Assembly: GCF_036971445.1 (NCBI RefSeq)
Contig: NC_091473.1
Span: 250,790,001-250,854,000 of the forward strand
Length of the DNA: 64,000 bases
Direction of reading: 5' to 3'
Source of the DNA: Narcine bancroftii
Taxonomy: Eukaryota
Shown here: positions 1-64,000 of the stretch, piece after piece
Layout of the letters: the number at the start of each line of letters is the position of its first letter
Numbering within the stretch: the stretch's first letter is position 1
Position numbers and translations under genes: made by a program
Notes under the pieces: generated by a model
Database searches by the model: none
Told to the model about the DNA's origin: nothing
The model's input: the letters and a program-made list of their open reading frames with translations, nothing else

Positions 1-1402
1 TAGACAGAGACATTGAAACACAGTAAGAGAATGCCAAGTATGTCAGCCAATGCAGCCAGAAATTCCACAAGCCGAAGCTAACCCATGGAAATGGCCATCC
101 ACACCCTGGCATCGGATTCATGTAGACTTCGCTAGACCATTCACGGGTGAGACTTTTCTAATACCTGTGGACGCACACTCCAAATGGCCAGTAGTTTCAC
201 AGCTGAAAAATACCACGATTGACTATCTATGAGCTATCTTTGCCACTTACGGACTGCCTCATGAATTAGTTACAGTCAATGGGCCTTTTTTTAACATTTT
301 TTCAGAACATTTTTAAAATTTATGCGCGACAACAATATCAGACATATTTTGTCCGCACTCTATCACCCAAGTACTCATGGGAAGGCAGAATGTTTTGTAC
401 AAATATTCAAAAAAGCAGTGAAAACCATGAAACTTCTAAATGCCTCCTGGACACACAAAATTACAGATTTCCTATTGGGATACAGAAACATGGCACAATC
501 TACCGAAAAACGCACCCCAGCAGAACTAATGTTTGGCCGCAACCTGCGGACCAGGCTATCCACAGTTCATCCAGATCTGGTCTCCGGTTGCAAAAAAACC
601 AGTATCGCCACAGACCTCAGCGAGAACATTGGAAGTGGGCGGGAGAGTTCTGGTACAAGATTGTAGACAATATAAAGACCTATGGATGGTAGGAGTAATC
701 TTACAAAAATTGAGCCCCTGCTCATATTCTGTTCTAGTGGGGACAGATTGTGGAAGAGACACAGTGACCAATTACGAGCATTGACTGCCACTCATGGAGA
801 GGTGGAATCAAACATGCCATGGTCTGCCCCAACTATCCCACCCCTCAGACCGAGTTGGGGAGGGGGGGCAGTGATGGTCACCGACCCAAGCAGTCCAGTG
901 AGGAGTCCAGTCATTGAGATATGCAGCCAGTCGGGCAGCAAAGACCGGCAGTCACCGGCAAAGGTCAGTGAAGTTGGGCAGTCACCGCCAACTCGACCAC
1001 CAACCTGACTATCTATGGGTCCTGTGCAAAGACTGGCACACCAAACCACACTGAGGTGTTCCAAAAGAGAAAGAAGACCACCTGAACGTTTTAAGGACTA
1101 TGTGCCCTGATTATTATTAAATACTTTCCCTTTTATAATTATAATTACTCATGAGGTGTATTCTAATTCTCACTTGTAGTCTGGGCTTGATGCAATCTTA
1201 TTAGTTTGAAGGGGCCCAGTCAGCATTTACTGCACGGGGGGGAAGAGTGTTGGGTATAAGCCCACCCTCTGCTGGACATCATGATGTCATCCTTCCATTT
1301 ATATAAAACACCCTGTGTGTCAGTAGCCGTGTTAGTCCTAATAGAAGGAAAGAATGAGAAAGCAGCACGTCTGCGAGTCTTAATTGTATGAGTGCCTACA
1401 CA
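1..1402 (+). mobile_element. 3' part of a decayed Gypsy/Ty3 LTR retrotransposon (integrase, PPT, 3' LTR)
   Basis: Frameshifted integrase motifs PWHRIHVDFA, VDAHSKWP, YHPSTHGKAE, TPAELMFGRNLRT (ORFs 50-232, 322-666). Polypurine tract GGGGGGGAAGAG at 1236-1247, then a TG...CA LTR at about 1248-1402 containing TATATAAAA. Confidence 0.85.
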
Positions 1403-1582
1403 AAAGCTGCACGCTATCAAAACTGAGGGAAATTCCATTTGATGAACTGGACACGCTTATGGGGAAGCCACACAATCCAAAACATTTCTGTGATGGTTCA
1501 ACTGTTTAAGTTTCACAGCCTTTTAAGGAAGCAAGATCAGTTGTGTGGCCAAGCTTTAGCACTTATCGGAGTATTGTGATTT

Positions 1583-2050
1583 CTTATTTTTTTAAATTAT
1601 TTTTATTCAGTTTTATCAGAAAAACAAAAAAAACAGCAGTAAATCAATTGCAATGAAACTTTTGCAGATTGACAAATAATAACATACGGTACAGTAGCAA
1701 TACGACTTACTGCTAAATCCAATAAATGGTAATACATAGAATATTATAAGAGATAAATAATAAAAAAGAAAAAGAAAAAAAATTCAAACCCACATCGATC
1801 ATGATTAAAATTCATATTGTGAGTTTTTAAAAATATTTCATTTATTAAAATCGTGATATCTATATGAAAATATAATTAATGATACAAAAAAAATTGAAAA
1901 AAAACATACATAATTTTTTTTAAAACTAACCCCCTACAATTCCCCAACCGCGCCTAAACCACCCAACCCCACCTCCCACTAACCTTATCCCAAAAATAGA
2001 AAAAAGAAAGAAGAGATTAATCATAAAAACAAATTTGATCAATTAATTGG
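1583..2050 (-). mobile_element. L1-like LINE 3' UTR/tail fragment
   Basis: TTTTTT...TTTATT start (AATAAA plus A-rich tail on minus) followed by the A-rich and C-rich tracts typical of L1 3' UTRs read antisense. Confidence 0.5.
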
Positions 2051-2461
2051 CATGGATTGCAGATGTTGGAATCTGAATCTAAGCAAGCAGCATGAGTGGA
2101 AGAAACCCAATGCTGATATTACAGGCTGAAGGGTTTTGATCCAAAACGTTCACCATTCTTTTTCTCCTACTCATGCTGTTCAATCCACTGAGTTCCTCCA
2201 GTAGATGGGGTTGAGGATTTTCACAAATGATATGGGGCAGATTTGAATTACATCCTGTAATGAAATCGCCAGTTCTTATGGGTATTGGAGCCAAAAGGGT
2301 AAACCTGGATGGTAAGTCCAGTACTTTAGAAATTGCTTTATTGCATTTTACTGTGTTTTCATAATGTCACTTTTTGCTTATCCTGTACAAGGTTCCCAGA
2401 AGCAGCGTGGTCAGGTTTCTCTTCACAACACCACTACTGTGCGGGCAGAGGGTTCAAAAAC

Positions 2462-3032
2462 TCAGACCCATATAATCCAAATAAGGGCTCCAAATTTTAC
2501 GATAAAAAAATAATTATCACGCAAATCATATGTTATCTTCTCCAGCGGAATACAAGACCTCAATTCTGTGTGCCATCTCTGAATACTCAAATCAGTCTCA
2601 TTCTTCCAAGTAATTGCTAAACATTTTCTAGCCACAGCTAATGCCAATCTCAAAAATGTAATTGGAAATCTATTTAATTTTAATTCTAAACTCAACCTCT
2701 TAATATTACCCAACAAAAATATTAAAGGATTTAGTGAAAGTTCCTTAAGTCCATTCCAAAAAGGTTTTACTGTTTCCCATAGCCAAACAGAATGGAAAAA
2801 AGAACCTACTTCCTTGTTTCATCTAAAACATAAGTCTAAAGAAATTTAATTGAATTTCCTTAATTTTTCTGGAGTTAAATATAATTGATGAATAAAATTA
2901 TAATGAACTAATCAATACCTTACATTTATAATTCTAGTCATACTATCCCTACATAAACTCATCCAATCATCCTGAGAAAAAAGTATTCCTAAATCTTCCT
3001 CCCATTTAAATCTAGATTTATATAAATCCAAA
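2462..3032 (-). mobile_element. L1-clade LINE ORF2 C-terminal fragment (left part, split by Gypsy insertion)
   Basis: Minus ORFs contain LALAVARKCLAITWK...WHTELRSCIPLEKITY and DLYKSRFKWEEDLG, typical of the end of fish/shark L1 ORF2. Confidence 0.8.
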
Positions 3033-3228
3033 TGTGATAGTACAGATTCTATCACCAATGTGTATATGTACAGATTATAGTGTAGGATGACTGTGACTGG
3101 CTGAGAGTGTAGCACCACCTACTGGCAGGTCTTAAAGGGTTGCTCCTAGCCAGACCAGGTCATTCTGAACTGGTTGACCTACTTGTGATATGCTCCAGTC
3201 TTTTAGTTAATAAAAGCCTTGGTTTGGA
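3033..3228 (+). repeat. 5' LTR (truncated before U5 end/PBS)
   Basis: Near-identical to the 3' LTR up to AATAAAAGCCTTGGTTTGGA, then diverges abruptly. Confidence 0.88.
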
Positions 3229-3399
3229 CTGCCCCACCGCTGTCTACCCCACCGCTGTCTACCCCACCGCCGACGGCAAGCAGCGACCCCCAACACTTAC
3301 CTTTGGCTGCAGGCAGCAACACCAACTCTCCGACATTGTTTTTTTAGGCCCAACTGTTTGCGTGACGTCATCACGCAGGGCTCCCCTGTCTACATTACA

Positions 3400-6030
3400 A
3401 GTCTCTGCATCAATAGCCCTTGACCAGGACTTCCCCCAACCCCTCACAAAAGCAGTGGAACTGATTAAAATGCATGGTCACTACACCAATTGCTTATTTG
3501 ACTCGGGGTCAACTGACTGTTTTATCCGCCCGGACCTGGCCCACCGTTGCGGGGTGGCTATTCTTCCCACTGCCACTGCAAAGACAATTTCATTGGCGAC
3601 CAGATCGCTCTCGACTGGGGTAAAGGGGTACTGCATGGCGACCCTGAAAGTCCAGGGCATCACGGTCACAGACTTCAAACTATTAGTCCTTCCCCAATTG
3701 TGTGACCCTGCTCTGCTGGGAGTGGATTTTCAGTGCCAGTTTCAAACTATTTCCATGCACTTTGGTGGGTCTCACGCTCCGTTCTCTGTCTGTAACCACT
3801 CCACCCCAGAAACCTCCTGCCAGGGGCAGCCTGAGTCAACTGCCCCCGTGCCCTGGGGCCTCACCTGTAGTCTCTCCACCCTCTGAGTTGCTCCGCCAGC
3901 ACTTTTAGCAAATCTCACCCCTGGCTGGAAGCCTGTGGCCACCAAAAGCCGGCAATATAGTTATGAACACAGGAAATTTATCACGTGAGGTGCGCAGACT
4001 GCTGGATGAGGGCATTATCGAACCTAGCTCGAGCCCATGGAGGGCCCAGGTAGTGGTTGTTAAAAATGGGGAAAAGCCACAGATGGAGGTTGACTACAGT
4101 CAGACAATCAACCGCTTCACGCTCCTGGATGCGTACCCCTTTCCACGGATCACGGATGTGGTGAATCAGATCACCCAATACTGTGTATTTTCCACCATTG
4201 ACTTGTGTTTAGCCTATCGCCAGCTCCCGATCCAGTGAGAAGACCAACCTCTCATGGCCTTCAAAGTGAATGGGCGGCTGTATCAATTCCTCAGGGTACC
4301 CTTTGGGGTCACAAATGGCGTCGCGGTCTTCCGGCGGGAAATGGACAGGATGGTGGACCAGAACAGGCTGACTGCTACTTTCCTGTATCTGGACAATATC
4401 ACCATCTGCGGCCACGACACGGAGGATCATGATGCCAACCTTGAGAAATTTTTTCAGACTGCAACTTGGCTGAACTTGACCTACAATTTCAACAAGTGTG
4501 TCTTCCGGACCATTCGGCTTGCAATTCTGGGTTGTGTGGTGGAGAACGGGGTGGTCATGCTGGACCCTGACCGCATGCATCCCCTCATGGACTTGCCGCC
4601 ACCCCCCCCCACCCCCACACCCAGAAGGCACTCAGACGCTGCCTGGGTTTTTTCTCTTATTATGCCCAATGGGTTCCACACTATGCCGACAAGGCACAGC
4701 CACTCATCAAGACCACCTCCTTCCCCCTGTCAACCAAAGCCAGAGTGGCCTTCGATTGCATCAAATCGGACATCGCTGCTGCAAAGCTGCACGCCATCGA
4801 TAAGTTCATTCCGTTCCAAGTCAAAAGCAATGCGTCTGACTTGACACTGGCAACCACTTTGAACCAGGGCGGCCGGCCGGAAGCCTTCTTCTCCAGAACC
4901 CTCCAGGATCCTGAGAGCCGACATTCCTCTGTCGAGAAGGAGGCCCAGGCCATAGTCGAAGCAGTTCGTCGTTGGAGACACTACCTCAATGGCAGGCGCT
5001 TTACGCTGCTGACTGACCAACACGAGGTCTCCTTCATATTTAGCAATACCCAGCGAGGTAAGATCAAGAATGACAAAATCGCCAGGTGGAGAATCGAGCT
5101 CTCCACCTTTAATTATGACATACTGTATTGGCCTGGTAAACTCAACGACCCGTCAGATGCGCTCTCCAGGGGGACTTGCGCCAACATACAACTGGACAGG
5201 CTGCAGAAACTCCATGAGCAGCTCTGTCATCCAAGGGTCACTAGGTTCGCGCACTTTGTCAAAGTTCACAACCTGCCCTACATGGTCGAGGAGATTCGCT
5301 CCATGACCTGAGACTGCCCGGTGTGCACTGAATGCAAGCCCTACTTCTTCCGTCCAGAGAACACTCACGTCATCAAAGCCACCCGCCCCTTTGAGCGTCT
5401 CAGCGTAGACTTCAAGGGGCCCCTACCATCGACCAACTGTAACACCTACATCTTTACGGCCATTGACAAGTACTCCCGCTTCCCGTTCGCTGTGCCCTGC
5501 TCGGACATGACTTCCTCCTCAGTTATAGAGGCCCTGCACAGCATCTTCGCCATCTTCGGGTACCCTAGTTACATCCACAGTGACAGGGGGTCCTCATTTA
5601 TGAGCGCAGAGCTGTGGCAGTACCTCTGGAGCATGGTATTGCTTCAAGCAGGACAACCAGCTATAGCCCACGCAGTAATGGGAAAGTCAAAAGAGAGCAT
5701 GCCATTGTTTGGAAAGCAGTTGGCCTCCCCACCTCTCGCTGGCAGGATGTGCTCACTAGTGCCCTACACTCCATTTGCTCCCTCCTATGCACCACGACCA
5801 ATACCATCCCCATGAAAGAATGTTCTCTTTCCCGAGGAAATCCGAGTCGGGTACGACCATACCGGCATGGCTCACGGTTCCCAGTCCAGTCCTTTTACGA
5901 CACCACGTCTGGTACTCTAAGAATGACCCCTTGGTTAACCGAGTGACTCTGCTCCACGCAAGCCCGCATTATGCCTACGTTGAGTACCCAGATGGACGGG
6001 AGGACACAGTCTCGGTAAGGGACCTAGCCC
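3400..6030 (+). pseudogene. Gypsy pol pseudogene (protease, RT, RNase H, integrase)
   Basis: CLFDSGST (protease); GIIEPSSSPWRAQVVVV, VPFGVTNG, YLDNI (RT); EKEAQA, LLTDQ (RNase H); HEQLCH..CPVCTEC, SVDFKGPLP, HSDRGSSF (integrase). Several stops and frameshifts. Confidence 0.92.
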
Positions 6031-6313
6031 AAGCTGGATCAGGCATGGCAATGCCTTTAACCCAACCTCCCCCTTCTCCTTCTCCCCCAGATCATGTGCT
6101 TGAACAGAGGGACCAGCACCATCCCACCAGCTCAGGCCAGACTGTCGACAACGCTGTTGGGGAATTGAGCGAAGCAGTGGCCGCACCTGGCAACACGACT
6201 CCGGTGACCCCAATCCCGGTGCCACAGCGATCATGACGGATGGTCAGGCCCCCTGACTGGTACAGCCCCTAATCTCCATCCACCCTGGGGTCGGTTCTCA
6301 AAGAAGGGGTGAA

Positions 6314-6681
6314 TGTGATAGTACAGATTATACCAATGTGTATATGTACATATGTACAGATGGTAGCAACCGCTGCAACCGTGTCTGCCTGTCCCGCATC
6401 GGACTTGTCAGCCACAAACGAGCCTGCAGCTGGCGTGGACATTTACCCCTCCATAAATCTTCGTCTGCGAAGCCAAGCCAAAGAGAAGAGAGTGTAGGAT
6501 TACTGTGATTGGCTGAGAGTGTAACCACACCTACTGGCAGGTCTTAAAGGATTGCTCCTAGCCAGACCAGGTCATTCTGGACTGGTCGACCTACTTGTGA
6601 TATGCTCCAGTCTTTTAGTTAATAAAAGCCTTGGTTTGGATCAACAAGTCTTTGGTTCTTTCGACACGCACTTTCGACACA
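6314..6681 (+). repeat. 3' LTR carrying an RTE insertion
   Basis: Matches the 5' LTR except for an insert of about 127 bp. Follows the PPT and has TG...CA ends. Confidence 0.88.
6365..6491 (+). mobile_element. 5'-truncated RTE-clade LINE 3' end inserted in the LTR
   Basis: Encodes SNRCNRVCLSRIGLVSHKRACS, the C-terminal C2H-type motif of RTE ORF2, then a short 3' UTR ending GAAGCCAAGCCAAAGAGAAGAG. Absent from the 5' LTR. Confidence 0.8.
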
Positions 6682-7050
6682 CCAATTTAGGCATTTTATT
6701 CTATAATAAAGCATACATCTCAGTTATAAATCCCTTCTTACCACCCACAGTATTTAAAATTTCAAACATAGCATCTAGGTAACCATAAAGTATGTCCAAA
6801 ATTATCCAACAGTAAAGCTATAATTTGATAATAAGAGAAAAGAGTATTCGAAGGTGGATCATATTTCTCTTTCATTTTCTGAAAAGAATAAAATATCCTG
6901 CTTCTTAACAATCTTGCACAAATTTAATACCCCTTTGATCCAGTAACTTCAAAAGTTAATTGTTAACTGTGAAGGGGAAGAGTTTATTTTGATACTAAGG
7001 AGTTTTACCTGAAATCTTACCTTGAGTACATATCCAATTTTTCCTTAAAT
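6682..7050 (-). mobile_element. L1-clade ORF2 fragment (right part)
   Basis: Rejoins the 2462-3032 part in frame across the Gypsy TSD (KKGFITEMYALL*NKMPKLDLYKSRFKWEEDL). Confidence 0.75.
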
Positions 7051-7055
7051 GACAA

Positions 7056-7667
7056 AATTGATCCTGCTGCCACTACTTCTCCCGGCATATCCTTTCACAC
7101 GGCCACCACTCTCTGAGTAAAGAGTTTCCCCCTCATGTTACTTCTAAACTTTTTCCCCTTAACACTTAATTCATGACCTCTTGTTTCAATCTCTCCTACT
7201 CTCAAGGGAAAAAGCCTCTCCACATCAACTCTATCTATCCCCCTCATAATCTTAAATACCTCTGTCAAATCCCCTCTCAAACTTCTACACACTAAAGAAT
7301 AAAGACTTTGTAATCTAGAGGCTGAAACCCAGGTACATTTTTGTAAATCTCCTTTGCACTCTCTCTACCTTGTTGATATCCTTCCTATAATTCAGTGACC
7401 AAAACTGCACACAGTATTCCAAATTTGGCCTCACCAATGCCTTGAACAGTTTCAACATCACTTCCCAACTCCTGTATTCTATGCTTCGATTTATAAAGGC
7501 CAGCATACTAAAATCCTTCTTCACCACCCTATCTGCATAAGATTCTACCTTCAGGGAACAATGCACCAATATTCCTAGATCTTTCTGCTGCACTGCATTC
7601 CCCAAAGCCCTCCCATTTACTATGTATGTCCTGTTTTGATTATTCTGACCAAAATGAAGCACTTTAG
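7056..7667 (-). mobile_element. CR1-clade LINE ORF2 3' fragment
   Basis: LVRPNLEYCVQFWS, VERVQRRFT, LRGDLTEVFKIM, FTQRVV motifs. Confidence 0.9.
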
Positions 7668-8731
7668 CAAAAGAGTACGTCACAATTAACACACACAAGG
7701 GGTTATTTAAATTTAATCGCCTGGTGTTTGAAGTGGCATCTAACCCTGCCCACATCCAGCTTTGGCCCTCCACCATCCAGTCTCCTTCCACCATCGGCCA
7801 GCCTCCTGCATCCTCCTTCCAACCCAGCTTCCTCCACCCAGAAGCCCTATATCATTCAATACCCTCCATCCTCTCACCAGCATCAGCCATTCGCATGCAA
7901 TTCTCCTCCATCCCCACCGCCTGCCCCCTTCCAAAATCCCTCCTCCTCCCACCGCCCTCTTCCTGCACCTGTGAACCCCACCTACTTGCCCACTGCCATA
8001 ACCCCCTCGAGAAGGGCATACCTGTTACAGGGTGGTGGCAAGGGTTTGGCAGATGACACCCTCGTTTCCCCTTTCCCCTCCTCTTACATTCAATTTCTGG
8101 AGGAAGAGGATGAGGGATGAGAAAAGTTGGACCTGATCTGCCAGATAATCTGATGCTTATTTCCAAAGTCAGAATATTTACCTTTGTTCATAGTTCTAAT
8201 TGTTGGTGAGCAGTTCAATACTTTAAGTTTCTTTATTCTTGACTTATTCATGTGCACTACGAACTTTGAATTTAAAGTTTCATTTCAATCTGTTCAGTAC
8301 TTTCCTATGTTCATGGATTTACAAGACTGCCAGAGAAGTCAATGTTAACGCCATCAGGTTGGAGAGCGCCCAGTCGTAAGATGAGACCACCAGTATGAAA
8401 AGATCTTGCATTGTGCCATATGCATTTTTGGAATGAAATATATGTCAAATTCTGTGCACAGTATAAGAATTGCCCTCAGCCAGTGAATTTGGAGAAATGA
8501 GAAGTGAGATTGGACTGTGAACCAAATAACTTTTCTAAACTTACATACACATACACATGAAACAAGATCACACTTTAACTTATCACTAATAACTTAACTA
8601 ACCTAACTTAACCCCTTCTAATTCTAAGTGCAAGTGAATGTAAGTTTATAAGTTCAGAAAAGTTAATTGATTACACAGTCCAATCTCACTTCTCACTCCT
8701 TCAATTTCACTGTTTGCAGGCAATTCTTATA

Positions 8732-9037
8732 CATTGTGAAGGACTCCCCACACCCCTCACATAAACTGTTCTCCCTTCTGCCATCTGGTAGGAGGTACCG
8801 AGGCACTCGGGGCCTTTACATCCAGATTGGGCAACAGTTTTTTTCCCCCAAGCCATCAGATTCCTGAATTCCTAGAACATATGTGCATAGAGTACCTTGA
8901 TACCAGGGACTCTTACAGCGTTTAATATTTTAACATTTTAACATATATATGTAAATATGCTCCATCGCCATGAAGAAATGCTATATCATCCTTTCCATGG
9001 TATGAATGATAAATAAAGTGACTTGACTTGACTTGAC
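8732..9037 (+). mobile_element. Rex1/Babar LINE 3' end
   Basis: HPSHKLFSLLPSGRRYR motif, then AATAAA and a (GACTT)n tail. Confidence 0.8.
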
Positions 9038-9619
9038 GTCTCTTGACATCGAGGATATTTTTGCCTCCACTCTTGTTTTGTGCTTTGACCATACATTGAT
9101 CCCCAGACTCATACACAAATTGGATTGGGAGTGCCTGATGGCCAAAGCAGGTTGGTTGCTTGTGAGCTAGTGCTCACTTCCCCAAGATATCTCTGTTCTC
9201 ATGTCAAGGACACTCAGGTGGGATATTGGCATTTTTCAAGTAGAATTTGAGAATGCCCTGACACTTTCTCTTGAAGTCTCCACACCCCATCACAAAGAGG
9301 GGTGGCTGCTTCGGGAGTACATTGGGAATGTGAAGACTATTGTCTGCTCAACAAAGCTGTGAGTATGCTAGTGCTTTGATACTTAGAACACTGGTCTAGG
9401 AGAGGATACTTATCCTGCCAGTGAATTCAGAAATCTTCTCAGCATCCGTGCTTGACATATAATTCCAGAACCTTGAGAGTATCTGCTGTCGGTGGCCATC
9501 AATCTCCAGTGCCATAATCATCAAGAAAAATAATTTTAAATTAGCCATTAACTTTAAAGTTGCCATGAATAAATACCATTTGAATCATGGCTGAGGTGTT
9601 AAAAGGACAGCTTACGTCT

Positions 9620-10215
9620 AAAGTAAAAGCAAAGTGCTGGAATAACTCAGTAGGTTAAACAGTGAACTTTATGTAGCAAAGATAAAAGTACATAAACAAC
9701 ATTTTGTGTCTGAGCCCTTCATCAACGAATGGACAAAATGTCGGCAGGCGCCTGAACAAAATGGTGGGAGGCAAGGGGAAGAGCACGGTCCCGAAGGTAG
9801 GAGGTAATAGGTGGATAAGGGAGGGAGGGTAAACTAGCAAGTAGGGGGAGGGGGGTGGCTCTATGAATGGAAAGGGCAGGGGATGGAGAGCTGAAGGAAA
9901 GGATACAGAGGAATAGGGGTTAATGGGGAGTGGTCTAGCAGAAAATGGAGAACTCGTTGTTATTGCCTTGTGGTTGGAGAGCGCTCAGACAGAAAATTAG
10001 GAGTAGTTCCTCCAATATGCAGGTGGCCTTAATTTGGCAGTACAGGAGGCCATGGACAGACATGTTGGCCCGGGAGTAGAGCCCAGAATTGATATGGTTG
10101 GCCACTGGGAGATTCACGTCGTTAATGCTGACAGAGCAAAGGTGCTCAGCAAAGCGAGTTCCCAATTTGCGCCCATTGTCTCCGATGTAGAGAAGGCCAC
10201 AACTGGAGCACCAGA
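9620..10215 (-). mobile_element. Penelope-like element fragment (GIY-YIG end and 3' region)
   Basis: Minus ORF 9935-10165 contains RFAEHL...LPVANH...LEE.LIFCL..LQPQG.N.EFS. Confidence 0.8.
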
Positions 10216-10356
10216 TTATCCACCTATTACCTCCTGTATATGGGCCAATGGTCCTCTGAATGACCCCTCACCCCCCACACAATTTATTCAAGTACCTGCC
10301 TAAATTTTGCCCATTCCTTGATGAAGGGGCTCAAGCCCCAAACGTTGGATATGAAT

Positions 10357-11245
10357 CTGTGCGGAAGAGGAGGTCAGGAAGCTCCAGTGTGATTTGGATA
10401 AATTGAGGGACTGGGCAGATACATGGCAAATGCACTACAATGTGGATAAATGTGAGGTTATCCACTTTGGTAATACAAACCAGAGGGCAGATTACTATTT
10501 GAATGGCAATAGATTAAGAGATGGGGAAGTGCAGAGAGACCTAGGGGTACTTGTACATCAGTCTCTGAAGGCGAGCATGCAGGTACAGCAGGCGGTTAAA
10601 AAGGCAAAGGGTATGTTGGCCTTCATATCAAGGTTTGAGTCTAGGAACAAGCAGCTGTACAGGGCCTTGGTGAGATCCCTCCTGGAGTATTGTGTGCAGT
10701 TTTGGTCACCTTATCTAAGGAAGGATGTTCTTGCAATGGAGGGAGTGCAGAGCAATTCACCAGGCTGATACCTGGAATGGCAGGAATGACTTATGAGGAA
10801 AGATTGCGCAAATTGGGATTGTACTCGCTGGAGTTTAGAAGATTGAGAGGGGATCTCATAGAGACATATAAAATTCTGGCAAGACTGGACAGAATGGATG
10901 TAGATGGGATGTTTCAAATGATGGGAAAATCCAGAACCCGGGGCCATGGTTTGAGGATAATAGGCAAACCATTTAAGACCGAGATGAGGAGGAATTTCTT
11001 GGCCCAGAGGGTGGTGAATCTGTGGAATTCATTGCCACAGAGGGCAGTAGAGGCAGGTTCATTAAATCTATTTAAGAGGGAATTAGATCTATTTCTTCAG
11101 TATAAGGGTATTAAAGGTTACGGAGAGAAGGCGGAGACGGGGTACTGAACTTTAAGATCAGCCATGATCTCATTGAATGGCGGAGCAGGCTCGAAGGGTC
11201 GAATGACCTACTCCTGCTCCTATCTTCTATGTTTTTATGTTTCTA
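10357..11245 (+). mobile_element. CR1 LINE, 5'-truncated
   Basis: WQMHYNVDKCEVIHFG, RDLGVLV, EYCVQFWSPY, RRLRGDLIETYKI; ends in a (TTCTATGT)-like tail. Confidence 0.92.
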
Positions 11246-11744
11246 TATAACGTGTGCTGTTTGATCGCCTGAGTTTCTCCAGCATTGTGTGATTACTTCA
11301 ATCACTACATTTGCAGATTTTTGTGTTTTACTCCAACTTACATATAAAGCATCTTTAACAGAGTAACAAATCTCAAGCCCCTGCAAAGAAGAATTTTTAA
11401 ATACAATCTTGTTCTACAACACAAAAGGAGATACTAAGTCAGGGGATGCACTGCAAATGATAAATGAGCAAAATAACTTTTCCCCCATTCTTACAATCAG
11501 CCTTAGTTCAAGGGAAATCTTGCAAGTAATAGACTATTTAAGTTCATTTGAAAGTTTGGTTCCAGTGTGACCGAAACTGGGTTTATAAATGAATAGATAA
11601 TAACAGGCACTTCCTTTTAAAGGAACCCTAACCTCCAGCAAAGTGATTGGGGACGAAAGAAGATCTAATTAGTATTGGAGCGAAAGCCTTATCATGGTAT
11701 CCACAGGAGTTCCAGGTCCCTGGTGCATAGACCAGGAAGCTTTG

Positions 11745-11975
11745 GACATACAGCACGGTAACAGGCCCTTTCAGCCCACGAGCCCAGTTACACCCCATTA
11801 ACCTACAACCCCAGATACGTTTTGAAGGGTGGGAGGAAACCGGAGCCCCTGGGGAAAACCCACACAGATGTAGGGAGAATGTGCAAACTCCTTACAGACT
11901 GCGCAGGATTTGTACCCCAGTCCCGATCACCAGCGCTGTAACAACGTAGCGCTAACTGCTATGATAAGCATGTTA
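11745..11975 (-). mobile_element. V-SINE (HE1-like, tRNA-derived)
   Basis: Reverse complement of the V-domain core GTAAGGAGTTTGCACATTCTCCC, with a tRNA-like head and CR1-like tail. Confidence 0.8.
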
Positions 11976-12916
11976 TCCCATTTATCGGCTTTGCAAACCA
12001 TGGAAGCTGGATAAAATCTGGAGTGTATTGCAATGAAGATGGGTGAGGCCACAAACATTACAGATTGGTCCCACATTTGCCAAAGTTGCTTTGAAGGTTA
12101 AAAAATAAATTCCATCTCCAACTCGACTAAAGGAAAACTGCAGATTCTGGAAATCTGAAATAAAAATAGAACATTCTGGAAACATTCGGCAACATCTGAG
12201 GGAACAGCTAACATTTCAAGTCAGAGACTCCTCATCAGAAACAGGAAAGAGTGAAAGAGAAAATAGTTGAATACTGCAGAGAAGCTGTCGGGAGAGGAGA
12301 TGGAATAACTGGACAGGGCTCCATCAGTGACACTGGAGCATCTTCACCAGGGGCGAAGCCAGGTTCTAATGTGAGGGGAAGCAAGCACCGAAAAAAGACC
12401 ATCACGACACATACCGGAATGTTGCGTCAGTGGTTGAATGGCGGGCCACACTGAATTTTCGGCCAGAGGTGGAGGGAGCTCTCCTGAGTCTGTCAGAACG
12501 CAAGTAAAGTCATACTTCCAGAAGAGATCAATGGAGATTAGTTCTGTCCTTAAATGTACGTGAATTGTGAATAAACGATAGGAAACCACAGACCACAGGC
12601 GTCTTCATAGCCTTACAGTGTGTACAATATTTTTGTGAAATGAATGATAATCTCAACTCAAATGAAACACGTAGGAAAGCATTGGGAAGAAAAGAGGAAT
12701 GCCTTCAAAACTGAGTGAAGTCTAATTCTGTAACTGATTATATACATGAGTAAAATCCCGTGTTGTGCTGAGACTGATGTCAGTTCTGCAATGGGTGTCA
12801 GGAGCTGTTTATCCTCATGCCTTTCCCTGGTTATATCTTTATTCGAAAATGAGCATCGACATGGGTGGACAGTAAAGATCAGGGCCCTTGTTGATCCGAA
12901 CTGGTAGCAGTGTCAC

Positions 12917-13521
12917 CTTGTTTAGGGGAGCCGGGACTTGTTTAGGGGAGCCGGGACTTGTTTAGGGGAGCCGGGACTTGTTTAGGGGAGCCGGGACTTG
13001 TTTAGGGGAGCCGGGACTTGTTTAGGGGAGCCGGGACTTGTTTAGGGGAGCCGGGACTTGTTTAGGGGAGCCGGGACTTGTTTAGGGGAGCCGGGACTTG
13101 TTTAGGGGAGCCGGGACTTGTTTAGGGGAGCCGGGACTTGTTTAGGGGAGCCGGGATTTGTTTGTTTAGGGGAGCCGGGACTTGTTTAGGGGAGCCGGGA
13201 CTTGTTTAGGGGAGCCGGGACTTGTTTAGGGGAGCCGGGACTTGTTTAGGGGAGCCGGGACTTGTTTAGGGGAGCCGGGACTTGTTTAGGGGAGCCGAGA
13301 CTTGTTTAGGGGAGCCGGGACTTGTTTAGGGGAGCCGGGACTTGTTTAGGGGAGCCGGGACGTTTAGGGGAGCCGGGACTTGTTTAGGGGAGCCGGGACT
13401 TGTTTAGGGGAGCCGGGACTTGTTTAGGGGAGCCGGGACTTGTTTAGGGGAGCCGGGACTTGTTTAGGGGAGCCGGGACTTGTTTAGGGGAGCCGGGACT
13501 TGTTTAGGGGAGCTGGGACTT
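12917..13521. repeat. Minisatellite, 20-bp unit CTTGTTTAGGGGAGCCGGGA, about 30 copies
   Basis: Head-to-tail copies read directly; only about 4 variant units. Confidence 0.98.
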
Positions 13522-14164
13522 TGCCCATGCACAACCCATGAACTCTAGGACCTACCATCCTGTGCTTCCTGTTGACTGGTCCCAAGAATTCTATCGAGCT
13601 GGAAGCCCCTTTTAAGGTTTCAGCTGGTCTGCGCACATAACTAAACAAGGCCATGCGGGGGAGAAGTAGTTGAATAAAGCAAAGAGTTCGGGGTGGGGAG
13701 GCAAATAAAACAGTTTGTCCTCAGTTTACTGCAACATTTAACATTGATGCTTTTTTTAAACATACTGAGTGAGGGTGCAGAGACCATGCCTTGGAGCACA
13801 TTTCAAGTGAGTAGATGGGAGAGCATGTGCAGTTCTTCCTTTTCACCCCAACTCCTGTGATGCACTGGTGGCCACCAGCACAACACAAGAGACTGGGCAG
13901 TGAGATCATAGTTCAAAAAGGTGCCACTTTTGAATAATGTGCTCAGGGGGAGCGGTCGCCCCCCCGGCCCACCACCCCCCCCCCAGCTGCACTCCCCCCT
14001 CCAGAGTTGGAGTCATAAAGTCACAGCAAAGAAGCAGGCCCTTCATCCCATCATATTCATGCTCTCCTGCTTTGCCCCTATTAGAACCTATATAAGTGTC
14101 TATCTAAATGTCTCCAACGTAATAATTGTATCTCATTCCTCCGCCTCTCCTTATGACTAAAATC

Positions 14165-14830
14165 CTCCAATCCAGTCAAAATCATGGCGAGTCTGTTCTG
14201 CACTCTCTCTAGTGCAATCATCTCCTCTCTATATCATGGCAACCAGAAGTGCACACAATGCTCCAAGTGTGGACTATCCAGTGTTTTGTAAATTTGCAAA
14301 GGAATCTCCCAACTCCATGCTGCGATCTCTGAAGACAAATATTCTGTAAACCTTCTTCCCCTCCCTTGCAACCTGTGCTGCAGTTTTCAGGGAACAATTG
14401 ACACTTGTATACTAGATCCCACTGTTCATCCGCCTTCCTTAGTGCCCTATATACGTCCTACACCAATTTTACTTCAAAAATGCATCACTTCTGATTTCTC
14501 AGGATTAACTTCCATTCACTAATTTCTGCTCAACTTTCCAACTGACTTACATCTTGTTGTGGCCTTAACAATTGTCCTCAATATCACAACACCTCCAATT
14601 TCCATATCATTTACATCATATCTCTTACATTCACATCAAAGTTGTAAATATAAATTACAACAGCAAAGGATCCAGCACAAATCCCTGTCAAATACTACTT
14701 CTCACACATTTCCAATAAGAGTAACATCCTTCCAGAACCACTTTTGTCCCCCATCACCCAGTAAACTTTGGATCCAAATAGTCAGCTCAACATGGACCCC
14801 ATATGTCTTCGCCTTTTGGTCCAGTGCACA
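14165..14830 (-). mobile_element. Old CR1 LINE fragment
   Basis: Degenerate antisense CR1 ORF2 text (CCAGAAGTGCACACAATGCTCCAAGTGTGG; TGCATCACTT). Confidence 0.65.
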
Positions 14831-15067
14831 ATACAAGACCTCAAGAATTGCTCCAATAGCCCATTTGATCTCATCGCATCTTATTATTGATATTCTCTTT
14901 GTCCTATTCATTTTTCCTGTCCACTTCTCTTTTCCACGGAAGCTGTCTGGCCTGCTGAGTGTTTCCAGCATTTTCAGTCAATAATTTTTACCTCACCTTC
15001 AGCCAGGCACACATTAAGGTAAATTATTTGTCAAATACTTCATTTAATGTCATTGGCTTCTTTAGAC

Positions 15068-15440
15068 CAGTGGTTCTCAACCTTTTTCTTTCCATTCACA
15101 TCCCACTTTAAGTAATCCCTATGCCATCAGGGCTCTGGGATGAGTAAGGATTGCTTAAGGTGGGATGTGGCTGGGAAGGGAAGGTTAAGAATCATTGTTC
15201 TAGACCCAATAGTTACTGAAATATTTTGCTAAGAAAAATTGTCATTGGCCCATTTTTTTTGGAGTTCTGAAACCATGCACATAACAAGTCAATTAAGTAC
15301 GATTAAAGCAGTAGTTTTCAGACTTTTTCTTTCCATCCACATGCCACCTGAAGTAATCCCTTACTCATCATAGAGCACCTTTGGCGTAGGGGTTACTTCA
15401 GATGGTATGAAAGTGGAAAGAAAAAGTTTGAAAACCACTG
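15068..15440 (+). mobile_element. Composite non-autonomous hAT (Charlie-like) element: two MITE units plus spacer
   Basis: TIRs CAGTGGTTCTCAACC / AAAACCACTG; 8-bp TSD CTTTAGAC/CTTTCGAC. Confidence 0.88.
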
Positions 15441-15522
15441 CTTTCGACAGTGTCTGCTGCTTCACACATGTTTTGATTGCCTCTCAATGGTGGAGTAATT
15501 CAACATTCCATTCCCTCTCGGA

Positions 15523-15660
15523 CAGTGGTTTTCAAGCATCTCTTCCACTCACATACCACCTTAAGTAATCCCTTTCTACCCTATGCCACAGGTGCTCTGT
15601 GGTTAGTAAGGGATTACTTAAGTTGCTATGTGAGAGGAAACAACAGGTTAAGAACCACTG
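15523..15660. mobile_element. Single hAT MITE unit of the same family
   Basis: CAGTGGTT...AACCACTG ends; TSD CTCTCGGA/CTCTAGGA. Confidence 0.82.
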
Positions 15661-15789
15661 CTCTAGGAGATCATTTATTACCATATACAAAAATTCACTC
15701 ATGAAAATGAGCCTTTTGTCAGTCAAGGCTTAATATCCATTACTCTGGCTTGCCGAGAGATAGAACCAGCTCACAGAAAAAGAGCAAAG

Positions 15790-16722
15790 TACTGTATTTT
15801 TACACATATAAGGTGTTTTTTACAAACCAGGTATCCCCCCCACCCCATCCGCTGCGTGTTATATGCGCATGCACACTATACAAGAATATTGTTACATGTT
15901 GAAAATACACACACAATTTATAGCAGGCGTGGGAAAGTTGCATCAGCAATTTATAGCAAACGTGGAAATGTAATAGCAGCAATGAAAGAATGTGCACAAT
16001 TTATAGCGGGCATGAGAAATTTTGATCTCGGGAAAATCTCTTTGACCTGAGTGCTATGGTATTCCAAGAAACAGGATATTCTGAGTAGGGCACTGAACCT
16101 TATCAATGTTAACTGAACAGACCCATCCCCTGAGAGAGGAGTTTAACGTATCAAGTGCCTCTGATCTGAGACAACATTGGGATGATTTTGCCCTGATATC
16201 AGTTTAATCATCCTTATTACATCAAATCAAGCCATAAATATCTCAATTGCACACTATTTTTAACAAGATAAGGTTTCACTTAAAGAAAGGCTTTTTAAAT
16301 CATGACAGAATTAAAAATCCTGCTTAACTCTGAAGCCTCTCTTTGATCTATTGAATTGATTCCTCTCCAAAGCTTGTTAACGTGTTGCAGGAGGATATCA
16401 TCTCTTTAATGGGCGATTGCCACCTCTGGGGGAAATTGAATGAGTGTAAAGCACGGGAGATTAATTGTGGCAGATAGTAGGACCTCACACTCTCCACGAT
16501 CCAACCTCTCCAATCTGCACCTGCCTACATTTTGCTCATATCTCAATGAAGGGCTCAGGTTCGAGGCATTAGTTATGTATCTTTATTCAAATTGCTCTTG
16601 TGAATTGGAATGTAGGCTATAACATCCGCGTGGTATTAGTGCTTATACAGATATATCTTTACTCAATTTATGATTTTGTGAACATTATATGCGTGTGCTC
16701 ATTATACGAGTGAAAATACAGT
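15790..16722. mobile_element. Possible Tc1/mariner (Tc2/Tigger-like) non-autonomous element ends
   Basis: TACTGTATTTTTACACATATAA at 15790 and TTATACGAGTGAAAATACAGTA ending 16722 form an imperfect TA-flanked inverted pair. The interior is heterogeneous. Confidence 0.45.
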
Positions 16723-16754
16723 AATCCATTTCTGACTAGTCCCTTCCCCGTCCC

Positions 16755-16762
16755 TATAAATA
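16755..16762 (+). promoter_or_regulatory. Candidate TATA box of gene 1
   Basis: TATAAATA about 108 bp upstream of the leader ATG, in non-repeat sequence. Confidence 0.5.
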
Positions 16763-16862
16763 TACCAATTAATTTTGAAACTCCTATAGACAGTCAAGCA
16801 GTATCAAGATATGAAATAGGAACAATATCACAAGTTTCACCAGGATTCAAAAATAGAAAGCA

Positions 16863-16902
16863 ATGGACTTTGCATTCCTTTATTTTGTGATCTCCTTCTC
16901 AG
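16863..16902 (+). CDS. Gene 1 exon 1, signal peptide MDFAFLYFVISFS
   Basis: Kozak-like GCAATGG, hydrophobic codons, consensus donor CAG|GTAAGT, phase 1. Confidence 0.85.
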
Positions 16903-19900
16903 GTAAGTGACAACAATTACCCTTCAAGATTGGTAATATTGGTTTTTAGTGGAACTAGGGACAATTAGCAGAGGTGTGCTTGTCTAATTGTAAGTTTGTT
17001 CACATGAGCAGTTGAGTTAAGTGCATGGAAAACCTCACAGTCTCCATGATCGAACCTCTCCAATCTGCTCCTGCCTATGGTTTGCTCATATCTCAATGAA
17101 GGGCTCAGGTTTGAGTGTTGGTTATGTATCTTTATCTTCGCTTTGTGGCCTGTTGAGTTTCTCCGGCATCGTTTTTTTTACTGCTGGGTACATTGTTCCC
17201 ATAGAATCAAATGTATCTAACCGTGGGAACAGAAATATCTCAACCAGCACGTCCTACTCCTCTGGGTGGTTGTAAGAGTCTATTGTACACAAATTAGCTG
17301 CCATTACCACAAACATTGCACTCAAAAATGTTGTAATGGTTGCAAATTGCTTTGTTCGGACGATGATCCAAGCTTTCCTTGCGTCCTTCAGCTTTTGTGC
17401 ATTTCCTAGAACCATAGAACAAAACAGGCTCTTCAGATCTTCTAGTCTGTGTTGAAGTATTATTCTCCCTAGGTCCACAAGTCTGTACCCCAACCATAGC
17501 CCTCCATACCCCACTTCATGATTGAGCCCACATTCAACACTTCAGCTGGCAGCCTGTTCCACACTCCCACTACTCACTGTGTGAAGAGGTTCCCCCTCAT
17601 GTTCCCCCTTTCACCCTTAACCCATGTCCTCTGGTTTGTATTTCACCTACCCTAAGTGGAAAAAAAAGGTCTGTCTAGACCTCTCATAATTTTAAATACC
17701 TCTATCAAATCCCCCCCTCATTCTTCTACACACCAGGGCACAAAATCCTAAACTGTTTAACTTTTTCCTGTAACTTAATTCCTGAAGTCAGGGCAACATC
17801 CCAGTAAATCCTTTTCAAATAATTAAAACCATTTCAAGGACTGACATGTCTCAACGGAGTGGCACAGAATTGCCTGCTCTTAGTTTGTTTTTATCACTTT
17901 CTATTTGTTACTACTCTAACCCAGCCATTCTCAAAAGGCCACACCACATTTAAGTAAAAGCCTGGGTTTCTTTTCCCCTCACTCAACTTAAGTTACAGTG
18001 CCAGTGTTTGTACGTTCTCCCCGTGTCTGCCTGGGATTCCTCCACATGTTCCGGTTTCCCCTGCCATTCAAAACATAGGTTGTAGGTTAACTGGGGCATG
18101 AGCTTGTTGGCTGGAAGGCCTGCTACCGTGCTGTATGGCTGGAATAAAAAAATTAAATTTTTTTAATGTTTTTTTTATGTCATCTGAAGGAGAGAAGTAC
18201 AGAAGAAACCAAAACTTGACTGCTTCACGGGGAAGTGGTCCATTAAACTTTCAGCAATCCAGGGGAGGGGGAGGCACCATAGCCAAAAAAAAAGGTTTCG
18301 AATGGCTGTGGACTGTTCTGAACCATACAATCCGAGATTAAGAACGATTTAGTGATTATGCCAAAAGACGGTGCTAATTGATATTAAGAACTGTGAAATT
18401 ATCTCAAAGCATAGAACATTACTGGCCCCTTTGGCCCTTCTAGTCTGTGCTGAACCATTTTTTTACCTCCTCCCACTGACCTGCATCCGGTCTGTAGCCC
18501 TCAATACCTCTGCTGTCCATGTACCTGTCCAAATTCATCTTAAATGTTAAAATTGAGCCCTCATTCACCACCTCAGCTAGCAGCTCGTTCCACTCTCTCT
18601 GTGAAGAAGTTCCCCCTCATGGACTCTGAAGCCAAATACAATCTGCTGGGGGGTCTCAGCAGGTTGAGCATCATTAGTGGGAGTCTTGATGAAGTCCTCC
18701 AGCCGGAATCAACCATTCATTTCCTCCTGCTGATCGACCTGTTGAGTTCCTTCAGCTGATGGTGAGAACTTCTGAGTCCTTGGATTGGAGGAATGGCAGG
18801 TGATAGGGAGCGTATTTTCAAATTACCTTAAACTCTTTAGTATATGCTCAGATTTTTCTTGTTTAATATAATTTGGCCACTCCATTATGAAGTCTCATTG
18901 AGGGATGAGTATCCCGAAGAATTTCTCCTCTTGTCTGGTTCACTGCTCCCCTCGTTATACCCATTGCTCTCTACTACCCTCTCACCTGTATATCCAACCA
19001 TCAACCTACGCTCCTCCCCCTTCCCTTTCTTCCCTCCTCTCCTCTCCTCCTCCTCCCTCCCACCTCTACTTGTTTTTTCCAAATTCCTGACGAAGGGCTC
19101 AGAGCCAAAACGTTGACTGTCTTTTACTTCCTGCTGGCCTGCTGGATTTCTCCAGCGCGTTTATGTACCGCACCTGTTACAATTATTATATTTTAACATG
19201 TACTTTATCTTTTCACATTGAACAGTTACAAAAGCTGCTCTAAGTGGACCTCTTGAAGTAAATGGATCAGAGGGGCAATCAGTCAATATCACATGTACAT
19301 ATAGTACATTTTATCACCACCTTTTAAAGTACTGGTGCAAAGGCAAAGAGCAGTCAACCTGTACCATTCTAGTGAAGACCCGAGGCACCACAACGTCAAA
19401 TGCTGATGGCAGGATATCAATTACAGCTGATGATACAGCTGGGGAGTTTACAGTCACAATGAAACAGCTGACGTTGAGTGACCAAGGCTGGTATTGGTGT
19501 GCGATTACCACACGGTTCGTCAATCTGCATCATCCTGTAAACCTTAAGGTCATTGAAAGTAAGGTTTCAATCTACTTTTGCCAATTGTTCAGCAGAATTA
19601 CAATTCTATTAAGAAATGAAACTATTCACTGTTGGCATTAATTTCATGCTGCCTTGCATTAAGTTTTAGATCTTTAATATAAATTGATGCATATTTACCT
19701 GCACAGCATTCTTACAGTTGTTTACCTCATACTTAACAGGTCATCGGTCACTTTTGACAGCTCAATCACCAGGAAAGGAAATTGGGTAAAGGAAACATTT
19801 TCTAAATCTGCATTATTGTAGAGATTGAATGATATTTCACACTGTCCAAAGGATTATTATAGATTATTTGATGTTGAGAGAATTATACGTGGTCTCCATT

Positions 19901-21934
19901 CAAAATGTCAACCACCTCTCTGCCTCCACAGGTGCTGCCTGGCCCATTGACCCCCCCTCCCCCCACACCCACCCCCAGCAATTTGCCTTTGGCATAGGTT
20001 TCTCGAATACAGATTTAGAATCAAAAGTGATGTTACATACCACGTAAAAGTGAAAATTATGTGGTGGAAAATCAACAGCTTGTGTTGATGGCCCATGCCC
20101 TGATCTTGTAATTGCAATGTAAAAAATATCAACACTTGTTGACATTAAACCATGAAACTGGCAGAGGTTCATTGGTTTCTGATCATTTGTAGTTTCACTC
20201 AGAAATCCCCAATTTGACTATTGTGTCCTGCAGAGTTTGCTACCTTCCATCCCAACTCCACTACCCTCAAGAGAACTTGGTTAAATTGAGAAAAAAAAAT
20301 ACTTTGTGTATAAGGTGAGGGGAGGAACATTTAAGGGAGACATCAGGGGCAAGTTTTTTTTTTACACAGAGAGTAGTGGGTGCCTGGAAAACATTGCTGG
20401 TACAATAGACTCTTGGACAGGCACATGGATGCAAGAAAAATATAATGGGTGTGAGTTAGATTGTTGAGTAGGTATATATAAGTCAGCACAACATCATGGG
20501 CCAAGGTCCTGTACTGTGCTGTATGTTCCAAAAAAAAACTTTAAAGTAATAAAAAGAGGAGTGATTCCTTTTCTTGTGATACCACTTCTGGTTCTTCAAT
20601 GGCCCTTTTGGGAAGGAAATCTGCCATTCTTAAATAACCATTTAACAATTACAGCATAGAAACAGGCCAGTTTGGCCCTTCTAGTCCATGCTGAACACCT
20701 TCTCCCATCTAGTCCCATTGATCCACACCTGGGCCATGACCTTCCATATGTCTCCCATCCATATACCTATCCAATTTTTCCTAAAGTGTTAAAATCGATC
20801 CTGTATCTATCACTTGGCCAGGAGTTCATTCCACACTCCCACCACCCTCTGAGTGAAGAAATGCCCCCTCGTGTTTCCGCTAAACTTTTATCCCTTCAAT
20901 CTCAATCCATGCCTTATTGGAATCTCCCCCACTCAATGGAAAAAGCCTGACGCTACCTGTCCCCCTCATCTATGTATTGATTTAGAAAACTTTCCTGCCC
21001 CAGCCTAGGTGTTGCTTAGCACTCAATGAAATGGTCCAATTCCTTGCATCCAGTTTGCATGATGATCTGCTGGTTCATGAGATGCAGAAAAAAAACACAG
21101 AGACAGAACAAAGAGGTTAGAATTATGGGCAGCTCGCAAAAGGGTTGGGTAACACCTCACTTGGAGATTTGTTCTCTTTTTCTCAATCAGATATCCCTGA
21201 ATTTGAGTCAAGTGCTGGAGTTTCATCAGTCTGATTCTTGGGCTAAGCGAGATGGCCAAAGTAGATCGGTCCATGTTTCCTGGAAGGATGGTTAGAATAG
21301 ATAATAGGGGACTATTTTCTAGTGGGAGTTTTAAGACAAAAGGCATTCAGTAGTTTCAGGATAAAGCCACCAATAATTTAGAACAGAGGCAAGGACATCT
21401 TTATTTATGCAGGAGATTGTAGACTTCAAGAAAGTTCTAACCCAAGGACCTATGGATGCTCAGTCGATGAGTTAGATAGATATCACCCATCCTTTGTCAT
21501 GACTGGAGCTGCCTACCATAATAGTAATGGTGGACCACCTTCACCAAAAGGACTGCAGTGGTTCATCACCCACCTTATCAAAGGCAATTAAGGTTGGACA
21601 ATAGATGTTGACATTGACAGCAGTACCTTGATCAAGAAGATATTCAATGCTGAGACGATGGATGTTGACAGGGGGATAGGGCAGAAAAATGAATAGGATC
21701 AGTCATGATTTTACTGAATAAGTGGAGCTTATTGGGGTCGCCAAACACCATCTTGCTCTTGTAATCAAGTGAAAATAATGGGTCACACACATTTCTGTAC
21801 ATGGAGTAAGCTCTTCTAATTTTGCCTTTCCTCTCAGGAAAAATAATTCGAAGTACCAAATCATCTGGAGAATTTTACGTTGGAGTTTCCTTGCGATTCT
21901 AGTTGTCTGGGGCATAGTGACCGTAAAAATGTAA
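16863..21934 (+). CDS. Gene 1: CD300/pIgR-like (CMRF35-like) single-IgV receptor, activating type. join(16863-16902,19226-19558,19740-19785,21838-21934), 171 aa
   Basis: Phase-consistent GT-AG assembly gives MDFAFLYFVISFSVTKAALSGPLEVNGSEGQSVNITCTYSTFYHHLLKYWCKGKEQSTCTILVKTRG...DQGWYWCAITTRFVNLHHPVNLKVIESHRSLLTAQSPGKEIGKNNSKYQIIWRILRWSFLAILVVWGIVTVKM*. Confidence 0.82.
17408..17812 (-). mobile_element. CR1 3' fragment in gene 1 intron 1
   Basis: Antisense CR1 text (TTCCACACTCCCACTACTC; TCATAATTTTAAATACCTCTATCAAATC). Confidence 0.75.
18185..18307 (-). mobile_element. Fragment of a second MITE-like family (also about 46862-47058 and 63915-64000 on plus)
   Basis: Shared core TTTATGG(G)CCC..TTCCC.GT.AAG.AGTCAAGTTTT in three places. 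Confidence 0.6.
19226..19558 (+). CDS. Gene 1 exon 2, V-type Ig domain (CD300/pIgR-like)
   Basis: Acceptor TTGAACAG|, donor GAAA|GTAAGG, 333 nt, phase 1-1. Motifs V.ITC.Y, KYWCKG.....C, GRISI, F.V.M..L...DQGWYWC. Confidence 0.95.
19740..19785 (+). CDS. Gene 1 exon 3, short stalk (SHRSLLTAQSPGKEIG)
   Basis: Acceptor TTAACAG|GTCA is identical to that of the gene 2 stalk exon. Donor GG|GTAAAG. Phase 1-2 fits the TM exon. In-frame alternative acceptors at 19707 and 19761. Confidence 0.62.
21838..21934 (+). CDS. Gene 1 exon 4, transmembrane segment with arginines (KNNSKYQIIWRILRWSFLAILVVWGIVTVKM*)
   Basis: Strong acceptor TTTGCCTTTCCTCTCAG|, hydrophobic stretch, TAA at 21932-21934. Donors at 21931 (GTAAGC) and 21949 (GTATGT). 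Confidence 0.82.
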
Positions 21935-22094
21935 GCAAAGAAAGACTGGTATGTTTTTTTTTTAAATTAGTCCTTTCTGTCCACTTAATTTCAATAGTAA
22001 CTACTTCTGGAAGATATTCCTGGAAAACTGCTCCTTGAAACTACTTCTGAAGTGAGAGCAGAACAAACAGTTTAAGGGGTAGTACATTGAGCAC

Positions 22095-22300
22095 AATGCG
22101 GTTACGTTGCTAGCATTCAGGATTGGGGTTGGCATCCCCCAACCTGTAAGGTGTTTGTACATTCTCCTTGTGTCTGCATGGGGGCTCCAATTTCCTCCCA
22201 CCATTCAAAACATACCATGGGTTATAGGTCAATTGGGTGGCACGGGCTCATGGGGTGAAAGGGCTTGTTACCGTGCTGAATGTCTAAAATTAAAATTAAA
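22095..22300 (+). mobile_element. V-SINE (HE1-like)
   Basis: CTGTAAGGTGTTTGTACATTCTCC core and (TAAAAT)n tail. Confidence 0.7.
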
Positions 22301-22764
22301 TCTCAGATGTAAGGATTTGCCAATTAAAGAGTGAAACACGAAAATCTGCAGACACCTGCAATTGAAGTAAAAACATAGAAATACTGGAGAAACTCAGCAA
22401 GTCTCGCAGTGTCCATAGGAGGTAAAGATATATTACCGACGTTTGAGCCCGAGCCCTACTCAAGTTATAATTTGCCAATTTATACCCGCGGATGAAATCG
22501 TAATGAGAATGTTTCTATTGAAACAGTAAAGTTGGTGTCAAAGTTAAATGTACATTCAGTTGTCTGATTCACTCCTTTACAACAACCTCTATGATTCTGT
22601 TTCTGATCTCATCAAGATGAGGGAGCTCCTCGCAGGGAAATAAGGGTCCTTTCCTTCTGTTTTCATCCTGTTGGATGAGCTTGCCTTAGAACAGCTCAGT
22701 ACAGGCCCTTCAGTTCATAATCTTGTGCTGACCTATGTTACCCTGCTTCCCATCAATCCCTTCC

Positions 22765-23595
22765 CAATGGAGCAGCTGAACTTAATGGATGTTTGGAGAA
22801 GGCTTCACTCTAGAGAGAAGGATTATTCCTTCCATTCAAGACAACATGACTCCTACTTGAAGATAGATTACTTTTGGTTGCAGCCCATTTACAGGGCAGG
22901 ATCATGAAATTGAATACAAGGCGACACTTTTATCAGACCACTCACATCTTGTATTAACTATTGATATGCCAGACAAGAAGGCGACGCCTACATATATTGT
23001 TGTTAAAGTGGCCGGATATTTGTAACTTTATTTGGAACCAAATAACAATGTTCTGTGAGACCAACTATAATTCCACTTTTGAGAGCATATTTGAGAGTTC
23101 AAATAATTCACTCTGCCTCTAGAATTAAAAAAGAGTAAACAAGGGAGGTGGAAGAATTGGAAAAGGAGATTATAATTTTGGAAAAGGACCTTCAAGGAGT
23201 GGGCTCTGAGGATAAACGTAGACAGTTAATTAATAAAAGGCTCAAATAATAATACAATATATACGTATAAAATGGAGAAAATTATAACAAGATCTAAACA
23301 GAATGAGAGGAAAGAACCCATAAGGTCCTCTCCTGGCAGTAGAAAGCAGAAGAAGCCTCCAGAACAATAAATGCAATTAAGCAAGACTCGAACAGGATCT
23401 CTTATAAACCAGAGGATATAAATGAAGCTTTCATGCAATTTTATGCTAATTTATATGAATCTCAATCGATAGGGGATTTGAATAAAATTCAGTTTCCTGT
23501 TGCAATTATTGATACTGTTGTTTTTCTTTTTGATTATTCTTCATTTTAACTGCATGCTGATTGAAAATTCTCAAAATAAAATATTTGGAAAAAAT
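22765..23595 (+). mobile_element. L1-clade LINE fragment (endonuclease end, linker, 3' tail; internally deleted)
   Basis: LMDVWRRLHSREKDYSFHS..HDSYLKIDYF followed by LSDHS; AATAAAA and an A-rich end near 23575. Confidence 0.8.
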
Positions 23596-23654
23596 ATATC
23601 TAATCCTTCCCGCCCTCACACCTATAATCCTCTGTTTATTTGGAAAATTGGATC

Positions 23655-24105
23655 CAGTTCCTGTCACCTCATGATAGGAAGGATGTGGAAGTTATGGAGA
23701 AGGTGCAGAGGAGATTGTCCAGGACGTTGCCTGAATTGGAGAACGTGTCTTATGAGAACGTGTTAACAGAGCTAGGGCTTTTCTCTTTGGAGTGAAGAAG
23801 GATGAGAGGTGACTTAATAGAGGCCTACAAGATTCTGAGAGGCATTGATAGGGTGGACAGGAAAGACATGAGGACATTTGTACAAGGTGAGGGGAGGAAA
23901 GTTTAGAGGAGACGTCAGAGGTAAGATTTTTACATGGAGAGTGGTGGCTTCCTGGAATGCATTGCCAGGAGTGGTGTTGGAGGCTGGTACAATAGGGACA
24001 TTTAAAAGATTCTTTGATGGGGACATGAATGAAATAAAAATATAGGCTTATGAGGTAGGGAAGGTTTAGTTTATTGCGTGGGTTTATATGTGTGTACACC
24101 ATCGT
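23655..24105 (+). mobile_element. CR1 3' fragment
   Basis: DNA matches CR1 ORF2 end (GAGAGGTGACTTAATAGAGG; TGGAATGCATTGCCAGG). Confidence 0.8.
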
Positions 24106-24647
24106 GGGTTAATTTGTTCTATTGCAGGCAGGAAGCTTTAAAGGCCAATAGAAACTTGATGGAAACTGCAGTAAAAAGCTTGTACTTAAGCTATGGGGTT
24201 CCAAGAGGGGATGGGTGGGAAACACGTCTTCAATGAGTGTGATTAAACCCCACTCTGTTTGAATCATCATTCTGTAGTCAGAGCCTAGACAGAGTACATA
24301 AGACACAGGAGCAGAAATCGGCCTGTGGAGCCCACCCCACCATTCAATATAATCACGCCTGATCTGTCCGAGGACTCAGCTCCATCTGCCTACTCTCTCC
24401 CCATAATGCCTACTTTATAAATATCTCTTCAACTCTGGCTTAAACATGGTTAATGAGGCAGCCACTGCTTTCTTAGGCAGAGAATTTCAGAGTCCTCTGA
24501 GATCCAGGCAACAGCAGAGCTTTAAGATCTAGTGAGACAGATGCAGCCAGAGGGGCTGGGACAGATGATATCCCAGGACTTGCCTTTACCTCTCCAAGGC
24601 AACACACAGCGTAGTTTTCCTCTCTTCCACTCAGAGTCATAGACTGT

Positions 24648-24940
24648 ACATTGGTTGCCTGGTCCTGCTGGGTGCTTTGACATTGGTTGCCTGGTCCTGC
24701 TGGGTGCTTTGACATTGGTTGCCTGGTCCTGCTGGGTGCTTTGACATTGGTTGCCTGGTCCTGCTGGGTGCTTTGACATTGGTTGCCTGGTCCTGCTGGG
24801 TGCTTTGACATTGGTTGCCTGGTCCTGCTGGGTGCTTTGACATTGGTTGCCTGGTCCTGCTGGGTGCTTTGACATTGGTTGCCTGGTCCTGCTGGGTGCT
24901 TTGACATTGGTTGCCTGGTCCTGCTGGGTGCTTTGACATT
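24648..24940. repeat. Minisatellite, 32-bp unit ACATTGGTTGCCTGGTCCTGCTGGGTGCTTTG, 9 perfect copies
   Basis: Read directly; no variant units seen. Confidence 0.98.
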
Positions 24941-25080
24941 TTCTGCTTTTATTCCTTGATACAATAGTACCTTCTAACATACTGTTTCTAAATTGATGAT
25001 TGTTAAGTACAAATTGACGGGACACAATGGTGGCATTCCGTTTGGCCAGATGTGAGTCATTCTTTGGTTTTGTTTTCCAG

Positions 25081-25162
25081 GGTGAGGGGATCTTTTATCA
25101 TATCGGGCTGCCCTGCAGATCATCTTCACCTTCAGCTCTCTGAAGAACACCCAGCCAACTGA
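25081..25162 (+). CDS. Candidate gene 1 terminal exon (VRGSFIISGCPADHLHLQLSEEHPAN*) or 3' UTR exon
   Basis: Strong acceptor TCTTTGGTTTTGTTTTCCAG|. In frame with the phase-2 donor at 21930/21931. No tyrosine motif. Confidence 0.45.
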
Positions 25163-25494
25163 AGAGGAACAACGGCCTGCTGTGTGTTCTGTGTCACTAC
25201 ACGTAGACCACATCAGCCCACAGATATCATGCAAAAACTGTGCTGTCAAACCAACGACTCTCTCCCAGGGCTTCTGCTCCCTAAGTACAAGGAAAAGACA
25301 GCATACCTGAGGGAGGGGGTTTGCTACACAATGTAAAACTTCACTATTCTCAGTTAATCCCCTAACCATGGATTGGAAAGCATAAATAGTGGGAGTGGGG
25401 AAAATCGATCTGTGGGGAAAAGTACATGTATAATGTATGATTTAGCTGCACTAAATTTAACCACTGGTGACCTAACTTTTTTTTCCTAAATGTA

Positions 25495-25690
25495 GACATT
25501 CAACAGGCCCTTCCTGCCCACAAGCCCAAGATGCCAAATTACAACCACAATATGTTTCGAAGGATGGGAGAAAACCTGCATAGACATGGAGAGAACATAC
25601 AAACTCCTTATAGATAGCGTCGAATTCAAACCCTGGTCACTAGCGCTGCAGTAGTGTTGCGCTAACCGCTACGCTAACCTCGCCGGCCCT
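25495..25690 (-). mobile_element. V-SINE (HE1-like)
   Basis: GAGAACATACAAACTCCTTA core and GCGCTAACCGCTACGCTAACC head (antisense). Confidence 0.75.
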
Positions 25691-27756
25691 TAACAAATAC
25701 ATCAGTGAAGTTAGTTCCAGCTGGTCAAAGGCTAACAAAAAGTCACATTTCCACATCCTGCTCCTCTGTTCAGTGGCAGTGAAAGTAGAGAGAGTTCACT
25801 GCAGGAATGTCTCAACTCCTAGTTTGTTTCTGTTACTTTAATGCTCAAGTGTGAAGTTTCACACTTACAAATTTCAAGTTAGTTCATAACCAGTGAAGCT
25901 ATGATGGGCTTTTGCACCAAAGCTGACGATGGATAACAGCTTTCTGTCTTGTCAAATCATTTGCTATTTTTTCTCATCCACTCTGATCTCCTGCATCAAC
26001 TGCATTCCCCTCCATGGTTTTTGGGGATCCTTTCAAAGTTTCAGAGAGGAAGATTGGGAGAGTTCTATGAAATGTCTAACCAGGATGTTTTGATGACTGA
26101 CAGGGCACCATTACAGTGGGCTGCGGCCATGCAGGAAGTCAGAAACCAATACCTCATTCTTTGAAACAAAAGTCCCAATTTCCCTGCAGATCAGAAAAGC
26201 TCCTTATCAAAAGCTCAGGGCCACAAATGAACTTCATACTGGTGCAGAAAAGCAACATTGTTTTGAGTTCCTTATTTGCTTTAATTGCAGCTGGCCATAT
26301 TTGCAAAATTATTTGTTTTGGGTCATTTCTGAAAACTCGTGATTAAAAAAAAAACACAGAAATGTGGTTGAACTACTGAACTGTTTCACTGGGGAAATAA
26401 AAGCATACCCTTGTTTTTTTTTAAATTAACACTTCAAGTGTTGAAAACTATTGCAGAGTTGAGAAATAACGAATTTCCTCATCCAGGCGCCACAAACGAT
26501 TCAATCATTCTGACAATATGCAAGTTGCTTGCAAGGCCACTGTTCATTGCCCATTCCTTGATCCTTGAGGAAGGGGTGGTTAGTGACCTTCCTGAGCCAC
26601 TCCAGTGCTTCTGGCCTTGGTGTCCACGCCATTGGGCAGAGAGTTTGGGGTTTAGGCAGCAAGAGACTTTGAAGTCAGGATGTTGTGTGACTTGAACTTC
26701 TGATTTGGAGGCATCAGTTGACAGCTCAGAACACAAGTTACAGAATCAGGGGTCTGCCATTCAGTCCTCTGACCCAGTTTTAACGTTTAATAAAATCATG
26801 GCTGATGTTGCAGCTCAGAACCACTATCTTGAACTAACTCCACATCCTATTGAATACCCTCAAAGCTCTTTAGGGTAACGAATTCTAATGACGCACTTCC
26901 CTATGGATCGCTTCTCTGTCCTTAATCCTATTTTGAGATTGCACCCTTTATTTTGGACACTCACAGCCATGGCATCAATATTGCACCTGGGTTGGCATCA
27001 CGCATGGGAGGTGAGCATGTTTCAACGAGATTATTTTGCTATCTCCCCGTCTGACAAATCAGCTGACGTGATGAAATTTTGCTGCACTCTCATTTCCAGG
27101 GTGTTTATAATATTCCAGGTCTAAGCAGGGTCATACAGAATTGGAGCTAGACATCTCTTATCTTGTAAAACCTTTTGGTAATTAAAGATTGCACGATGTT
27201 TATCTTTCCAAGTGCTCACCTATATATTAACTTTTAGTGATTCATTCAATCCATCTGAATAAAATCACCTACTTCCCAATCTCTTGTTATTGCCAGTTTT
27301 TTCTGCCAAAGACGGTTCAATTTTTCCATGGTGTGTTCTATCGCACCATTTCCTTGCCCATTCACTGAGTCTGTCCATATCGCCCTCAAGCATGTACATT
27401 CTCCTCATAGTTCATGCTGTCACTTGGGCTATTATTATCAGTGAACCTGGATACGTCACACTTGATCCCTTCACTCCATGTATAATCTCAGATTGTGAAC
27501 TGCTGGATGTCCCAACTGTAATCTCTGTAGCACATGATTTACTGTCCAACATTAGAAAATCTGTCAGTCACGTCAAAGTTAGAGGGTCATGATCAAAGAG
27601 ATGGAAAGCCGCAAAAACGGACTTTTTAGCCCACCGTGTCTGAGGATCCATCAGCCGCCCATTTATATGGGAAGATGGAACAATACGGGAACAGGCCCTT
27701 TAGCCCACTATGTTCATGTCAAACGTGAGGTCAAATTCAACTAATTCTATCTATCT

Positions 27757-28233
27757 CAAGTCATGTCAAGTCACCTTTATTTATTGTTGTTATTTATTGG
27801 TTAATTGTCATGTCGTCGGCGAACTTGATGATGTGGTTCGAGCTGTGTTTAGCTGCACAGCAGTTGTCCAGTAGAGTGAACAGAAGTGGACTCAGCACAC
27901 AGCCCTGATGGACCCCCTTGCTCAGTGTGATGGTCTTAGAAGTGCTGTTACCAATCCAGATGACCTGAGGTCTCCCCGATAGGAAGCTAAGAATCTAATT
28001 GCAGAGGGAAGTGTTTAGACCCGGCAGGCTCAACTTCCTTATCAGGTACTGAGGTATGATTGTATTGAATGCCGAACTGAAGTCGATAAATAGCAATCGA
28101 AAATTCGGGCCCTTATTTTCTAGGTGGGTGAGGGTTAGATGGAGGGATCTGGTGATGGATCTGTATGCGAACAACAGGGGATCCAGTGACAGTGGCAGCA
28201 GGAGCTTAATGTGCCCCATGGAGGAAGGAGGAA
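27757..28233 (-). mobile_element. Rex1/Babar RT fragment with tail
   Basis: Minus frame [14 protein letters not shown]; antisense (GACTT) tail at about 27757-27775. Confidence 0.8.
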
Positions 28234-29120
28234 GTGGTCCTGAAAAATGAATATAGGGAATTAGGTAGGGAGCTAAAAAGAAAGACCGCAAAGATGGTAA
28301 TCGCTGGATTACCTCCTGTACCACACGATAGTGAGGGCAAGAATAGAAACAGGTGGAGGATAAAAGCATGGCTAAAAGGGTGGAGTAAGGGGCAGGGATT
28401 TGAGTACTTGGATCACTGGGATCTATTCTGGGGGAGGTGGGACCTGTACCGAATGGACAGATTACATCCGAATCCCAGAGGGGCCAGGATCCTGGCGGGG
28501 GCATTTGCTAGGGCTACTAAGGAGGCTTTAAACTAGTGCGGTTGGGGGAAGGGGTCCATATAAAGGAGAACAGTAAAGAGAAGGTTTGTCCGCAAATAGA
28601 GAAGGCTTGTAGACAAAGTTTGGGGGTGGAAGGGTAGGTGATTGAGGAGGAAATGGATCGGTGCCATGATGGAGGGGGGGGGGGCTGATGGCAATAAATA
28701 ATAAAGTTGTCCATAGAGAGGGGGATAAGCAGAAGGTAAGATGTGGGAAATTTCTGAAATGCATTTACTTTAATGCTAAGAATATTGTATAGAAGGAAGA
28801 TGAGCTGAAGTGTGGATAGACACTTGGCAGTATGACGTGGTGGCGATCAGTGAGTCGTGGTTGTGGGAGGGATGTGACTGGCTGCTAAATAATCCAGGAT
28901 TTTGCTGCTTTAGGTGTGATAGAATTGGAGGGGTAAGGAGGTGTATGGCATTACTTGTCAGGGAAAATATTACAGCAGTGCTGTGCGAGATAGATTGGAG
29001 GGCTCGCCAAGGGAGGCGGCGTGGGTGGAATTAAAAAATAGAAAAGGTGAAGTTACAATTATAGAGGTGTATTATAGACCACCTAGTGGAGAGAAAAAAA
29101 TAGAGGAGCAAATGTGTAAG
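28234..29120 (+). mobile_element. CR1 5' fragment: ORF1 SGNH-esterase end and start of APE endonuclease
   Basis: VIAGLPPVP...[21 protein letters not shown]; then CIYFNAKNI, YDVVAISESWL, VYYRPP. Confidence 0.88.
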
Positions 29121-29124
29121 GATT

Positions 29125-29748
29125 CAACAGTGGACCCAACCAGTCCCCTTCTACCACCACCCTCCTCCAGTTGGTAGAATTGTCCTCGTCTTCTTTGACT
29201 CATCCCACTTCCTCCAAGTTAAAAGGGTAGCTATGGGTACGCACCATGGGTAAGCCTGCCTTCTTGTTTGCTATGTGGAGCAATCCATGCTACAACCTTC
29301 ACAGGCAAGGTTCCTACACTCTTCCTCCACTTCAATAACAACTGCCTTCATATTGCCTCATGCACCAACCTCAAATTCACTTGGTCCATCTCCGGCAACA
29401 CTGTCTCCTTCCTCAATACTTCTCTCTACCTCAGGAAACAAACACTCGACAGACATCTTCAACAAACCCACCAACTCCCACAACTACCTCGACTACACCT
29501 CTTCACACCCTGGCTCTCAATTCCTCTGTCTCCATCACATCTCCTCCCAGGATGAGGTCTGCCATGTCAGATCACCAAAGATGTCCTCCTTCATTAAATA
29601 ATGAGGCCACCATCATCAACTCAGCCCTCACCCACCCATTGCTCACATATCTGCCCTGGCCCCCTCTGGCCCCAAGCACAACAAGAACAGAATTCCTTTT
29701 GTCTTCACCTACCACCCTCACTAGCTTCACATCCAATATATCATCCTC
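29125..29748 (+). mobile_element. Penelope-like RT fragment (left part)
   Basis: KRVAMGT, NLKFTWSIS, TDIFNKPTNSHNYLDYTSSHP. Confidence 0.8.
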
Positions 29749-31396
29749 AATGCAAGGAGTATTCATAATAAAGTGGAGGAAATGAATGTGGAGATAGTTA
29801 TTAAGGACTATGATATAGTTGGGATCACAGAGACGTGGCTTCAGGGGGATCGTGACTGGGGGCTCAACATTCAGGGTTACTCGACATTCAGGAAGGGTAG
29901 TCGGAATGGAAAAGGAAGTGTAGTAGCCTTGTTGGTTAGAGAAGAGGTGAATGCGATAAAAAGGAAGGACATTAGCTTGGAGGATGTGGAATCGATGTGG
30001 GTAGAGCTGAGAAACACAAAGGGGAAGAAGACGCTAGTGGGTGTTGTGTACAATCCACCTAACAGTGGCAGTGAGGTTAGGATGGCATGAGGAAGGAAAT
30101 TAGTAATGCGTGACACAAAGGGACTTTAATCTACATGTAGATTGGGTGAACCAAATTGATAAGGGTAAGGTTGAAGAGGATTTCTTAGAATGTATGCAGG
30201 ATTGTTTTCTAAATCAGCATGTCGAGGAACCGACAAGGGAACAAGCCATTCTACACTGGTTACTGAGTAATGGAAAAGGGTTAATTAAAAATCTTGTAGT
30301 GAAGAACCCTTTGGGCAAGAGTGATCACAATATGGTGAAATTCTTAATTAGAATGAAACGTGACAGAGTTGATTCAGATACAAAGGTTCTGAACTTGAAG
30401 AAGGGTAACTGATTTTATGAGATGTGAATTGGCTAAAATAGATTGGCAAATGGTACTTAAAGGACTAATGGTAGAAATGCAATGGCAATCGTTTAAGGAT
30501 AGCTTGGAGCAAGTACAACAGATTTACATAGTGGGGTTGGCTGTGTTGAGCATGCTAGGAGAGTGCAGAATGATTTGGACAACTTGGGTGAGTGGGCCAA
30601 GATGTGGCAGATGCGATATAATGTGGTTAAATGTGAGGTTATCCACTTTGGAGCTAAGAACAGGAAAGAAGACTATTATCTAAATGGTGTCTGTTTAGGA
30701 AAAGGGGAGATTCAGCGAGACTTGGGTGTTGCAGTGCATCAGTCGTTGAAAGTGGACGTGCAGGTGCAGCAGGCGGTGAGGAGGGCGAATGGTATGTTAG
30801 CGTTCATAGCGAGAGGATTTGAGGTGTGGGAAGATCCTGCTGCAGCTGTACAGGGCCTTGGGGAGACCACACCTGGAGTACTGCGTACAGTTTTGGTTGC
30901 CTTATCTGAGGAAGGAATCCTCTCCATGGAGGGGGTGCAGAGAAGGTTCACTAGGCTGATACCAGGGATGGAAGGACTTGAATATAAAGAAGGTTCAGAT
31001 AGACTAGGCTTGTATTCTCTGACATTTAGAAGATTGAGGGGGGAATCTTATAGAAACATAAAATTCTTAAGGGTTTAGACAGACTAGACGCAGGAAGGTT
31101 GTTTCCAATGCTGGGAAAAACCAGAACCAGGGGTCACAGTTTAAGGATAAGGGGGAAGTTTTTTAGGACTGAGATGAGGAAAAATGTCTTCTCTCAGAGG
31201 GTGGTAGATCTGTGGAATTCTTTGCCACAGGAAGAAGTTGAGGTCGATTCCTTGTCAATATTTAGGAGTAGGTTAGATTTGGCCCTTGTGGCGAAGGGGA
31301 TCAAGGTGTATGGGGAAAAGGCAGGAACCAGGTACTGATTAGCCATGATCATATTGAATGATCCAGCACCAATTTTTCTACGTTTCTATGTTTCTA
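29749..31396 (+). mobile_element. CR1 LINE ORF2 with internal deletion, inserted into Penelope
   Basis: NARSIHNK, DIVGITETWL, DFNL, LGKSDHNMV; jumps near 30528 to the RT C-terminus (WQMRYNVVKCEVIHFG); tail TTCTACGTTTCTATGTTTCTA. Confidence 0.9.
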
Positions 31397-32240
31397 TCAT
31401 TTCCGCCACCTACTATGTAATCCCACCACCTTCTCCTCCCCTCTCTGCCTTCTGCAGGGATGGCTCCCCTCCTTGACTCCCTTGTCCACTCCACTAATCA
31501 CCCCCTTAGTGCCTACCCCTGTGACCGCAGGAGGTGCTCTACTTACGCTCACACCACTTCGCCACCACCAAACAGCTTTTTCAAGTGAAGGAACACTTCA
31601 CTTGAGAATCAACAGGGGTCATCTACTGCATTCAGTGCTCCCATGATGGACTCCTCTGCGTGGGACAGTCTGGACACAAACTGGGAGATTGCTTCTTTGA
31701 CCGCCTCAGCTCTGTCCACTGCAATACCAGAGATCTCCCAGTGGTCACCCTGCATCATTCCATTGCTGACATGTCTGTCCATGGCCTCATGCACTGGCAG
31801 GCTGAGACCACCGCAAATTGCAGGAACAACATTTCATCTTCAGGTCTGGGCACCTTCCAAGGGGATGGAATTAAAATCAACTTCTCTGGTTTTCATTAGC
31901 CCCCCCCCCCCCCACCCCATCTATCCCTATGTCTCCTTTTCTGGAACTCCGTCTTTCTCCCCTTTTTCCTCTGTCTCCAATCCCTACTTTCATAGGACAA
32001 ACCCCCTACCCCCATCAATTCTCACCTTTCCTCTCTCCTATCCTCCTTCTCGTATCCAATTAACACATTTTGTTTATTGGTCCGTACTTCTCCCCATGCC
32101 TATTCTTACCTTCTCCCCTGCTTTTTATCTCAGACACCTGCCTGCTTTTTAGGAAGACAGGCTCAGGCCCGAAATGCCGATTCCTCCAGCATTTCCATAT
32201 TTTTACTACAATCACAGAGGTTGCGGGCTTTCATATTTCA
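31397..32240 (+). mobile_element. Penelope-like element (right part, GIY-YIG)
   Basis: Continues HFRHL from the left part; ESTGVIYCIQCS; GTFQGDGIKINFSGF. Confidence 0.8.
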
Positions 32241-32549
32241 CTCCATAGTGGTTTAAGCCTTAACAATCAATTGCCCATCCAGGGAGCCCTACCTGCCCCA
32301 TCTTCTCAGTCAATGTGTTCCAGAGTCCCTCTGGCTGAAAGGATTCTTCCACAGATCTCCTCTAAAGACCATTCTCCTCATCTCAAATCTCTGCACTCGT
32401 CTTGGACAACTGCAATTTACTCTCCACAATTTTCAAATTTTCCAGAACACTAAGGTTTAGACAGCCATAACCATGAGAGAAAATAGATTTCAATAATATG
32501 TTCAGCAAATATTAAAGCAAAACATATGTTACCAAATGCATTAGATCAT

Positions 32550-33578
32550 AAGGCCATAATAGGTGCCAAAATAGGCTATTCAGCCCATCGAGTCTGCCCC
32601 ACCATTTAATCACGAGCGGACCCTTTTTCACACTCAGCCCCATTGCCCGGCCTTCTCCCCATAACTAATCAAGAACCTATCAATCTCTCCCTTAAATGCA
32701 CCCAAATAACTTGGTCTCCACATCTGCCTGTGGCAGCAAATGCTACAGATTTATTACCCTCTGGCTAAAGAAATTCCTCTCTATCTCTGTTCAAAGTGGA
32801 TGCTTCTCAATCCCGAAGTTGTGCCCTCTTGTCCTATTCTCTCCCACTGTGGGGAAACAACCTTTCCACATCGACTCTGCCCAGGCCTTCCAATATTCAA
32901 AGTATTTCAATGAGATTTCATCCCCCGCCCCCACCCCCCCCCCCCGCCCCCGGCCCCCATTTTCCTAAAATCTTTGTGAACTTCCTTTGAATCCTCTCTA
33001 ATGTCAGCATGTATTTTAAAAAATTTTTAAAAATCTACTACACTCGAAGCAGGTGAAATCAATAAACATTGTGAAAGACTCCACACATCCCACATGCGAA
33101 CTGTTCTCCCTTCTCCCATCTGCCCTTACGTCCAGAGTGGGAAACCGCTTTTTCCGCCAAGCCATCAGGCTCCTGAACTCCCAGTACAGATGTGGATAAT
33201 GAACTGTGGACTTTCAGTGTATACATCTTAGCACCTTAATATTTTAATGCGTTAACTGCTTTCCTAACTTATATCTATGTAAATATGTTCCGTGGTCCTG
33301 GAGAAACACTATCTGCGAGCATGGTATGAACAATAAATAAAGCTGACTTGATTTGACTGCTCACCATCCTCCAAGTGAGGCCTCCCCAGAGCCTTATAAA
33401 GCCTCAACATCACATCCCTGGTCTTAGTATCTATTCCTCTTGAAATAAACGCATTTACCTCCTTCACCACCGAAGGTAAGTTTACCTTCAAGCTGTCCAG
33501 CATGAGGGCTCCTGCGTCCCTTTGAATCAGGGAATTTTCAACTTTCTTGCCATTTAGAAAATAGTCTGCCCATTTATT
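32550..33578 (-). mobile_element. CR1 fragment interrupted by a Rex1 3' end (33068-33357, plus)
   Basis: Minus LRLYKALGRPHLE; plus-strand CTGTTCTCCCTTCTCCCATC...AATAAA GCTGACTTGATTTGAC. Confidence 0.75.
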
Positions 33579-33860
33579 ATGCAGTTTTTAAACAATTTAA
33601 TAGAGATTCCAAAAGATGCAAGTTTTTAACTCTACTTGCAACACTCATTTGGTCACTAACAATTAAACAGTTGATTCGATTCTTCCAACAAGCCTCAGAG
33701 TGAAAACAATTAGGCTTTCACAAAGGCTTGGGTGTTGTACAATGAATGCCTTGGTACTCATTTACTCACACTAGACATGTTGCAAAATCTGAGGCTGTCA
33801 AAAGTCAAACCAGCACTTTTTATTCTCAGTTACAGCTGAGGTCATGGTCTTCCAAGTGTG

Positions 33861-33872
33861 GAGGGGAAGTGG
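33861..33872 (+). promoter_or_regulatory. PU.1/Spi-type ETS site in the gene 2 proximal promoter
   Basis: GAGGGGAAGTGG about 80-90 bp upstream of the ATG; no TATA box seen. Confidence 0.5.
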
Positions 33873-33950
33873 AAGATTAGAGACACTGGTGCAGAATTAA
33901 GTCAGTGCAAACACAAGCACTTTCTCATAAATTGAAGTCAGCCACAGAAA

Positions 33951-33996
33951 ATGAAAATGAGTCCTACTCTTCTCCTTTCAATTGCCTTCCTCTCCG
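33951..33996 (+). CDS. Gene 2 exon 1, signal peptide MKMSPTLLLSIAFLS
   Basis: ATG, hydrophobic core, donor CCG|GTAAGA, phase 1; continues VVHA/DITGP. Confidence 0.85.
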
Positions 33997-36900
33997 GTAA
34001 GAAAATTTAAGTCCTCTTGGATTTTTGGAAGTACTCTATCTGTCGATTTGCATCTGTCTCTAGAAGTTGAACAATCTGTTGGACAAACGTGGATGTTTTT
34101 TTGGCAGCTTTGGAGACTGAGGGGAGACCTGAGAGAAGCTTGTAACATTGTGAGAAGTAAGGTAGGGGAGGCAGTCAGAATCCAGGGTGAAAAAGCCACA
34201 AACCAGAGGACACACATTTCAGATGAGGGTGTTTAAGGGAGATCAGTGCGGCGTTTTTTATACAGAGAGTGCTCGGTGCCAGGAGCCTTGGTGGAGGTAG
34301 GTACGATTGTAATCTGGAAACCTCTTAGTTTCCAGATCAATATGCAAGGAATAGAGGGACATGTATCATGTTCAAACAGCAGAGATTTAGCATTATGTTC
34401 AGCACAGATACCATGGGCACACAGCTGTTCCTGTGTTGTACTGTCCTATGTTCTAAATGAGACCTGTGGGGAAATCTAGCAACAGAAATGACGATGGTAG
34501 GAAACATCTATTAGTAATGTATATCTGTGACGGTTTCAGCCACAAATTCCACCGAACAATACACAATTCTGGTGCGATTGCTGGGGCATAGAAATTTAAA
34601 TAAGGCTGAGAATAATTCTCATCTGGCTGACGGTTTCACTTCATGCCAAAGTTGTAAGGCATGACACTTTACCCTTGTAAAATTTGCAGTGATCCAGGCC
34701 ATTTACATGGCAGCTTTGTTAAAATGAACAGATAAATTAGTACTTAAACATCAGAAGAGAGTATAACCGAGAATGTAAAGGGATTTAAGTATCAATTTTA
34801 TGTCCAAAACTTAGGAGAATTGTGAATAAAAAAAACCACTCGTATCTAAATGCTATTTAAAAACTTTCAGTTTCCTGTAATGCCCACAAATGTCATCATT
34901 GAATGTAAAAACTTCTGTTAAATATTCATGTCACCAATTAAAATTACCATTTACCAAAGCAAGATTTTAACTCCCTGTCATTGTCTGTACAATGTTGTGG
35001 TGGTCCACCACTGGCCTACTGCAAGGGGCAACCTCCGAACCTGCAGGAGTGTAAGGGGACAGGACAACACCTGGCCGGCTGTCAATCAGTTGGCCTGAAT
35101 GGATCAAGCCCCACCCGGTCGGGTGTCAATCACCCTCCGGGATATAAGCCTGCACCGGCCTCCCAAGGCCTCACTCAGAGTTGCTGCAGCCACAGCCAGC
35201 CTGGCTCTGTGGAAGTCTTTGTGGATTAAAGCCTGTTGTACAGTCTTTACCTTGTGTGTGTCTGATTCTGGTTAACAGTGCACCACAAATGTACACATAC
35301 ATTGTGAGCTCTGCTAACTTGTAGTAAGTCACCATGTGGATTAAGTGTGGTTTATTTGGCACAATTTTATATGCTCTGGGACTAATGGAAGACTATTTTC
35401 ATTACTTGCATCTGCCAGAATCAGTCCAGAACAAATTAGTTAAAAGATTCTCCCTCTTTGTAAATAATTCTGTTGGGCTAATTCATATGAAATGAAATAG
35501 TTTAATTATAAGCCAAATTTGTTTTGAGTTTGAGCCTCTGTAACAATAGCAGAGGAGGTGCCTTGCCCCAATGCTTTGAAATTAATGAAACTGATCTATC
35601 CCGAGGCACATTCCTTAACAATTACTGTTCCTGAAAAATATCAGTTGCCGCTGTCAGTGCTTTTTAGCGCAAAGTGCAGTGCAATCAGAATGCTGTTCTT
35701 GAGGTGTAGTATTAACCTGAAAATGCATGGCCCGATTTCTGCTAACAGCACAGAGGTTGTTCCCTGCATTCATCTCAATTTTACCCCTCTGTTGACAACA
35801 AAGAAAATAACCTGGTTCTAAATGTATAACAATTTCTGGGATCTTGCAGTGTGCATGCAGCAACTGGGAATCCTACATTGAAATGGCATCCTGCTCCACC
35901 ATTCAGTAAGGTCATGGCCGATCTGACTCTGGACTCCGATCCACTTATCAGCCTGTTACCCAAAACCTTTATTCTTCAAAGATCTATCTATTTGTGTCTT
36001 AATAAGGCAGCCTTAACTGCTTCCTTAGGTAGAGAATTCGAGAATTCCACAGATTCACCACTCTCTGGGAGAAGCAGTTCCTCCTCTTCTCTGCCTTAAA
36101 CCTATTCCCCTGAATCTTGAGTCAATGTCCCCCAGTTCTAGTCTCACCTGCCAGTGGAAACAACCTTCCTGCTTCTATTTTATCTATTCCTTTCATAATT
36201 TTATACCTTTGTACAGGTATATGCTCTATGCTTATGTTTCCAATGAGTATTGTCTCTCATTTCCAGAATCAACCTCGTAAACCTCCTCTGCACCACCTCC
36301 AAAGCCAGTATTTCCTTTCTCAACTACAGAGATCAGAATTTCAACAAATCAATATATCTCAAACCTCTTCACCGGCTTATTAATGATTGTCATTACCTGC
36401 AGAAGTATTTAGAATATGACCAATAGTTTGGTTTAAGGTAGCTGAATGAAAGAAAGACAGAGAGAGGCAGGGAAGGTTTAGAGATGAAGTTCTAGAGTTA
36501 AATTTGTGGCCTTCAAAGGAAGGAAAAAAACCAAAAATGTAGATCAGTAGTTCTCAACCTTTTTCTTTCCACTCACATACCACTTTAAGTAATCCCTATG
36601 CCGTAGGTCCTCTGTGATAAGTAAGGATTTGCTTCAGGTAGTATGTGGGTGGAAAGAAAAAGTTTGAAAACCGCTGTTTTAATCGTCACTAATTGAGTTT
36701 TGTACACAGCTTCGTAACTCCAAAAGAAATAGGCTAATGACAATTTTTCTCAAGCAAAATATTTTAGTAACAAGTGGGTCTAGAGCAGTGATTCTCAACC
36801 TTCCCTTCCCTCCCACATACCACTCTAAACAATCCCTTACTCATCACAGAGCCCTGATGGCCTAGGGATTACTTAAAGTGGGATGTGAGTGGAAAGGAAA

Positions 36901-39900
36901 AGGTTGAGAACCTCTGATGCAGATAATCAAGAGGCCCAGAGGAACCAGAGATCTAGAGGAGAAGAGAAAACGTACGGGGAAATTAGGGTGGGTACTGAGG
37001 AAAGGAGAGGGCTGATGGTGAGATTCTGGAGAGATTTGAACACCAAGATGATACTTTTAAAACTGAAACCCTGCTAAGAAAAGTGGGTGTACAGGACATT
37101 CCGTGACTTTGAAGACAAACAACATATTTCTGGATACCTGACTGGAGTTGTTCAGCACAGTCAAAAATTAAATGAGAGCACACGGACTTCACAGTTAATG
37201 TGACCTGATTTACGTCAATGAGGTCAATGATGTTTTTTTCCAATGTTTCTGAGTTCGGGGAAGGGAATTCCTTGAAATCTGACATCAAGTCAGATCCGTT
37301 TAGAAAAGATGAAATGACCTTTTACAATTAATAAGCATTTTAATGGCTATGAGATCAAAGTGATTGATGAAATTTGGAGAACAAGACTGGTCATCAGAAC
37401 AAAATCACACCACGGAATTCTCTGCTGGACAAGAGGTGTGAGGAGAGCATTTAGAACACCTGCTGACATTGGTCAGGGCACTGAGTGCAGGAGCAGGGGC
37501 AGAATGTAACACACACAAGATGTTGGGGAGACCACACTTGGAGTATTATCTGTAGTTCTGGTCACCCTCTCTCATTCCATATCCCTCTGTCTCCCTTCCA
37601 CCAGCACCCAACCCCTTCCCTCTCCTATCAGGGAGCCACTGTTTAGCCCCTCTGCCTGCTCCCCCTATCACTTCTCCGCTTCTTTCTCTTCCACCCTCCC
37701 ACCTTCCTCCAGCTATCACCTCTGATCTGTTCATCTGTACTCCTCCCCCTTCCTCCTTCTTTCTGCCTCTCCCCTCCACCACTTTCTTTTTCCCCTCTTA
37801 TTCCTGACGAAGGGGTCAGGCCTGGAACATGGATGGCCTTTTATTTTCTAAGGATATTGCGAGACCCGCAGAGTTTGAGCAGCACATTTGTGTATTGCAC
37901 TGGACCCCTGTTTAACTCCAGGTTAACATTCCGTCTCTTCCACCGTGGTCTGGCACTGCGTCAGGTCCATCACCTCCTCAGTAACTTGACTCGATTGTTC
38001 AACATTAGACATTGGAACAACTGCTTCATTGAGACCCCCGTCAACATTCCATAATGCAGGTTAAGCCTGGTGCTGGTGATCAACCTGTGAGATTGGTCTC
38101 ATTCTACTTTGGGTCCATTTGATTTGTATTCGTTCTTCTTTCCCAAATTGAACAGGGGAAACAATATTGTTAAACTCTCTGAACAAGCCTTCCAACACTT
38201 TCTCCATTCATATTGCTGGTCTGTCACACACTGCCCATCCTCTAGCTTAAATTATTTATTTATATTTAAATGTTATTTAAAATAATGATTTATTTTTATT
38301 TACAGCAAGGTAGAAACCAATTCTGATCATTTAAATCCGTGCTGCCAATTATACCCATATTCACCTACAACCCCATACATTTTGAAGGGTGGGAGGACAC
38401 CAGAGACCCCGGAGGAGACCCACACAATTACAGGGAGAACGTGCAAACTCTTTACAGACAGCGCAGGATTCAAACTTGGATCGCTGCCACTAACTGCTTC
38501 GCTAACCATGCCACCCCATTCTCTGCAGTCTGCTGGTACTCGAACGCAATGTCATGCCCTCCTCACACCCTTATTTAAATTACAATTTGATTACCTTTTC
38601 TTCTAATTTTAAAATTTACATTTAAATTTAATTTAAAAAAGGTGTAGACATCAGGCCAATTCGGCCTAACGAGCCAGGCCAATTTACACCCAATTGACCT
38701 ACACCCTGAAGGGTGGGAGGAAAGTGGAGCCACCCCCGGGGGGGGGGGGGGGACCCACACGGACATGGGGAGAACATGCAAACTCCTTACAGACTTTGTG
38801 GGATTCAAACCCCAGTCTGGTCCCGATCACTGGCGCTGCAAAGGTGATGCACTAACCGTTACACCAATCATGTCGCCCATTCCTTAAGTTCCTGATTTAA
38901 GTTCTTTTTTGTCCAGACATCATAACATATTAGCTGCCATTCTCTGTCCACCTTTGGCATGGTTAACAGGGCAGTGAGTATAACATTATTAGAGTACTAG
39001 TGACTTGCTAACAGTAGAGAGTTTGTACATTTCCCCATGATCTGCATGGCCTTTGTCTAAGTGCTCTGATTTCCTTTTAAACATACAGGGTTGGTTGGTT
39101 GGTTGCAATTGGGGCAGCATAAGTTTCATGGGCTGGAAGGGCCTTCAACCGTGCTGTATCATTAAAATTAAAATTAAATTTTAAAAGATCCACATGCCCC
39201 AAATTGGATGCATTTGAAAAGGGGTCTCTCTGGTTTTCACTTAACTCTGAGTCCAAGGATGGGATGTTCCACTGACAGACCAGAACTTGCCCCACCTACT
39301 CCACTCAGCCACTGCACAGATGGTCCCTTGCCCAATCTTACTAGCCCAGAGTGCCAAAGAGATGGTCCCTTGCCCAATTTTCCTCGCCCAGAGTGCCAAA
39401 CCAGTGTAGTAACTGTGCCCGTTAGTCTTGAATTTAATTTAATTTAGGGGACACTCGCCTGCTTCACGCACGTGACCAAACAAACCACCAAACCTTGTTC
39501 GCTTTGGAGGGTGGGAGGAAGCCAGAGCACCTGGAGAAAACCCACGCAATCACGGGGTGAATGTACCGACTCCAGACCAGACAGTACCAGATTCAAACCC
39601 GGGTCGCTGGCACTGTAACAGCATTGCGCTAATTGCCGCACTAGAACAAGCCCAGCAACTGAGAGCAGGGGTGGAGGGAAAGATTGAAGCGTGAAGAAAA
39701 GGAAAAGAGGCCGAGAAGAACAGTGAATGTTTTTAGTGGCAATCACCTGGGGGCTTCAAGTCAGCTCATTCTGCACACTGGGCCCATGTGGATTGCCACT
39801 TCTTTTACAAGCCTACCTTTTTGCACAACAGTGTAAGGATTCACCTCCTGCATTTTAAAACGGTTCTTGTATTTTCACACTTGCAGTCGTTCACGCTGAC

Positions 39901-41904
39901 ATAACTGGACCAAGTATGAAAATTGGAACTGTGGCGGATAAAGTGGAAATCATTTGCAAATTCAATAAGTATTTCAGAAATCATGAGAAGTACTGGTGCA
40001 AAGGATACTACCGGAGGAGCTGCGTTATTTTAGTGCAAACTCGTGGCCCCCAGATGAAAACCAGAGATGGCAGAATAACAATCGACGCTAATAATAAAAA
40101 TGGAGAACTTACAATAAAAATGCATAAATTAACAAAAAACGATAGAGGCTGGTATTGGTGTGGAATTGAAAGGCATCATCTTCTGGATCCGTTAAGTCCT
40201 GTGGAACTTAGAGTTCATGAAGGTAAGACACAGATTTACATTCACCAATGCGTATGGCATTCACCTCTTTTGTTCAATAAAATTTAATTTCAATTTTAAT
40301 TTAGACATACAGCGCGGTAACAGGTCCTTTCAGCCCATAAGCTGCCCAATTGCAACAAATTGACCTACAATCCCAGTATGTTTTCGACAGTGGGAGGAAG
40401 CCAGAGCCCTCCGGGAAATCCCACGCAGACACGGGGAGAACACACAGACTCCTTACAGACTGCGCAGGATTCCAACCCCCGTCCCAATCACTGGTGCTGT
40501 GACTAACCGCCACGCGAAATGTGTGGTCAGAAATGGAACCAGGCCATTAATTCTTAGGTCAGAATATCAGGTTACATGCTCACCATCCTGTGGGGTACCT
40601 TGCCTCTGACTCCCCAAAGCCTCGCCACAAGGTTCAAAGCAGGAGTGCGATGGAAACATCTTCACTTGCCCGGTGGCATTCAGCTCTGCTCTCATTAGGC
40701 AAACTGTTTTGGCAATCATTGAAAATAAAAAAAACTTCAGATCTGCTGATGCCGGCAAATCTTAAATATAATCAGAAATGATGGCAACACTCAGCAGGCA
40801 AGTTAGCATCCGCGGAAAGAGAAATCATTTCAGTTTGAAGACCAGTTGTCAAATTGGAAAAGTGAGAAAGCAAGGTAGTTTTATGTTGCAGAGGATGGGG
40901 GAGGACGGGAAGGATAAAGAAAATACCTGTATCTCTGATGGGGTGAGGCCAGGATTGTCATATTGATATGCCATTCATTGCGCCATCTGGTGGTTAGAAT
41001 AATAAAGACAGTTGGAGCATGGGAAAACAAATAATGGCATCTTCCTCTCCATCTGCTCTTATTCACAGTAGAAGATAGGCTCTAATCCAACACAAAACGC
41101 GTGAAACACTTAGCAAGTCGGGCAGTATCTGCGCAAAGAGAAACAGAGTTAATTTTCAAATCGATGAGCCTCTGTCGGAACTGGGGAAGTGAGAAAACCA
41201 GTTCGTCGGGACCCTTAGGTTGCAGAGAGGGTGGGGTGAGCTGGGGAGGGCAAAGGAAAATCTGTGAGATGGTGAGGCCAGGATTGCCAAAGTGATGTGC
41301 TCTTCAGGAAATTCTCTGAGTGACAAAATGGAAAGGAGGGAAAAGCAACGAGAGTCAGAGAAAAAAAAATCTCCAAAATTCACAGAGTTAGATGTCCCTC
41401 TCTTTATTTTTTCCCCATCAGAATGTTTTCTTTTATTAGAGTCACAGGCTGGACCAAATCTGTACACAGCATCCATGAATAACCATATTACATTTTTAAC
41501 AGGTCAGAAGTTACTTCCTTCAGACAAAGAAAGACTAAGGTAAACATCAACTGTCTTGTGATAGACTAGTACAAATATAACGTCTCTACCATATTATTCT
41601 AACTGGTTAAAAAGGTGTTACTGAGGCCATTCAGTCCAGTGGTTCTATGCACTTGCCCGCATTTAGAACAGTTTAGCACAGAGTGGATTTGCAGAGCAGA
41701 CTCGATGGGCTGAATGGCCTACTTCTGTTCCATTATCTTGTGGTTAATTTCATATTCCTATGCCTCGTTTATTCATATTTGATCAGAGGCCTTTCAAACA
41801 TTGTTACTGTCCCTCCCTCCCTCATCTCCTCTGGCAGCTTATTCAAGGTATAGTATATAAATATGGTATAATATATTTACCCCTCATCTCCTCTTGCAAC
41901 CTAT

Positions 41905-41957
<53 letters not shown>

Positions 41958-44900
41958 TTAAATCTACACCCTTTAGTGTCAGCTATCCCTCCCCTGAGAC
42001 ATAGACTTTGGTTATCTACCCAATCTTTGCCTCTCGTAATTTTACAAACCTCCATCATGCCAGCCTTCTCTGCTTCAGGGAAAACAGATCCAATTTGACC
42101 AGCCTCTCCTTGTAACTCACATTTTCCAATAGAGTTCACATTGAAGGAGGTCCAAAAAGTTTATTGATTTAGGATTTGCTTTTGGCATGGTTTGGACCGA
42201 TTAAGTTTAAATCCACAGGTGCTTAGAAGAATGAGAGGTAACTTGCTGGAAGTATATCAGATTGTCAGAAAGACTGTGTGGGAAAATCTAGAATTAGGCA
42301 TCACTGTTTAGATTTGAGATTCATTTATTGTCATGTAATAAAACAGAAAATATAATATTTCTTGAAATTTTCTGTAATCTGCCACAAGGCAGATAAAGAT
42401 CCACCTTCAGCAGAAATTGCCCAGTGTCCCTTACAGCCAGAGAGAGAGAGAAGCACAAGCGAGTCCCCTCCCTGAGTCACTCAGTGTCCGTGAATTCGCC
42501 ACCAGTGCTCACGCAGCCTCCACAGCCGCATAGAGTGCAGTCTGAACCAACAGCCAGCCAAGTTCCAGATCCGAACCTCTGATACGATCAGGAAGTTTAA
42601 AATTGAGAAGTTACCCCCTTGATGTAAAGATGAGATGAGATAAAAATCTTTGGAAGTAACTTCCTCAAAGAGCAGTGGAAGGGGAGCTTCAGAATTTATT
42701 TTAAGAAAAATTAATTGATGAGCATGGAGGTGAAAGATTAGAGAGAACAAGTGGGTCTGCTTAGATTACAATCTTATTAAATGGCAGAATAGGTTTGAGG
42801 AGTGAAGGGAATATTTCATCTCCTGATTTAGATGCATGTGTTTTTATTGGCATTTCTTTTGCTATTAGAGTGATGGTCCTCATGGTGTGGACTGTATCCA
42901 TAGAGATGAAGGTTCAACACCAGCAGGGTTGCCTTGCTCTACTCCTCACCCCCACCTCACGTCACCCTCCTGCGGGAGGCCCGTAGCCTGAGTGACCTTC
43001 CTCAGCTGCATGGTCCCCAGCGTCCCACTGTCCTCACTCTTGTGGCCATCCCTCCAGATGGAAGTGTCCGTGAGCAGCGACTGGACCCCAGGCAGCAGAT
43101 CCTGGTCCTAGGCCACAGAATATACTTGACATAGCTCACCCTACCTCCAATTATTTCAATGATCCTAAGTATCCGACACAGTTGAAACAACTGAAAAGTA
43201 TTTAAAAAATCAAATAAAGATTTAAAAATAATACCATATATACGGTACTCGTGTAATTGTCCAATATTTTGGAACAATTGTTCGGGTCAACTTTTGGGGG
43301 GAGTGGGTCAGCTTTTACACGGCCTCTACTTTTGACCGCAGTAAGTACCTGCGCCTTTCATGGCATTGGGAGTTCAGATGGCCGGGTGTTAAGTCCGGGT
43401 ACGGGGTGTCGGAAGCTTGGATGGGCAGGCTGCCAAGGCACGGGTCTGTGATTGGGGCATCAAGAGCTCTGAAGAGTGGGTGGCCAGCCAGGGCAAGGGT
43501 CCACATTTGGGGCATTAGGAGCTTGGATGAGTGGGCAGTCGGGACCAGAAAATGGTGGGGTCAATTTTTACACGTCATAAATGTGATTTTTGGCCCAAAA
43601 GAAGGTCAACTATTTCATGGGATTGATGATTACACAAGGAAATATAGTAAATTAATTGTAAATTACTGAAATTAAAAATGAAAGGCATGTACTTATATTT
43701 AGCCATTTAGGTAAATTAGATTGTAATCTCAGGTTACCATTAAATTGAATGGGGCCATGCCACATATATCAAAGGTGTAAAGTTGAGGGGAAAGAGCCTG
43801 GAATATGTCAATAGGTATACTCTAATGTTCAAACAAAAGCCCCATGCTGGTTATACTGTAATTAAATCTAACAGTGATATCGAAACACCAGTACATTAGG
43901 AACTAAACTAAAGGTAGCTGAAGTCCGAATGAGTTCACTTTGAAATATGTTCCTTGGATTCTTGAAGCTGTTTTGAAATGATTGCTAATAAAGGAGTCAA
44001 CATTTCTTCTTGTCCAATCAAATGGCTCAGTTATGAAACCATGCTGGACTCCGTGCTGAGCTCAACAATGCCAAGGAGGTCGGATGTCCTGCCACCCACT
44101 TTCCAATGCATGCCATTGTATAGACAGTTTCATAGTGACCCATCAGTACAATTCAGGGCAATATTGCACATTAAACTTTAAGGGTTTAGAACATAGAACT
44201 GAGAACATTATAATGCAGTATAGGCCCTAAGACCCACATTGTTGTGCCAAGCTATGTAAACCTGCTCCACAACAATCTCACTTTCCCCAGCTCACATTCA
44301 TAATCTTCCAATGTTCTTCCATCCACTACTTTTCTAAGAACTCTTTAAATGTCGCTATTGTGCCAGCCTCTATCACCTCACCCAACAATGCATTCCCGGC
44401 ACTCTCCACTGTGAAGGTAAAAATCTTCTCCCCTAAACTTTCTTCCATTCACCTTAAACAAATGTCCTCTGGCATTTGCTATTGTTTCTCTAGGAAAAAG
44501 CTGCTGACTGTCCACCCTTTCCAGGACTCTCATAATCCTCTATGCCTTTATTAAGTCACCTCGCACTCTTCATTGCTCCAAAGACATATTCTCTAATCCA
44601 GGCAACATCCTGGTAAACCTGCTCAGTACCCTCACTAAAGCATCTCCATCCTTCCTGCAATGAGGCATCCAACAAAGTACTCCAAGTGTGATTGAACCAA
44701 TGTTTTATAGAGCTACAGCATTGCCATACAGCTCTTGAGATCAATCCCCCTGACTAATGAAACCTAGTACATCATATACCTTTTTAATTACCCTCTCTAA
44801 GGACTTGGACTCCCAGATCTCTCCATTCCTCAATGCTGCTAAGAATCCTATTAACCACATACTCTACCTTCAAGTTGGACCTTCCAAAGAGCATCTCTGT

Positions 44901-47900
44901 AGTGAAACCATCATTGTACAAATTTGTTATATGACCTTTCCTGTTTGACCCTGCTCTCACCGGCCAGTTTGTGACTTTCTTTCCCATAAAGGCTATCATG
45001 CCACAAGCCTGCCCCCAGTTTGAATCCAGGACAGTGTAAGTGACCAACACAGGGATGCTGTCCATCTTTTGCAAATAAAAGCCTTCAGTTTCAATTACTT
45101 CAGTCTTTGCACAATTGATTGTGCATCAATCACTTCACAGTTATCCAGATTGAACTCTATCTGCTACTTCTCCATCCAACTCTGCATCCTGTGTAACCTA
45201 CCGACAACCGTCTATATTATTCACAACACCTCCAATCTTTGTGTCATGCGTAACCTAACTGACTCACCCCCCTCCTCTTCTTAGTCCAAGTCATTTATTA
45301 ACATCACAAAGAGCAGGGGTCCCAGAACAGATGCCTACAGAATGCCTTTAGTCACTGACCTCCAGGGAGAATATGCTCTTGTCTTTCCAGGGTTAACTAC
45401 GACAGAGATTCACACAAACCCCTATTTTAATATTCCGTCAAGGCTCCTGATTAACCAGCAGCTGAGAAGAGGAAATTTACCCCCCAGTACTCCGACGGCA
45501 ATTTCATTCCATTCACCCCCAGTAAATGCGATGTCCATGCCTGCCCATAAATCATTAATGTGCCAAATTTTGGGTAACTTTCTGCTATTCACCTGCGTAA
45601 CATTGACTTGCTTAAGATGGGTTAACCCAAACCTTTAAGGTGAAACAGAAGAAATCTTGACCATATCATTTGAGTTTAGCTTCAGAGTTTTCAGAATTCA
45701 AAGAACGTTTTTCAAAGTAACCACCTTCAGCGTTTGGCCGAATTTGCATCCAAATATAACGTTATCATAAATGTGAGTATGAGCTAAAACAAGGACGTTC
45801 AATTGATAAGATGGTTATGGTTTTGTGATGTCACTGTTAGATCTAATCATAATATTACAGCCAGGAGTGAAACACAAAAGTTTGCAGACACTGCAGAAAT
45901 GCTGCGAGACCTGTTGAGTTCCTCCAGCATTTCTGTGTTTTCACATAGTTTTACCACCATGAAGGTTCTGTGCTAACGTCAGGGTGTGTCAGCTGACACG
46001 AAATTATCCAAATGGTTAACCGATTAAGAAATAAGAAAAACCACTGGGTTCCGGCAGAATCTGGGGAACAAGGAAGGGACTGGCTTTCATGGTTCTTGAG
46101 TCATGGTCCTTCTGCTAACAGGTGATGGGTAAAAAGGAGCGTCGAGTGTTAAAATAATTCTCGCCATAGTGATGCAGATGTCCCAGTGGATAAAACCATA
46201 AGACATGGGAGCAGAAATAGGCCATTCAGCCCATCAAGTCTTCCCCGCCATTTAATCATGAGCTAATCCATTTTCCCACTCAGCCCCACTGCCCAGCCTT
46301 CTCCCCATAACAGTGACTCTTTATCAGAGCGTCGTTGAACATTAAACTAATGTCGTTGCATTACTAACCCCATGTCATATTGGTTGCCTGGATTTAATGC
46401 ATGCAAAATCATCTCCAGCTTTCAGTTGTAGTTCCAAGTGCAGAATATAACAGGATGTTAGCAAGTGTGACTTGTTACTTGCTAACATCCCATTATATTC
46501 TGCACTGGGAAAACTCCATGTTATGGGACATAATTAGATAATTCCTCATCATATCGTTCGTGGACACATTTAGCTGATATACCTCTGTTTCTACCTGATC
46601 TTGATGATTCTTCTTTCTCTTTTTCATGAACCACCAAGATTTTTCGTAATACTTGGACTAGTCTTTGGAATATTAACAATGATGTCTCTTGGTCTCCTGG
46701 TCCTAGTTATCAAAAAAATTAGAAAGCACAGAAATAAAGGTAAGTTCAGAAGTGAACACACATTTTGTGAAGTAAGGTTAATCCTTGTTTCTAAGAAGCA
46801 ACTAACTAAATGATATGAAACAATCTTACATGTTTTTTGTCTCATTTGCTATGATTTAAATCAGCGATTGTCAGCCTCTATTTTCAGCTATGGCTCAAGG
46901 TTTATGGGCCCTCTTCCCTGTAAAGAAGTCAAGTTTTTGCTTCTTCTGTACTCCTCTCCCACCGACTACATACAAAAATGAAGTGAAAAGAAAAATGTGC
47001 GGTCACCCCCGGGAGGGAGGGGGTGGAGAGCATAGGGCCCCCATTGAGAAATGCATCTGTATTTGAGAACTGTATGCACATTGTTAGGCAAAAATAAAAA
47101 TCTCCTCATATTTTTATTTCAATAACCTTATATTTTTCATTTCATTCTACGAATGAGTCTCAATAAAGGAGTCAGCCAAATGCAATGGAACCTCCTTTAT
47201 CTCTTTGGAAGAATAGGAGTTCTGTTGTTCTGACCATTCAGAACAACATAATGGTGACAGGGTTGCCAATAACATTGCGACAACTTGTATGTGGCACAAA
47301 GCAACGTGCATTGTTTCTTGCTCATGGGTTTAAAATATTTGGAAGTCATGTTAGCAACACAAAGGTGATTTTTATTTGTTAATTAAAAGCGCTGCCTGTC
47401 ACCAGTTTGCCAGAGTCAAGGCCATCCTCCTGTTTGGTACTGTGGAAAGAAATGAAACAATTATATTTCCTTGAACAATTCTCAACACACCAGATGAATG
47501 AGTTAGTAACTATTCAGTAAGTCTTTTGTGAATAAGTATGCACTATTTAATTACCTGCTAAATAATCTTGGAACATAGAATATACAACTCTACAGCACAC
47601 TACAGGCCCTTCGGCCCTTGATGTTGTGCCATCTTGTATTCCTACCAAAAAATGTAGCACTAAACCCTTCCTACCCCATAACCCTCTATTTTTCTTTCAT
47701 CCATGTACCTGTCTAAGAGTCTCTTAAATGCCCCGAATGATTCAGCCTCCATCACCATGCCTGGAAAAGTGTTCCAGACACCCACAACTGCCTGTGTAAA
47801 AAAACTTATCCCTGATGCGTCCCTTAAACGTTCCTCCCTTCACTTTGTAGAGATGACCTTGGTATTTGGGATTCCTGCCCTGGGATAAAGGCACTGGCTG

Positions 47901-50900
47901 TCCACCCTGCCTAGGCCTCTCAGGTCTCCTCTCATCCTTCTTCAGTCCAAAGAGATCTTGTTGAATTTCTTGTAAATTAAATTTGTTGTCAATCTTTTAG
48001 GAGTTAGTTCCCTTTACATTTTCTTGGTTTGAGTTGTAGGATACTTAGTTAAGGCAAAGGGAAAATTATTCCAAAATTCCAATGAGGCCAATATCCCCAA
48101 GGTACAGTGAAGCTTTTTATATTCTGTATGAAATTTGTTCTGAGCTAAACAGCCCAATCTATTTAGACACCAAACCATATTAAATAAATATTGAGAAGCA
48201 CACCTAATCCTGCCCAATTAATGTGATTCACCTCATTCACATCTCACCAAAATGATTGGGTGTCCTTCATCGAAAAAAGATCTACTGTCTTGGGAAACGG
48301 CCCAGGAGGTTCACCAGGTTGATTCCAGAAATGAAGATGTTATCTATGAGGAGAGATTGAGTCGCCTGAGACTATATTCATTGCAGTTTAGATGGGAGGT
48401 GGGGGGCAAGGGGTTGGGGCTTCTGATAGAGGCATATATAAAAGGAGCAGGTAAGATAGAAATAGGGAAGCTTCCACTGGCTAGTGAGACTGGAACTAGG
48501 GGACAAAGCTCAAGATTTGGCAGAGTAGGTTTAAGTCAGAGATAAGGAGGAACTGCTTCTCCTAAAGAGCAGTGAATCTGTGGAATTCTGGAACTCTCTG
48601 CCTAAGGAAGTATTGGCTGCATTTAAGGCAAAGATGGAGGATTAAGGTTATGGGGAACAAGCATGGAACTGAGTGCTGACCTTAATGAATGGCCAACTCC
48701 TGCTTCTACCTCTTAACTTCTTAAGTTTTTAAATCTTTTTAAAATGTAAATTTAAATGTTTTAAATTTAAATTTGGACATACAGAATACAGCACAGTATT
48801 TCAGCCCACGAGTCTATGGCGTCCAATTTACACCCAATTAACCTGCACCCCCAGTAGATTTTGAACGGTGGGACAAAACCAGAGTTCCCGCGAAAGTCCA
48901 TGCAGACACCAGAAGAACGTACAAACTCCTCATGGACAGTGTGGGATTCAAACTCCCAGAGCCGATCGCTAGCACTGTTAAGACATTGCCCCAACTGTGC
49001 CGTCCGTGTTGCTAACCGTCCTTGTAACGATTCTTGACCTGGCTCAACTTTGAGTGTCAGCCTTTGCGTTTAATTATTCACAGGTCTGATTGAACCTGGG
49101 GAAGGCTGCAAAGTGGAATTTAAAGAGAAGCAGGAAGTTGAAGAGCAAGGATCAGGTGAGTGGACCAAAATTCGAGCAAGAACTGGAAAATCTCAAGGGA
49201 TATTTTAATCTGTGGTGACATCTACTGAAATGAAGGGGAGATAGAACAGGAAAATAGCCATGGGAAAATGGATCTGCAAAATGAAAGTTCAGCCCAAGAT
49301 TCGTCTCCCTGTGTGTGATTGCAAGTCAACAATAAATTATTGAAATTCAAACTGGAAGGCAAACATGAAAGTAGACATGAAGTGAATTAAAGATTAGAGA
49401 ATAAATGTGCAACCCAAAACCACAGCAAAAATCTTTCACCTTCAGAGATCGCAGATGTCAGAAATGTGAATTTTCCGGTTGTCTGAGACTCACTCTTACA
49501 CTGTCTAACTAATACACCGCATTAAGAATACACTGTTCAAAAGACAAAAGACAGTGCAAAATGTAAAGTAATTTGGAAAAAAATTCCTTCATCCTTAATT
49601 AGGTAAAGTTCGCTTTAATCAAGTAATTCCCGTATCCTAGAAAAGTTCAATTCAAATTCAAACCCAGGTTGCTGGTCTAGTAACAGTGTTGCATTAGCCA
49701 CTACACGAACCATGCCACCGTCAAAATGAACCCCTCCCCCAAGTTTACATAAAGCCTTACTAATATACTTAATACAATAAAGATTAAGAATCTTACTCGG
49801 CAGGGATAGGGAGACATTTTGGGAGAGTCACCGTAGCATCCGCCAGCTCTTCATCCCGGGTGCCGCCATTTTATTCAAACACAACTTTATTCAAACAGCT
49901 GCTGAGGGCAGGGCATGACCGGGGCCCTCTACTGGCTGAATGTTGTGTGTTCCTTCAGAGAACACTTAAAAATTTAAGCTTTTATTTAAAACCTTATTTA
50001 TTTTTAAATGGTTTATTTCTTTCTTTCTTTTTTTTGCCGGTTGAGTTTCTGGTTGACTGACTGGCAGATAATGGGGACATTACTGTATCAAAACAGTTGG
50101 ATGCGAAAAGAATATTTCCATTGAGAAGTGGACCCGTATTTTTCATAACCACAAGTTATCTCAAAGCATTTGACAAAAAATTGATAATTGTTGAAATGTT
50201 ATCATAATGATAATTAAAGAAAAATGGCAACCCATATGAGAATAGCAAATGGAAATGACCACATCACTGGTGACATTGCACAACGATATTGGGCGTAACT
50301 CTGCCATTCTTCAGAATGGTGCCTTGGGGATCCTTTTTGTCCATCTGCACAAATCATACCCCAAAGCATTTCTTCTAATAGGCAGTGTAGCCTCAGCCTA
50401 GAACATGGAATGGTCACAACAGCAAATGAGGGAATTTGCCCCATCATATTTGCACCATCTCTCAACCATTACAAATTCCTAGTTCCACATCACTCCCTTT
50501 CTCTATAACCTTGTCAATCCTTATTCACCAAAATATTTATCCAATCCCCTCTTGTAGACCACAATGGAACTGATGTCCTCCACAACACCTGGCAATGCAG
50601 TCTAGATTCTAACCGCACACTGCATAACAAAGCCTTTTCTCTTCCATTTTATTTTAGTCCTTGACCATTCCACCTACAACAGCAGTCTCCCACTTTCTCC
50701 AGACCCCTCTTTATTTCATGTATTGTAATTTGATCAAATCTCCCCTCAGTCTCTCTTCTCCAAACAAACTATTCCCAGTCCCTCAAAACTATACTGAGAC
50801 CCAAATCCCACTCATAAATCTCCTCTGGATTCTCCTTGGAGCCAACCAATGAGACATTCCTATTCAGTCCTATTTTATATCCATGATAAACTCTGTGTGA

Positions 50901-53900
50901 TATCTTACAGGCATACAAAAAGGCATTTAGCAATAACCTGACCAGAACCCAAATATGAAAATAATTGTACAATTCAATTCACAGTTGATGGAAACTGAGC
51001 TAAGCAACAGTATCAGAATATAAATATATTGTGATTTAAGTTTACACATATTAATTGGCTTAAGTTTGCCTAACAATACATATCTCTGTTTAATATGAAT
51101 GGCTTTGATACAAACATTTACTGCCAGCAATGGCACACAATGGTTGAAATGTTGTCTGCAAAGACTAGTTCATAATTTTTGTGAAAATTGACACCATATA
51201 TAACCATTACCAAATAACAATTACAGAACAGAAACAGGCAATCTCGGCACCTCTAGTCTGCACTGATATGTGAGCTCCACTAGTCCCACCTACCTGCTCC
51301 CTGCCCATAGCCCTCCAATCCTCTCACATCCATGCACCCATCCAACCTTCTCTTAATTGGCAAAATTGACCCTGCTGCAGCCACCTCTTCCAGAAGGTCA
51401 TTCCACTCAGCCACCACTCTCTGAGTGAAGAAGCTCCCTCTCATGTTATTGCTAAACTTTTGCCCCCAACCCTTAACTTATGACGCCTCGTTCCAATCTC
51501 ACCTCCCCTCAAGGGGAAGAGCCTATTCACATCTACTCTATCTGTCCCCCTCATAATTTTAAATACCTCTATCAAATCCCCCCTCAACCTTCTATGCTCC
51601 AATGAATAAAGACCCAGACTGCTCAGCTTTTCCATTAATATTTAAGTGTGCACATTAAAAAGCAGTAAATTTTAGAAATTGCATATGTCAGAACTCGAAA
51701 ATAATTGTTTCCAGTTGGCCTTATGTATTGCTTTTCCCTTTATGTTTTAGACACCCAGGAGAGGGAGCCAACATTAGAGAATTCTATTCCTAAATCGAAC
51801 TCCACGGTAAGGCTGCAAACTCTGGTTCTTTTAAGTGCTACGATATCATTTAAAGGATGCTTTGCAATGGTGCTCTTTGTACACATCCATGATATCTCCG
51901 TCAACAATTTTTATGAATCTACTGCCATCAAAGTAGTAAAGCAATCTCTTGTCACTTTTCAGCGGGGGTAATCACATCTTTACATCGAACTGCAGGATAC
52001 GTTAGGTCACGTGGTCAAAAGCTGACTGACTGTTTCTTATCTTGAGAGGGTGCCTCCTGGTTCTTCAGTAGGAGGAGACAGCCTCTTAGCCCCCTCGCAA
52101 CCTTGCATGTCTCTGTAAGTGGGCCGCAGTGGCATAGCCGATGGAGCTGCTGTCTCACTCCCCCAGCTAACTCCTGGAACTGTCCATGTGGAGTCTGCAT
52201 ATACTCCCTGTGTAGCTTCCCCCAGCTGCTCTGCTCCTGCACCCCAAAGACGTTCATGTTTCTCACCATTAGAAACAATTCTGCTTTGCCGCCAGTTCCC
52301 TGGGCACAATTTGTGCACCTTGTCCTCAATCTGCTTGCTTCCTGTCCATTCACTTAACCCTTTGGACTCCTTGTCCTGTTTTTCAGGGGCTACCAACAAG
52401 CGCATATACTCTGCGTGCCTGTTTGCCAGGATTCATTTTATAACTGGCCAGCTGGTTTGCACTGGTGTTGGTAAAGCTTTACCCATGGATCCAGTCCAGA
52501 TTATATATTATGAAAGGTTAAAAATGGCCAGAGGCCAGAGTTAACCTGTCTGCGCCTGTCCGCAGAAGTTTTGACCCTTCTCGTCCTTCTGCCACTCCCC
52601 TGATTTGCTGCAACTGCTCACTTTACACTTCCACTGAGTTCATCTGTGTAAATCATAGCCACTCACGACCTGCGGTGCCTGAGTGGTGACAATCTACCTC
52701 CATTCCTCCCTCCTCTCTCTACCTGTCACCCATCCATCCTGATGCGTTAACCCTAATCCAATCAGCTCCTTAATAATTTATGTAATGTGGGAGGAATTCT
52801 CACACCAATGTCATTCCTGCTCTCAGGGGCATGAAAGCATGCGCTTGAACTTTGTCCCTACTATTTTTTTTGCCTCCGTAAATGTTGCTTGAACACAGCC
52901 CAATCCCATTTCTTCAACGTCAAGATCATTCCTCACCACTGCCTTGTATCATCCTAAATTTTATCAATTGACCATTCCTCCTTAAATAACTTCTCTTTCT
53001 CTCTCTCTCCCGCTGCAATTTTCCGACAGCAACGTTTCTACCTTCAATTTAATCTTTTCTTCCTCCACATTCTTGCACTCACACAAAAACTTGGGTAATT
53101 TCAATCCCACAATGCAATTACCCGTTTCATATTTGCCTGATCGCAGCGCCGGCGCCTGCAGACACCGGGGATTGTACTAAGGGTCAAGACCGTCAAACCC
53201 CGGTGTGATGACGTTATCTGACGCCAGCGTTGAGCTGATTTTGCTTTCACGCTTGGCACTTTAAAGGCCGATTGGCGGTTAATTCCTGGGACCACTTGCA
53301 AGCATGAAAGGAGCTTTTATTTATTGCTGCGGAACTCTTCTGTCACTGCCAGTTGCACTCTTATCCATGCTTTTAAATGTTCTTACAAGATAGAAGGAGG
53401 CCATTTCAGCCCATCAAGTTTATGCCAGCCTACAGAGTAATCCTACTGAGTCAAGTTTACAGTCACATGTATTGGGGTACAGTGAGAAAGTTTGTTTTGC
53501 AAGTGATCCAGCTACTCAACTCACGCATGGAACAGCAGTTGAATGACAATACTGAAAGCAAAGTTACAGAGAGGTCGGTTAGATTATGAATGTAAGATTT
53601 GTTCAGGAGACTGATAACGGTGGGGAAGAAAATGCAAAAGATTGCAACAACTTGCAACGTTAGTTATCTCCAGCTCACTGTCCAATGCATGTTGTAAAAA
53701 CACACAGTTCTGGAGAGACTCAGCAAGTCAAACAGTGTCCTTGATGTAGCCAAGGCAGAGATAGAGAACTGATGTTTCGGGCTTGAGCCCTTTGTCAAAG
53801 TATGAGAAAATGCTGGTGAGCGTCAAAATGAAAGAATGGAGGTGGAAGGCAGGAGATGATAGTTGGAGAAGGGAGGGAGGGGACAGCAGCACTGGGTGGA

Positions 53901-55640
53901 GAGGGGGGAGGGCTGTGTAGGTGAAGGAACTGGAAAGGTTTAACTTATGCCTAATGCAAGTTACTGCATCAGCAGTTTTTGAATTGCCCCCTGAACTTTT
54001 CCTTTAAACCAAAAACTTTGCCCTTACACGATACCCACTTCCTGCCAGCCCTCGTACAATTGTCCGTGCTTCACTAAAAAGAAATGCAAGAACACAGATA
54101 AACCCATTTTGACGTTTAAGCCATGTGGGTTAGGGATAAAGTGTTGGCCAGGTCATTGATGAGCGCTCTCCGTCTCTTTTTCAATTTAGAACCATGGGAT
54201 TCTTATGCCCATTTGAGAATGGAAGGAGTTTTCAGTTTAACACTTGTGACTTTTAGACTTTTACCCTGCCTTGAAGTTTCTCATCTGTCACAGAAGTACA
54301 CCTATTCCCCAGAATTTAGGTGCTGGGCTTTGAAGCTGGTTTTGAAGCTAATATACTTGAGGTTGCATCCAAGATATGAAAATGCTGTACTTTTATAAAT
54401 CAATGATGTACTTTTATATAAAACTAACTCTGGTTCTGCCAGTTTTGTTCTTCCTGTGAACCCAACAGTCGAGCTGGAACTATTTGTATTTTGTTTTCTG
54501 AAGAGGAATTTGTTGATTAATCCAAGTTTGAGGTTGAGTTCTCACATTACAGTAAAAAAAAACCCTGGCATCCTGCACCTGTGGGTATTTGTAGATGCCA
54601 GATAAGTGAATTTTCCGGTTGCTTGAGATAGTGTGTTGTGCGATTGGTGATCTAACGGCAAGGCGCACAAATTTTATACTCCCGTATTTTTGACTTCTCT
54701 ATTTTCCGCGATTGTCTTACTGGCTTCTTGAGGATGCTAGCTACTTAAATTCTGGATAAGAAGGGTTTTACTGTACAGTATATATCTTACAATATAGAAG
54801 GAGGTCAGTTAGCCCGTCAGCTTAACCTCATCTCTGCCATTCCCTTCATTTTCTCATCAGCCCTACCAAGATTCTTCCACCATCCTGAGGAATTTGAAAA
54901 TTTTATTTAATTTCACACATGCATTAAAAAAAATCTTATACATAAATTTCTTCTTCAAAAGTATTAAAATTAATACATAGTGATTTTTAAAAAATTCCTC
55001 CACACCCCCCCCCCAACAGCCCGATAGGAAAGAAGGAATAAAATGAAAAAAAGAAGAGAACATCTGGATAATATTTATAAAAATTTACTAAAACTATCAA
55101 ATAAAATCTAGCATATCATCCTGAGGAATTTGAGTTGGAATGTCAGGTATTCTCTGACGTTCCAAAGACATGCCAATTAAATGTACCATGTGGCATGTCT
55201 TTGGAATGTCAGAGAATACCAGAAGAAACTTATACAGTCATTGGGAAACCATACACACTGCACAGGACAGCACTAGAGGTTAAGGTCCATAGAGCTGTGA
55301 AACAACAGCATTGCTAATTCTGAGATCCAATTCCCTATTTAGAATATCTTGAAAAGTTTTTTTTTTCCCTGCTGCAAGAAATCTTCTATATTTTCATTTT
55401 GATAACTTTACTGATGAACTAACCCATTGCCTCATTCTCGGTCTTCAGTTGTCCAAAGAGAAGGAAGCAGGAGTGACTTACGCCAGCGTGATGATTCAGC
55501 CCGGTGACAACCCACAGGAAGACTCTTGCATGTATGCTAATGTGAACCCTTCCAACAGTCAGGACAAGAACAAGCCTCCAATTACTGACCCTCCAACTTC
55601 GGAACCAATAGAGTATTCTACAATTGCATTCAAAAAGTAA
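33951..55640 (+). CDS. Gene 2: CD300-like (CMRF35-like) single-IgV inhibitory receptor. join(33951-33996,39887-40222,41503-41539,46639-46739,[49084-49155],51751-51806,55449-55640), 255 or 279 aa
   Basis: All junctions are GT-AG and phase-matched (1,1,2,1,[1],0). Signal peptide, IgV, short stalk, uncharged TM, basic stop-transfer KKIRKHRNK, tail with VTYASV, MYANV and IEYSTI. Confidence 0.9.
34996..35287 (+). mobile_element. Solo LTR
   Basis: Ends TGTGGTG...CACCACA, perfect 5-bp TSD AATGT, internal GATATAAG and ATTAAA. Confidence 0.88.
35890..36330 (-). mobile_element. CR1 3' fragment
   Basis: GAATTCCACAGATTCACCACTCTCTG and TTCATAATTTTATA (antisense CR1). Confidence 0.7.
36545..36916 (-). 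mobile_element. Composite hAT element, inverted relative to the 15068 copy
   Basis: Same two units and spacer, reverse-complemented; TSD ATGTAGAT/ATGCAGAT. Confidence 0.88.
38300..39645. mobile_element. Cluster of V-SINEs (about 38300-38515 minus, 38645-38880 minus, 38960-39180 plus, 39480-39645 minus)
   Basis: Repeated V-domain core (GGGAGAAC.TGCAAACTC.TTACAGAC or its complement). Confidence 0.75.
39318..39400. repeat. Two-copy tandem duplication of about 42 bp
   Basis: AGATGGTCCCTTGCCCAAT...GCCCAGAGTGCCAAA occurs twice. Confidence 0.85.
39887..40222 (+). CDS. Gene 2 exon 2, V-type Ig domain (CD300/pIgR-like)
   Basis: Acceptor TTTTCACACTTGCAG|, donor GAAG|GTAAGA, 336 nt. VEIICKF, EKYWCKGYYRRSC, DGRITI, DRGWYWCGIE. 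Confidence 0.96.
40300..40515 (-). mobile_element. V-SINE (HE1-like)
   Basis: CCCACGCAGACACGGGGAGAACACACAGACTCCTTACAGAC core. Confidence 0.8.
41503..41539 (+). CDS. Gene 2 exon 3, short stalk (GQKLLPSDKERLR)
   Basis: TTTTTAACAG| and AG|GTAAAC; 37 nt; bridges phase 1 to phase 2 as the TM exon requires. Confidence 0.75.
41906..41954. repeat. (CT)n microsatellite
   Basis: About 24 CT units. Confidence 0.97.
43232..43648. mobile_element. Probable Tc1/mariner-type MITE
   Basis: TACCATATAT..CGTGTAATT and ATTACACAAGGAAATATAGTA form imperfect TA-flanked ends around a GC-rich core. Confidence 0.45.
44188..45375 (-). mobile_element. CR1 fragment split by a solo LTR
   Basis: Antisense CR1 ORF2 text on both sides of 44898-45128. 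Confidence 0.75.
44898..45128 (+). mobile_element. Solo LTR inserted in CR1
   Basis: TG...CA ends, 5-bp TSD ATCTC/ATCAC, CATAAA and AATAAA (45074). The CR1 sequence rejoins when it is removed. Confidence 0.7.
46432..46511. repeat. Inverted repeat/hairpin of about 80 nt
   Basis: AGTGCAGAATATAACAGGATGTTAGCAAGT pairs with ACTTGCTAACATCCCATTATATTCTGCACT (28/30). Confidence 0.9.
46639..46739 (+). CDS. Gene 2 exon 4, transmembrane (FFVILGLVFGILTMMSLGLLVLVI KKIRKHRNK)
   Basis: Pyrimidine tract then CAAG|; donor AAG|GTAAGT; 24 uncharged residues followed by a basic cluster. Confidence 0.92.
47570..47955 (-). mobile_element. CR1 3' fragment
   Basis: ACAGGCCCTTCGGCCC tail motif and antisense ORF2 end. 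Confidence 0.75.
48265..48720 (+). mobile_element. CR1 3' fragment
   Basis: YEERLSRLRLYSL; GTGAATCTGTGGAATTC. Confidence 0.75.
48775..49020 (-). mobile_element. V-SINE (HE1-like)
   Basis: AGAACGTACAAACTCCT core with matching head and tail. Confidence 0.75.
49084..49155 (+). CDS. Gene 2 candidate cytoplasmic exon (GLIEPGEGCKVEFKEKQEVEEQGS), symmetric phase 1
   Basis: TTTAATTATTCACAG| and CAG|GTGAGT; 72 nt; open in the required frame; purine-rich. Confidence 0.6.
51200..51630 (-). mobile_element. CR1 3' fragment
   Basis: LGLYSLEHRRLRGDLIEVFKIM. Confidence 0.88.
51751..51806 (+). CDS. Gene 2 cytoplasmic exon (DTQEREPTLENSIPKSNST)
   Basis: TTTTCCCTTTATGTTTTAG| and ACG|GTAAGG; 56 nt; phase 1 to 0. 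Confidence 0.85.
54898..55116 (-). mobile_element. Short L1-like 3' end insertion with 17-bp TSD
   Basis: CATCCTGAGGAATTTGA at 54881-54897 and 55117-55133; TTTATT at the left end. Confidence 0.8.
55449..55640 (+). CDS. Gene 2 terminal exon with ITIM-type motifs
   Basis: CTCGGTCTTCAG| phase 0; LSKEKEAGVTYASVMIQ...CMYANVNP...EPIEYSTIAFKK*. Confidence 0.93.
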   Translation: MSKEKEAGVTYASVMIQPGDNPQEDSCMYANVNPSNSQDKNKPPITDPPTSEPIEYSTIAFKK

Positions 55641-57004
55641 AATTGTTCTCCAGCTAATGTTGGACCCATTTTTTGCAGAACAATGTCCCTGTAAATCATA
55701 ACTTGTTCAATTTAGATAAGTATATCATTTTGCAACATTCTTCATATCGGATAAAACATAGGATGTAATCACACATTCGTTCAGAATATATCAGTGGCAT
55801 TTGTCCTTGTACTCTTTGAACTTAGTGGGGGGAGTGGGGCAGAGAGAATCTATTTCATCTGGTGAAGGAGTCCACATGAAAGGGATCATCAGGTATCACT
55901 CCTTCACACAGAATGTAGTAGAAATCAAGGAATTCTCTCTCCCAAAAGTCTGCTGAGGCATGCAAGGCTGTGGGTGGCAAAACAGGGAGGGGGGAGGAGG
56001 GGTGGAGAAATCAATGAAAAATTTCAAAACCGAAATTGACAGATATTTGGATAGATGGTTCAAGATTCAAATCAGCCACGATCCAATTAAATGACAGGAC
56101 AAACTCAAAGGCCTGAATTTACCTACCCAGCTAACCTGTGCCATTTGAGTCGACATGGCTGAAGTCCAACTAAGCTAAACAATTATTCCTTGGCACGAGT
56201 AAAAAGCCCAGTCCTTTTCTCAGAATCAGGGAGAAACGGAAGAGTAAAGGATGCTGTGTAACATTAGAACAGAGGAATAGATTGTTAATGGTTAGTCATG
56301 AATATTTCTGGGGTGTCTTATGTATTGTGGCTGTGCCATTCTGATACACTTTGCCCCAGAACGGCAAGGGAAAACATCCACAACCATAATTTATTTGTGA
56401 TTATTCACTATTTAATATTTAGTTGCTCTTCCACAAGGATATTACACAATAATGCTTCATTGCCTGCAGTCATTGGTCGAGGATTGCCCTCTTTGTATTT
56501 AATGTGAGTGATATCCTACAACTGATGTCTATTATCCATTGCTCTGTACTGAAGCTTCTCAGCTGGGAGGCCATGGTTTACCATGATGGAGCAATGAGCC
56601 TCTGTTCACCCACCCACAGGCCCAGCCCTTTGCTCTACTGCAGGGTGAGATGTTGACCAAGAAGAGGACAGCTAAGCCACTATTCCAAAAAAATACTTTT
56701 ATCATTATTGCCTTTTGGTTACAACTTGTGTTGAAGCCACACTCAGTGACTGCAGTTGTGAATGAGCGGTGCTAACAACATTAAACACTGTGGTGGGGAA
56801 TGAAATGTTGACACAATTGAAGATTGGAATTGCAGTGAGTGATTTAAAAATATTGGATCGAGTCAGAGAAACCCAGCTGGTGTGACTACAGTTCAGAATG
56901 GGTGATATAGATATCTAATTATTGATGCTGTTAACATTACTGGATAATACCCTGAGGATGAATGGCATTAACATACTTTGTAAAGACATTTAGCAAAGAA
57001 TGGT

Positions 57005-57512
57005 AAAAACACAGAAAAGCTGGAGGAAGGCGGCAGGTCTTTCAGCATTCATAAGAGGTATGGACTGGCATAGGACTTAGACCACCCGCAAAGTTAAGGA
57101 ACAACACTTCATATTTTGTCTGGGCACCTTCCAACTGGATGGCATTAACATCGACTTCTCCAGTTTCCGTTAGCATCCCCTCCCCGCACCTATCAATATG
57201 TCTCCTTTCCCTCAGCTCTGCATTCACAGAGCCATAATTCCCCTCCCCCAATTAATTCTCATCCTTCCTCTCTCCTGTCCCCCCCCCCCAATCTAACTCC
57301 TTTTGTCTGTTGGTCTTTTCTCCTCCCCCTGCCCTTTCTCTTCTTCTCCCCCAGCCTTTGAATTTTTGACTTATACCTTGAAAAAGGGCTCAGGCTCGAA
57401 ACGTCGGTTAGATATCTTTACTTCCTATGGACGCTGCGAGATCAGCCGAGCTCCTCCAGCATTTCTGCGTTTTTACAACAATCACAGCATCTACAGACTT
57501 CCATGTTTCACT
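57005..57512 (+). mobile_element. Penelope-like 3' fragment
   Basis: EQHFIFCLGTFQLDGINIDFSSF; GAAAAAGGGCTCAGGCTCGAAACGTCGG terminal motif. Confidence 0.75.
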
Positions 57513-58204
57513 CATCCCCATTGGTCCCTGCAGTTCGGAATGCACAGTGTTATCACAATTAGCTGCTGGTGAGTGGTGTTCACCCTAATGTTTGGGGGAA
57601 TGGTGTCAAACATCAGTATTCATCCTAATAAATTACCTACCCCTGCAGTATTGTGGTTGGGAATTAGTAGTGCTACAGACAGTTGGATCGGAATGCTTTT
57701 TCGCCAGTTGTTTACCACAATCAACAGTTAGTGGCATTTACATTATTGCACCGAGTTGAAAATCACTGGCGTCAACTCTATTGGTTTCTGTGGCTGGTTA
57801 GAGTGGTTACTGCAGTTGACAATGACATTATTGGTCTGGGAAATTAGTTATATAAGAGGTCTTTACACTCTTGGTTATGGTAGTGTGATGAGGTGGTGTT
57901 TCTAGAGTTGGGAATGGGTACTGTATTGTGTACAAATGTCGATTGCTTCCTATAGTTGGGAATGAATTGTGGACATCGCAGCTGAATTTGAGTAGTGTTA
58001 TCTATTGTTTACTCATGTTGATTGTGTGAGGTGATAGATTATTAGTTACTGCAGTTAATTAGGAATTATCTTAACTCTATTTGTTACTATTGTCAGAGAT
58101 AAATGGTCCTGCTATCGTTTTGAAGGAGAGATGTTCGCCTTATTGGTGACTACATTTGGAGATGCATGGTACTAGACTCTTGGTTCCTACAACTGGATTG
58201 TTTA

Positions 58205-59040
58205 ATTTCAAATTGATTATCATCCAATTGTATGAGTACAACCCGATGAAACAAAGCTCTCTTGTCTTTGGTGCAAAAAGATGCAATCACACATACAGAC
58301 ATAACACACATGCAGACTTGTGCTACACATGCAGTACTTACTACATACATAAAAACAAATGAATAAACATTCAAGTCCTGAGGCTAAGTGTGAGCAGTTC
58401 AATCATGTGTTCAACATTCTCACTGCCCATCAGAAGAAGCTGTTCCTCAGCCTGGTGGTTCTGTCTCGGACACTCCTGTTTCACTTCCCCGAGAGTAGCT
58501 AAAAGATGCTGTGTCCTCCACAATTTGTGCACCCACCAGACGGGGTGAGGGAGACCCCAGTGATCCTCTCTGCCACTCATGGTCCTGCGATTGACCTCTG
58601 ATCCATTTCTTTATAGCAGTGATACTCAACCTTTTTCTTTCACTCACATCCCACTTTAAGTAATCCTGATGCCATCGGTGCTCTGTGATTAGTAAGGGAT
58701 TGCTTAAGGTGGTGTGTGAGTGGAAAGGGAAGGTTGAGAATCACTGCTCTAGATCCAATTGTTACTAAATATTTTGCTTGAGAAAAATTATCTTTGGCCG
58801 ATTTCCTTTGGATTTCTGAAACTTTGCACATCACGAGTCAATTTGGTACGATTAAAACAGAGTTTTTCAAACCTTCTTCTTTCCACCCACATCCCACCTT
58901 AAGCAATCCCTTACTAATCACAGAGCACCGATGGCATAGGGATTACTTAAAGTGGGATGTGAGTGGAAAGAAAAAGGTTGAGAACCACTCCTTTATAGTG
59001 TCCATACCAGCTGAGATGCAACTCTCGCTGGAGCTCCTCT
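58205..59040 (-). mobile_element. Rex1/Babar 3' fragment interrupted by the hAT composite
   Basis: Antisense ORF end (AGAAGCTGTTCCTCAGCCTGGTGGTTCTG); continuous across TSD CTTTATAG. Confidence 0.6.
58617..58990 (+). mobile_element. Composite hAT element, third copy
   Basis: Perfect 8-bp TSD CTTTATAG; same unit-spacer-unit layout. Confidence 0.9.
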
Positions 59041-59559
59041 AGAACATTGACAGGATGGTGGCCGGTAGCCTTGCCCGCCTCAGTCTTCTCTGGAAATGCA
59101 GTTGTGCAACTTGCTGTAACCAAGAATATAAATGCCACAAATCAGTAAGGGTAGAATACAACAGTCCACAGCATTCATTGTCATCTGTAGGAACTAACAG
59201 TGTTAACAATTTATAATGGAATATTGTTAAAACCATTTTTAATGGAATTTATCAATGAGTGATGTTAATATATTTGGGAATGAATGGTGATATACAACTC
59301 TATTACAACTTTTGAGGGTGATCGGTGGTAACTCTGTGATTACTGCAATTGACACCGTTCATTACTACGGTATATACATCAGCAACAAAAGGGGAGACTG
59401 TATTGAATTTCCTTGAGGTTTCTCATTTTTCTGCAATTTCCTTGAAGAGGTGTGATGATGTGGCAAGGATGATGTTTCTTGGTTTGACTTTTAAAGCAAC
59501 ACTCAAAATAATTAGTGTTTGTCCCACATCAGGATGATTTCAAATAATTGAATGTTTAT

Positions 59560-60514
59560 TTAACATATATAACACATATATATAACATATATAACAATTA
59601 CAGCACAGAAACAGGCCATTAGGCCCTTCTAGTCCGCACCGAACCAAACACCCCTTTCTAGTCCCACCTCCCTGCACAATGCCCATAACCCTCCATCTTC
59701 TTCTCATCCATAGACCTGTCCAACCTTTTCTTAAATAATACAATTGACTCCGCCGCCACTATTTCTCCCGGAAGATCATTCCACACGGCTACCACTCTCT
59801 GAGTAAAGAAGTTCCTCCTCATGTTACCTCTAAACCTCTGCCCCTTAATTCTTAACTCACGTCCTCTTGTTTTAATCTTTCCTCCTCTTAACGGAAATAG
59901 TCTATCCACATCTATTCTGTCTATCCCTTTCATAATCTTAAATACTTCTATCAAATCCCCTCTCAACCTTCTACGCTCCAAAGAATAAAGAACTAATCTG
60001 TCCAATCTCTCCCTATACTCTAGATGCTTAAACCCAGGTAACATTCTGGTAAACCTTCTCTGCACTCTCTCCACTCTGTTTATATCCTTCCTATAATTAG
60101 GCGACCAGAACTGCACACAGAACTCCAAATTAGGCCACACCAACGTCTTATACAGTCTCAACATCACCTCCCAACTCCTATATTCCATGCAATGATTGAT
60201 AAAGGCCAGCATACTAAAAGCCTTCTTCACCACCCTATTCACGTGAGTTTCTACCTTCAGGGAACAATGTACCGTTACTCCTAAATCTTTCTGCTCTTCT
60301 GTATTCATCAATGCTCTCCCATTTACCACGTATGTCCTGTTCTGATTCTTCTTACCAAAATGAAGCACCTCACACTTATCAGCATTAAATTCCATCTGCC
60401 ATTTTTCAGCCCACTTTTCTAAGCAGCCCAAATCCCTCTGCAATCCTTGAAAACCTTCTTCACTATCCACTATTCCACCTATCTTAGTATCGTCTGCATA
60501 TTTACTAATCCAAT
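59560..60514 (-). mobile_element. Young 5'-truncated CR1 LINE with uninterrupted 270-aa ORF2 C-terminus
   Basis: ORF 59658-60470 has no stops; (TTATATATG)-like tail. Confidence 0.93.
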
Positions 60515-62419
60515 CCTCCTAAACCTTTGATCAGTTGTTTGCAGAAAGGTCATATTAATGGTATTTTTAAGAACGGCAGGCATCTGTCCATTTCTCATGA
60601 ATTTTAGATTAAGATGTCCAATTGCTTGGAGAGCGGAGAAAATGCAGAAGGCCTCTGTGAAAATGTGTGCTGAAGTTGGATGGGAGAGGCTTCTCAGAGA
60701 TGAAGGGAGTAGGAACAGGGTGAGAAGCAGTAGATGAAGTTGGGAGGGGAGACATGAAATCTAAGTACATGGGCTAAAAGGCCGATGCTGTTTCATAAAC
60801 TCTAGATTGAATGGTGTCATCAGAAACTGAAGCTGCACATGATCTTTCTGTTGAATCCCATCTGACCCTTATTCTCTGATTAATTTCACCAGGAAATCAG
60901 ACTTGATGTATCCAAAGTTCAACACCATGCATTGAACACACACACCTGTAGAGATTTAAGTCTGAAGTATGCAAGGTGAATCAATTTAGAATGACCTTTC
61001 AATAACAATAATATTTAATTTAGAATGCAATTGATGAAGAGGTAAATGGTTGCTCCATGATTGCCAATTTGGGGTATGTCACCAATCCACATCCAGGTAA
61101 TTGGATACTTGAGTTTCTTGTCTTAATCAGTGTTATAATTTTAATCTAAGCTCCTTGCCCAGCTGATCAATGATTGCTGAGAGACAGGATTGACCTGTAT
61201 GACATAGAGTCTTACATTTGAGTGATATTATAAAGATATGACGTACAAGTGTCAAACACACAGTCAGAGGCTGAGAATGAACTGAACCGGTACAATAGAG
61301 AGCCAGGAGGATGATAGGCCTGCATTTGTGCTAAGGTTGATAATGAATTGTGTTCGAAACTCCTTTGCAGCAATGAATATTCCCGATAGAAGCAACGCTA
61401 ACATCTGTATTTTTGCAAATCCTATTAGTTTTGTCAACTTGAACCCAGTATTAACTCAAAGAATTATGTTTTAAAATTACTGACTTTTAAAGGATGATTT
61501 CTGTGTTCAATGTATTCGAAATGAAAATATGATTTTCTTCATGTATTTTCTGGGGTACTAATGACAGGCAAGCTCACATTTTTTTAAACTCTAACTTTAC
61601 AGATGAAGAGCATTTCTACCCTCCAGGCACCGTTTTTTAAAAATCAATTTTCTGACCACTTTTCATGATTTAGTGACTGCTTTTTCTCTGCTCTCGTGAC
61701 AAAATTAAAATTCTACAAATACTTGCTTGGAGTATGGAGCTTTCCCTGCTAACAGCCATCACTCAGATGCATTCGGAAGTCACAGGTTAACTAAGCATTT
61801 GGCTTCACTAAGTGAGATTCCGGTCACATTTTAGATTTCGAGATCTTGCTTATTGTCACAGGTACCCAAGATGAATGAAAAGCTTTGTTTTGCATTAGAT
61901 CCAGGCATCACAAAAAAGTCACCACACAACTCAGCAGGTCTCACACCAGCATTAGGAGGTAAAGATTACTGCAATCACGGCGTTTGCAGACTTCCATGTT
62001 CCATATCTTTACCTCCCATGGGCACAGTGAGACCTGCTGAGTTCCTCCAGCAATTTTGTGTTTTCACTGCAATCACAGCATTTGCAGACTTCATCGCAAT
62101 CTAGTCACCCCTCTCTGACATAATGTTGGATTAAAAAATTTGCGGAAAACCACATGCAATAACTGACGTGATTACCTATAATGGCGGTCAAACCGGGTTT
62201 CCGATCCTTTCACAAGCACATCATTGACTCAGTAGAGCTCTGAAGGGACTGAGAGTTAATCTGATGTTCCTGTTGTGGTTGAAGCGCAGTTCCCATCACG
62301 GTCTTAATTCATTTTCTTTCTTTGTTTTTAGTGATGTGGTTTCCTGTGAGTGAAACTGGTGTTGGAGTCGTACTGCTGCTTCAAACAATTCTTGTGTGAA
62401 ATAGACAAGCAGAGAGAAT

Positions 62420-63385
62420 AGAGCACAGTACAGGCCCTTTGGCCCCCTGATGATGTGCCGACCCATATATTCCGTCCAAAAACCCTTCTTATCCCATAAC
62501 CCTCTATTTTACTTTCATCCACATGCCCATCTAAGAGTCTCTTAAATGCCCCTAATGTCTCAGTCTCTTCTACCACCTCCAGCAAGGCATTCCAAGCACC
62601 CACAACTCTTTGTGTAAAATAAAACTTGCCCCTGATCTCTCCCCTAAACTTTCCCCTCTTCACTTTGTACCTATCCCCTGGTGTTTGCTATTCCTGCCCT
62701 GGGAAAAAGGTGCTGGCTGTCCACCTTATCTATGTTTTTAAAAACCCTGTAGACCTCCAATAAGTCTCCTCTCATCCTTCTATGGTCCAAAGAGGAAAGT
62801 CCCAGCTCTGCTAAACTTGGCTCATAAGACTTATTTTCCAATCCAGGCAACATCCTGATCAATCTCCTCTGCACCATCTCCATAGCTTCCACATCCTTCC
62901 TATAATGAGGTGACCAGAACTGAACATAATACTCGAAGTGTGGTCTCACCAGAGATTTGTAGAGTTGCAACATGTCATCTCTACTCCTGAACTCAGTCCC
63001 CCTTACTAATGAAGCCCAACATCCCATATGCCTTCTTTGCTATCCTATCGATTTGTGTGGCAATCTTGAGAGATGCATGAATTTGGACCCCAAGGTCCTT
63101 CTATTCCTCCAAGTATCTGTCCATTAACCCTGACTTCTGCCTTCTGGTTTGACCTTCCAATAGTCATCACCTCACATTTATCCAGATTGAACTCCATCTG
63201 CCACTTTACTGCCCAACTCTGCATCCTGTCTATATCCTTTTGTAACCTACGACAACCTTCAGTGCCATCCACAACTCCTCCAACCTTCATACCATCCTCA
63301 CACTTGTTGACCCATCCTTCCACGTCTTCATCATCATGTATTAAAATCACAAAGAGCAGAGGTCCCCGAACAGATCCCCACGGAA
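62420..63385 (-). mobile_element. CR1 LINE fragment
   Basis: GSVRGPLLFVI, WQMEFNLDKCEV, LVRPHFEYYVQFWSPHY. Confidence 0.9.
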
Positions 63386-63576
63386 GACCTTGTCCCTGTT
63401 GTCTCTTTGCATTAAGTGCAAAGTTTTTCAAAGTTGTGCCATTGATAAATGACCCTGTAAAAACCCACCTTCTGCAAGTGTGCAGTTCTGGTCACTCAAC
63501 TGTAAGAAAAAAATGTCATTGGTGTGGAAAAAGTGCAGAAAAGATTTACAAGATGGTATTTAAATTTTTTAATTGA

Positions 63577-63815
63577 GACATACAGCACGTTAACAGGCCA
63601 TTTCGGCCCATGAGTCCAATTTGCTGCCAAATTTATACCCAATGTACCTACAACCACCGGTACATTTCAAATGGTGGGAGGAAACAAGAGCCCCCCATAA
63701 GACACGGGGAGAACATACAAACTCCTTACAGTCATCATGGGATACAAGCCCCAGTCCCAGTCTCTGGCATTGTAAGGGTGTTGCACTAACCACTACACCA
63801 ACTGGGTTGCCAACC
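63577..63815 (-). mobile_element. V-SINE inserted in a plus-strand CR1 fragment
   Basis: GACACGGGGAGAACATACAAACTCCTTACAG core; CR1 text at about 63460-63555 and 63820-63905. Confidence 0.75.
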
Positions 63816-64000
63816 GTGGGCACTGAAGGGTTTGAATTATAAGGAGGGGCTGTTAGGCTGGGTGTTTTTTTCCATAGAGCTGGGGGGCAGGTCCTTATGA
63901 GAAGCATACCTAAAGCATTTTTGGCTATGTCCCCCCCACCCCCAGGACTTTGCTCAAAATTTATGGCCCCTTCCCTGTGAAGTAGTCAAGTTTTGGTTTC

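What the first reader, a model, noticed from the sequence alone, without database searches (positions are those of the whole stretch)
16863..55640. Candidate activating/inhibitory CD300-like receptor pair in a cartilaginous fish
Seen: two tandem same-strand genes with the same exon plan (leader phase 1, IgV 1-1, tiny stalk 1-2 with identical TTAACAG|GTCA acceptor, TM) and the extra KYWC-x7-C cysteine pair. Gene 1 has TM arginines and no tail tyrosine; gene 2 has a neutral TM and ITIM-type motifs. Established: this IgV signature marks CD300/pIgR/TREM relatives, the two layouts define activating and inhibitory receptors, and related MDIR genes are known from skate. My hand alignment gives only about 40 percent IgV identity, so the duplication is old and the ligands may differ. 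Both lack the long mucin-like stalk common in mammalian CD300s. Most exons are missing from the ORF track.
Basis: partly seen in the sequence, partly recalled or inferred. Interest (0 to 1): 0.85.

Follow-up and report, generated by a model that had tools for sequence, protein, structure and literature searches.

The report
Electric-ray CD300-like on/off receptor genes
Two neighbouring genes of the lesser electric ray encode small one-domain immune receptors of the CD300/MDIR kind, one built like an "on" switch and one like an "off" switch. Both are real and gene 1 is shown to be transcribed, but both are already in RefSeq and belong to a family long known from skates.

Summary
The window is from Narcine bancroftii.

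**Gene 1** (16863-25162, + strand) is RefSeq "CMRF35-like molecule 5". It has a leader, one IgV domain, a 46-nt stalk exon and a TM exon (..IIWRILRWSFLAILVVWGIVTVKM). Spliced RNA contigs from three runs of one study join these exons with no mismatch. One donor keeps the stop codon (171 aa). The other removes it and adds 26 residues from an exon at 25081 (197 aa). Neither tail has a tyrosine.

**Gene 2** (33951-55640, alternative end at 60935) is RefSeq "CMRF35-like molecule 1". It has seven exons, including 72-nt and 56-nt cytoplasmic exons that the finding does not list. Its TM is neutral. VTYASV and IEYSTI are invariant in nine shark and ray orthologues; CMYANV is not.

The two IgV domains are 40% identical. 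In trees they share one chondrichthyan clade, and the gene 2 lineage holds both sharks and rays, so the duplication predates that split. Only the second TM arginine (ILRW) is conserved.

The activating/inhibitory reading is supported by sequence, not by function. Novelty is low: the scan already filed a neighbouring pair in this cluster under skate MDIRs.

The parts
16790..16902 (+). Gene 1 exon 1: 5' UTR plus leader (ATG 16863, MDFAFLYFVISFS, phase 1, donor GTAAGT)
   Evidence: Sequence read. RNA contigs start at 16790/16797/16805 and join to the IgV exon. Identical to P0001/P0004.
19226..19558 (+). Gene 1 exon 2: IgV domain (333 nt, phase 1-1) with KYWC-x7-C and WYWC
   Evidence: RNA contig pieces cover 19223-19558 with 0 mismatches.
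19740..19785 (+). Gene 1 exon 3: 46-nt stalk exon (SHRSLLTAQSPGKEIG, phase 1-2), acceptor TTAACAG|GTCA
   Evidence: In all three RNA contigs 45 unlaid nt lie between the IgV and TM pieces, which is 46 nt minus 1 ambiguous base. The residues are present in P0001.
21838..21948 (+). Gene 1 exon 4: TM exon (KNNSKYQIIWRILRWSFLAILVVWGIVTVKM). It has two donors. Donor 21930|GTAAGC removes the TAA at 21932-21934 and gives the 197-aa form. Donor 21948|GTATGT keeps the TAA and gives the 171-aa form.
   Evidence: Sequence read. Contig pieces end at 21931 in runs X2 and X3 and at 21949 in run X1, each with about 530 nt continuing outside the laid stretch. RefSeq isoforms are P0004 and P0001.
25081..25162 (+). 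Gene 1 exon 5, coding part (VRGSFIISGCPADHLHLQLSEEHPAN, stop TGA 25160-25162). The 3' UTR is inferred to run to about 25610.
   Evidence: The P0004 tail maps here exactly. The acceptor is ttttccag|G. The exon starts with G, as the 1-nt overhang of the contig pieces predicts.
33951..33996 (+). Gene 2 exon 1: leader (MKMSPTLLLSIAFLS, phase 1, donor GTAAGA)
   Evidence: 100% match to P0157.
39887..40222 (+). Gene 2 exon 2: IgV domain (336 nt, phase 1-1)
41503..41539 (+). Gene 2 exon 3: 37-nt stalk exon (GQKLLPSDKERL, phase 1-2), acceptor TTAACAG|GTCA
46639..46739 (+). Gene 2 exon 4: neutral TM plus basic stop-transfer segment (RFFVILGLVFGILTMMSLGLLVLVIKKIRKHRNK, phase 2-1)
49084..49155 (+). Gene 2 exon 5: 72-nt cytoplasmic cassette exon (GLIEPGEGCKVEFKEKQEVEEQGS, phase 1-1). 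It is skipped in the Pristis and Mobula short isoforms and absent from the 253-aa shark proteins.
51751..51806 (+). Gene 2 exon 6: 56-nt cytoplasmic exon (DTQEREPTLENSIPKSNST, phase 1-0)
55449..55640 (+). Gene 2 exon 7: tail with VTYASV (ITIM), CMYANV (ITIM-like) and IEYSTI (ITIM). Stop TAA at 55638-55640. An alternative donor lies at 55636|GTAAAA.
60893..60935 (+). Gene 2 alternative last exon (adds KSDLMYPKFNTMH, RefSeq isoform X1, 292 aa). It lies outside the finding's coordinates.

Best explanation
These are two separate, same-strand paralogous genes of the CD300 / pIgR-like / MDIR receptor family in Narcine bancroftii. Each encodes a type I membrane protein with one IgV domain on a very short stalk.

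**Gene 1.** Shown: the gene structure and its transcription. It has a membrane-embedded arginine, conserved as W-x-I/V-L-R-W in rays, a shark and a chimaera-like transcript. Its tail has no tyrosine, in either the 3-residue or the 29-residue form. Inferred: the arginine pairs with the acidic TM residue of an ITAM adaptor. Because the arginine sits in the outer third of the helix, an FcR-gamma/CD3-zeta type adaptor is more likely than DAP12. Ligand binding would then signal through Syk-type kinases.

**Gene 2.** Shown: the gene structure and the motif conservation. It has a neutral TM and a roughly 105-residue tail with two invariant ITIM-type tyrosines (VTYA-S/T/A-V and E-Y-S-T-I/V). Inferred: after Src-family phosphorylation these tyrosines recruit SHP-1/SHP-2-type phosphatases and damp signalling.

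**Origin.** The two IgV domains come from one duplication that predates the shark/ray split. The 3' ends (TM plus tail) are unrelated. One copy therefore swapped its signalling module, as expected in a modular receptor cluster.
For: **Gene models.** Exon-by-exon reading with canonical splice sites and matching phases. The models are identical to RefSeq proteins P0001/P0004 and P0157/P0168.

**Transcription of gene 1.** Spliced contigs from three runs of one study match with 0 mismatches. They support both C-terminal isoforms.

**Family.** Pfam V-set. PDB matches to CD300f, CD300a, CD300c and pIgR D1.

**Polarity.** In six gene-1-type proteins the TM positions W150, L153, R154, W155, F157, I160, L161 and W164 are invariant, and the other five end right after the TM. 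In nine gene-2-type proteins VTYA.V and EYST are invariant.

**Age.** The gene 2 clade holds sharks and rays (100/98 and 100/97). Gene 1 lies outside it but inside a common clade of 13 rows (97/88).

**Modular TM.** The same TM motif occurs in multi-Ig pIgR-like proteins whose IgV domains sit in other clades.
Against: - No functional or binding data exist. No adaptor (FcR-gamma, DAP12) or phosphatase of this species was examined.
- Gene 2 transcription was not checked here, because the single read-laying run went to gene 1. It rests on the RefSeq models and on an orthologous skate transcript (P0022, from Logan).
- The first TM arginine is specific to Narcine.
- The gene-1-type clade has only moderate support (83/74).
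- All three tail tyrosines also fit Y-x-x-hydrophobic endocytosis signals.
- At 40% identity the ectodomains need not share a ligand.
Confidence: 0.8

Rival explanations
1. Gene 1 is a non-signalling or decoy receptor. It would be a membrane-anchored IgV that competes for ligand, is shed, or partners with a protein other than an ITAM adaptor. Its TM arginine would serve another role, such as retention or oligomerisation.
For: No adaptor was examined. The tail is essentially absent. The added 26-residue tail is not seen in the orthologues.
Against: The LRW arginine and the surrounding TM residues are invariant from a chimaera-like transcript to rays, while the ectodomain is only 43-58% identical. 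That pattern is expected of an adaptor-docking helix. The same motif recurs in other cluster members. By established knowledge, a buried basic residue normally requires an acidic partner for surface expression.
Confidence: 0.12
2. Gene 2 is not purely inhibitory. Like mammalian CD300f (recalled from memory), its tyrosines could act as a dual switch (ITIM/ITSM, Grb2 or PI3K docking) or mainly as endocytosis signals.
For: Sharks have T-E-Y-S-T-V, which fits the ITSM consensus T-x-Y-x-x-V/I. All three tyrosines are also Y-x-x-hydrophobic. The shark orthologue gives a sub-threshold Pfam match to the SHP2-interacting adaptor SIT (E 3.5e-4, 21.5 bits against a cutoff of 27.6).
Against: Two invariant canonical ITIM-type motifs are the dominant conserved feature of the tail. 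No YxxM or ITAM spacing is present (read from the sequences).
Confidence: 0.15
3. The two IgV exons belong to one multi-domain pIgR-like gene.
For: Multi-Ig pIgR-like genes exist in the same family and on the same chromosome.
Against: RNA contigs carry leader, IgV1, stalk, TM and a 3' exon, with no second Ig. A TM exon and a stop lie between the two IgV exons. Gene 2 has its own leader, which matches its orthologues. RefSeq models them as two genes.
Confidence: 0.01

Closest known systems
Mammalian CD300 (CMRF35-like) family, especially CD300f/CLM-1 (inhibitory) and the short-tailed activating members
   Same: Both have a single V-set domain with the extra KYWC...C cysteine pair. CD300 members are the best solved single-domain matches (CLM-1 at E 7e-18 and 3e-17). 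The family splits in the same way into ITIM-tailed members and short-tailed members with a charged TM. RefSeq names the two genes CLM-5 and CLM-1.
   Different: The stalk is very short (about 13-23 residues) instead of a Ser/Thr/Pro-rich stalk. The activating member uses an N-proximal arginine in a W-x-x-L-R-W motif; activating CD300 members as I recall them use Lys or Glu, which was not tested here. One-to-one orthology is not resolved: the tetrapod sequences fall in an open polytomy. Synteny was not tested.
Skate MDIRs (modular domain immune-type receptors; Cannon et al. 2006, cited in PMC3031540)
   Same: Both are a cartilaginous-fish multigene family of activating and inhibitory receptors with CD300/TREM/pIgR-like V domains. 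The TM module is shared between genes with unrelated IgV clades. The scan's follow-up on the neighbouring pair filed that pair under MDIR.
   Different: No direct comparison with the Raja eglanteria MDIR sequences could be made: the sequences were not obtainable here and the paper is not held. This pair is single-Ig and is conserved one-to-one across sharks and rays rather than being species-specific.
Polymeric immunoglobulin receptor (pIgR) and fish pIgR-like proteins
   Same: The IgV domains resemble pIgR D1 and D4, at 57 and 54 bits per domain. They share the cysteine pattern.
   Different: There is one Ig domain rather than two to five. The tails are signalling-type or absent. In the tree the domains separate from the chondrichthyan multi-domain pIgR-like proteins.

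Membership tests
CD300 / CMRF35-like receptors | Single extracellular V-set Ig domain | tested here: met
   Pfam V-set at E 1.6e-22 and 8.7e-12. There is one Ig exon per gene and only two in the window.
CD300 / CMRF35-like receptors | Second intradomain cysteine pair (KYWC-x7-C) shared with pIgR D1 | tested here: met
   The cysteines align with those of pIgR D1 in the phmmer alignment. They are invariant in both orthologue sets. Actual disulfide formation was not tested.
CD300 / CMRF35-like receptors | Closest solved relatives are CD300 IgV domains | tested here: met
   CLM-1/CD300f scores 67.7 and 65.9 bits. CD300c and CD300a score 54-62 bits, NKp44 30-40 bits, and TREM2 about 30 bits (found for IgV1 only).
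CD300 / CMRF35-like receptors | Activating members: charged TM residue plus a short tail without tyrosine motifs | tested here: met
   Gene 1 has a conserved R154 in its TM. Its tail is KM or KM plus 26 residues with no tyrosine.
CD300 / CMRF35-like receptors | Inhibitory members: ITIMs in a long tail | tested here: met
   Gene 2 has VTYASV and IEYSTI, invariant in nine species.
CD300 / CMRF35-like receptors | Orthology or synteny with the mammalian CD300 cluster | tested here: inconclusive
   The tree leaves tetrapod CD300 sequences and this clade in an open polytomy.
CD300 / CMRF35-like receptors | Adaptor (DAP12/FcR-gamma) or SHP-1 recruitment; lipid ligands | not testable with these tools
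   Needs biochemistry.
MDIR (skate modular domain immune-type receptors) | Cartilaginous-fish genes with CD300/TREM/pIgR-like V domains in activating and inhibitory forms | tested here: met
   The family description is taken from PMC3031540.
MDIR (skate modular domain immune-type receptors) | Sequence clustering with Raja eglanteria MDIR1-5 | not tested
   The MDIR sequences were not among the named hits, and the primary paper is not held.
pIgR | Two or more tandem Ig domains and a transcytosis-type tail | tested here: not met
   Each gene has one Ig exon, shown by transcripts and RefSeq models.
TREM / NKp44 | Closest similarity to TREM/NKp44 V domains and a central TM lysine | tested here: not met
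   E-values are 1e-6 to 1e-9, against 1e-17 for CD300. The TM has an N-proximal arginine, not a lysine.

The most novel reading that the evidence does not exclude
This is not a fast-turnover lineage-specific pair. It would be an activating/inhibitory duplicate that has been kept as two orthologous lineages since before sharks and rays diverged, possibly since the chondrichthyan ancestor. It would have been created by swapping a modular TM exon. That exon's W-x-x-L-R-W-x-x-F helix also occurs in multi-Ig cluster members and in a catfish CD300-like protein. It would then be an ancient, pre-tetrapod adaptor-docking module for CD300-type receptors.
Probability: 0.35. Interest if true: 0.4.

Novelty: new member of a known kind. 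Interest (0 to 1): 0.22.

Why it matters
The pair gives two concrete, transcript-supported receptors for studying how innate paired-receptor signalling worked in the oldest jawed vertebrates. It also offers a conserved TM motif that could be used to find the adaptor partner in elasmobranchs.

It does not open a new question. The gene models are already in RefSeq under CD300-type names. Activating and inhibitory CD300/pIgR-like receptors (MDIRs) have been known from skates since 2006.

Tried and rejected
No neighbour or synteny check in Narcine or other species was possible.
- **Whole-protein word search with P0001** found only itself and one Mobula protein.
- **PDB search with gene 2's tail exon** gave no hit even at E 10. 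The claimed likeness to the mammalian CD300f tail therefore rests on memory and is not tested.
- **Pfam on the TM and tail exons** gave only sub-threshold noise: UL2, RHEX, and SIT at 21.5 bits for the shark orthologue.
- **MDIR literature:** the primary paper (PMC3701310) and the Cannon 2010 review (PMC2823954) are not held. Searches for CD300 in sharks found nothing specific.
- **Hydropathy scan:** a candidate at 20540 was dropped as gene 1's TM in favour of 21838, which fits the phase and the RNA.
- **Self-joined spliced models** were never sent to a search tool. Exons were searched by reference, and full-length comparisons used proteins returned by the tools.
Full report
**What is there.** The window has no N runs. 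In six-frame translation only two exons carry the KYWC / WYWC immunoglobulin signature, both on the + strand. Reading the DNA around them gives two genes with canonical GT-AG introns and matching phases.

**Gene 1 structure.**
- Leader 16863-16902: MDFAFLYFVISFS, donor GTAAGT, phase 1.
- IgV 19226-19558: 333 nt.
- Stalk 19740-19785: 46 nt.
- TM exon from 21838: KNNSKYQIIWRILRWSFLAILVVWGIVTVKM, then TAA at 21932-21934.

**Gene 2 structure.**
- Leader 33951-33996.
- IgV 39887-40222.
- Stalk 41503-41539.
- TM 46639-46739.
- Two small cytoplasmic exons, 49084-49155 and 51751-51806.
- Tail exon 55449-55640.

The acceptor string TTAACAGGTCA occurs exactly twice in the window, at the two stalk exons, against 0.09 expected by chance. 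The two IgV domains are 40% identical (44/109). Both are V-set domains by Pfam.

**Identity of the genes.** A protein search with the gene 1 IgV exon returned a 171-aa protein that is 100% identical: 'CMRF35-like molecule 5 isoform X2 [Narcine bancroftii]'. Its sequence equals my exon model residue for residue. Its cluster also holds isoform X1, 197 aa.

For gene 2, an exhaustive HMMER search with its IgV exon gave a 277-aa representative at 68% identity. Searching with that protein returned 'CMRF35-like molecule 1 isoform X2 [Narcine bancroftii]', 279 aa. This protein maps at 100% to the seven exons listed above. Isoform X1 (292 aa) skips the TAA through the donor 55636|GTAAAA and ends in an exon at 60893-60935.

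So both genes are already modelled in RefSeq, on a 257.7-Mb chromosome record. I did not send any self-joined spliced model to a search tool. Exons were searched by reference, and full-length work used proteins that the tools returned.

**RNA evidence (gene 1).** Three runs of one study, coded organism A, hold contigs of 1133, 1109 and 1101 nt. Each lies on 16790/97/05-16899, 19223-19558 and 21837-21931 (21949 in run X1), with no mismatch. Each has 45 unlaid bases between the IgV and TM pieces. That is the 46-nt stalk exon minus one ambiguous base. The 3-nt and 1-nt offsets at the junctions are bases shared by exon end and intron end.

This shows gene 1 is transcribed and spliced as predicted. 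IgV1 is followed directly by its own stalk and TM exons.

About 530 nt of each contig lie outside the laid stretch, so the TM exon is not terminal.
- In runs X2 and X3 the piece stops at 21931. This corresponds to the donor AAAAT|GTAAGC, which removes the TAA.
- In run X1 the piece stops at 21949. This corresponds to the donor ACTG|GTATGT, which keeps the TAA.

The extra 26 residues of RefSeq isoform X1 map exactly to an exon at 25081-25162 behind the acceptor ttttccag. That exon begins with G, as the one-base overhangs require.

The added tail, VRGSFIISGCPADHLHLQLSEEHPAN, has no tyrosine.

**Family.** Against all PDB sequences, the best single-domain relatives of both IgV exons are CD300 members. 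CLM-1/CD300f gives E 7e-18 and 3e-17, followed by CD300c and CD300a. The individual domains of pIgR score 57 and 54 bits for D1 and D4. NKp44 and TREM2 are far weaker. The extra cysteine pair aligns with that of pIgR D1.

**Polarity and conservation.** Gene-1-type proteins were found in:
- Mobula hypostoma and Hemitrygon akajei;
- the shark Mustelus asterias (P0075);
- a Logan transcript that groups with Callorhinchus (P0104).

All end two to four residues after the TM. W150, L153, R154, W155, F157, I160, L161 and W164 are invariant, while overall identity is only 43-58%. The first arginine (R151) is S or N elsewhere, so only one 'TM arginine' is conserved.

Gene-2-type proteins were found in Rhinoraja, Pristis, Mobula, Heptranchias, Carcharodon, Rhincodon and Chiloscyllium, plus a Logan skate transcript. 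All keep a neutral TM and the invariant V-T-Y-A-x-V and E-Y-S-T motifs. The middle tyrosine (CMYANV) is lost in three of the nine. The 72-nt exon is present only in ray and skate long forms.

**History.** IgV trees place gene 2 in a clade of sharks and rays (100/98 and 100/97). Gene 1 falls with Mustelus, Mobula and Hemitrygon (83/74). Both, together with the chimaera sequences, form a clade of 13 rows (97/88) that excludes the multi-domain chondrichthyan pIgR-like proteins and the tetrapod CD300 and pIgR-like sequences sampled. The duplication therefore predates the shark/ray split. Its relation to individual mammalian CD300 genes stays unresolved.

The TM motif of gene 1 (W-x-I/V-L/G-R-W-x-x-F) also occurs in multi-Ig pIgR-like proteins of Leucoraja, Hemitrygon and Narcine, and in a catfish CLM-7 whose IgV domains lie elsewhere in the tree. 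Gene 2's TM is unrelated. The signalling end thus behaves as a swappable module, which is what gave skate MDIRs their name (family description from PMC3031540).

**Mechanism (inferred).** These steps rest on established knowledge of paired immune receptors.
- A basic residue buried in the outer third of a TM helix pairs with the aspartate of an ITAM adaptor dimer. The N-proximal arginine position is typical of FcR-gamma/CD3-zeta partners rather than DAP12.
- ITIMs, once phosphorylated, recruit SHP-1, SHP-2 or SHIP.

Nothing here tests these steps.

**Context and novelty.** Earlier notes of this scan report further CD300/pIgR-like genes 8.6 kb upstream and 123 kb downstream. A follow-up already filed the upstream pair under MDIR. 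I did not verify those notes. The rest of the window is transposon debris.

The finding is correct but ordinary. It describes two RefSeq-annotated members of a known receptor family. The modest additions are the onward splicing of gene 1, the missed exons of gene 2, the deep conservation of both lineages, and the modular TM motif.

Noticed in passing
window 21929-21936 and 55634-55642: In both genes the TAA stop codon overlaps an alternative GTAA donor (AAAAT|GTAAGC and AAAAA|GTAAAA). Splicing there removes the stop and adds a short alternative C-terminus from an exon 3.1 kb (gene 1) or 5.3 kb (gene 2) downstream.
   Followed up: partly
window 24648-24940: A perfect 32-nt tandem array (9.2 copies, 100% matches) lies in gene 1's last intron, about 140 nt upstream of the terminal exon. 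On the minus strand it creates long repetitive ORFs that are not genes.
   Followed up: partly
P0069, P0076, P0103, P0133, P0165 (not in window): The TM motif W-x-[IV]-[LG]-R-W-x-x-F of gene 1 recurs in multi-Ig 'pIgR-like' proteins of Leucoraja, Hemitrygon and Narcine and in a catfish CLM-7. Their IgV domains belong to other clades. This suggests a shared, shuffled TM exon.
   Followed up: partly
P0006 (Stegostoma tigrinum 'pIgR-like', 638 aa): Its first Ig domain nests inside the gene 2 clade next to Rhincodon, and the protein contains VTYASV and EYSTV. It may be a merged gene model joining a gene-2 orthologue to a neighbour.
   Followed up: no
window 3140-6236 (+), 7315-7794 (-), 10394-11148 (+), 28000-31340 (+), 59658-60470 (-), 62328-63431 (-): These are retroelement remains: gypsy-type protease/RT/integrase ORFs and several LINE reverse-transcriptase fragments. 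Apart from the two receptor genes they account for the long ORFs listed in the window.
   Followed up: no
window 17388-18766, 20146-20933, 22116-22500: SINE/TE-like pieces in gene 1's introns attract thousands of RNA contigs at 90-95% identity, with summed depths up to about 120,000. These are repeat families expressed elsewhere, not intron retention.
   Followed up: no
P0094 (unnamed 358-aa representative): Its tail has the same order of motifs as gene 2 (PTYTTV ... IYANM ... VEYSVLAF). The three-tyrosine tail layout may therefore extend beyond elasmobranchs.
   Followed up: no

What the first reader, a model, noticed from the sequence alone, without database searches (positions are those of the whole stretch)
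55449..55640. Three-tyrosine tail mirrors mammalian CD300LF
Seen: VTYASV (canonical ITIM), MYANV (YxN, Grb2-type) and EPIEYSTI near the C-terminus, all in one exon. From memory, human CD300LF ends with ISYASL, TYCNM and EPTEYSTI in the same order. Inference: this ITIM/YxN/terminal-motif cassette may date to the jawed-vertebrate ancestor, which would be notable for a fast-evolving family. The YxxM PI3K feature is absent here.
Basis: partly seen in the sequence, partly recalled or inferred. Interest (0 to 1): 0.7.

Follow-up and report, generated by a model that had tools for sequence, protein, structure and literature searches.

The report
Ray immune receptor's ancient tyrosine tail
This exon ends a ray gene of a known immune-receptor family and carries three tyrosine motifs that likely dock signalling proteins to dampen the cell; the same three-motif ending recurs in sister genes and in bony vertebrates, so it is likely ancient, but the gene is likely not the direct counterpart of human CD300LF.

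Summary
The three motifs are real. They lie in one spliced last exon (55449-55640) of a single-IgV receptor that RefSeq already names 'CMRF35-like molecule 1'. The match to CD300LF rests on the motifs alone: spacing is 18/27 versus 14/21, and motif-kept shuffles score as well (p=0.2). The IgV falls outside amniote CD300 (AU p=0.002). The locus lies between G-alpha-t/G-alpha-i and AHCYL1-like genes, not at the SLC9A3R-like/otopetrin block. The closest named tetrapod IgV is fused to ADORA3, the TMIGD3 position. Shark orthologues (3 of 3) lack the middle tyrosine. Still, the triple ends three genes of this ray's cluster and recurs in shark paralogues, paddlefish, turtle and a bird. The ray and paddlefish tails align beyond the motifs. 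So an old, family-wide last exon is likely; CD300LF orthology is not. Unrelated ITIM receptors could not be tested as a control. The scan noted shark/skate clusters of this family (MDIRs) before, on other DNA.

The parts
55449..55640 (+). Last coding exon (residues 217-279, phase-0 acceptor) holding all three tyrosine motifs; 3' UTR runs on beyond 56600
   Evidence: joint 51806>55449 in 4 of 4 contig sets
55473..55490 (+). ITIM VTYASV (Tyr227); VTYA(S/T)V kept in all 12 named orthologue species with a tail (9 batoid, 3 shark)
55530..55544 (+). YxN motif MYANV (Tyr245); YDNV in 8 other named batoid species, tyrosine absent in 3 of 3 sharks
55602..55625 (+). Terminal motif EPIEYSTI (Tyr272); I/L at Y-2 in batoids, T (switch-motif form) in sharks
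33951..33996 (+). Leader exon
   Evidence: exact peptide mapping of P0003
39887..40222 (+). IgV exon of CD300/pIgR type with four cysteines (C39, C53, C61, C107)
41503..41539 (+). Very short stalk exon (about 12 residues, no mucin-like region)
46639..46739 (+). Transmembrane exon without a charged residue in the membrane span
49084..49155 (+). Optional 72-nt cytoplasmic exon; skipped in short isoforms of two rays, absent from the three shark models
   Evidence: its end appears as the loose end in runs X2 and X4
51751..51806 (+). Short cytoplasmic exon spliced to the last exon
60893..60935 (+). Alternative terminal exon of RefSeq isoform X1 (13 extra residues); all three motifs are kept
   Evidence: model P0013 only; not covered by the reads laid
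16863..21934 (+). Neighbouring paralogue with a sister IgV, an arginine in the membrane span and no tail: likely activating partner

Best explanation
The exon is the spliced last exon of a single-IgV receptor gene in a ray's cluster of CD300/pIgR-type genes, and it likely encodes an inhibitory tail inherited from an old family-wide last exon rather than a tail specific to CD300LF. Likely mechanism (inferred from mammalian and teleost receptors, untested here): ligand binding by the IgV clusters the receptor and a Src-family kinase phosphorylates the tyrosines. The two outer motifs (Tyr227 and Tyr272, 45 residues apart) would together hold the tandem SH2 domains of SHP-1/SHP-2 and damp activating signals, for example from the tail-less, arginine-bearing neighbour. 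The middle pYxN would add a Grb2 site that tunes the output; it is dispensable, since the shark orthologues lack it. Without YxxM there would be no direct PI3K p85 arm. The gene's IgV lineage likely leads to TMIGD3-position genes in tetrapods, while amniote CD300s form their own clade.
For: Shown: exon, splice joint and motifs. Four-cysteine V-set domain with best solved relatives pIgR and CD300. Outer motifs kept in 12 of 12 named elasmobranch species with a tail. Three cassette-bearing last exons in the cluster, each with a phase-0 acceptor. Triple in 8 of 26 two-motif family tails versus a shuffle mean of 0.7 (0 of 2000 reach 8). Orthologue-tail profile versus paddlefish p<0.001 and versus shark paralogue P0036 p=0.001 with motifs and up to four upstream residues held fixed. 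Mammalian tail profile versus P0036 p=0.001-0.028 and P0143 p=0.006-0.042. Isoform pairs put a mammalian exon boundary about ten residues before the same ITIM (inferred). IgV outside amniote CD300. Near-reciprocal best IgV with the caecilian ADORA3-fused model. Literature passages: SHP-1/2, Grb2 and PI3K use by CD300f (PMC7247439, PMC4415817); MDIRs of skate resemble CD300/TREM/pIgR (PMC3031540); TMIGD3 shares its locus and first exon with ADORA3 (PMC5133659).
Against: The beyond-motif signal to mammals fades when five residues each side of each tyrosine are held (P0036 p=0.09, P0143 p=0.15). Eight tails were tested under three masks and the pattern was chosen after seeing the data. An unrelated teleost receptor (catfish LITR 1.1b) also combines YxN, ITIMs and an ITSM, in another order (PMC4810170 passages), so such motif sets arise repeatedly. 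The node joining the ray gene with lungfish and caecilian has only 89/88 support. The wider 11-row cartilaginous clade plus amniote CD300 is not rejected (p=0.07). No ADORA3 lies in the 464 kb read. No binding partner or ligand was tested.
Confidence: 0.62

Rival explanations
1. Convergence: each lineage rebuilt ITIM + YxN + terminal motif independently in a fast-evolving tail, because SH2-binding motifs are short and repeatedly selected; only the IgV is homologous.
For: This gene's tail is no closer to mammalian CD300LF than motif-kept shuffles (human p=0.07, elephant 0.49, dog 0.75, bat 0.80, profile 0.21). Spacing varies from 14/21 to 18/27 and beyond. In the shark orthologues one base change separates Ser or Cys from Tyr at the middle site, so batoids could have gained it. 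YxN, ITIM and ITSM co-occur in unrelated LITRs (PMC4810170).
Against: Same order, same last-exon position and phase in three ray paralogues. Beyond-motif match of cartilaginous-fish and paddlefish tails. Shark and ray paralogues have ITIM-to-YxN spacing of 14-15, as in amniotes.
Confidence: 0.28
2. The gene is the direct (one-to-one or co-) orthologue of mammalian CD300LF, and the cassette is conserved along that line.
For: Same motif order; terminal motif 7 of 8 identical to human; RefSeq's automatic name; the wider clade is not rejected as sister to amniote CD300 (p=0.07).
Against: AU p=0.0018 for the 7 orthologue rows plus 15 amniote rows. Human CD300LF ranks 142nd among 714 stored IgV domains for the ray query, the caecilian 25th. 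No CD300-type IgV in 400 kb upstream of the EBP50_C gene on C8; all 18 genome matches of a turtle CD300 fall in the C11 cluster. Two upstream motifs, the mucin stalk and the 14/21 spacing are missing.
Confidence: 0.07
3. It is a pIgR-like immunoglobulin transporter and the tyrosines are sorting or endocytosis signals rather than SH2 sites.
For: Top solved-structure hits are pIgR (inflated by five domains). YxxV/I also fits the endocytic Yxx-hydrophobic consensus (recalled).
Against: One IgV only; the query lacks the two-residue insertion seen in pIgR domain 1 (alignment); no pIgR-type SYRT tail motif; the IgV does not group with pIgR domains.
Confidence: 0.03

Closest known systems
Mammalian CD300LF (CD300f, CLM-1, CMRF35-like molecule 1; human P0221)
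   Same: One four-cysteine IgV, uncharged TM, last three tyrosine motifs in the same order, probably in one last exon; RefSeq gives the ray protein this name.
   Different: IgV 36% identical and in another clade; no mucin stalk; lacks the proximal ITIM and both YxxM sites; spacing 18/27 versus 14/21; terminal motif has I, not T, at Y-2; different genomic block.
[quoted passage not shown] 2006; seen only as described in PMC3031540)
   Same: Cartilaginous-fish multigene family of activating/inhibitory receptors resembling CD300, TREM and pIgR.
   Different: The MDIR sequences were not fetched, so which MDIR this gene matches, if any, is untested.
TMIGD3-position receptor (caecilian model P0011, IgV-TM-tail fused behind ADORA3; human TMIGD3 as described in PMC5133659)
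   Same: Best named tetrapod IgV match (44%); tail has VTYSSV and TEYSTI; the ray cluster is flanked by genes that in human lie at 1p13 (positions recalled).
   Different: Caecilian tail lacks YxN and has only 22 residues between its motifs; no ADORA3 next to the ray cluster; tree support 89/88; no mammalian TMIGD3 sequence was obtained.
Paddlefish 'CMRF35-like molecule 1' (P0103) and shark 'pIgR-like' paralogues (P0036, P0143)
   Same: Full ITIM-like / YxN / terminal triple; tails align with this gene's orthologues beyond the motifs.
   Different: Different IgV lineages; several are multi-domain or fused models; paddlefish has YxNM.

Membership tests
CD300/pIgR-type IgV receptors (MDIR-like in cartilaginous fish) | V-set domain with the extra C-C' cysteine pair | tested here: met
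   PF07686; C39, C53, C61, C107 invariant with human CD300LF; best solved relatives pIgR and CD300
CD300/pIgR-type IgV receptors (MDIR-like in cartilaginous fish) | Clustered genes with ITIM-tailed and charged-TM members | tested here: met
   20 IgV-profile ORFs in the 464 kb region; three tailed genes and arginine-TM genes P0115 and P0299
CD300/pIgR-type IgV receptors (MDIR-like in cartilaginous fish) | Sequence match to the named skate MDIR proteins | not tested
   Accessions seen in PMC3031540; sequences not fetched; the original paper is not held
CD300LF orthologue | IgV within or sister to the amniote CD300 clade | tested here: not met
   Amniote clade 100/98 excludes it; AU p=0.0018 for 7 orthologue rows; p=0.07 for the wider 11 rows
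CD300LF orthologue | Locus in the 17q25-type block (cluster at human 17q25 per PMC7247439; SLC9A3R1 and OTOP neighbours recalled) | tested here: not met
   EBP50_C and otopetrin matches on C8; no IgV in 400 kb upstream there; cluster on C11 between G-alpha genes and an AHCYL1-like gene
CD300LF orthologue | Five-tyrosine tail with proximal ITIM and YxxM | tested here: not met
   Three tyrosines, no YxxM; upstream YxxM in 86 of 93 mammalian tails
CD300LF orthologue | Last three motifs in order ITIM, YxN, terminal | tested here: met
   triple in 81 of 93 mammalian tails
CD300LF orthologue | Tail similarity beyond the motifs and 14/21 spacing | tested here: not met
   p=0.21 against the mammalian profile; spacing 18/27
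CD300LF orthologue | Lipid (phosphatidylserine) binding; SHP-1/2 and Grb2 recruitment | not testable with these tools
   Needs binding assays
TMIGD3 lineage | IgV closest to the ADORA3-linked IgV of tetrapods | tested here: inconclusive
   Best match in both directions among named proteins; tree node 89/88, unstarred
TMIGD3 lineage | Adjacent to ADORA3 | tested here: not met
   No adenosine-receptor match in the 464 kb read; 3 adenosine-receptor hits classified were A1, A2b and A2a-like
TMIGD3 lineage | Same conserved chromosome block | tested here: inconclusive
   Flanks and markers found; their human map positions (1p13, 1q32) are recalled, and the G-alpha subtypes are not resolved
pIgR | Four or five IgV domains and the SYRT tail motif | tested here: not met
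   One IgV; tail motif absent

The most novel reading that the evidence does not exclude
Cartilaginous fish keep the whole CD300/pIgR/TMIGD3 family as one ancestral cluster on a 1p13/1q32-type chromosome block. An ITIM-YxN-terminal last exon already existed there in the jawed-vertebrate ancestor and was handed to several IgV lineages. One lineage moved and founded amniote CD300LF, whose closest tail in this ray is a different paralogue (C11:250,988,368; spacing 15/22). The flagged gene's lineage survives as TMIGD3, an orphan that was once an ITIM receptor.
Probability: 0.3. Interest if true: 0.55.

Novelty: new member of a known kind. Interest (0 to 1): 0.3.

Why it matters
The gene is already annotated, and ITIM-type CD300/pIgR-like receptors of cartilaginous fish are a described kind, so the receptor itself is ordinary. 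The comparative point has some value. A dual inhibit-and-tune tail may predate the split of sharks and bony vertebrates. The single ray cluster may be the source locus of CD300, pIgR and TMIGD3, which would give the little-studied TMIGD3 an immune-receptor ancestry. The case also shows that the automatic name 'CMRF35-like molecule 1' should not be read as CD300LF orthology.

Tried and rejected
1. Unrelated ITIM receptors as a control: no tool gave such sequences. The tail found 0 PDB matches at E<=10 and no usable ESM Atlas hit; neither shows novelty. 2. The tail-only protein search gave 6 hits among 9 candidates, all batoid, none mammalian; weak evidence, as the search needs shared words. 3. 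The IL10 family search found nothing and its control rang nowhere: uninformative. The 7tm_3 search put no match near C8:334 Mb, so the 17q25-type block may be rearranged, and the 400 kb scanned may not be the exact CD300 site. 4. My ab initio stalk candidate at 45391-45573 is not in the RefSeq models and was dropped. 5. The orthologue tail profile was faulty (whole proteins in some rows); it was rebuilt, and only searches are used for it. 6. The first flank-exon shortlist was too strict; it was redone (top 150 of 174 candidates read by eye, 9 sent to Pfam, 7 matched). 7. ADORA3 next to the cluster was expected from the caecilian model and not found. 8. Joints upstream of 51751 were not checked against reads; they rest on RefSeq models and one loose end. 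No listed holder is on record as RNA. 9. The ESM Atlas did not name TMIGD3 for the caecilian part. 10. Ten paper searches showed no paper on this tail in sharks or on a TMIGD3 link; the library lacks most subscription papers, and Cannon 2006 and 2010 were not held. No supplements were read. 11. No fold or complex prediction was run: phosphotyrosine binding cannot be modelled with these tools.
Full report
OBSERVATION. The plus strand at 55449-55637 encodes 63 residues with VTYASV, MYANV and EPIEYSTI, then TAA. The exon follows a phase-0 acceptor. Contigs of 4 of 4 runs (one study; RNA is the tool's guess) join 51806 to 55449 at GT..AG and continue past the stop. There is no YxxM in the tail.

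THE GENE. The IgV exon at 39887-40222 matches P0003 at 100%; its source calls it 'CMRF35-like molecule 1 isoform X2 [Narcine bancroftii]'. Exact mapping gives seven coding exons: leader, IgV, a 12-residue stalk, an uncharged TM, an optional 72-nt exon, a 56-nt exon and the tyrosine exon. A second model adds 13 residues from 60893-60935. The domain is V-set, its best solved relatives are pIgR and CD300, and four cysteines are invariant with human CD300LF.

ORTHOLOGUES. Nine named batoid species keep all three tyrosines. The three shark orthologues with a tail (Heptranchias, Scyliorhinus, Stegostoma) keep the ITIM and the terminal motif but have Ser, Cys or Leu in place of the middle tyrosine. 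Conversely, sharks have T at Y-2 of the last motif (the switch-motif form; consensus recalled), and batoids have I or L. So no orthologue seen carries the full mammalian form of all three. The last exon is as conserved as the IgV (57-80% versus 55-74% over 9 rows).

THE HUMAN COMPARISON. The triple is in 81 of 93 mammalian CD300LF-like tails; YxNM at the middle site is in only 40 of 93. Spacing is 14/21 in the five mammals measured and in turtle, and 18/27 in the ray gene. The ray tail beats full shuffles of the human tail (0 of 500). With the motifs held in place it does not: human p=0.07, elephant 0.49, dog 0.75, bat 0.80, lemur 0.23, and 0.21 against a profile of 82 mammalian last exons. 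Profile-to-profile probability was 64% for this gene's orthologues versus mammals, 88% for four paralogues versus mammals, and 94% for orthologues versus paralogues. The likeness of this gene to CD300LF therefore rests on the motifs.

THE CASSETTE IS FAMILY-WIDE. Of 150 representative hits, 68 had a TM and tail, 26 had an ITIM-like plus a terminal motif, and 8 of those 26 had YxN between them (shuffle mean 0.7, 0 of 2000 as high; pattern chosen after seeing the data). The eight are a skate-type orthologue, paralogues from Heptranchias, Carcharodon, Hemitrygon and this species, paddlefish, turtle and cuckoo. In this ray's own cluster three last exons carry it (window 55449; C11:250,781,113; C11:250,988,368), each behind a phase-0 acceptor. 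There were no hits in 400 kb of C8 or in 5 shuffles. The third has spacing 15/22, closer to mammals than the flagged gene.

SIGNAL BEYOND THE MOTIFS. The orthologue profile matches paddlefish (p<0.001, <0.001, 0.044 under three masks) and shark P0036 (0.001, 0.001, 0.028). The mammalian profile matches P0036 (0.001, 0.028, 0.093) and P0143 (0.006, 0.042, 0.148), but not paddlefish, cuckoo or the three batoid tails. This gives a chain from the ray gene through shark paralogues to mammals. It is moderate evidence, weakened by multiple tests and by the lack of an unrelated-receptor control.

TREE. 63 IgV domains chosen from 714 stored ones, 107 columns. Left out were most mammalian near-duplicates and most unnamed fish domains. 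Amniote CD300 forms a clade (100/98). The ray gene groups with its orthologues (100/98), then with its arginine-TM neighbour and chimaera/Mustelus domains (99/92), then, unstarred, with lungfish, catfish and the caecilian domain (89/88). Forcing the 7 orthologue rows together with the 15 amniote rows is rejected (AU p=0.0018). The wider 11-row clade (p=0.07) and a paralogue clade (p=0.20) are not rejected. By BLAST, the caecilian domain ranks 25th and human CD300LF 142nd for the ray query.

LOCUS. The window is C11:250.79-250.85 Mb, inside a cluster with 20 IgV-profile ORFs over 250.73-251.01 Mb. All 18 genome matches of a turtle CD300 lie in it (counts are lower bounds). Upstream sit a transducin-type and a Gi-type G-alpha gene, tail to tail; downstream sits a gene closest to adenosylhomocysteinase 2. 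Further along are chitinases (254.3-254.5 Mb), the ATP synthase b subunit (255.18) and SARG (255.52); ADORA1 is at 230.8. In human these map to 1p13 and 1q32, the TMIGD3 and PIGR regions (recalled). An EBP50_C gene and an otopetrin, recalled neighbours of the 17q25 CD300 cluster, are on C8, with no IgV in the 400 kb scanned upstream of the former. The best named tetrapod hit, P0011, is a caecilian ADORA3 model fused to IgV-TM-tail with VTYSSV and TEYSTI. Human TMIGD3 shares its locus and first exon with ADORA3 (PMC5133659, passages). No ADORA3 was found beside the ray cluster, so the TMIGD3 link is a lead.

MECHANISM. Shown: architecture, motifs, conservation pattern, and a tail-less sister gene with a TM arginine 12 kb upstream of the leader. 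Inferred: phosphorylation, SHP-1/2 binding through the two outer tyrosines, an optional Grb2 site, no direct p85 arm. The basis is CD300f (PMC7247439 and PMC4415817, passages) and the YxN-Grb2 consensus (PMC4810170, passages). The ligand is unknown.

WHAT IS KNOWN. Skate MDIRs are described as activating/inhibitory receptors resembling CD300, TREM and pIgR (PMC3031540, passages; the original paper was not held). Earlier notes of this scan reach the same family for other shark and skate clusters; none covers this window. Ten paper searches showed nothing on this tail or the TMIGD3 link, within a library that lacks most subscription papers.

VERDICT. Real feature, new member of a known kind. The age inference is plausible at family level; the CD300LF mirror is not specific to this gene. 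Interest 0.3.

Noticed in passing
window 16863-21934 (+), alternative end 25082-25162: Paralogue (P0115/P0298) whose IgV is sister to the flagged gene's, with a WRILRW membrane segment and no tail: a likely activating partner. Similar proteins in Mustelus and an unnamed record.
   Followed up: partly
L066:4368-4523 (C11:250,988,368): A third cassette-bearing last exon with spacing 15/22, nearly the mammalian 14/21; its own IgV and TM exons were not mapped.
   Followed up: partly
L052:1113-1385 (C11:250,781,113): Last exon of paralogue P0074 with two ITIM-like motifs, YANV, YQN and a terminal motif.
   Followed up: partly
L059-L064 (C11:250.92-250.97 Mb) and L046/L049: Several IgV exons are present in identical translated copies (recent tandem duplication or assembly duplication).
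   Followed up: no
L050:8623-9060 and L058:2056-2400: Two IgV exons broken by in-frame stops.
   Followed up: no
L068:6493-7444, L069:3094-3204: Divergent two-IgV gene with a TM exon at the end of the cluster; an earlier scan note says it lost its tail.
   Followed up: no
P0001, P0002, P0036, P0143, P0011: Several RefSeq 'pIgR-like' or 'adenosine receptor A3' models look like two adjacent genes fused by annotation (a TM and tail followed by a second leader or domain).
   Followed up: partly
L073:3085-3534 (C11:20.78 Mb): A degraded second copy resembling exon 1 of the ADORA1 gene at C11:230.8 Mb (by eye).
   Followed up: no
L018:1390-2451 (C27:74.2 Mb): Intronless adenosine-receptor-like ORF of 353 codons, closest to A2a but not clearly any of the four human types.
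   Followed up: partly
window 3113-6236 (+): Fragmented LTR retrotransposon-like pol region (protease, RT, RNase H, integrase recognised by eye); many LINE-like fragments elsewhere in the window.
   Followed up: no
P0221, P0084, P0009: Pfam's SIT family (PF15330) matches the CD300LF TM and tail strongly (125 bits), turtle (37) and the shark orthologue weakly (21.5, below cut-off), but not the ray protein.
   Followed up: partly
window 56196: C>A difference in the 3' UTR in 3 of 4 runs, probably an allele.
   Followed up: no
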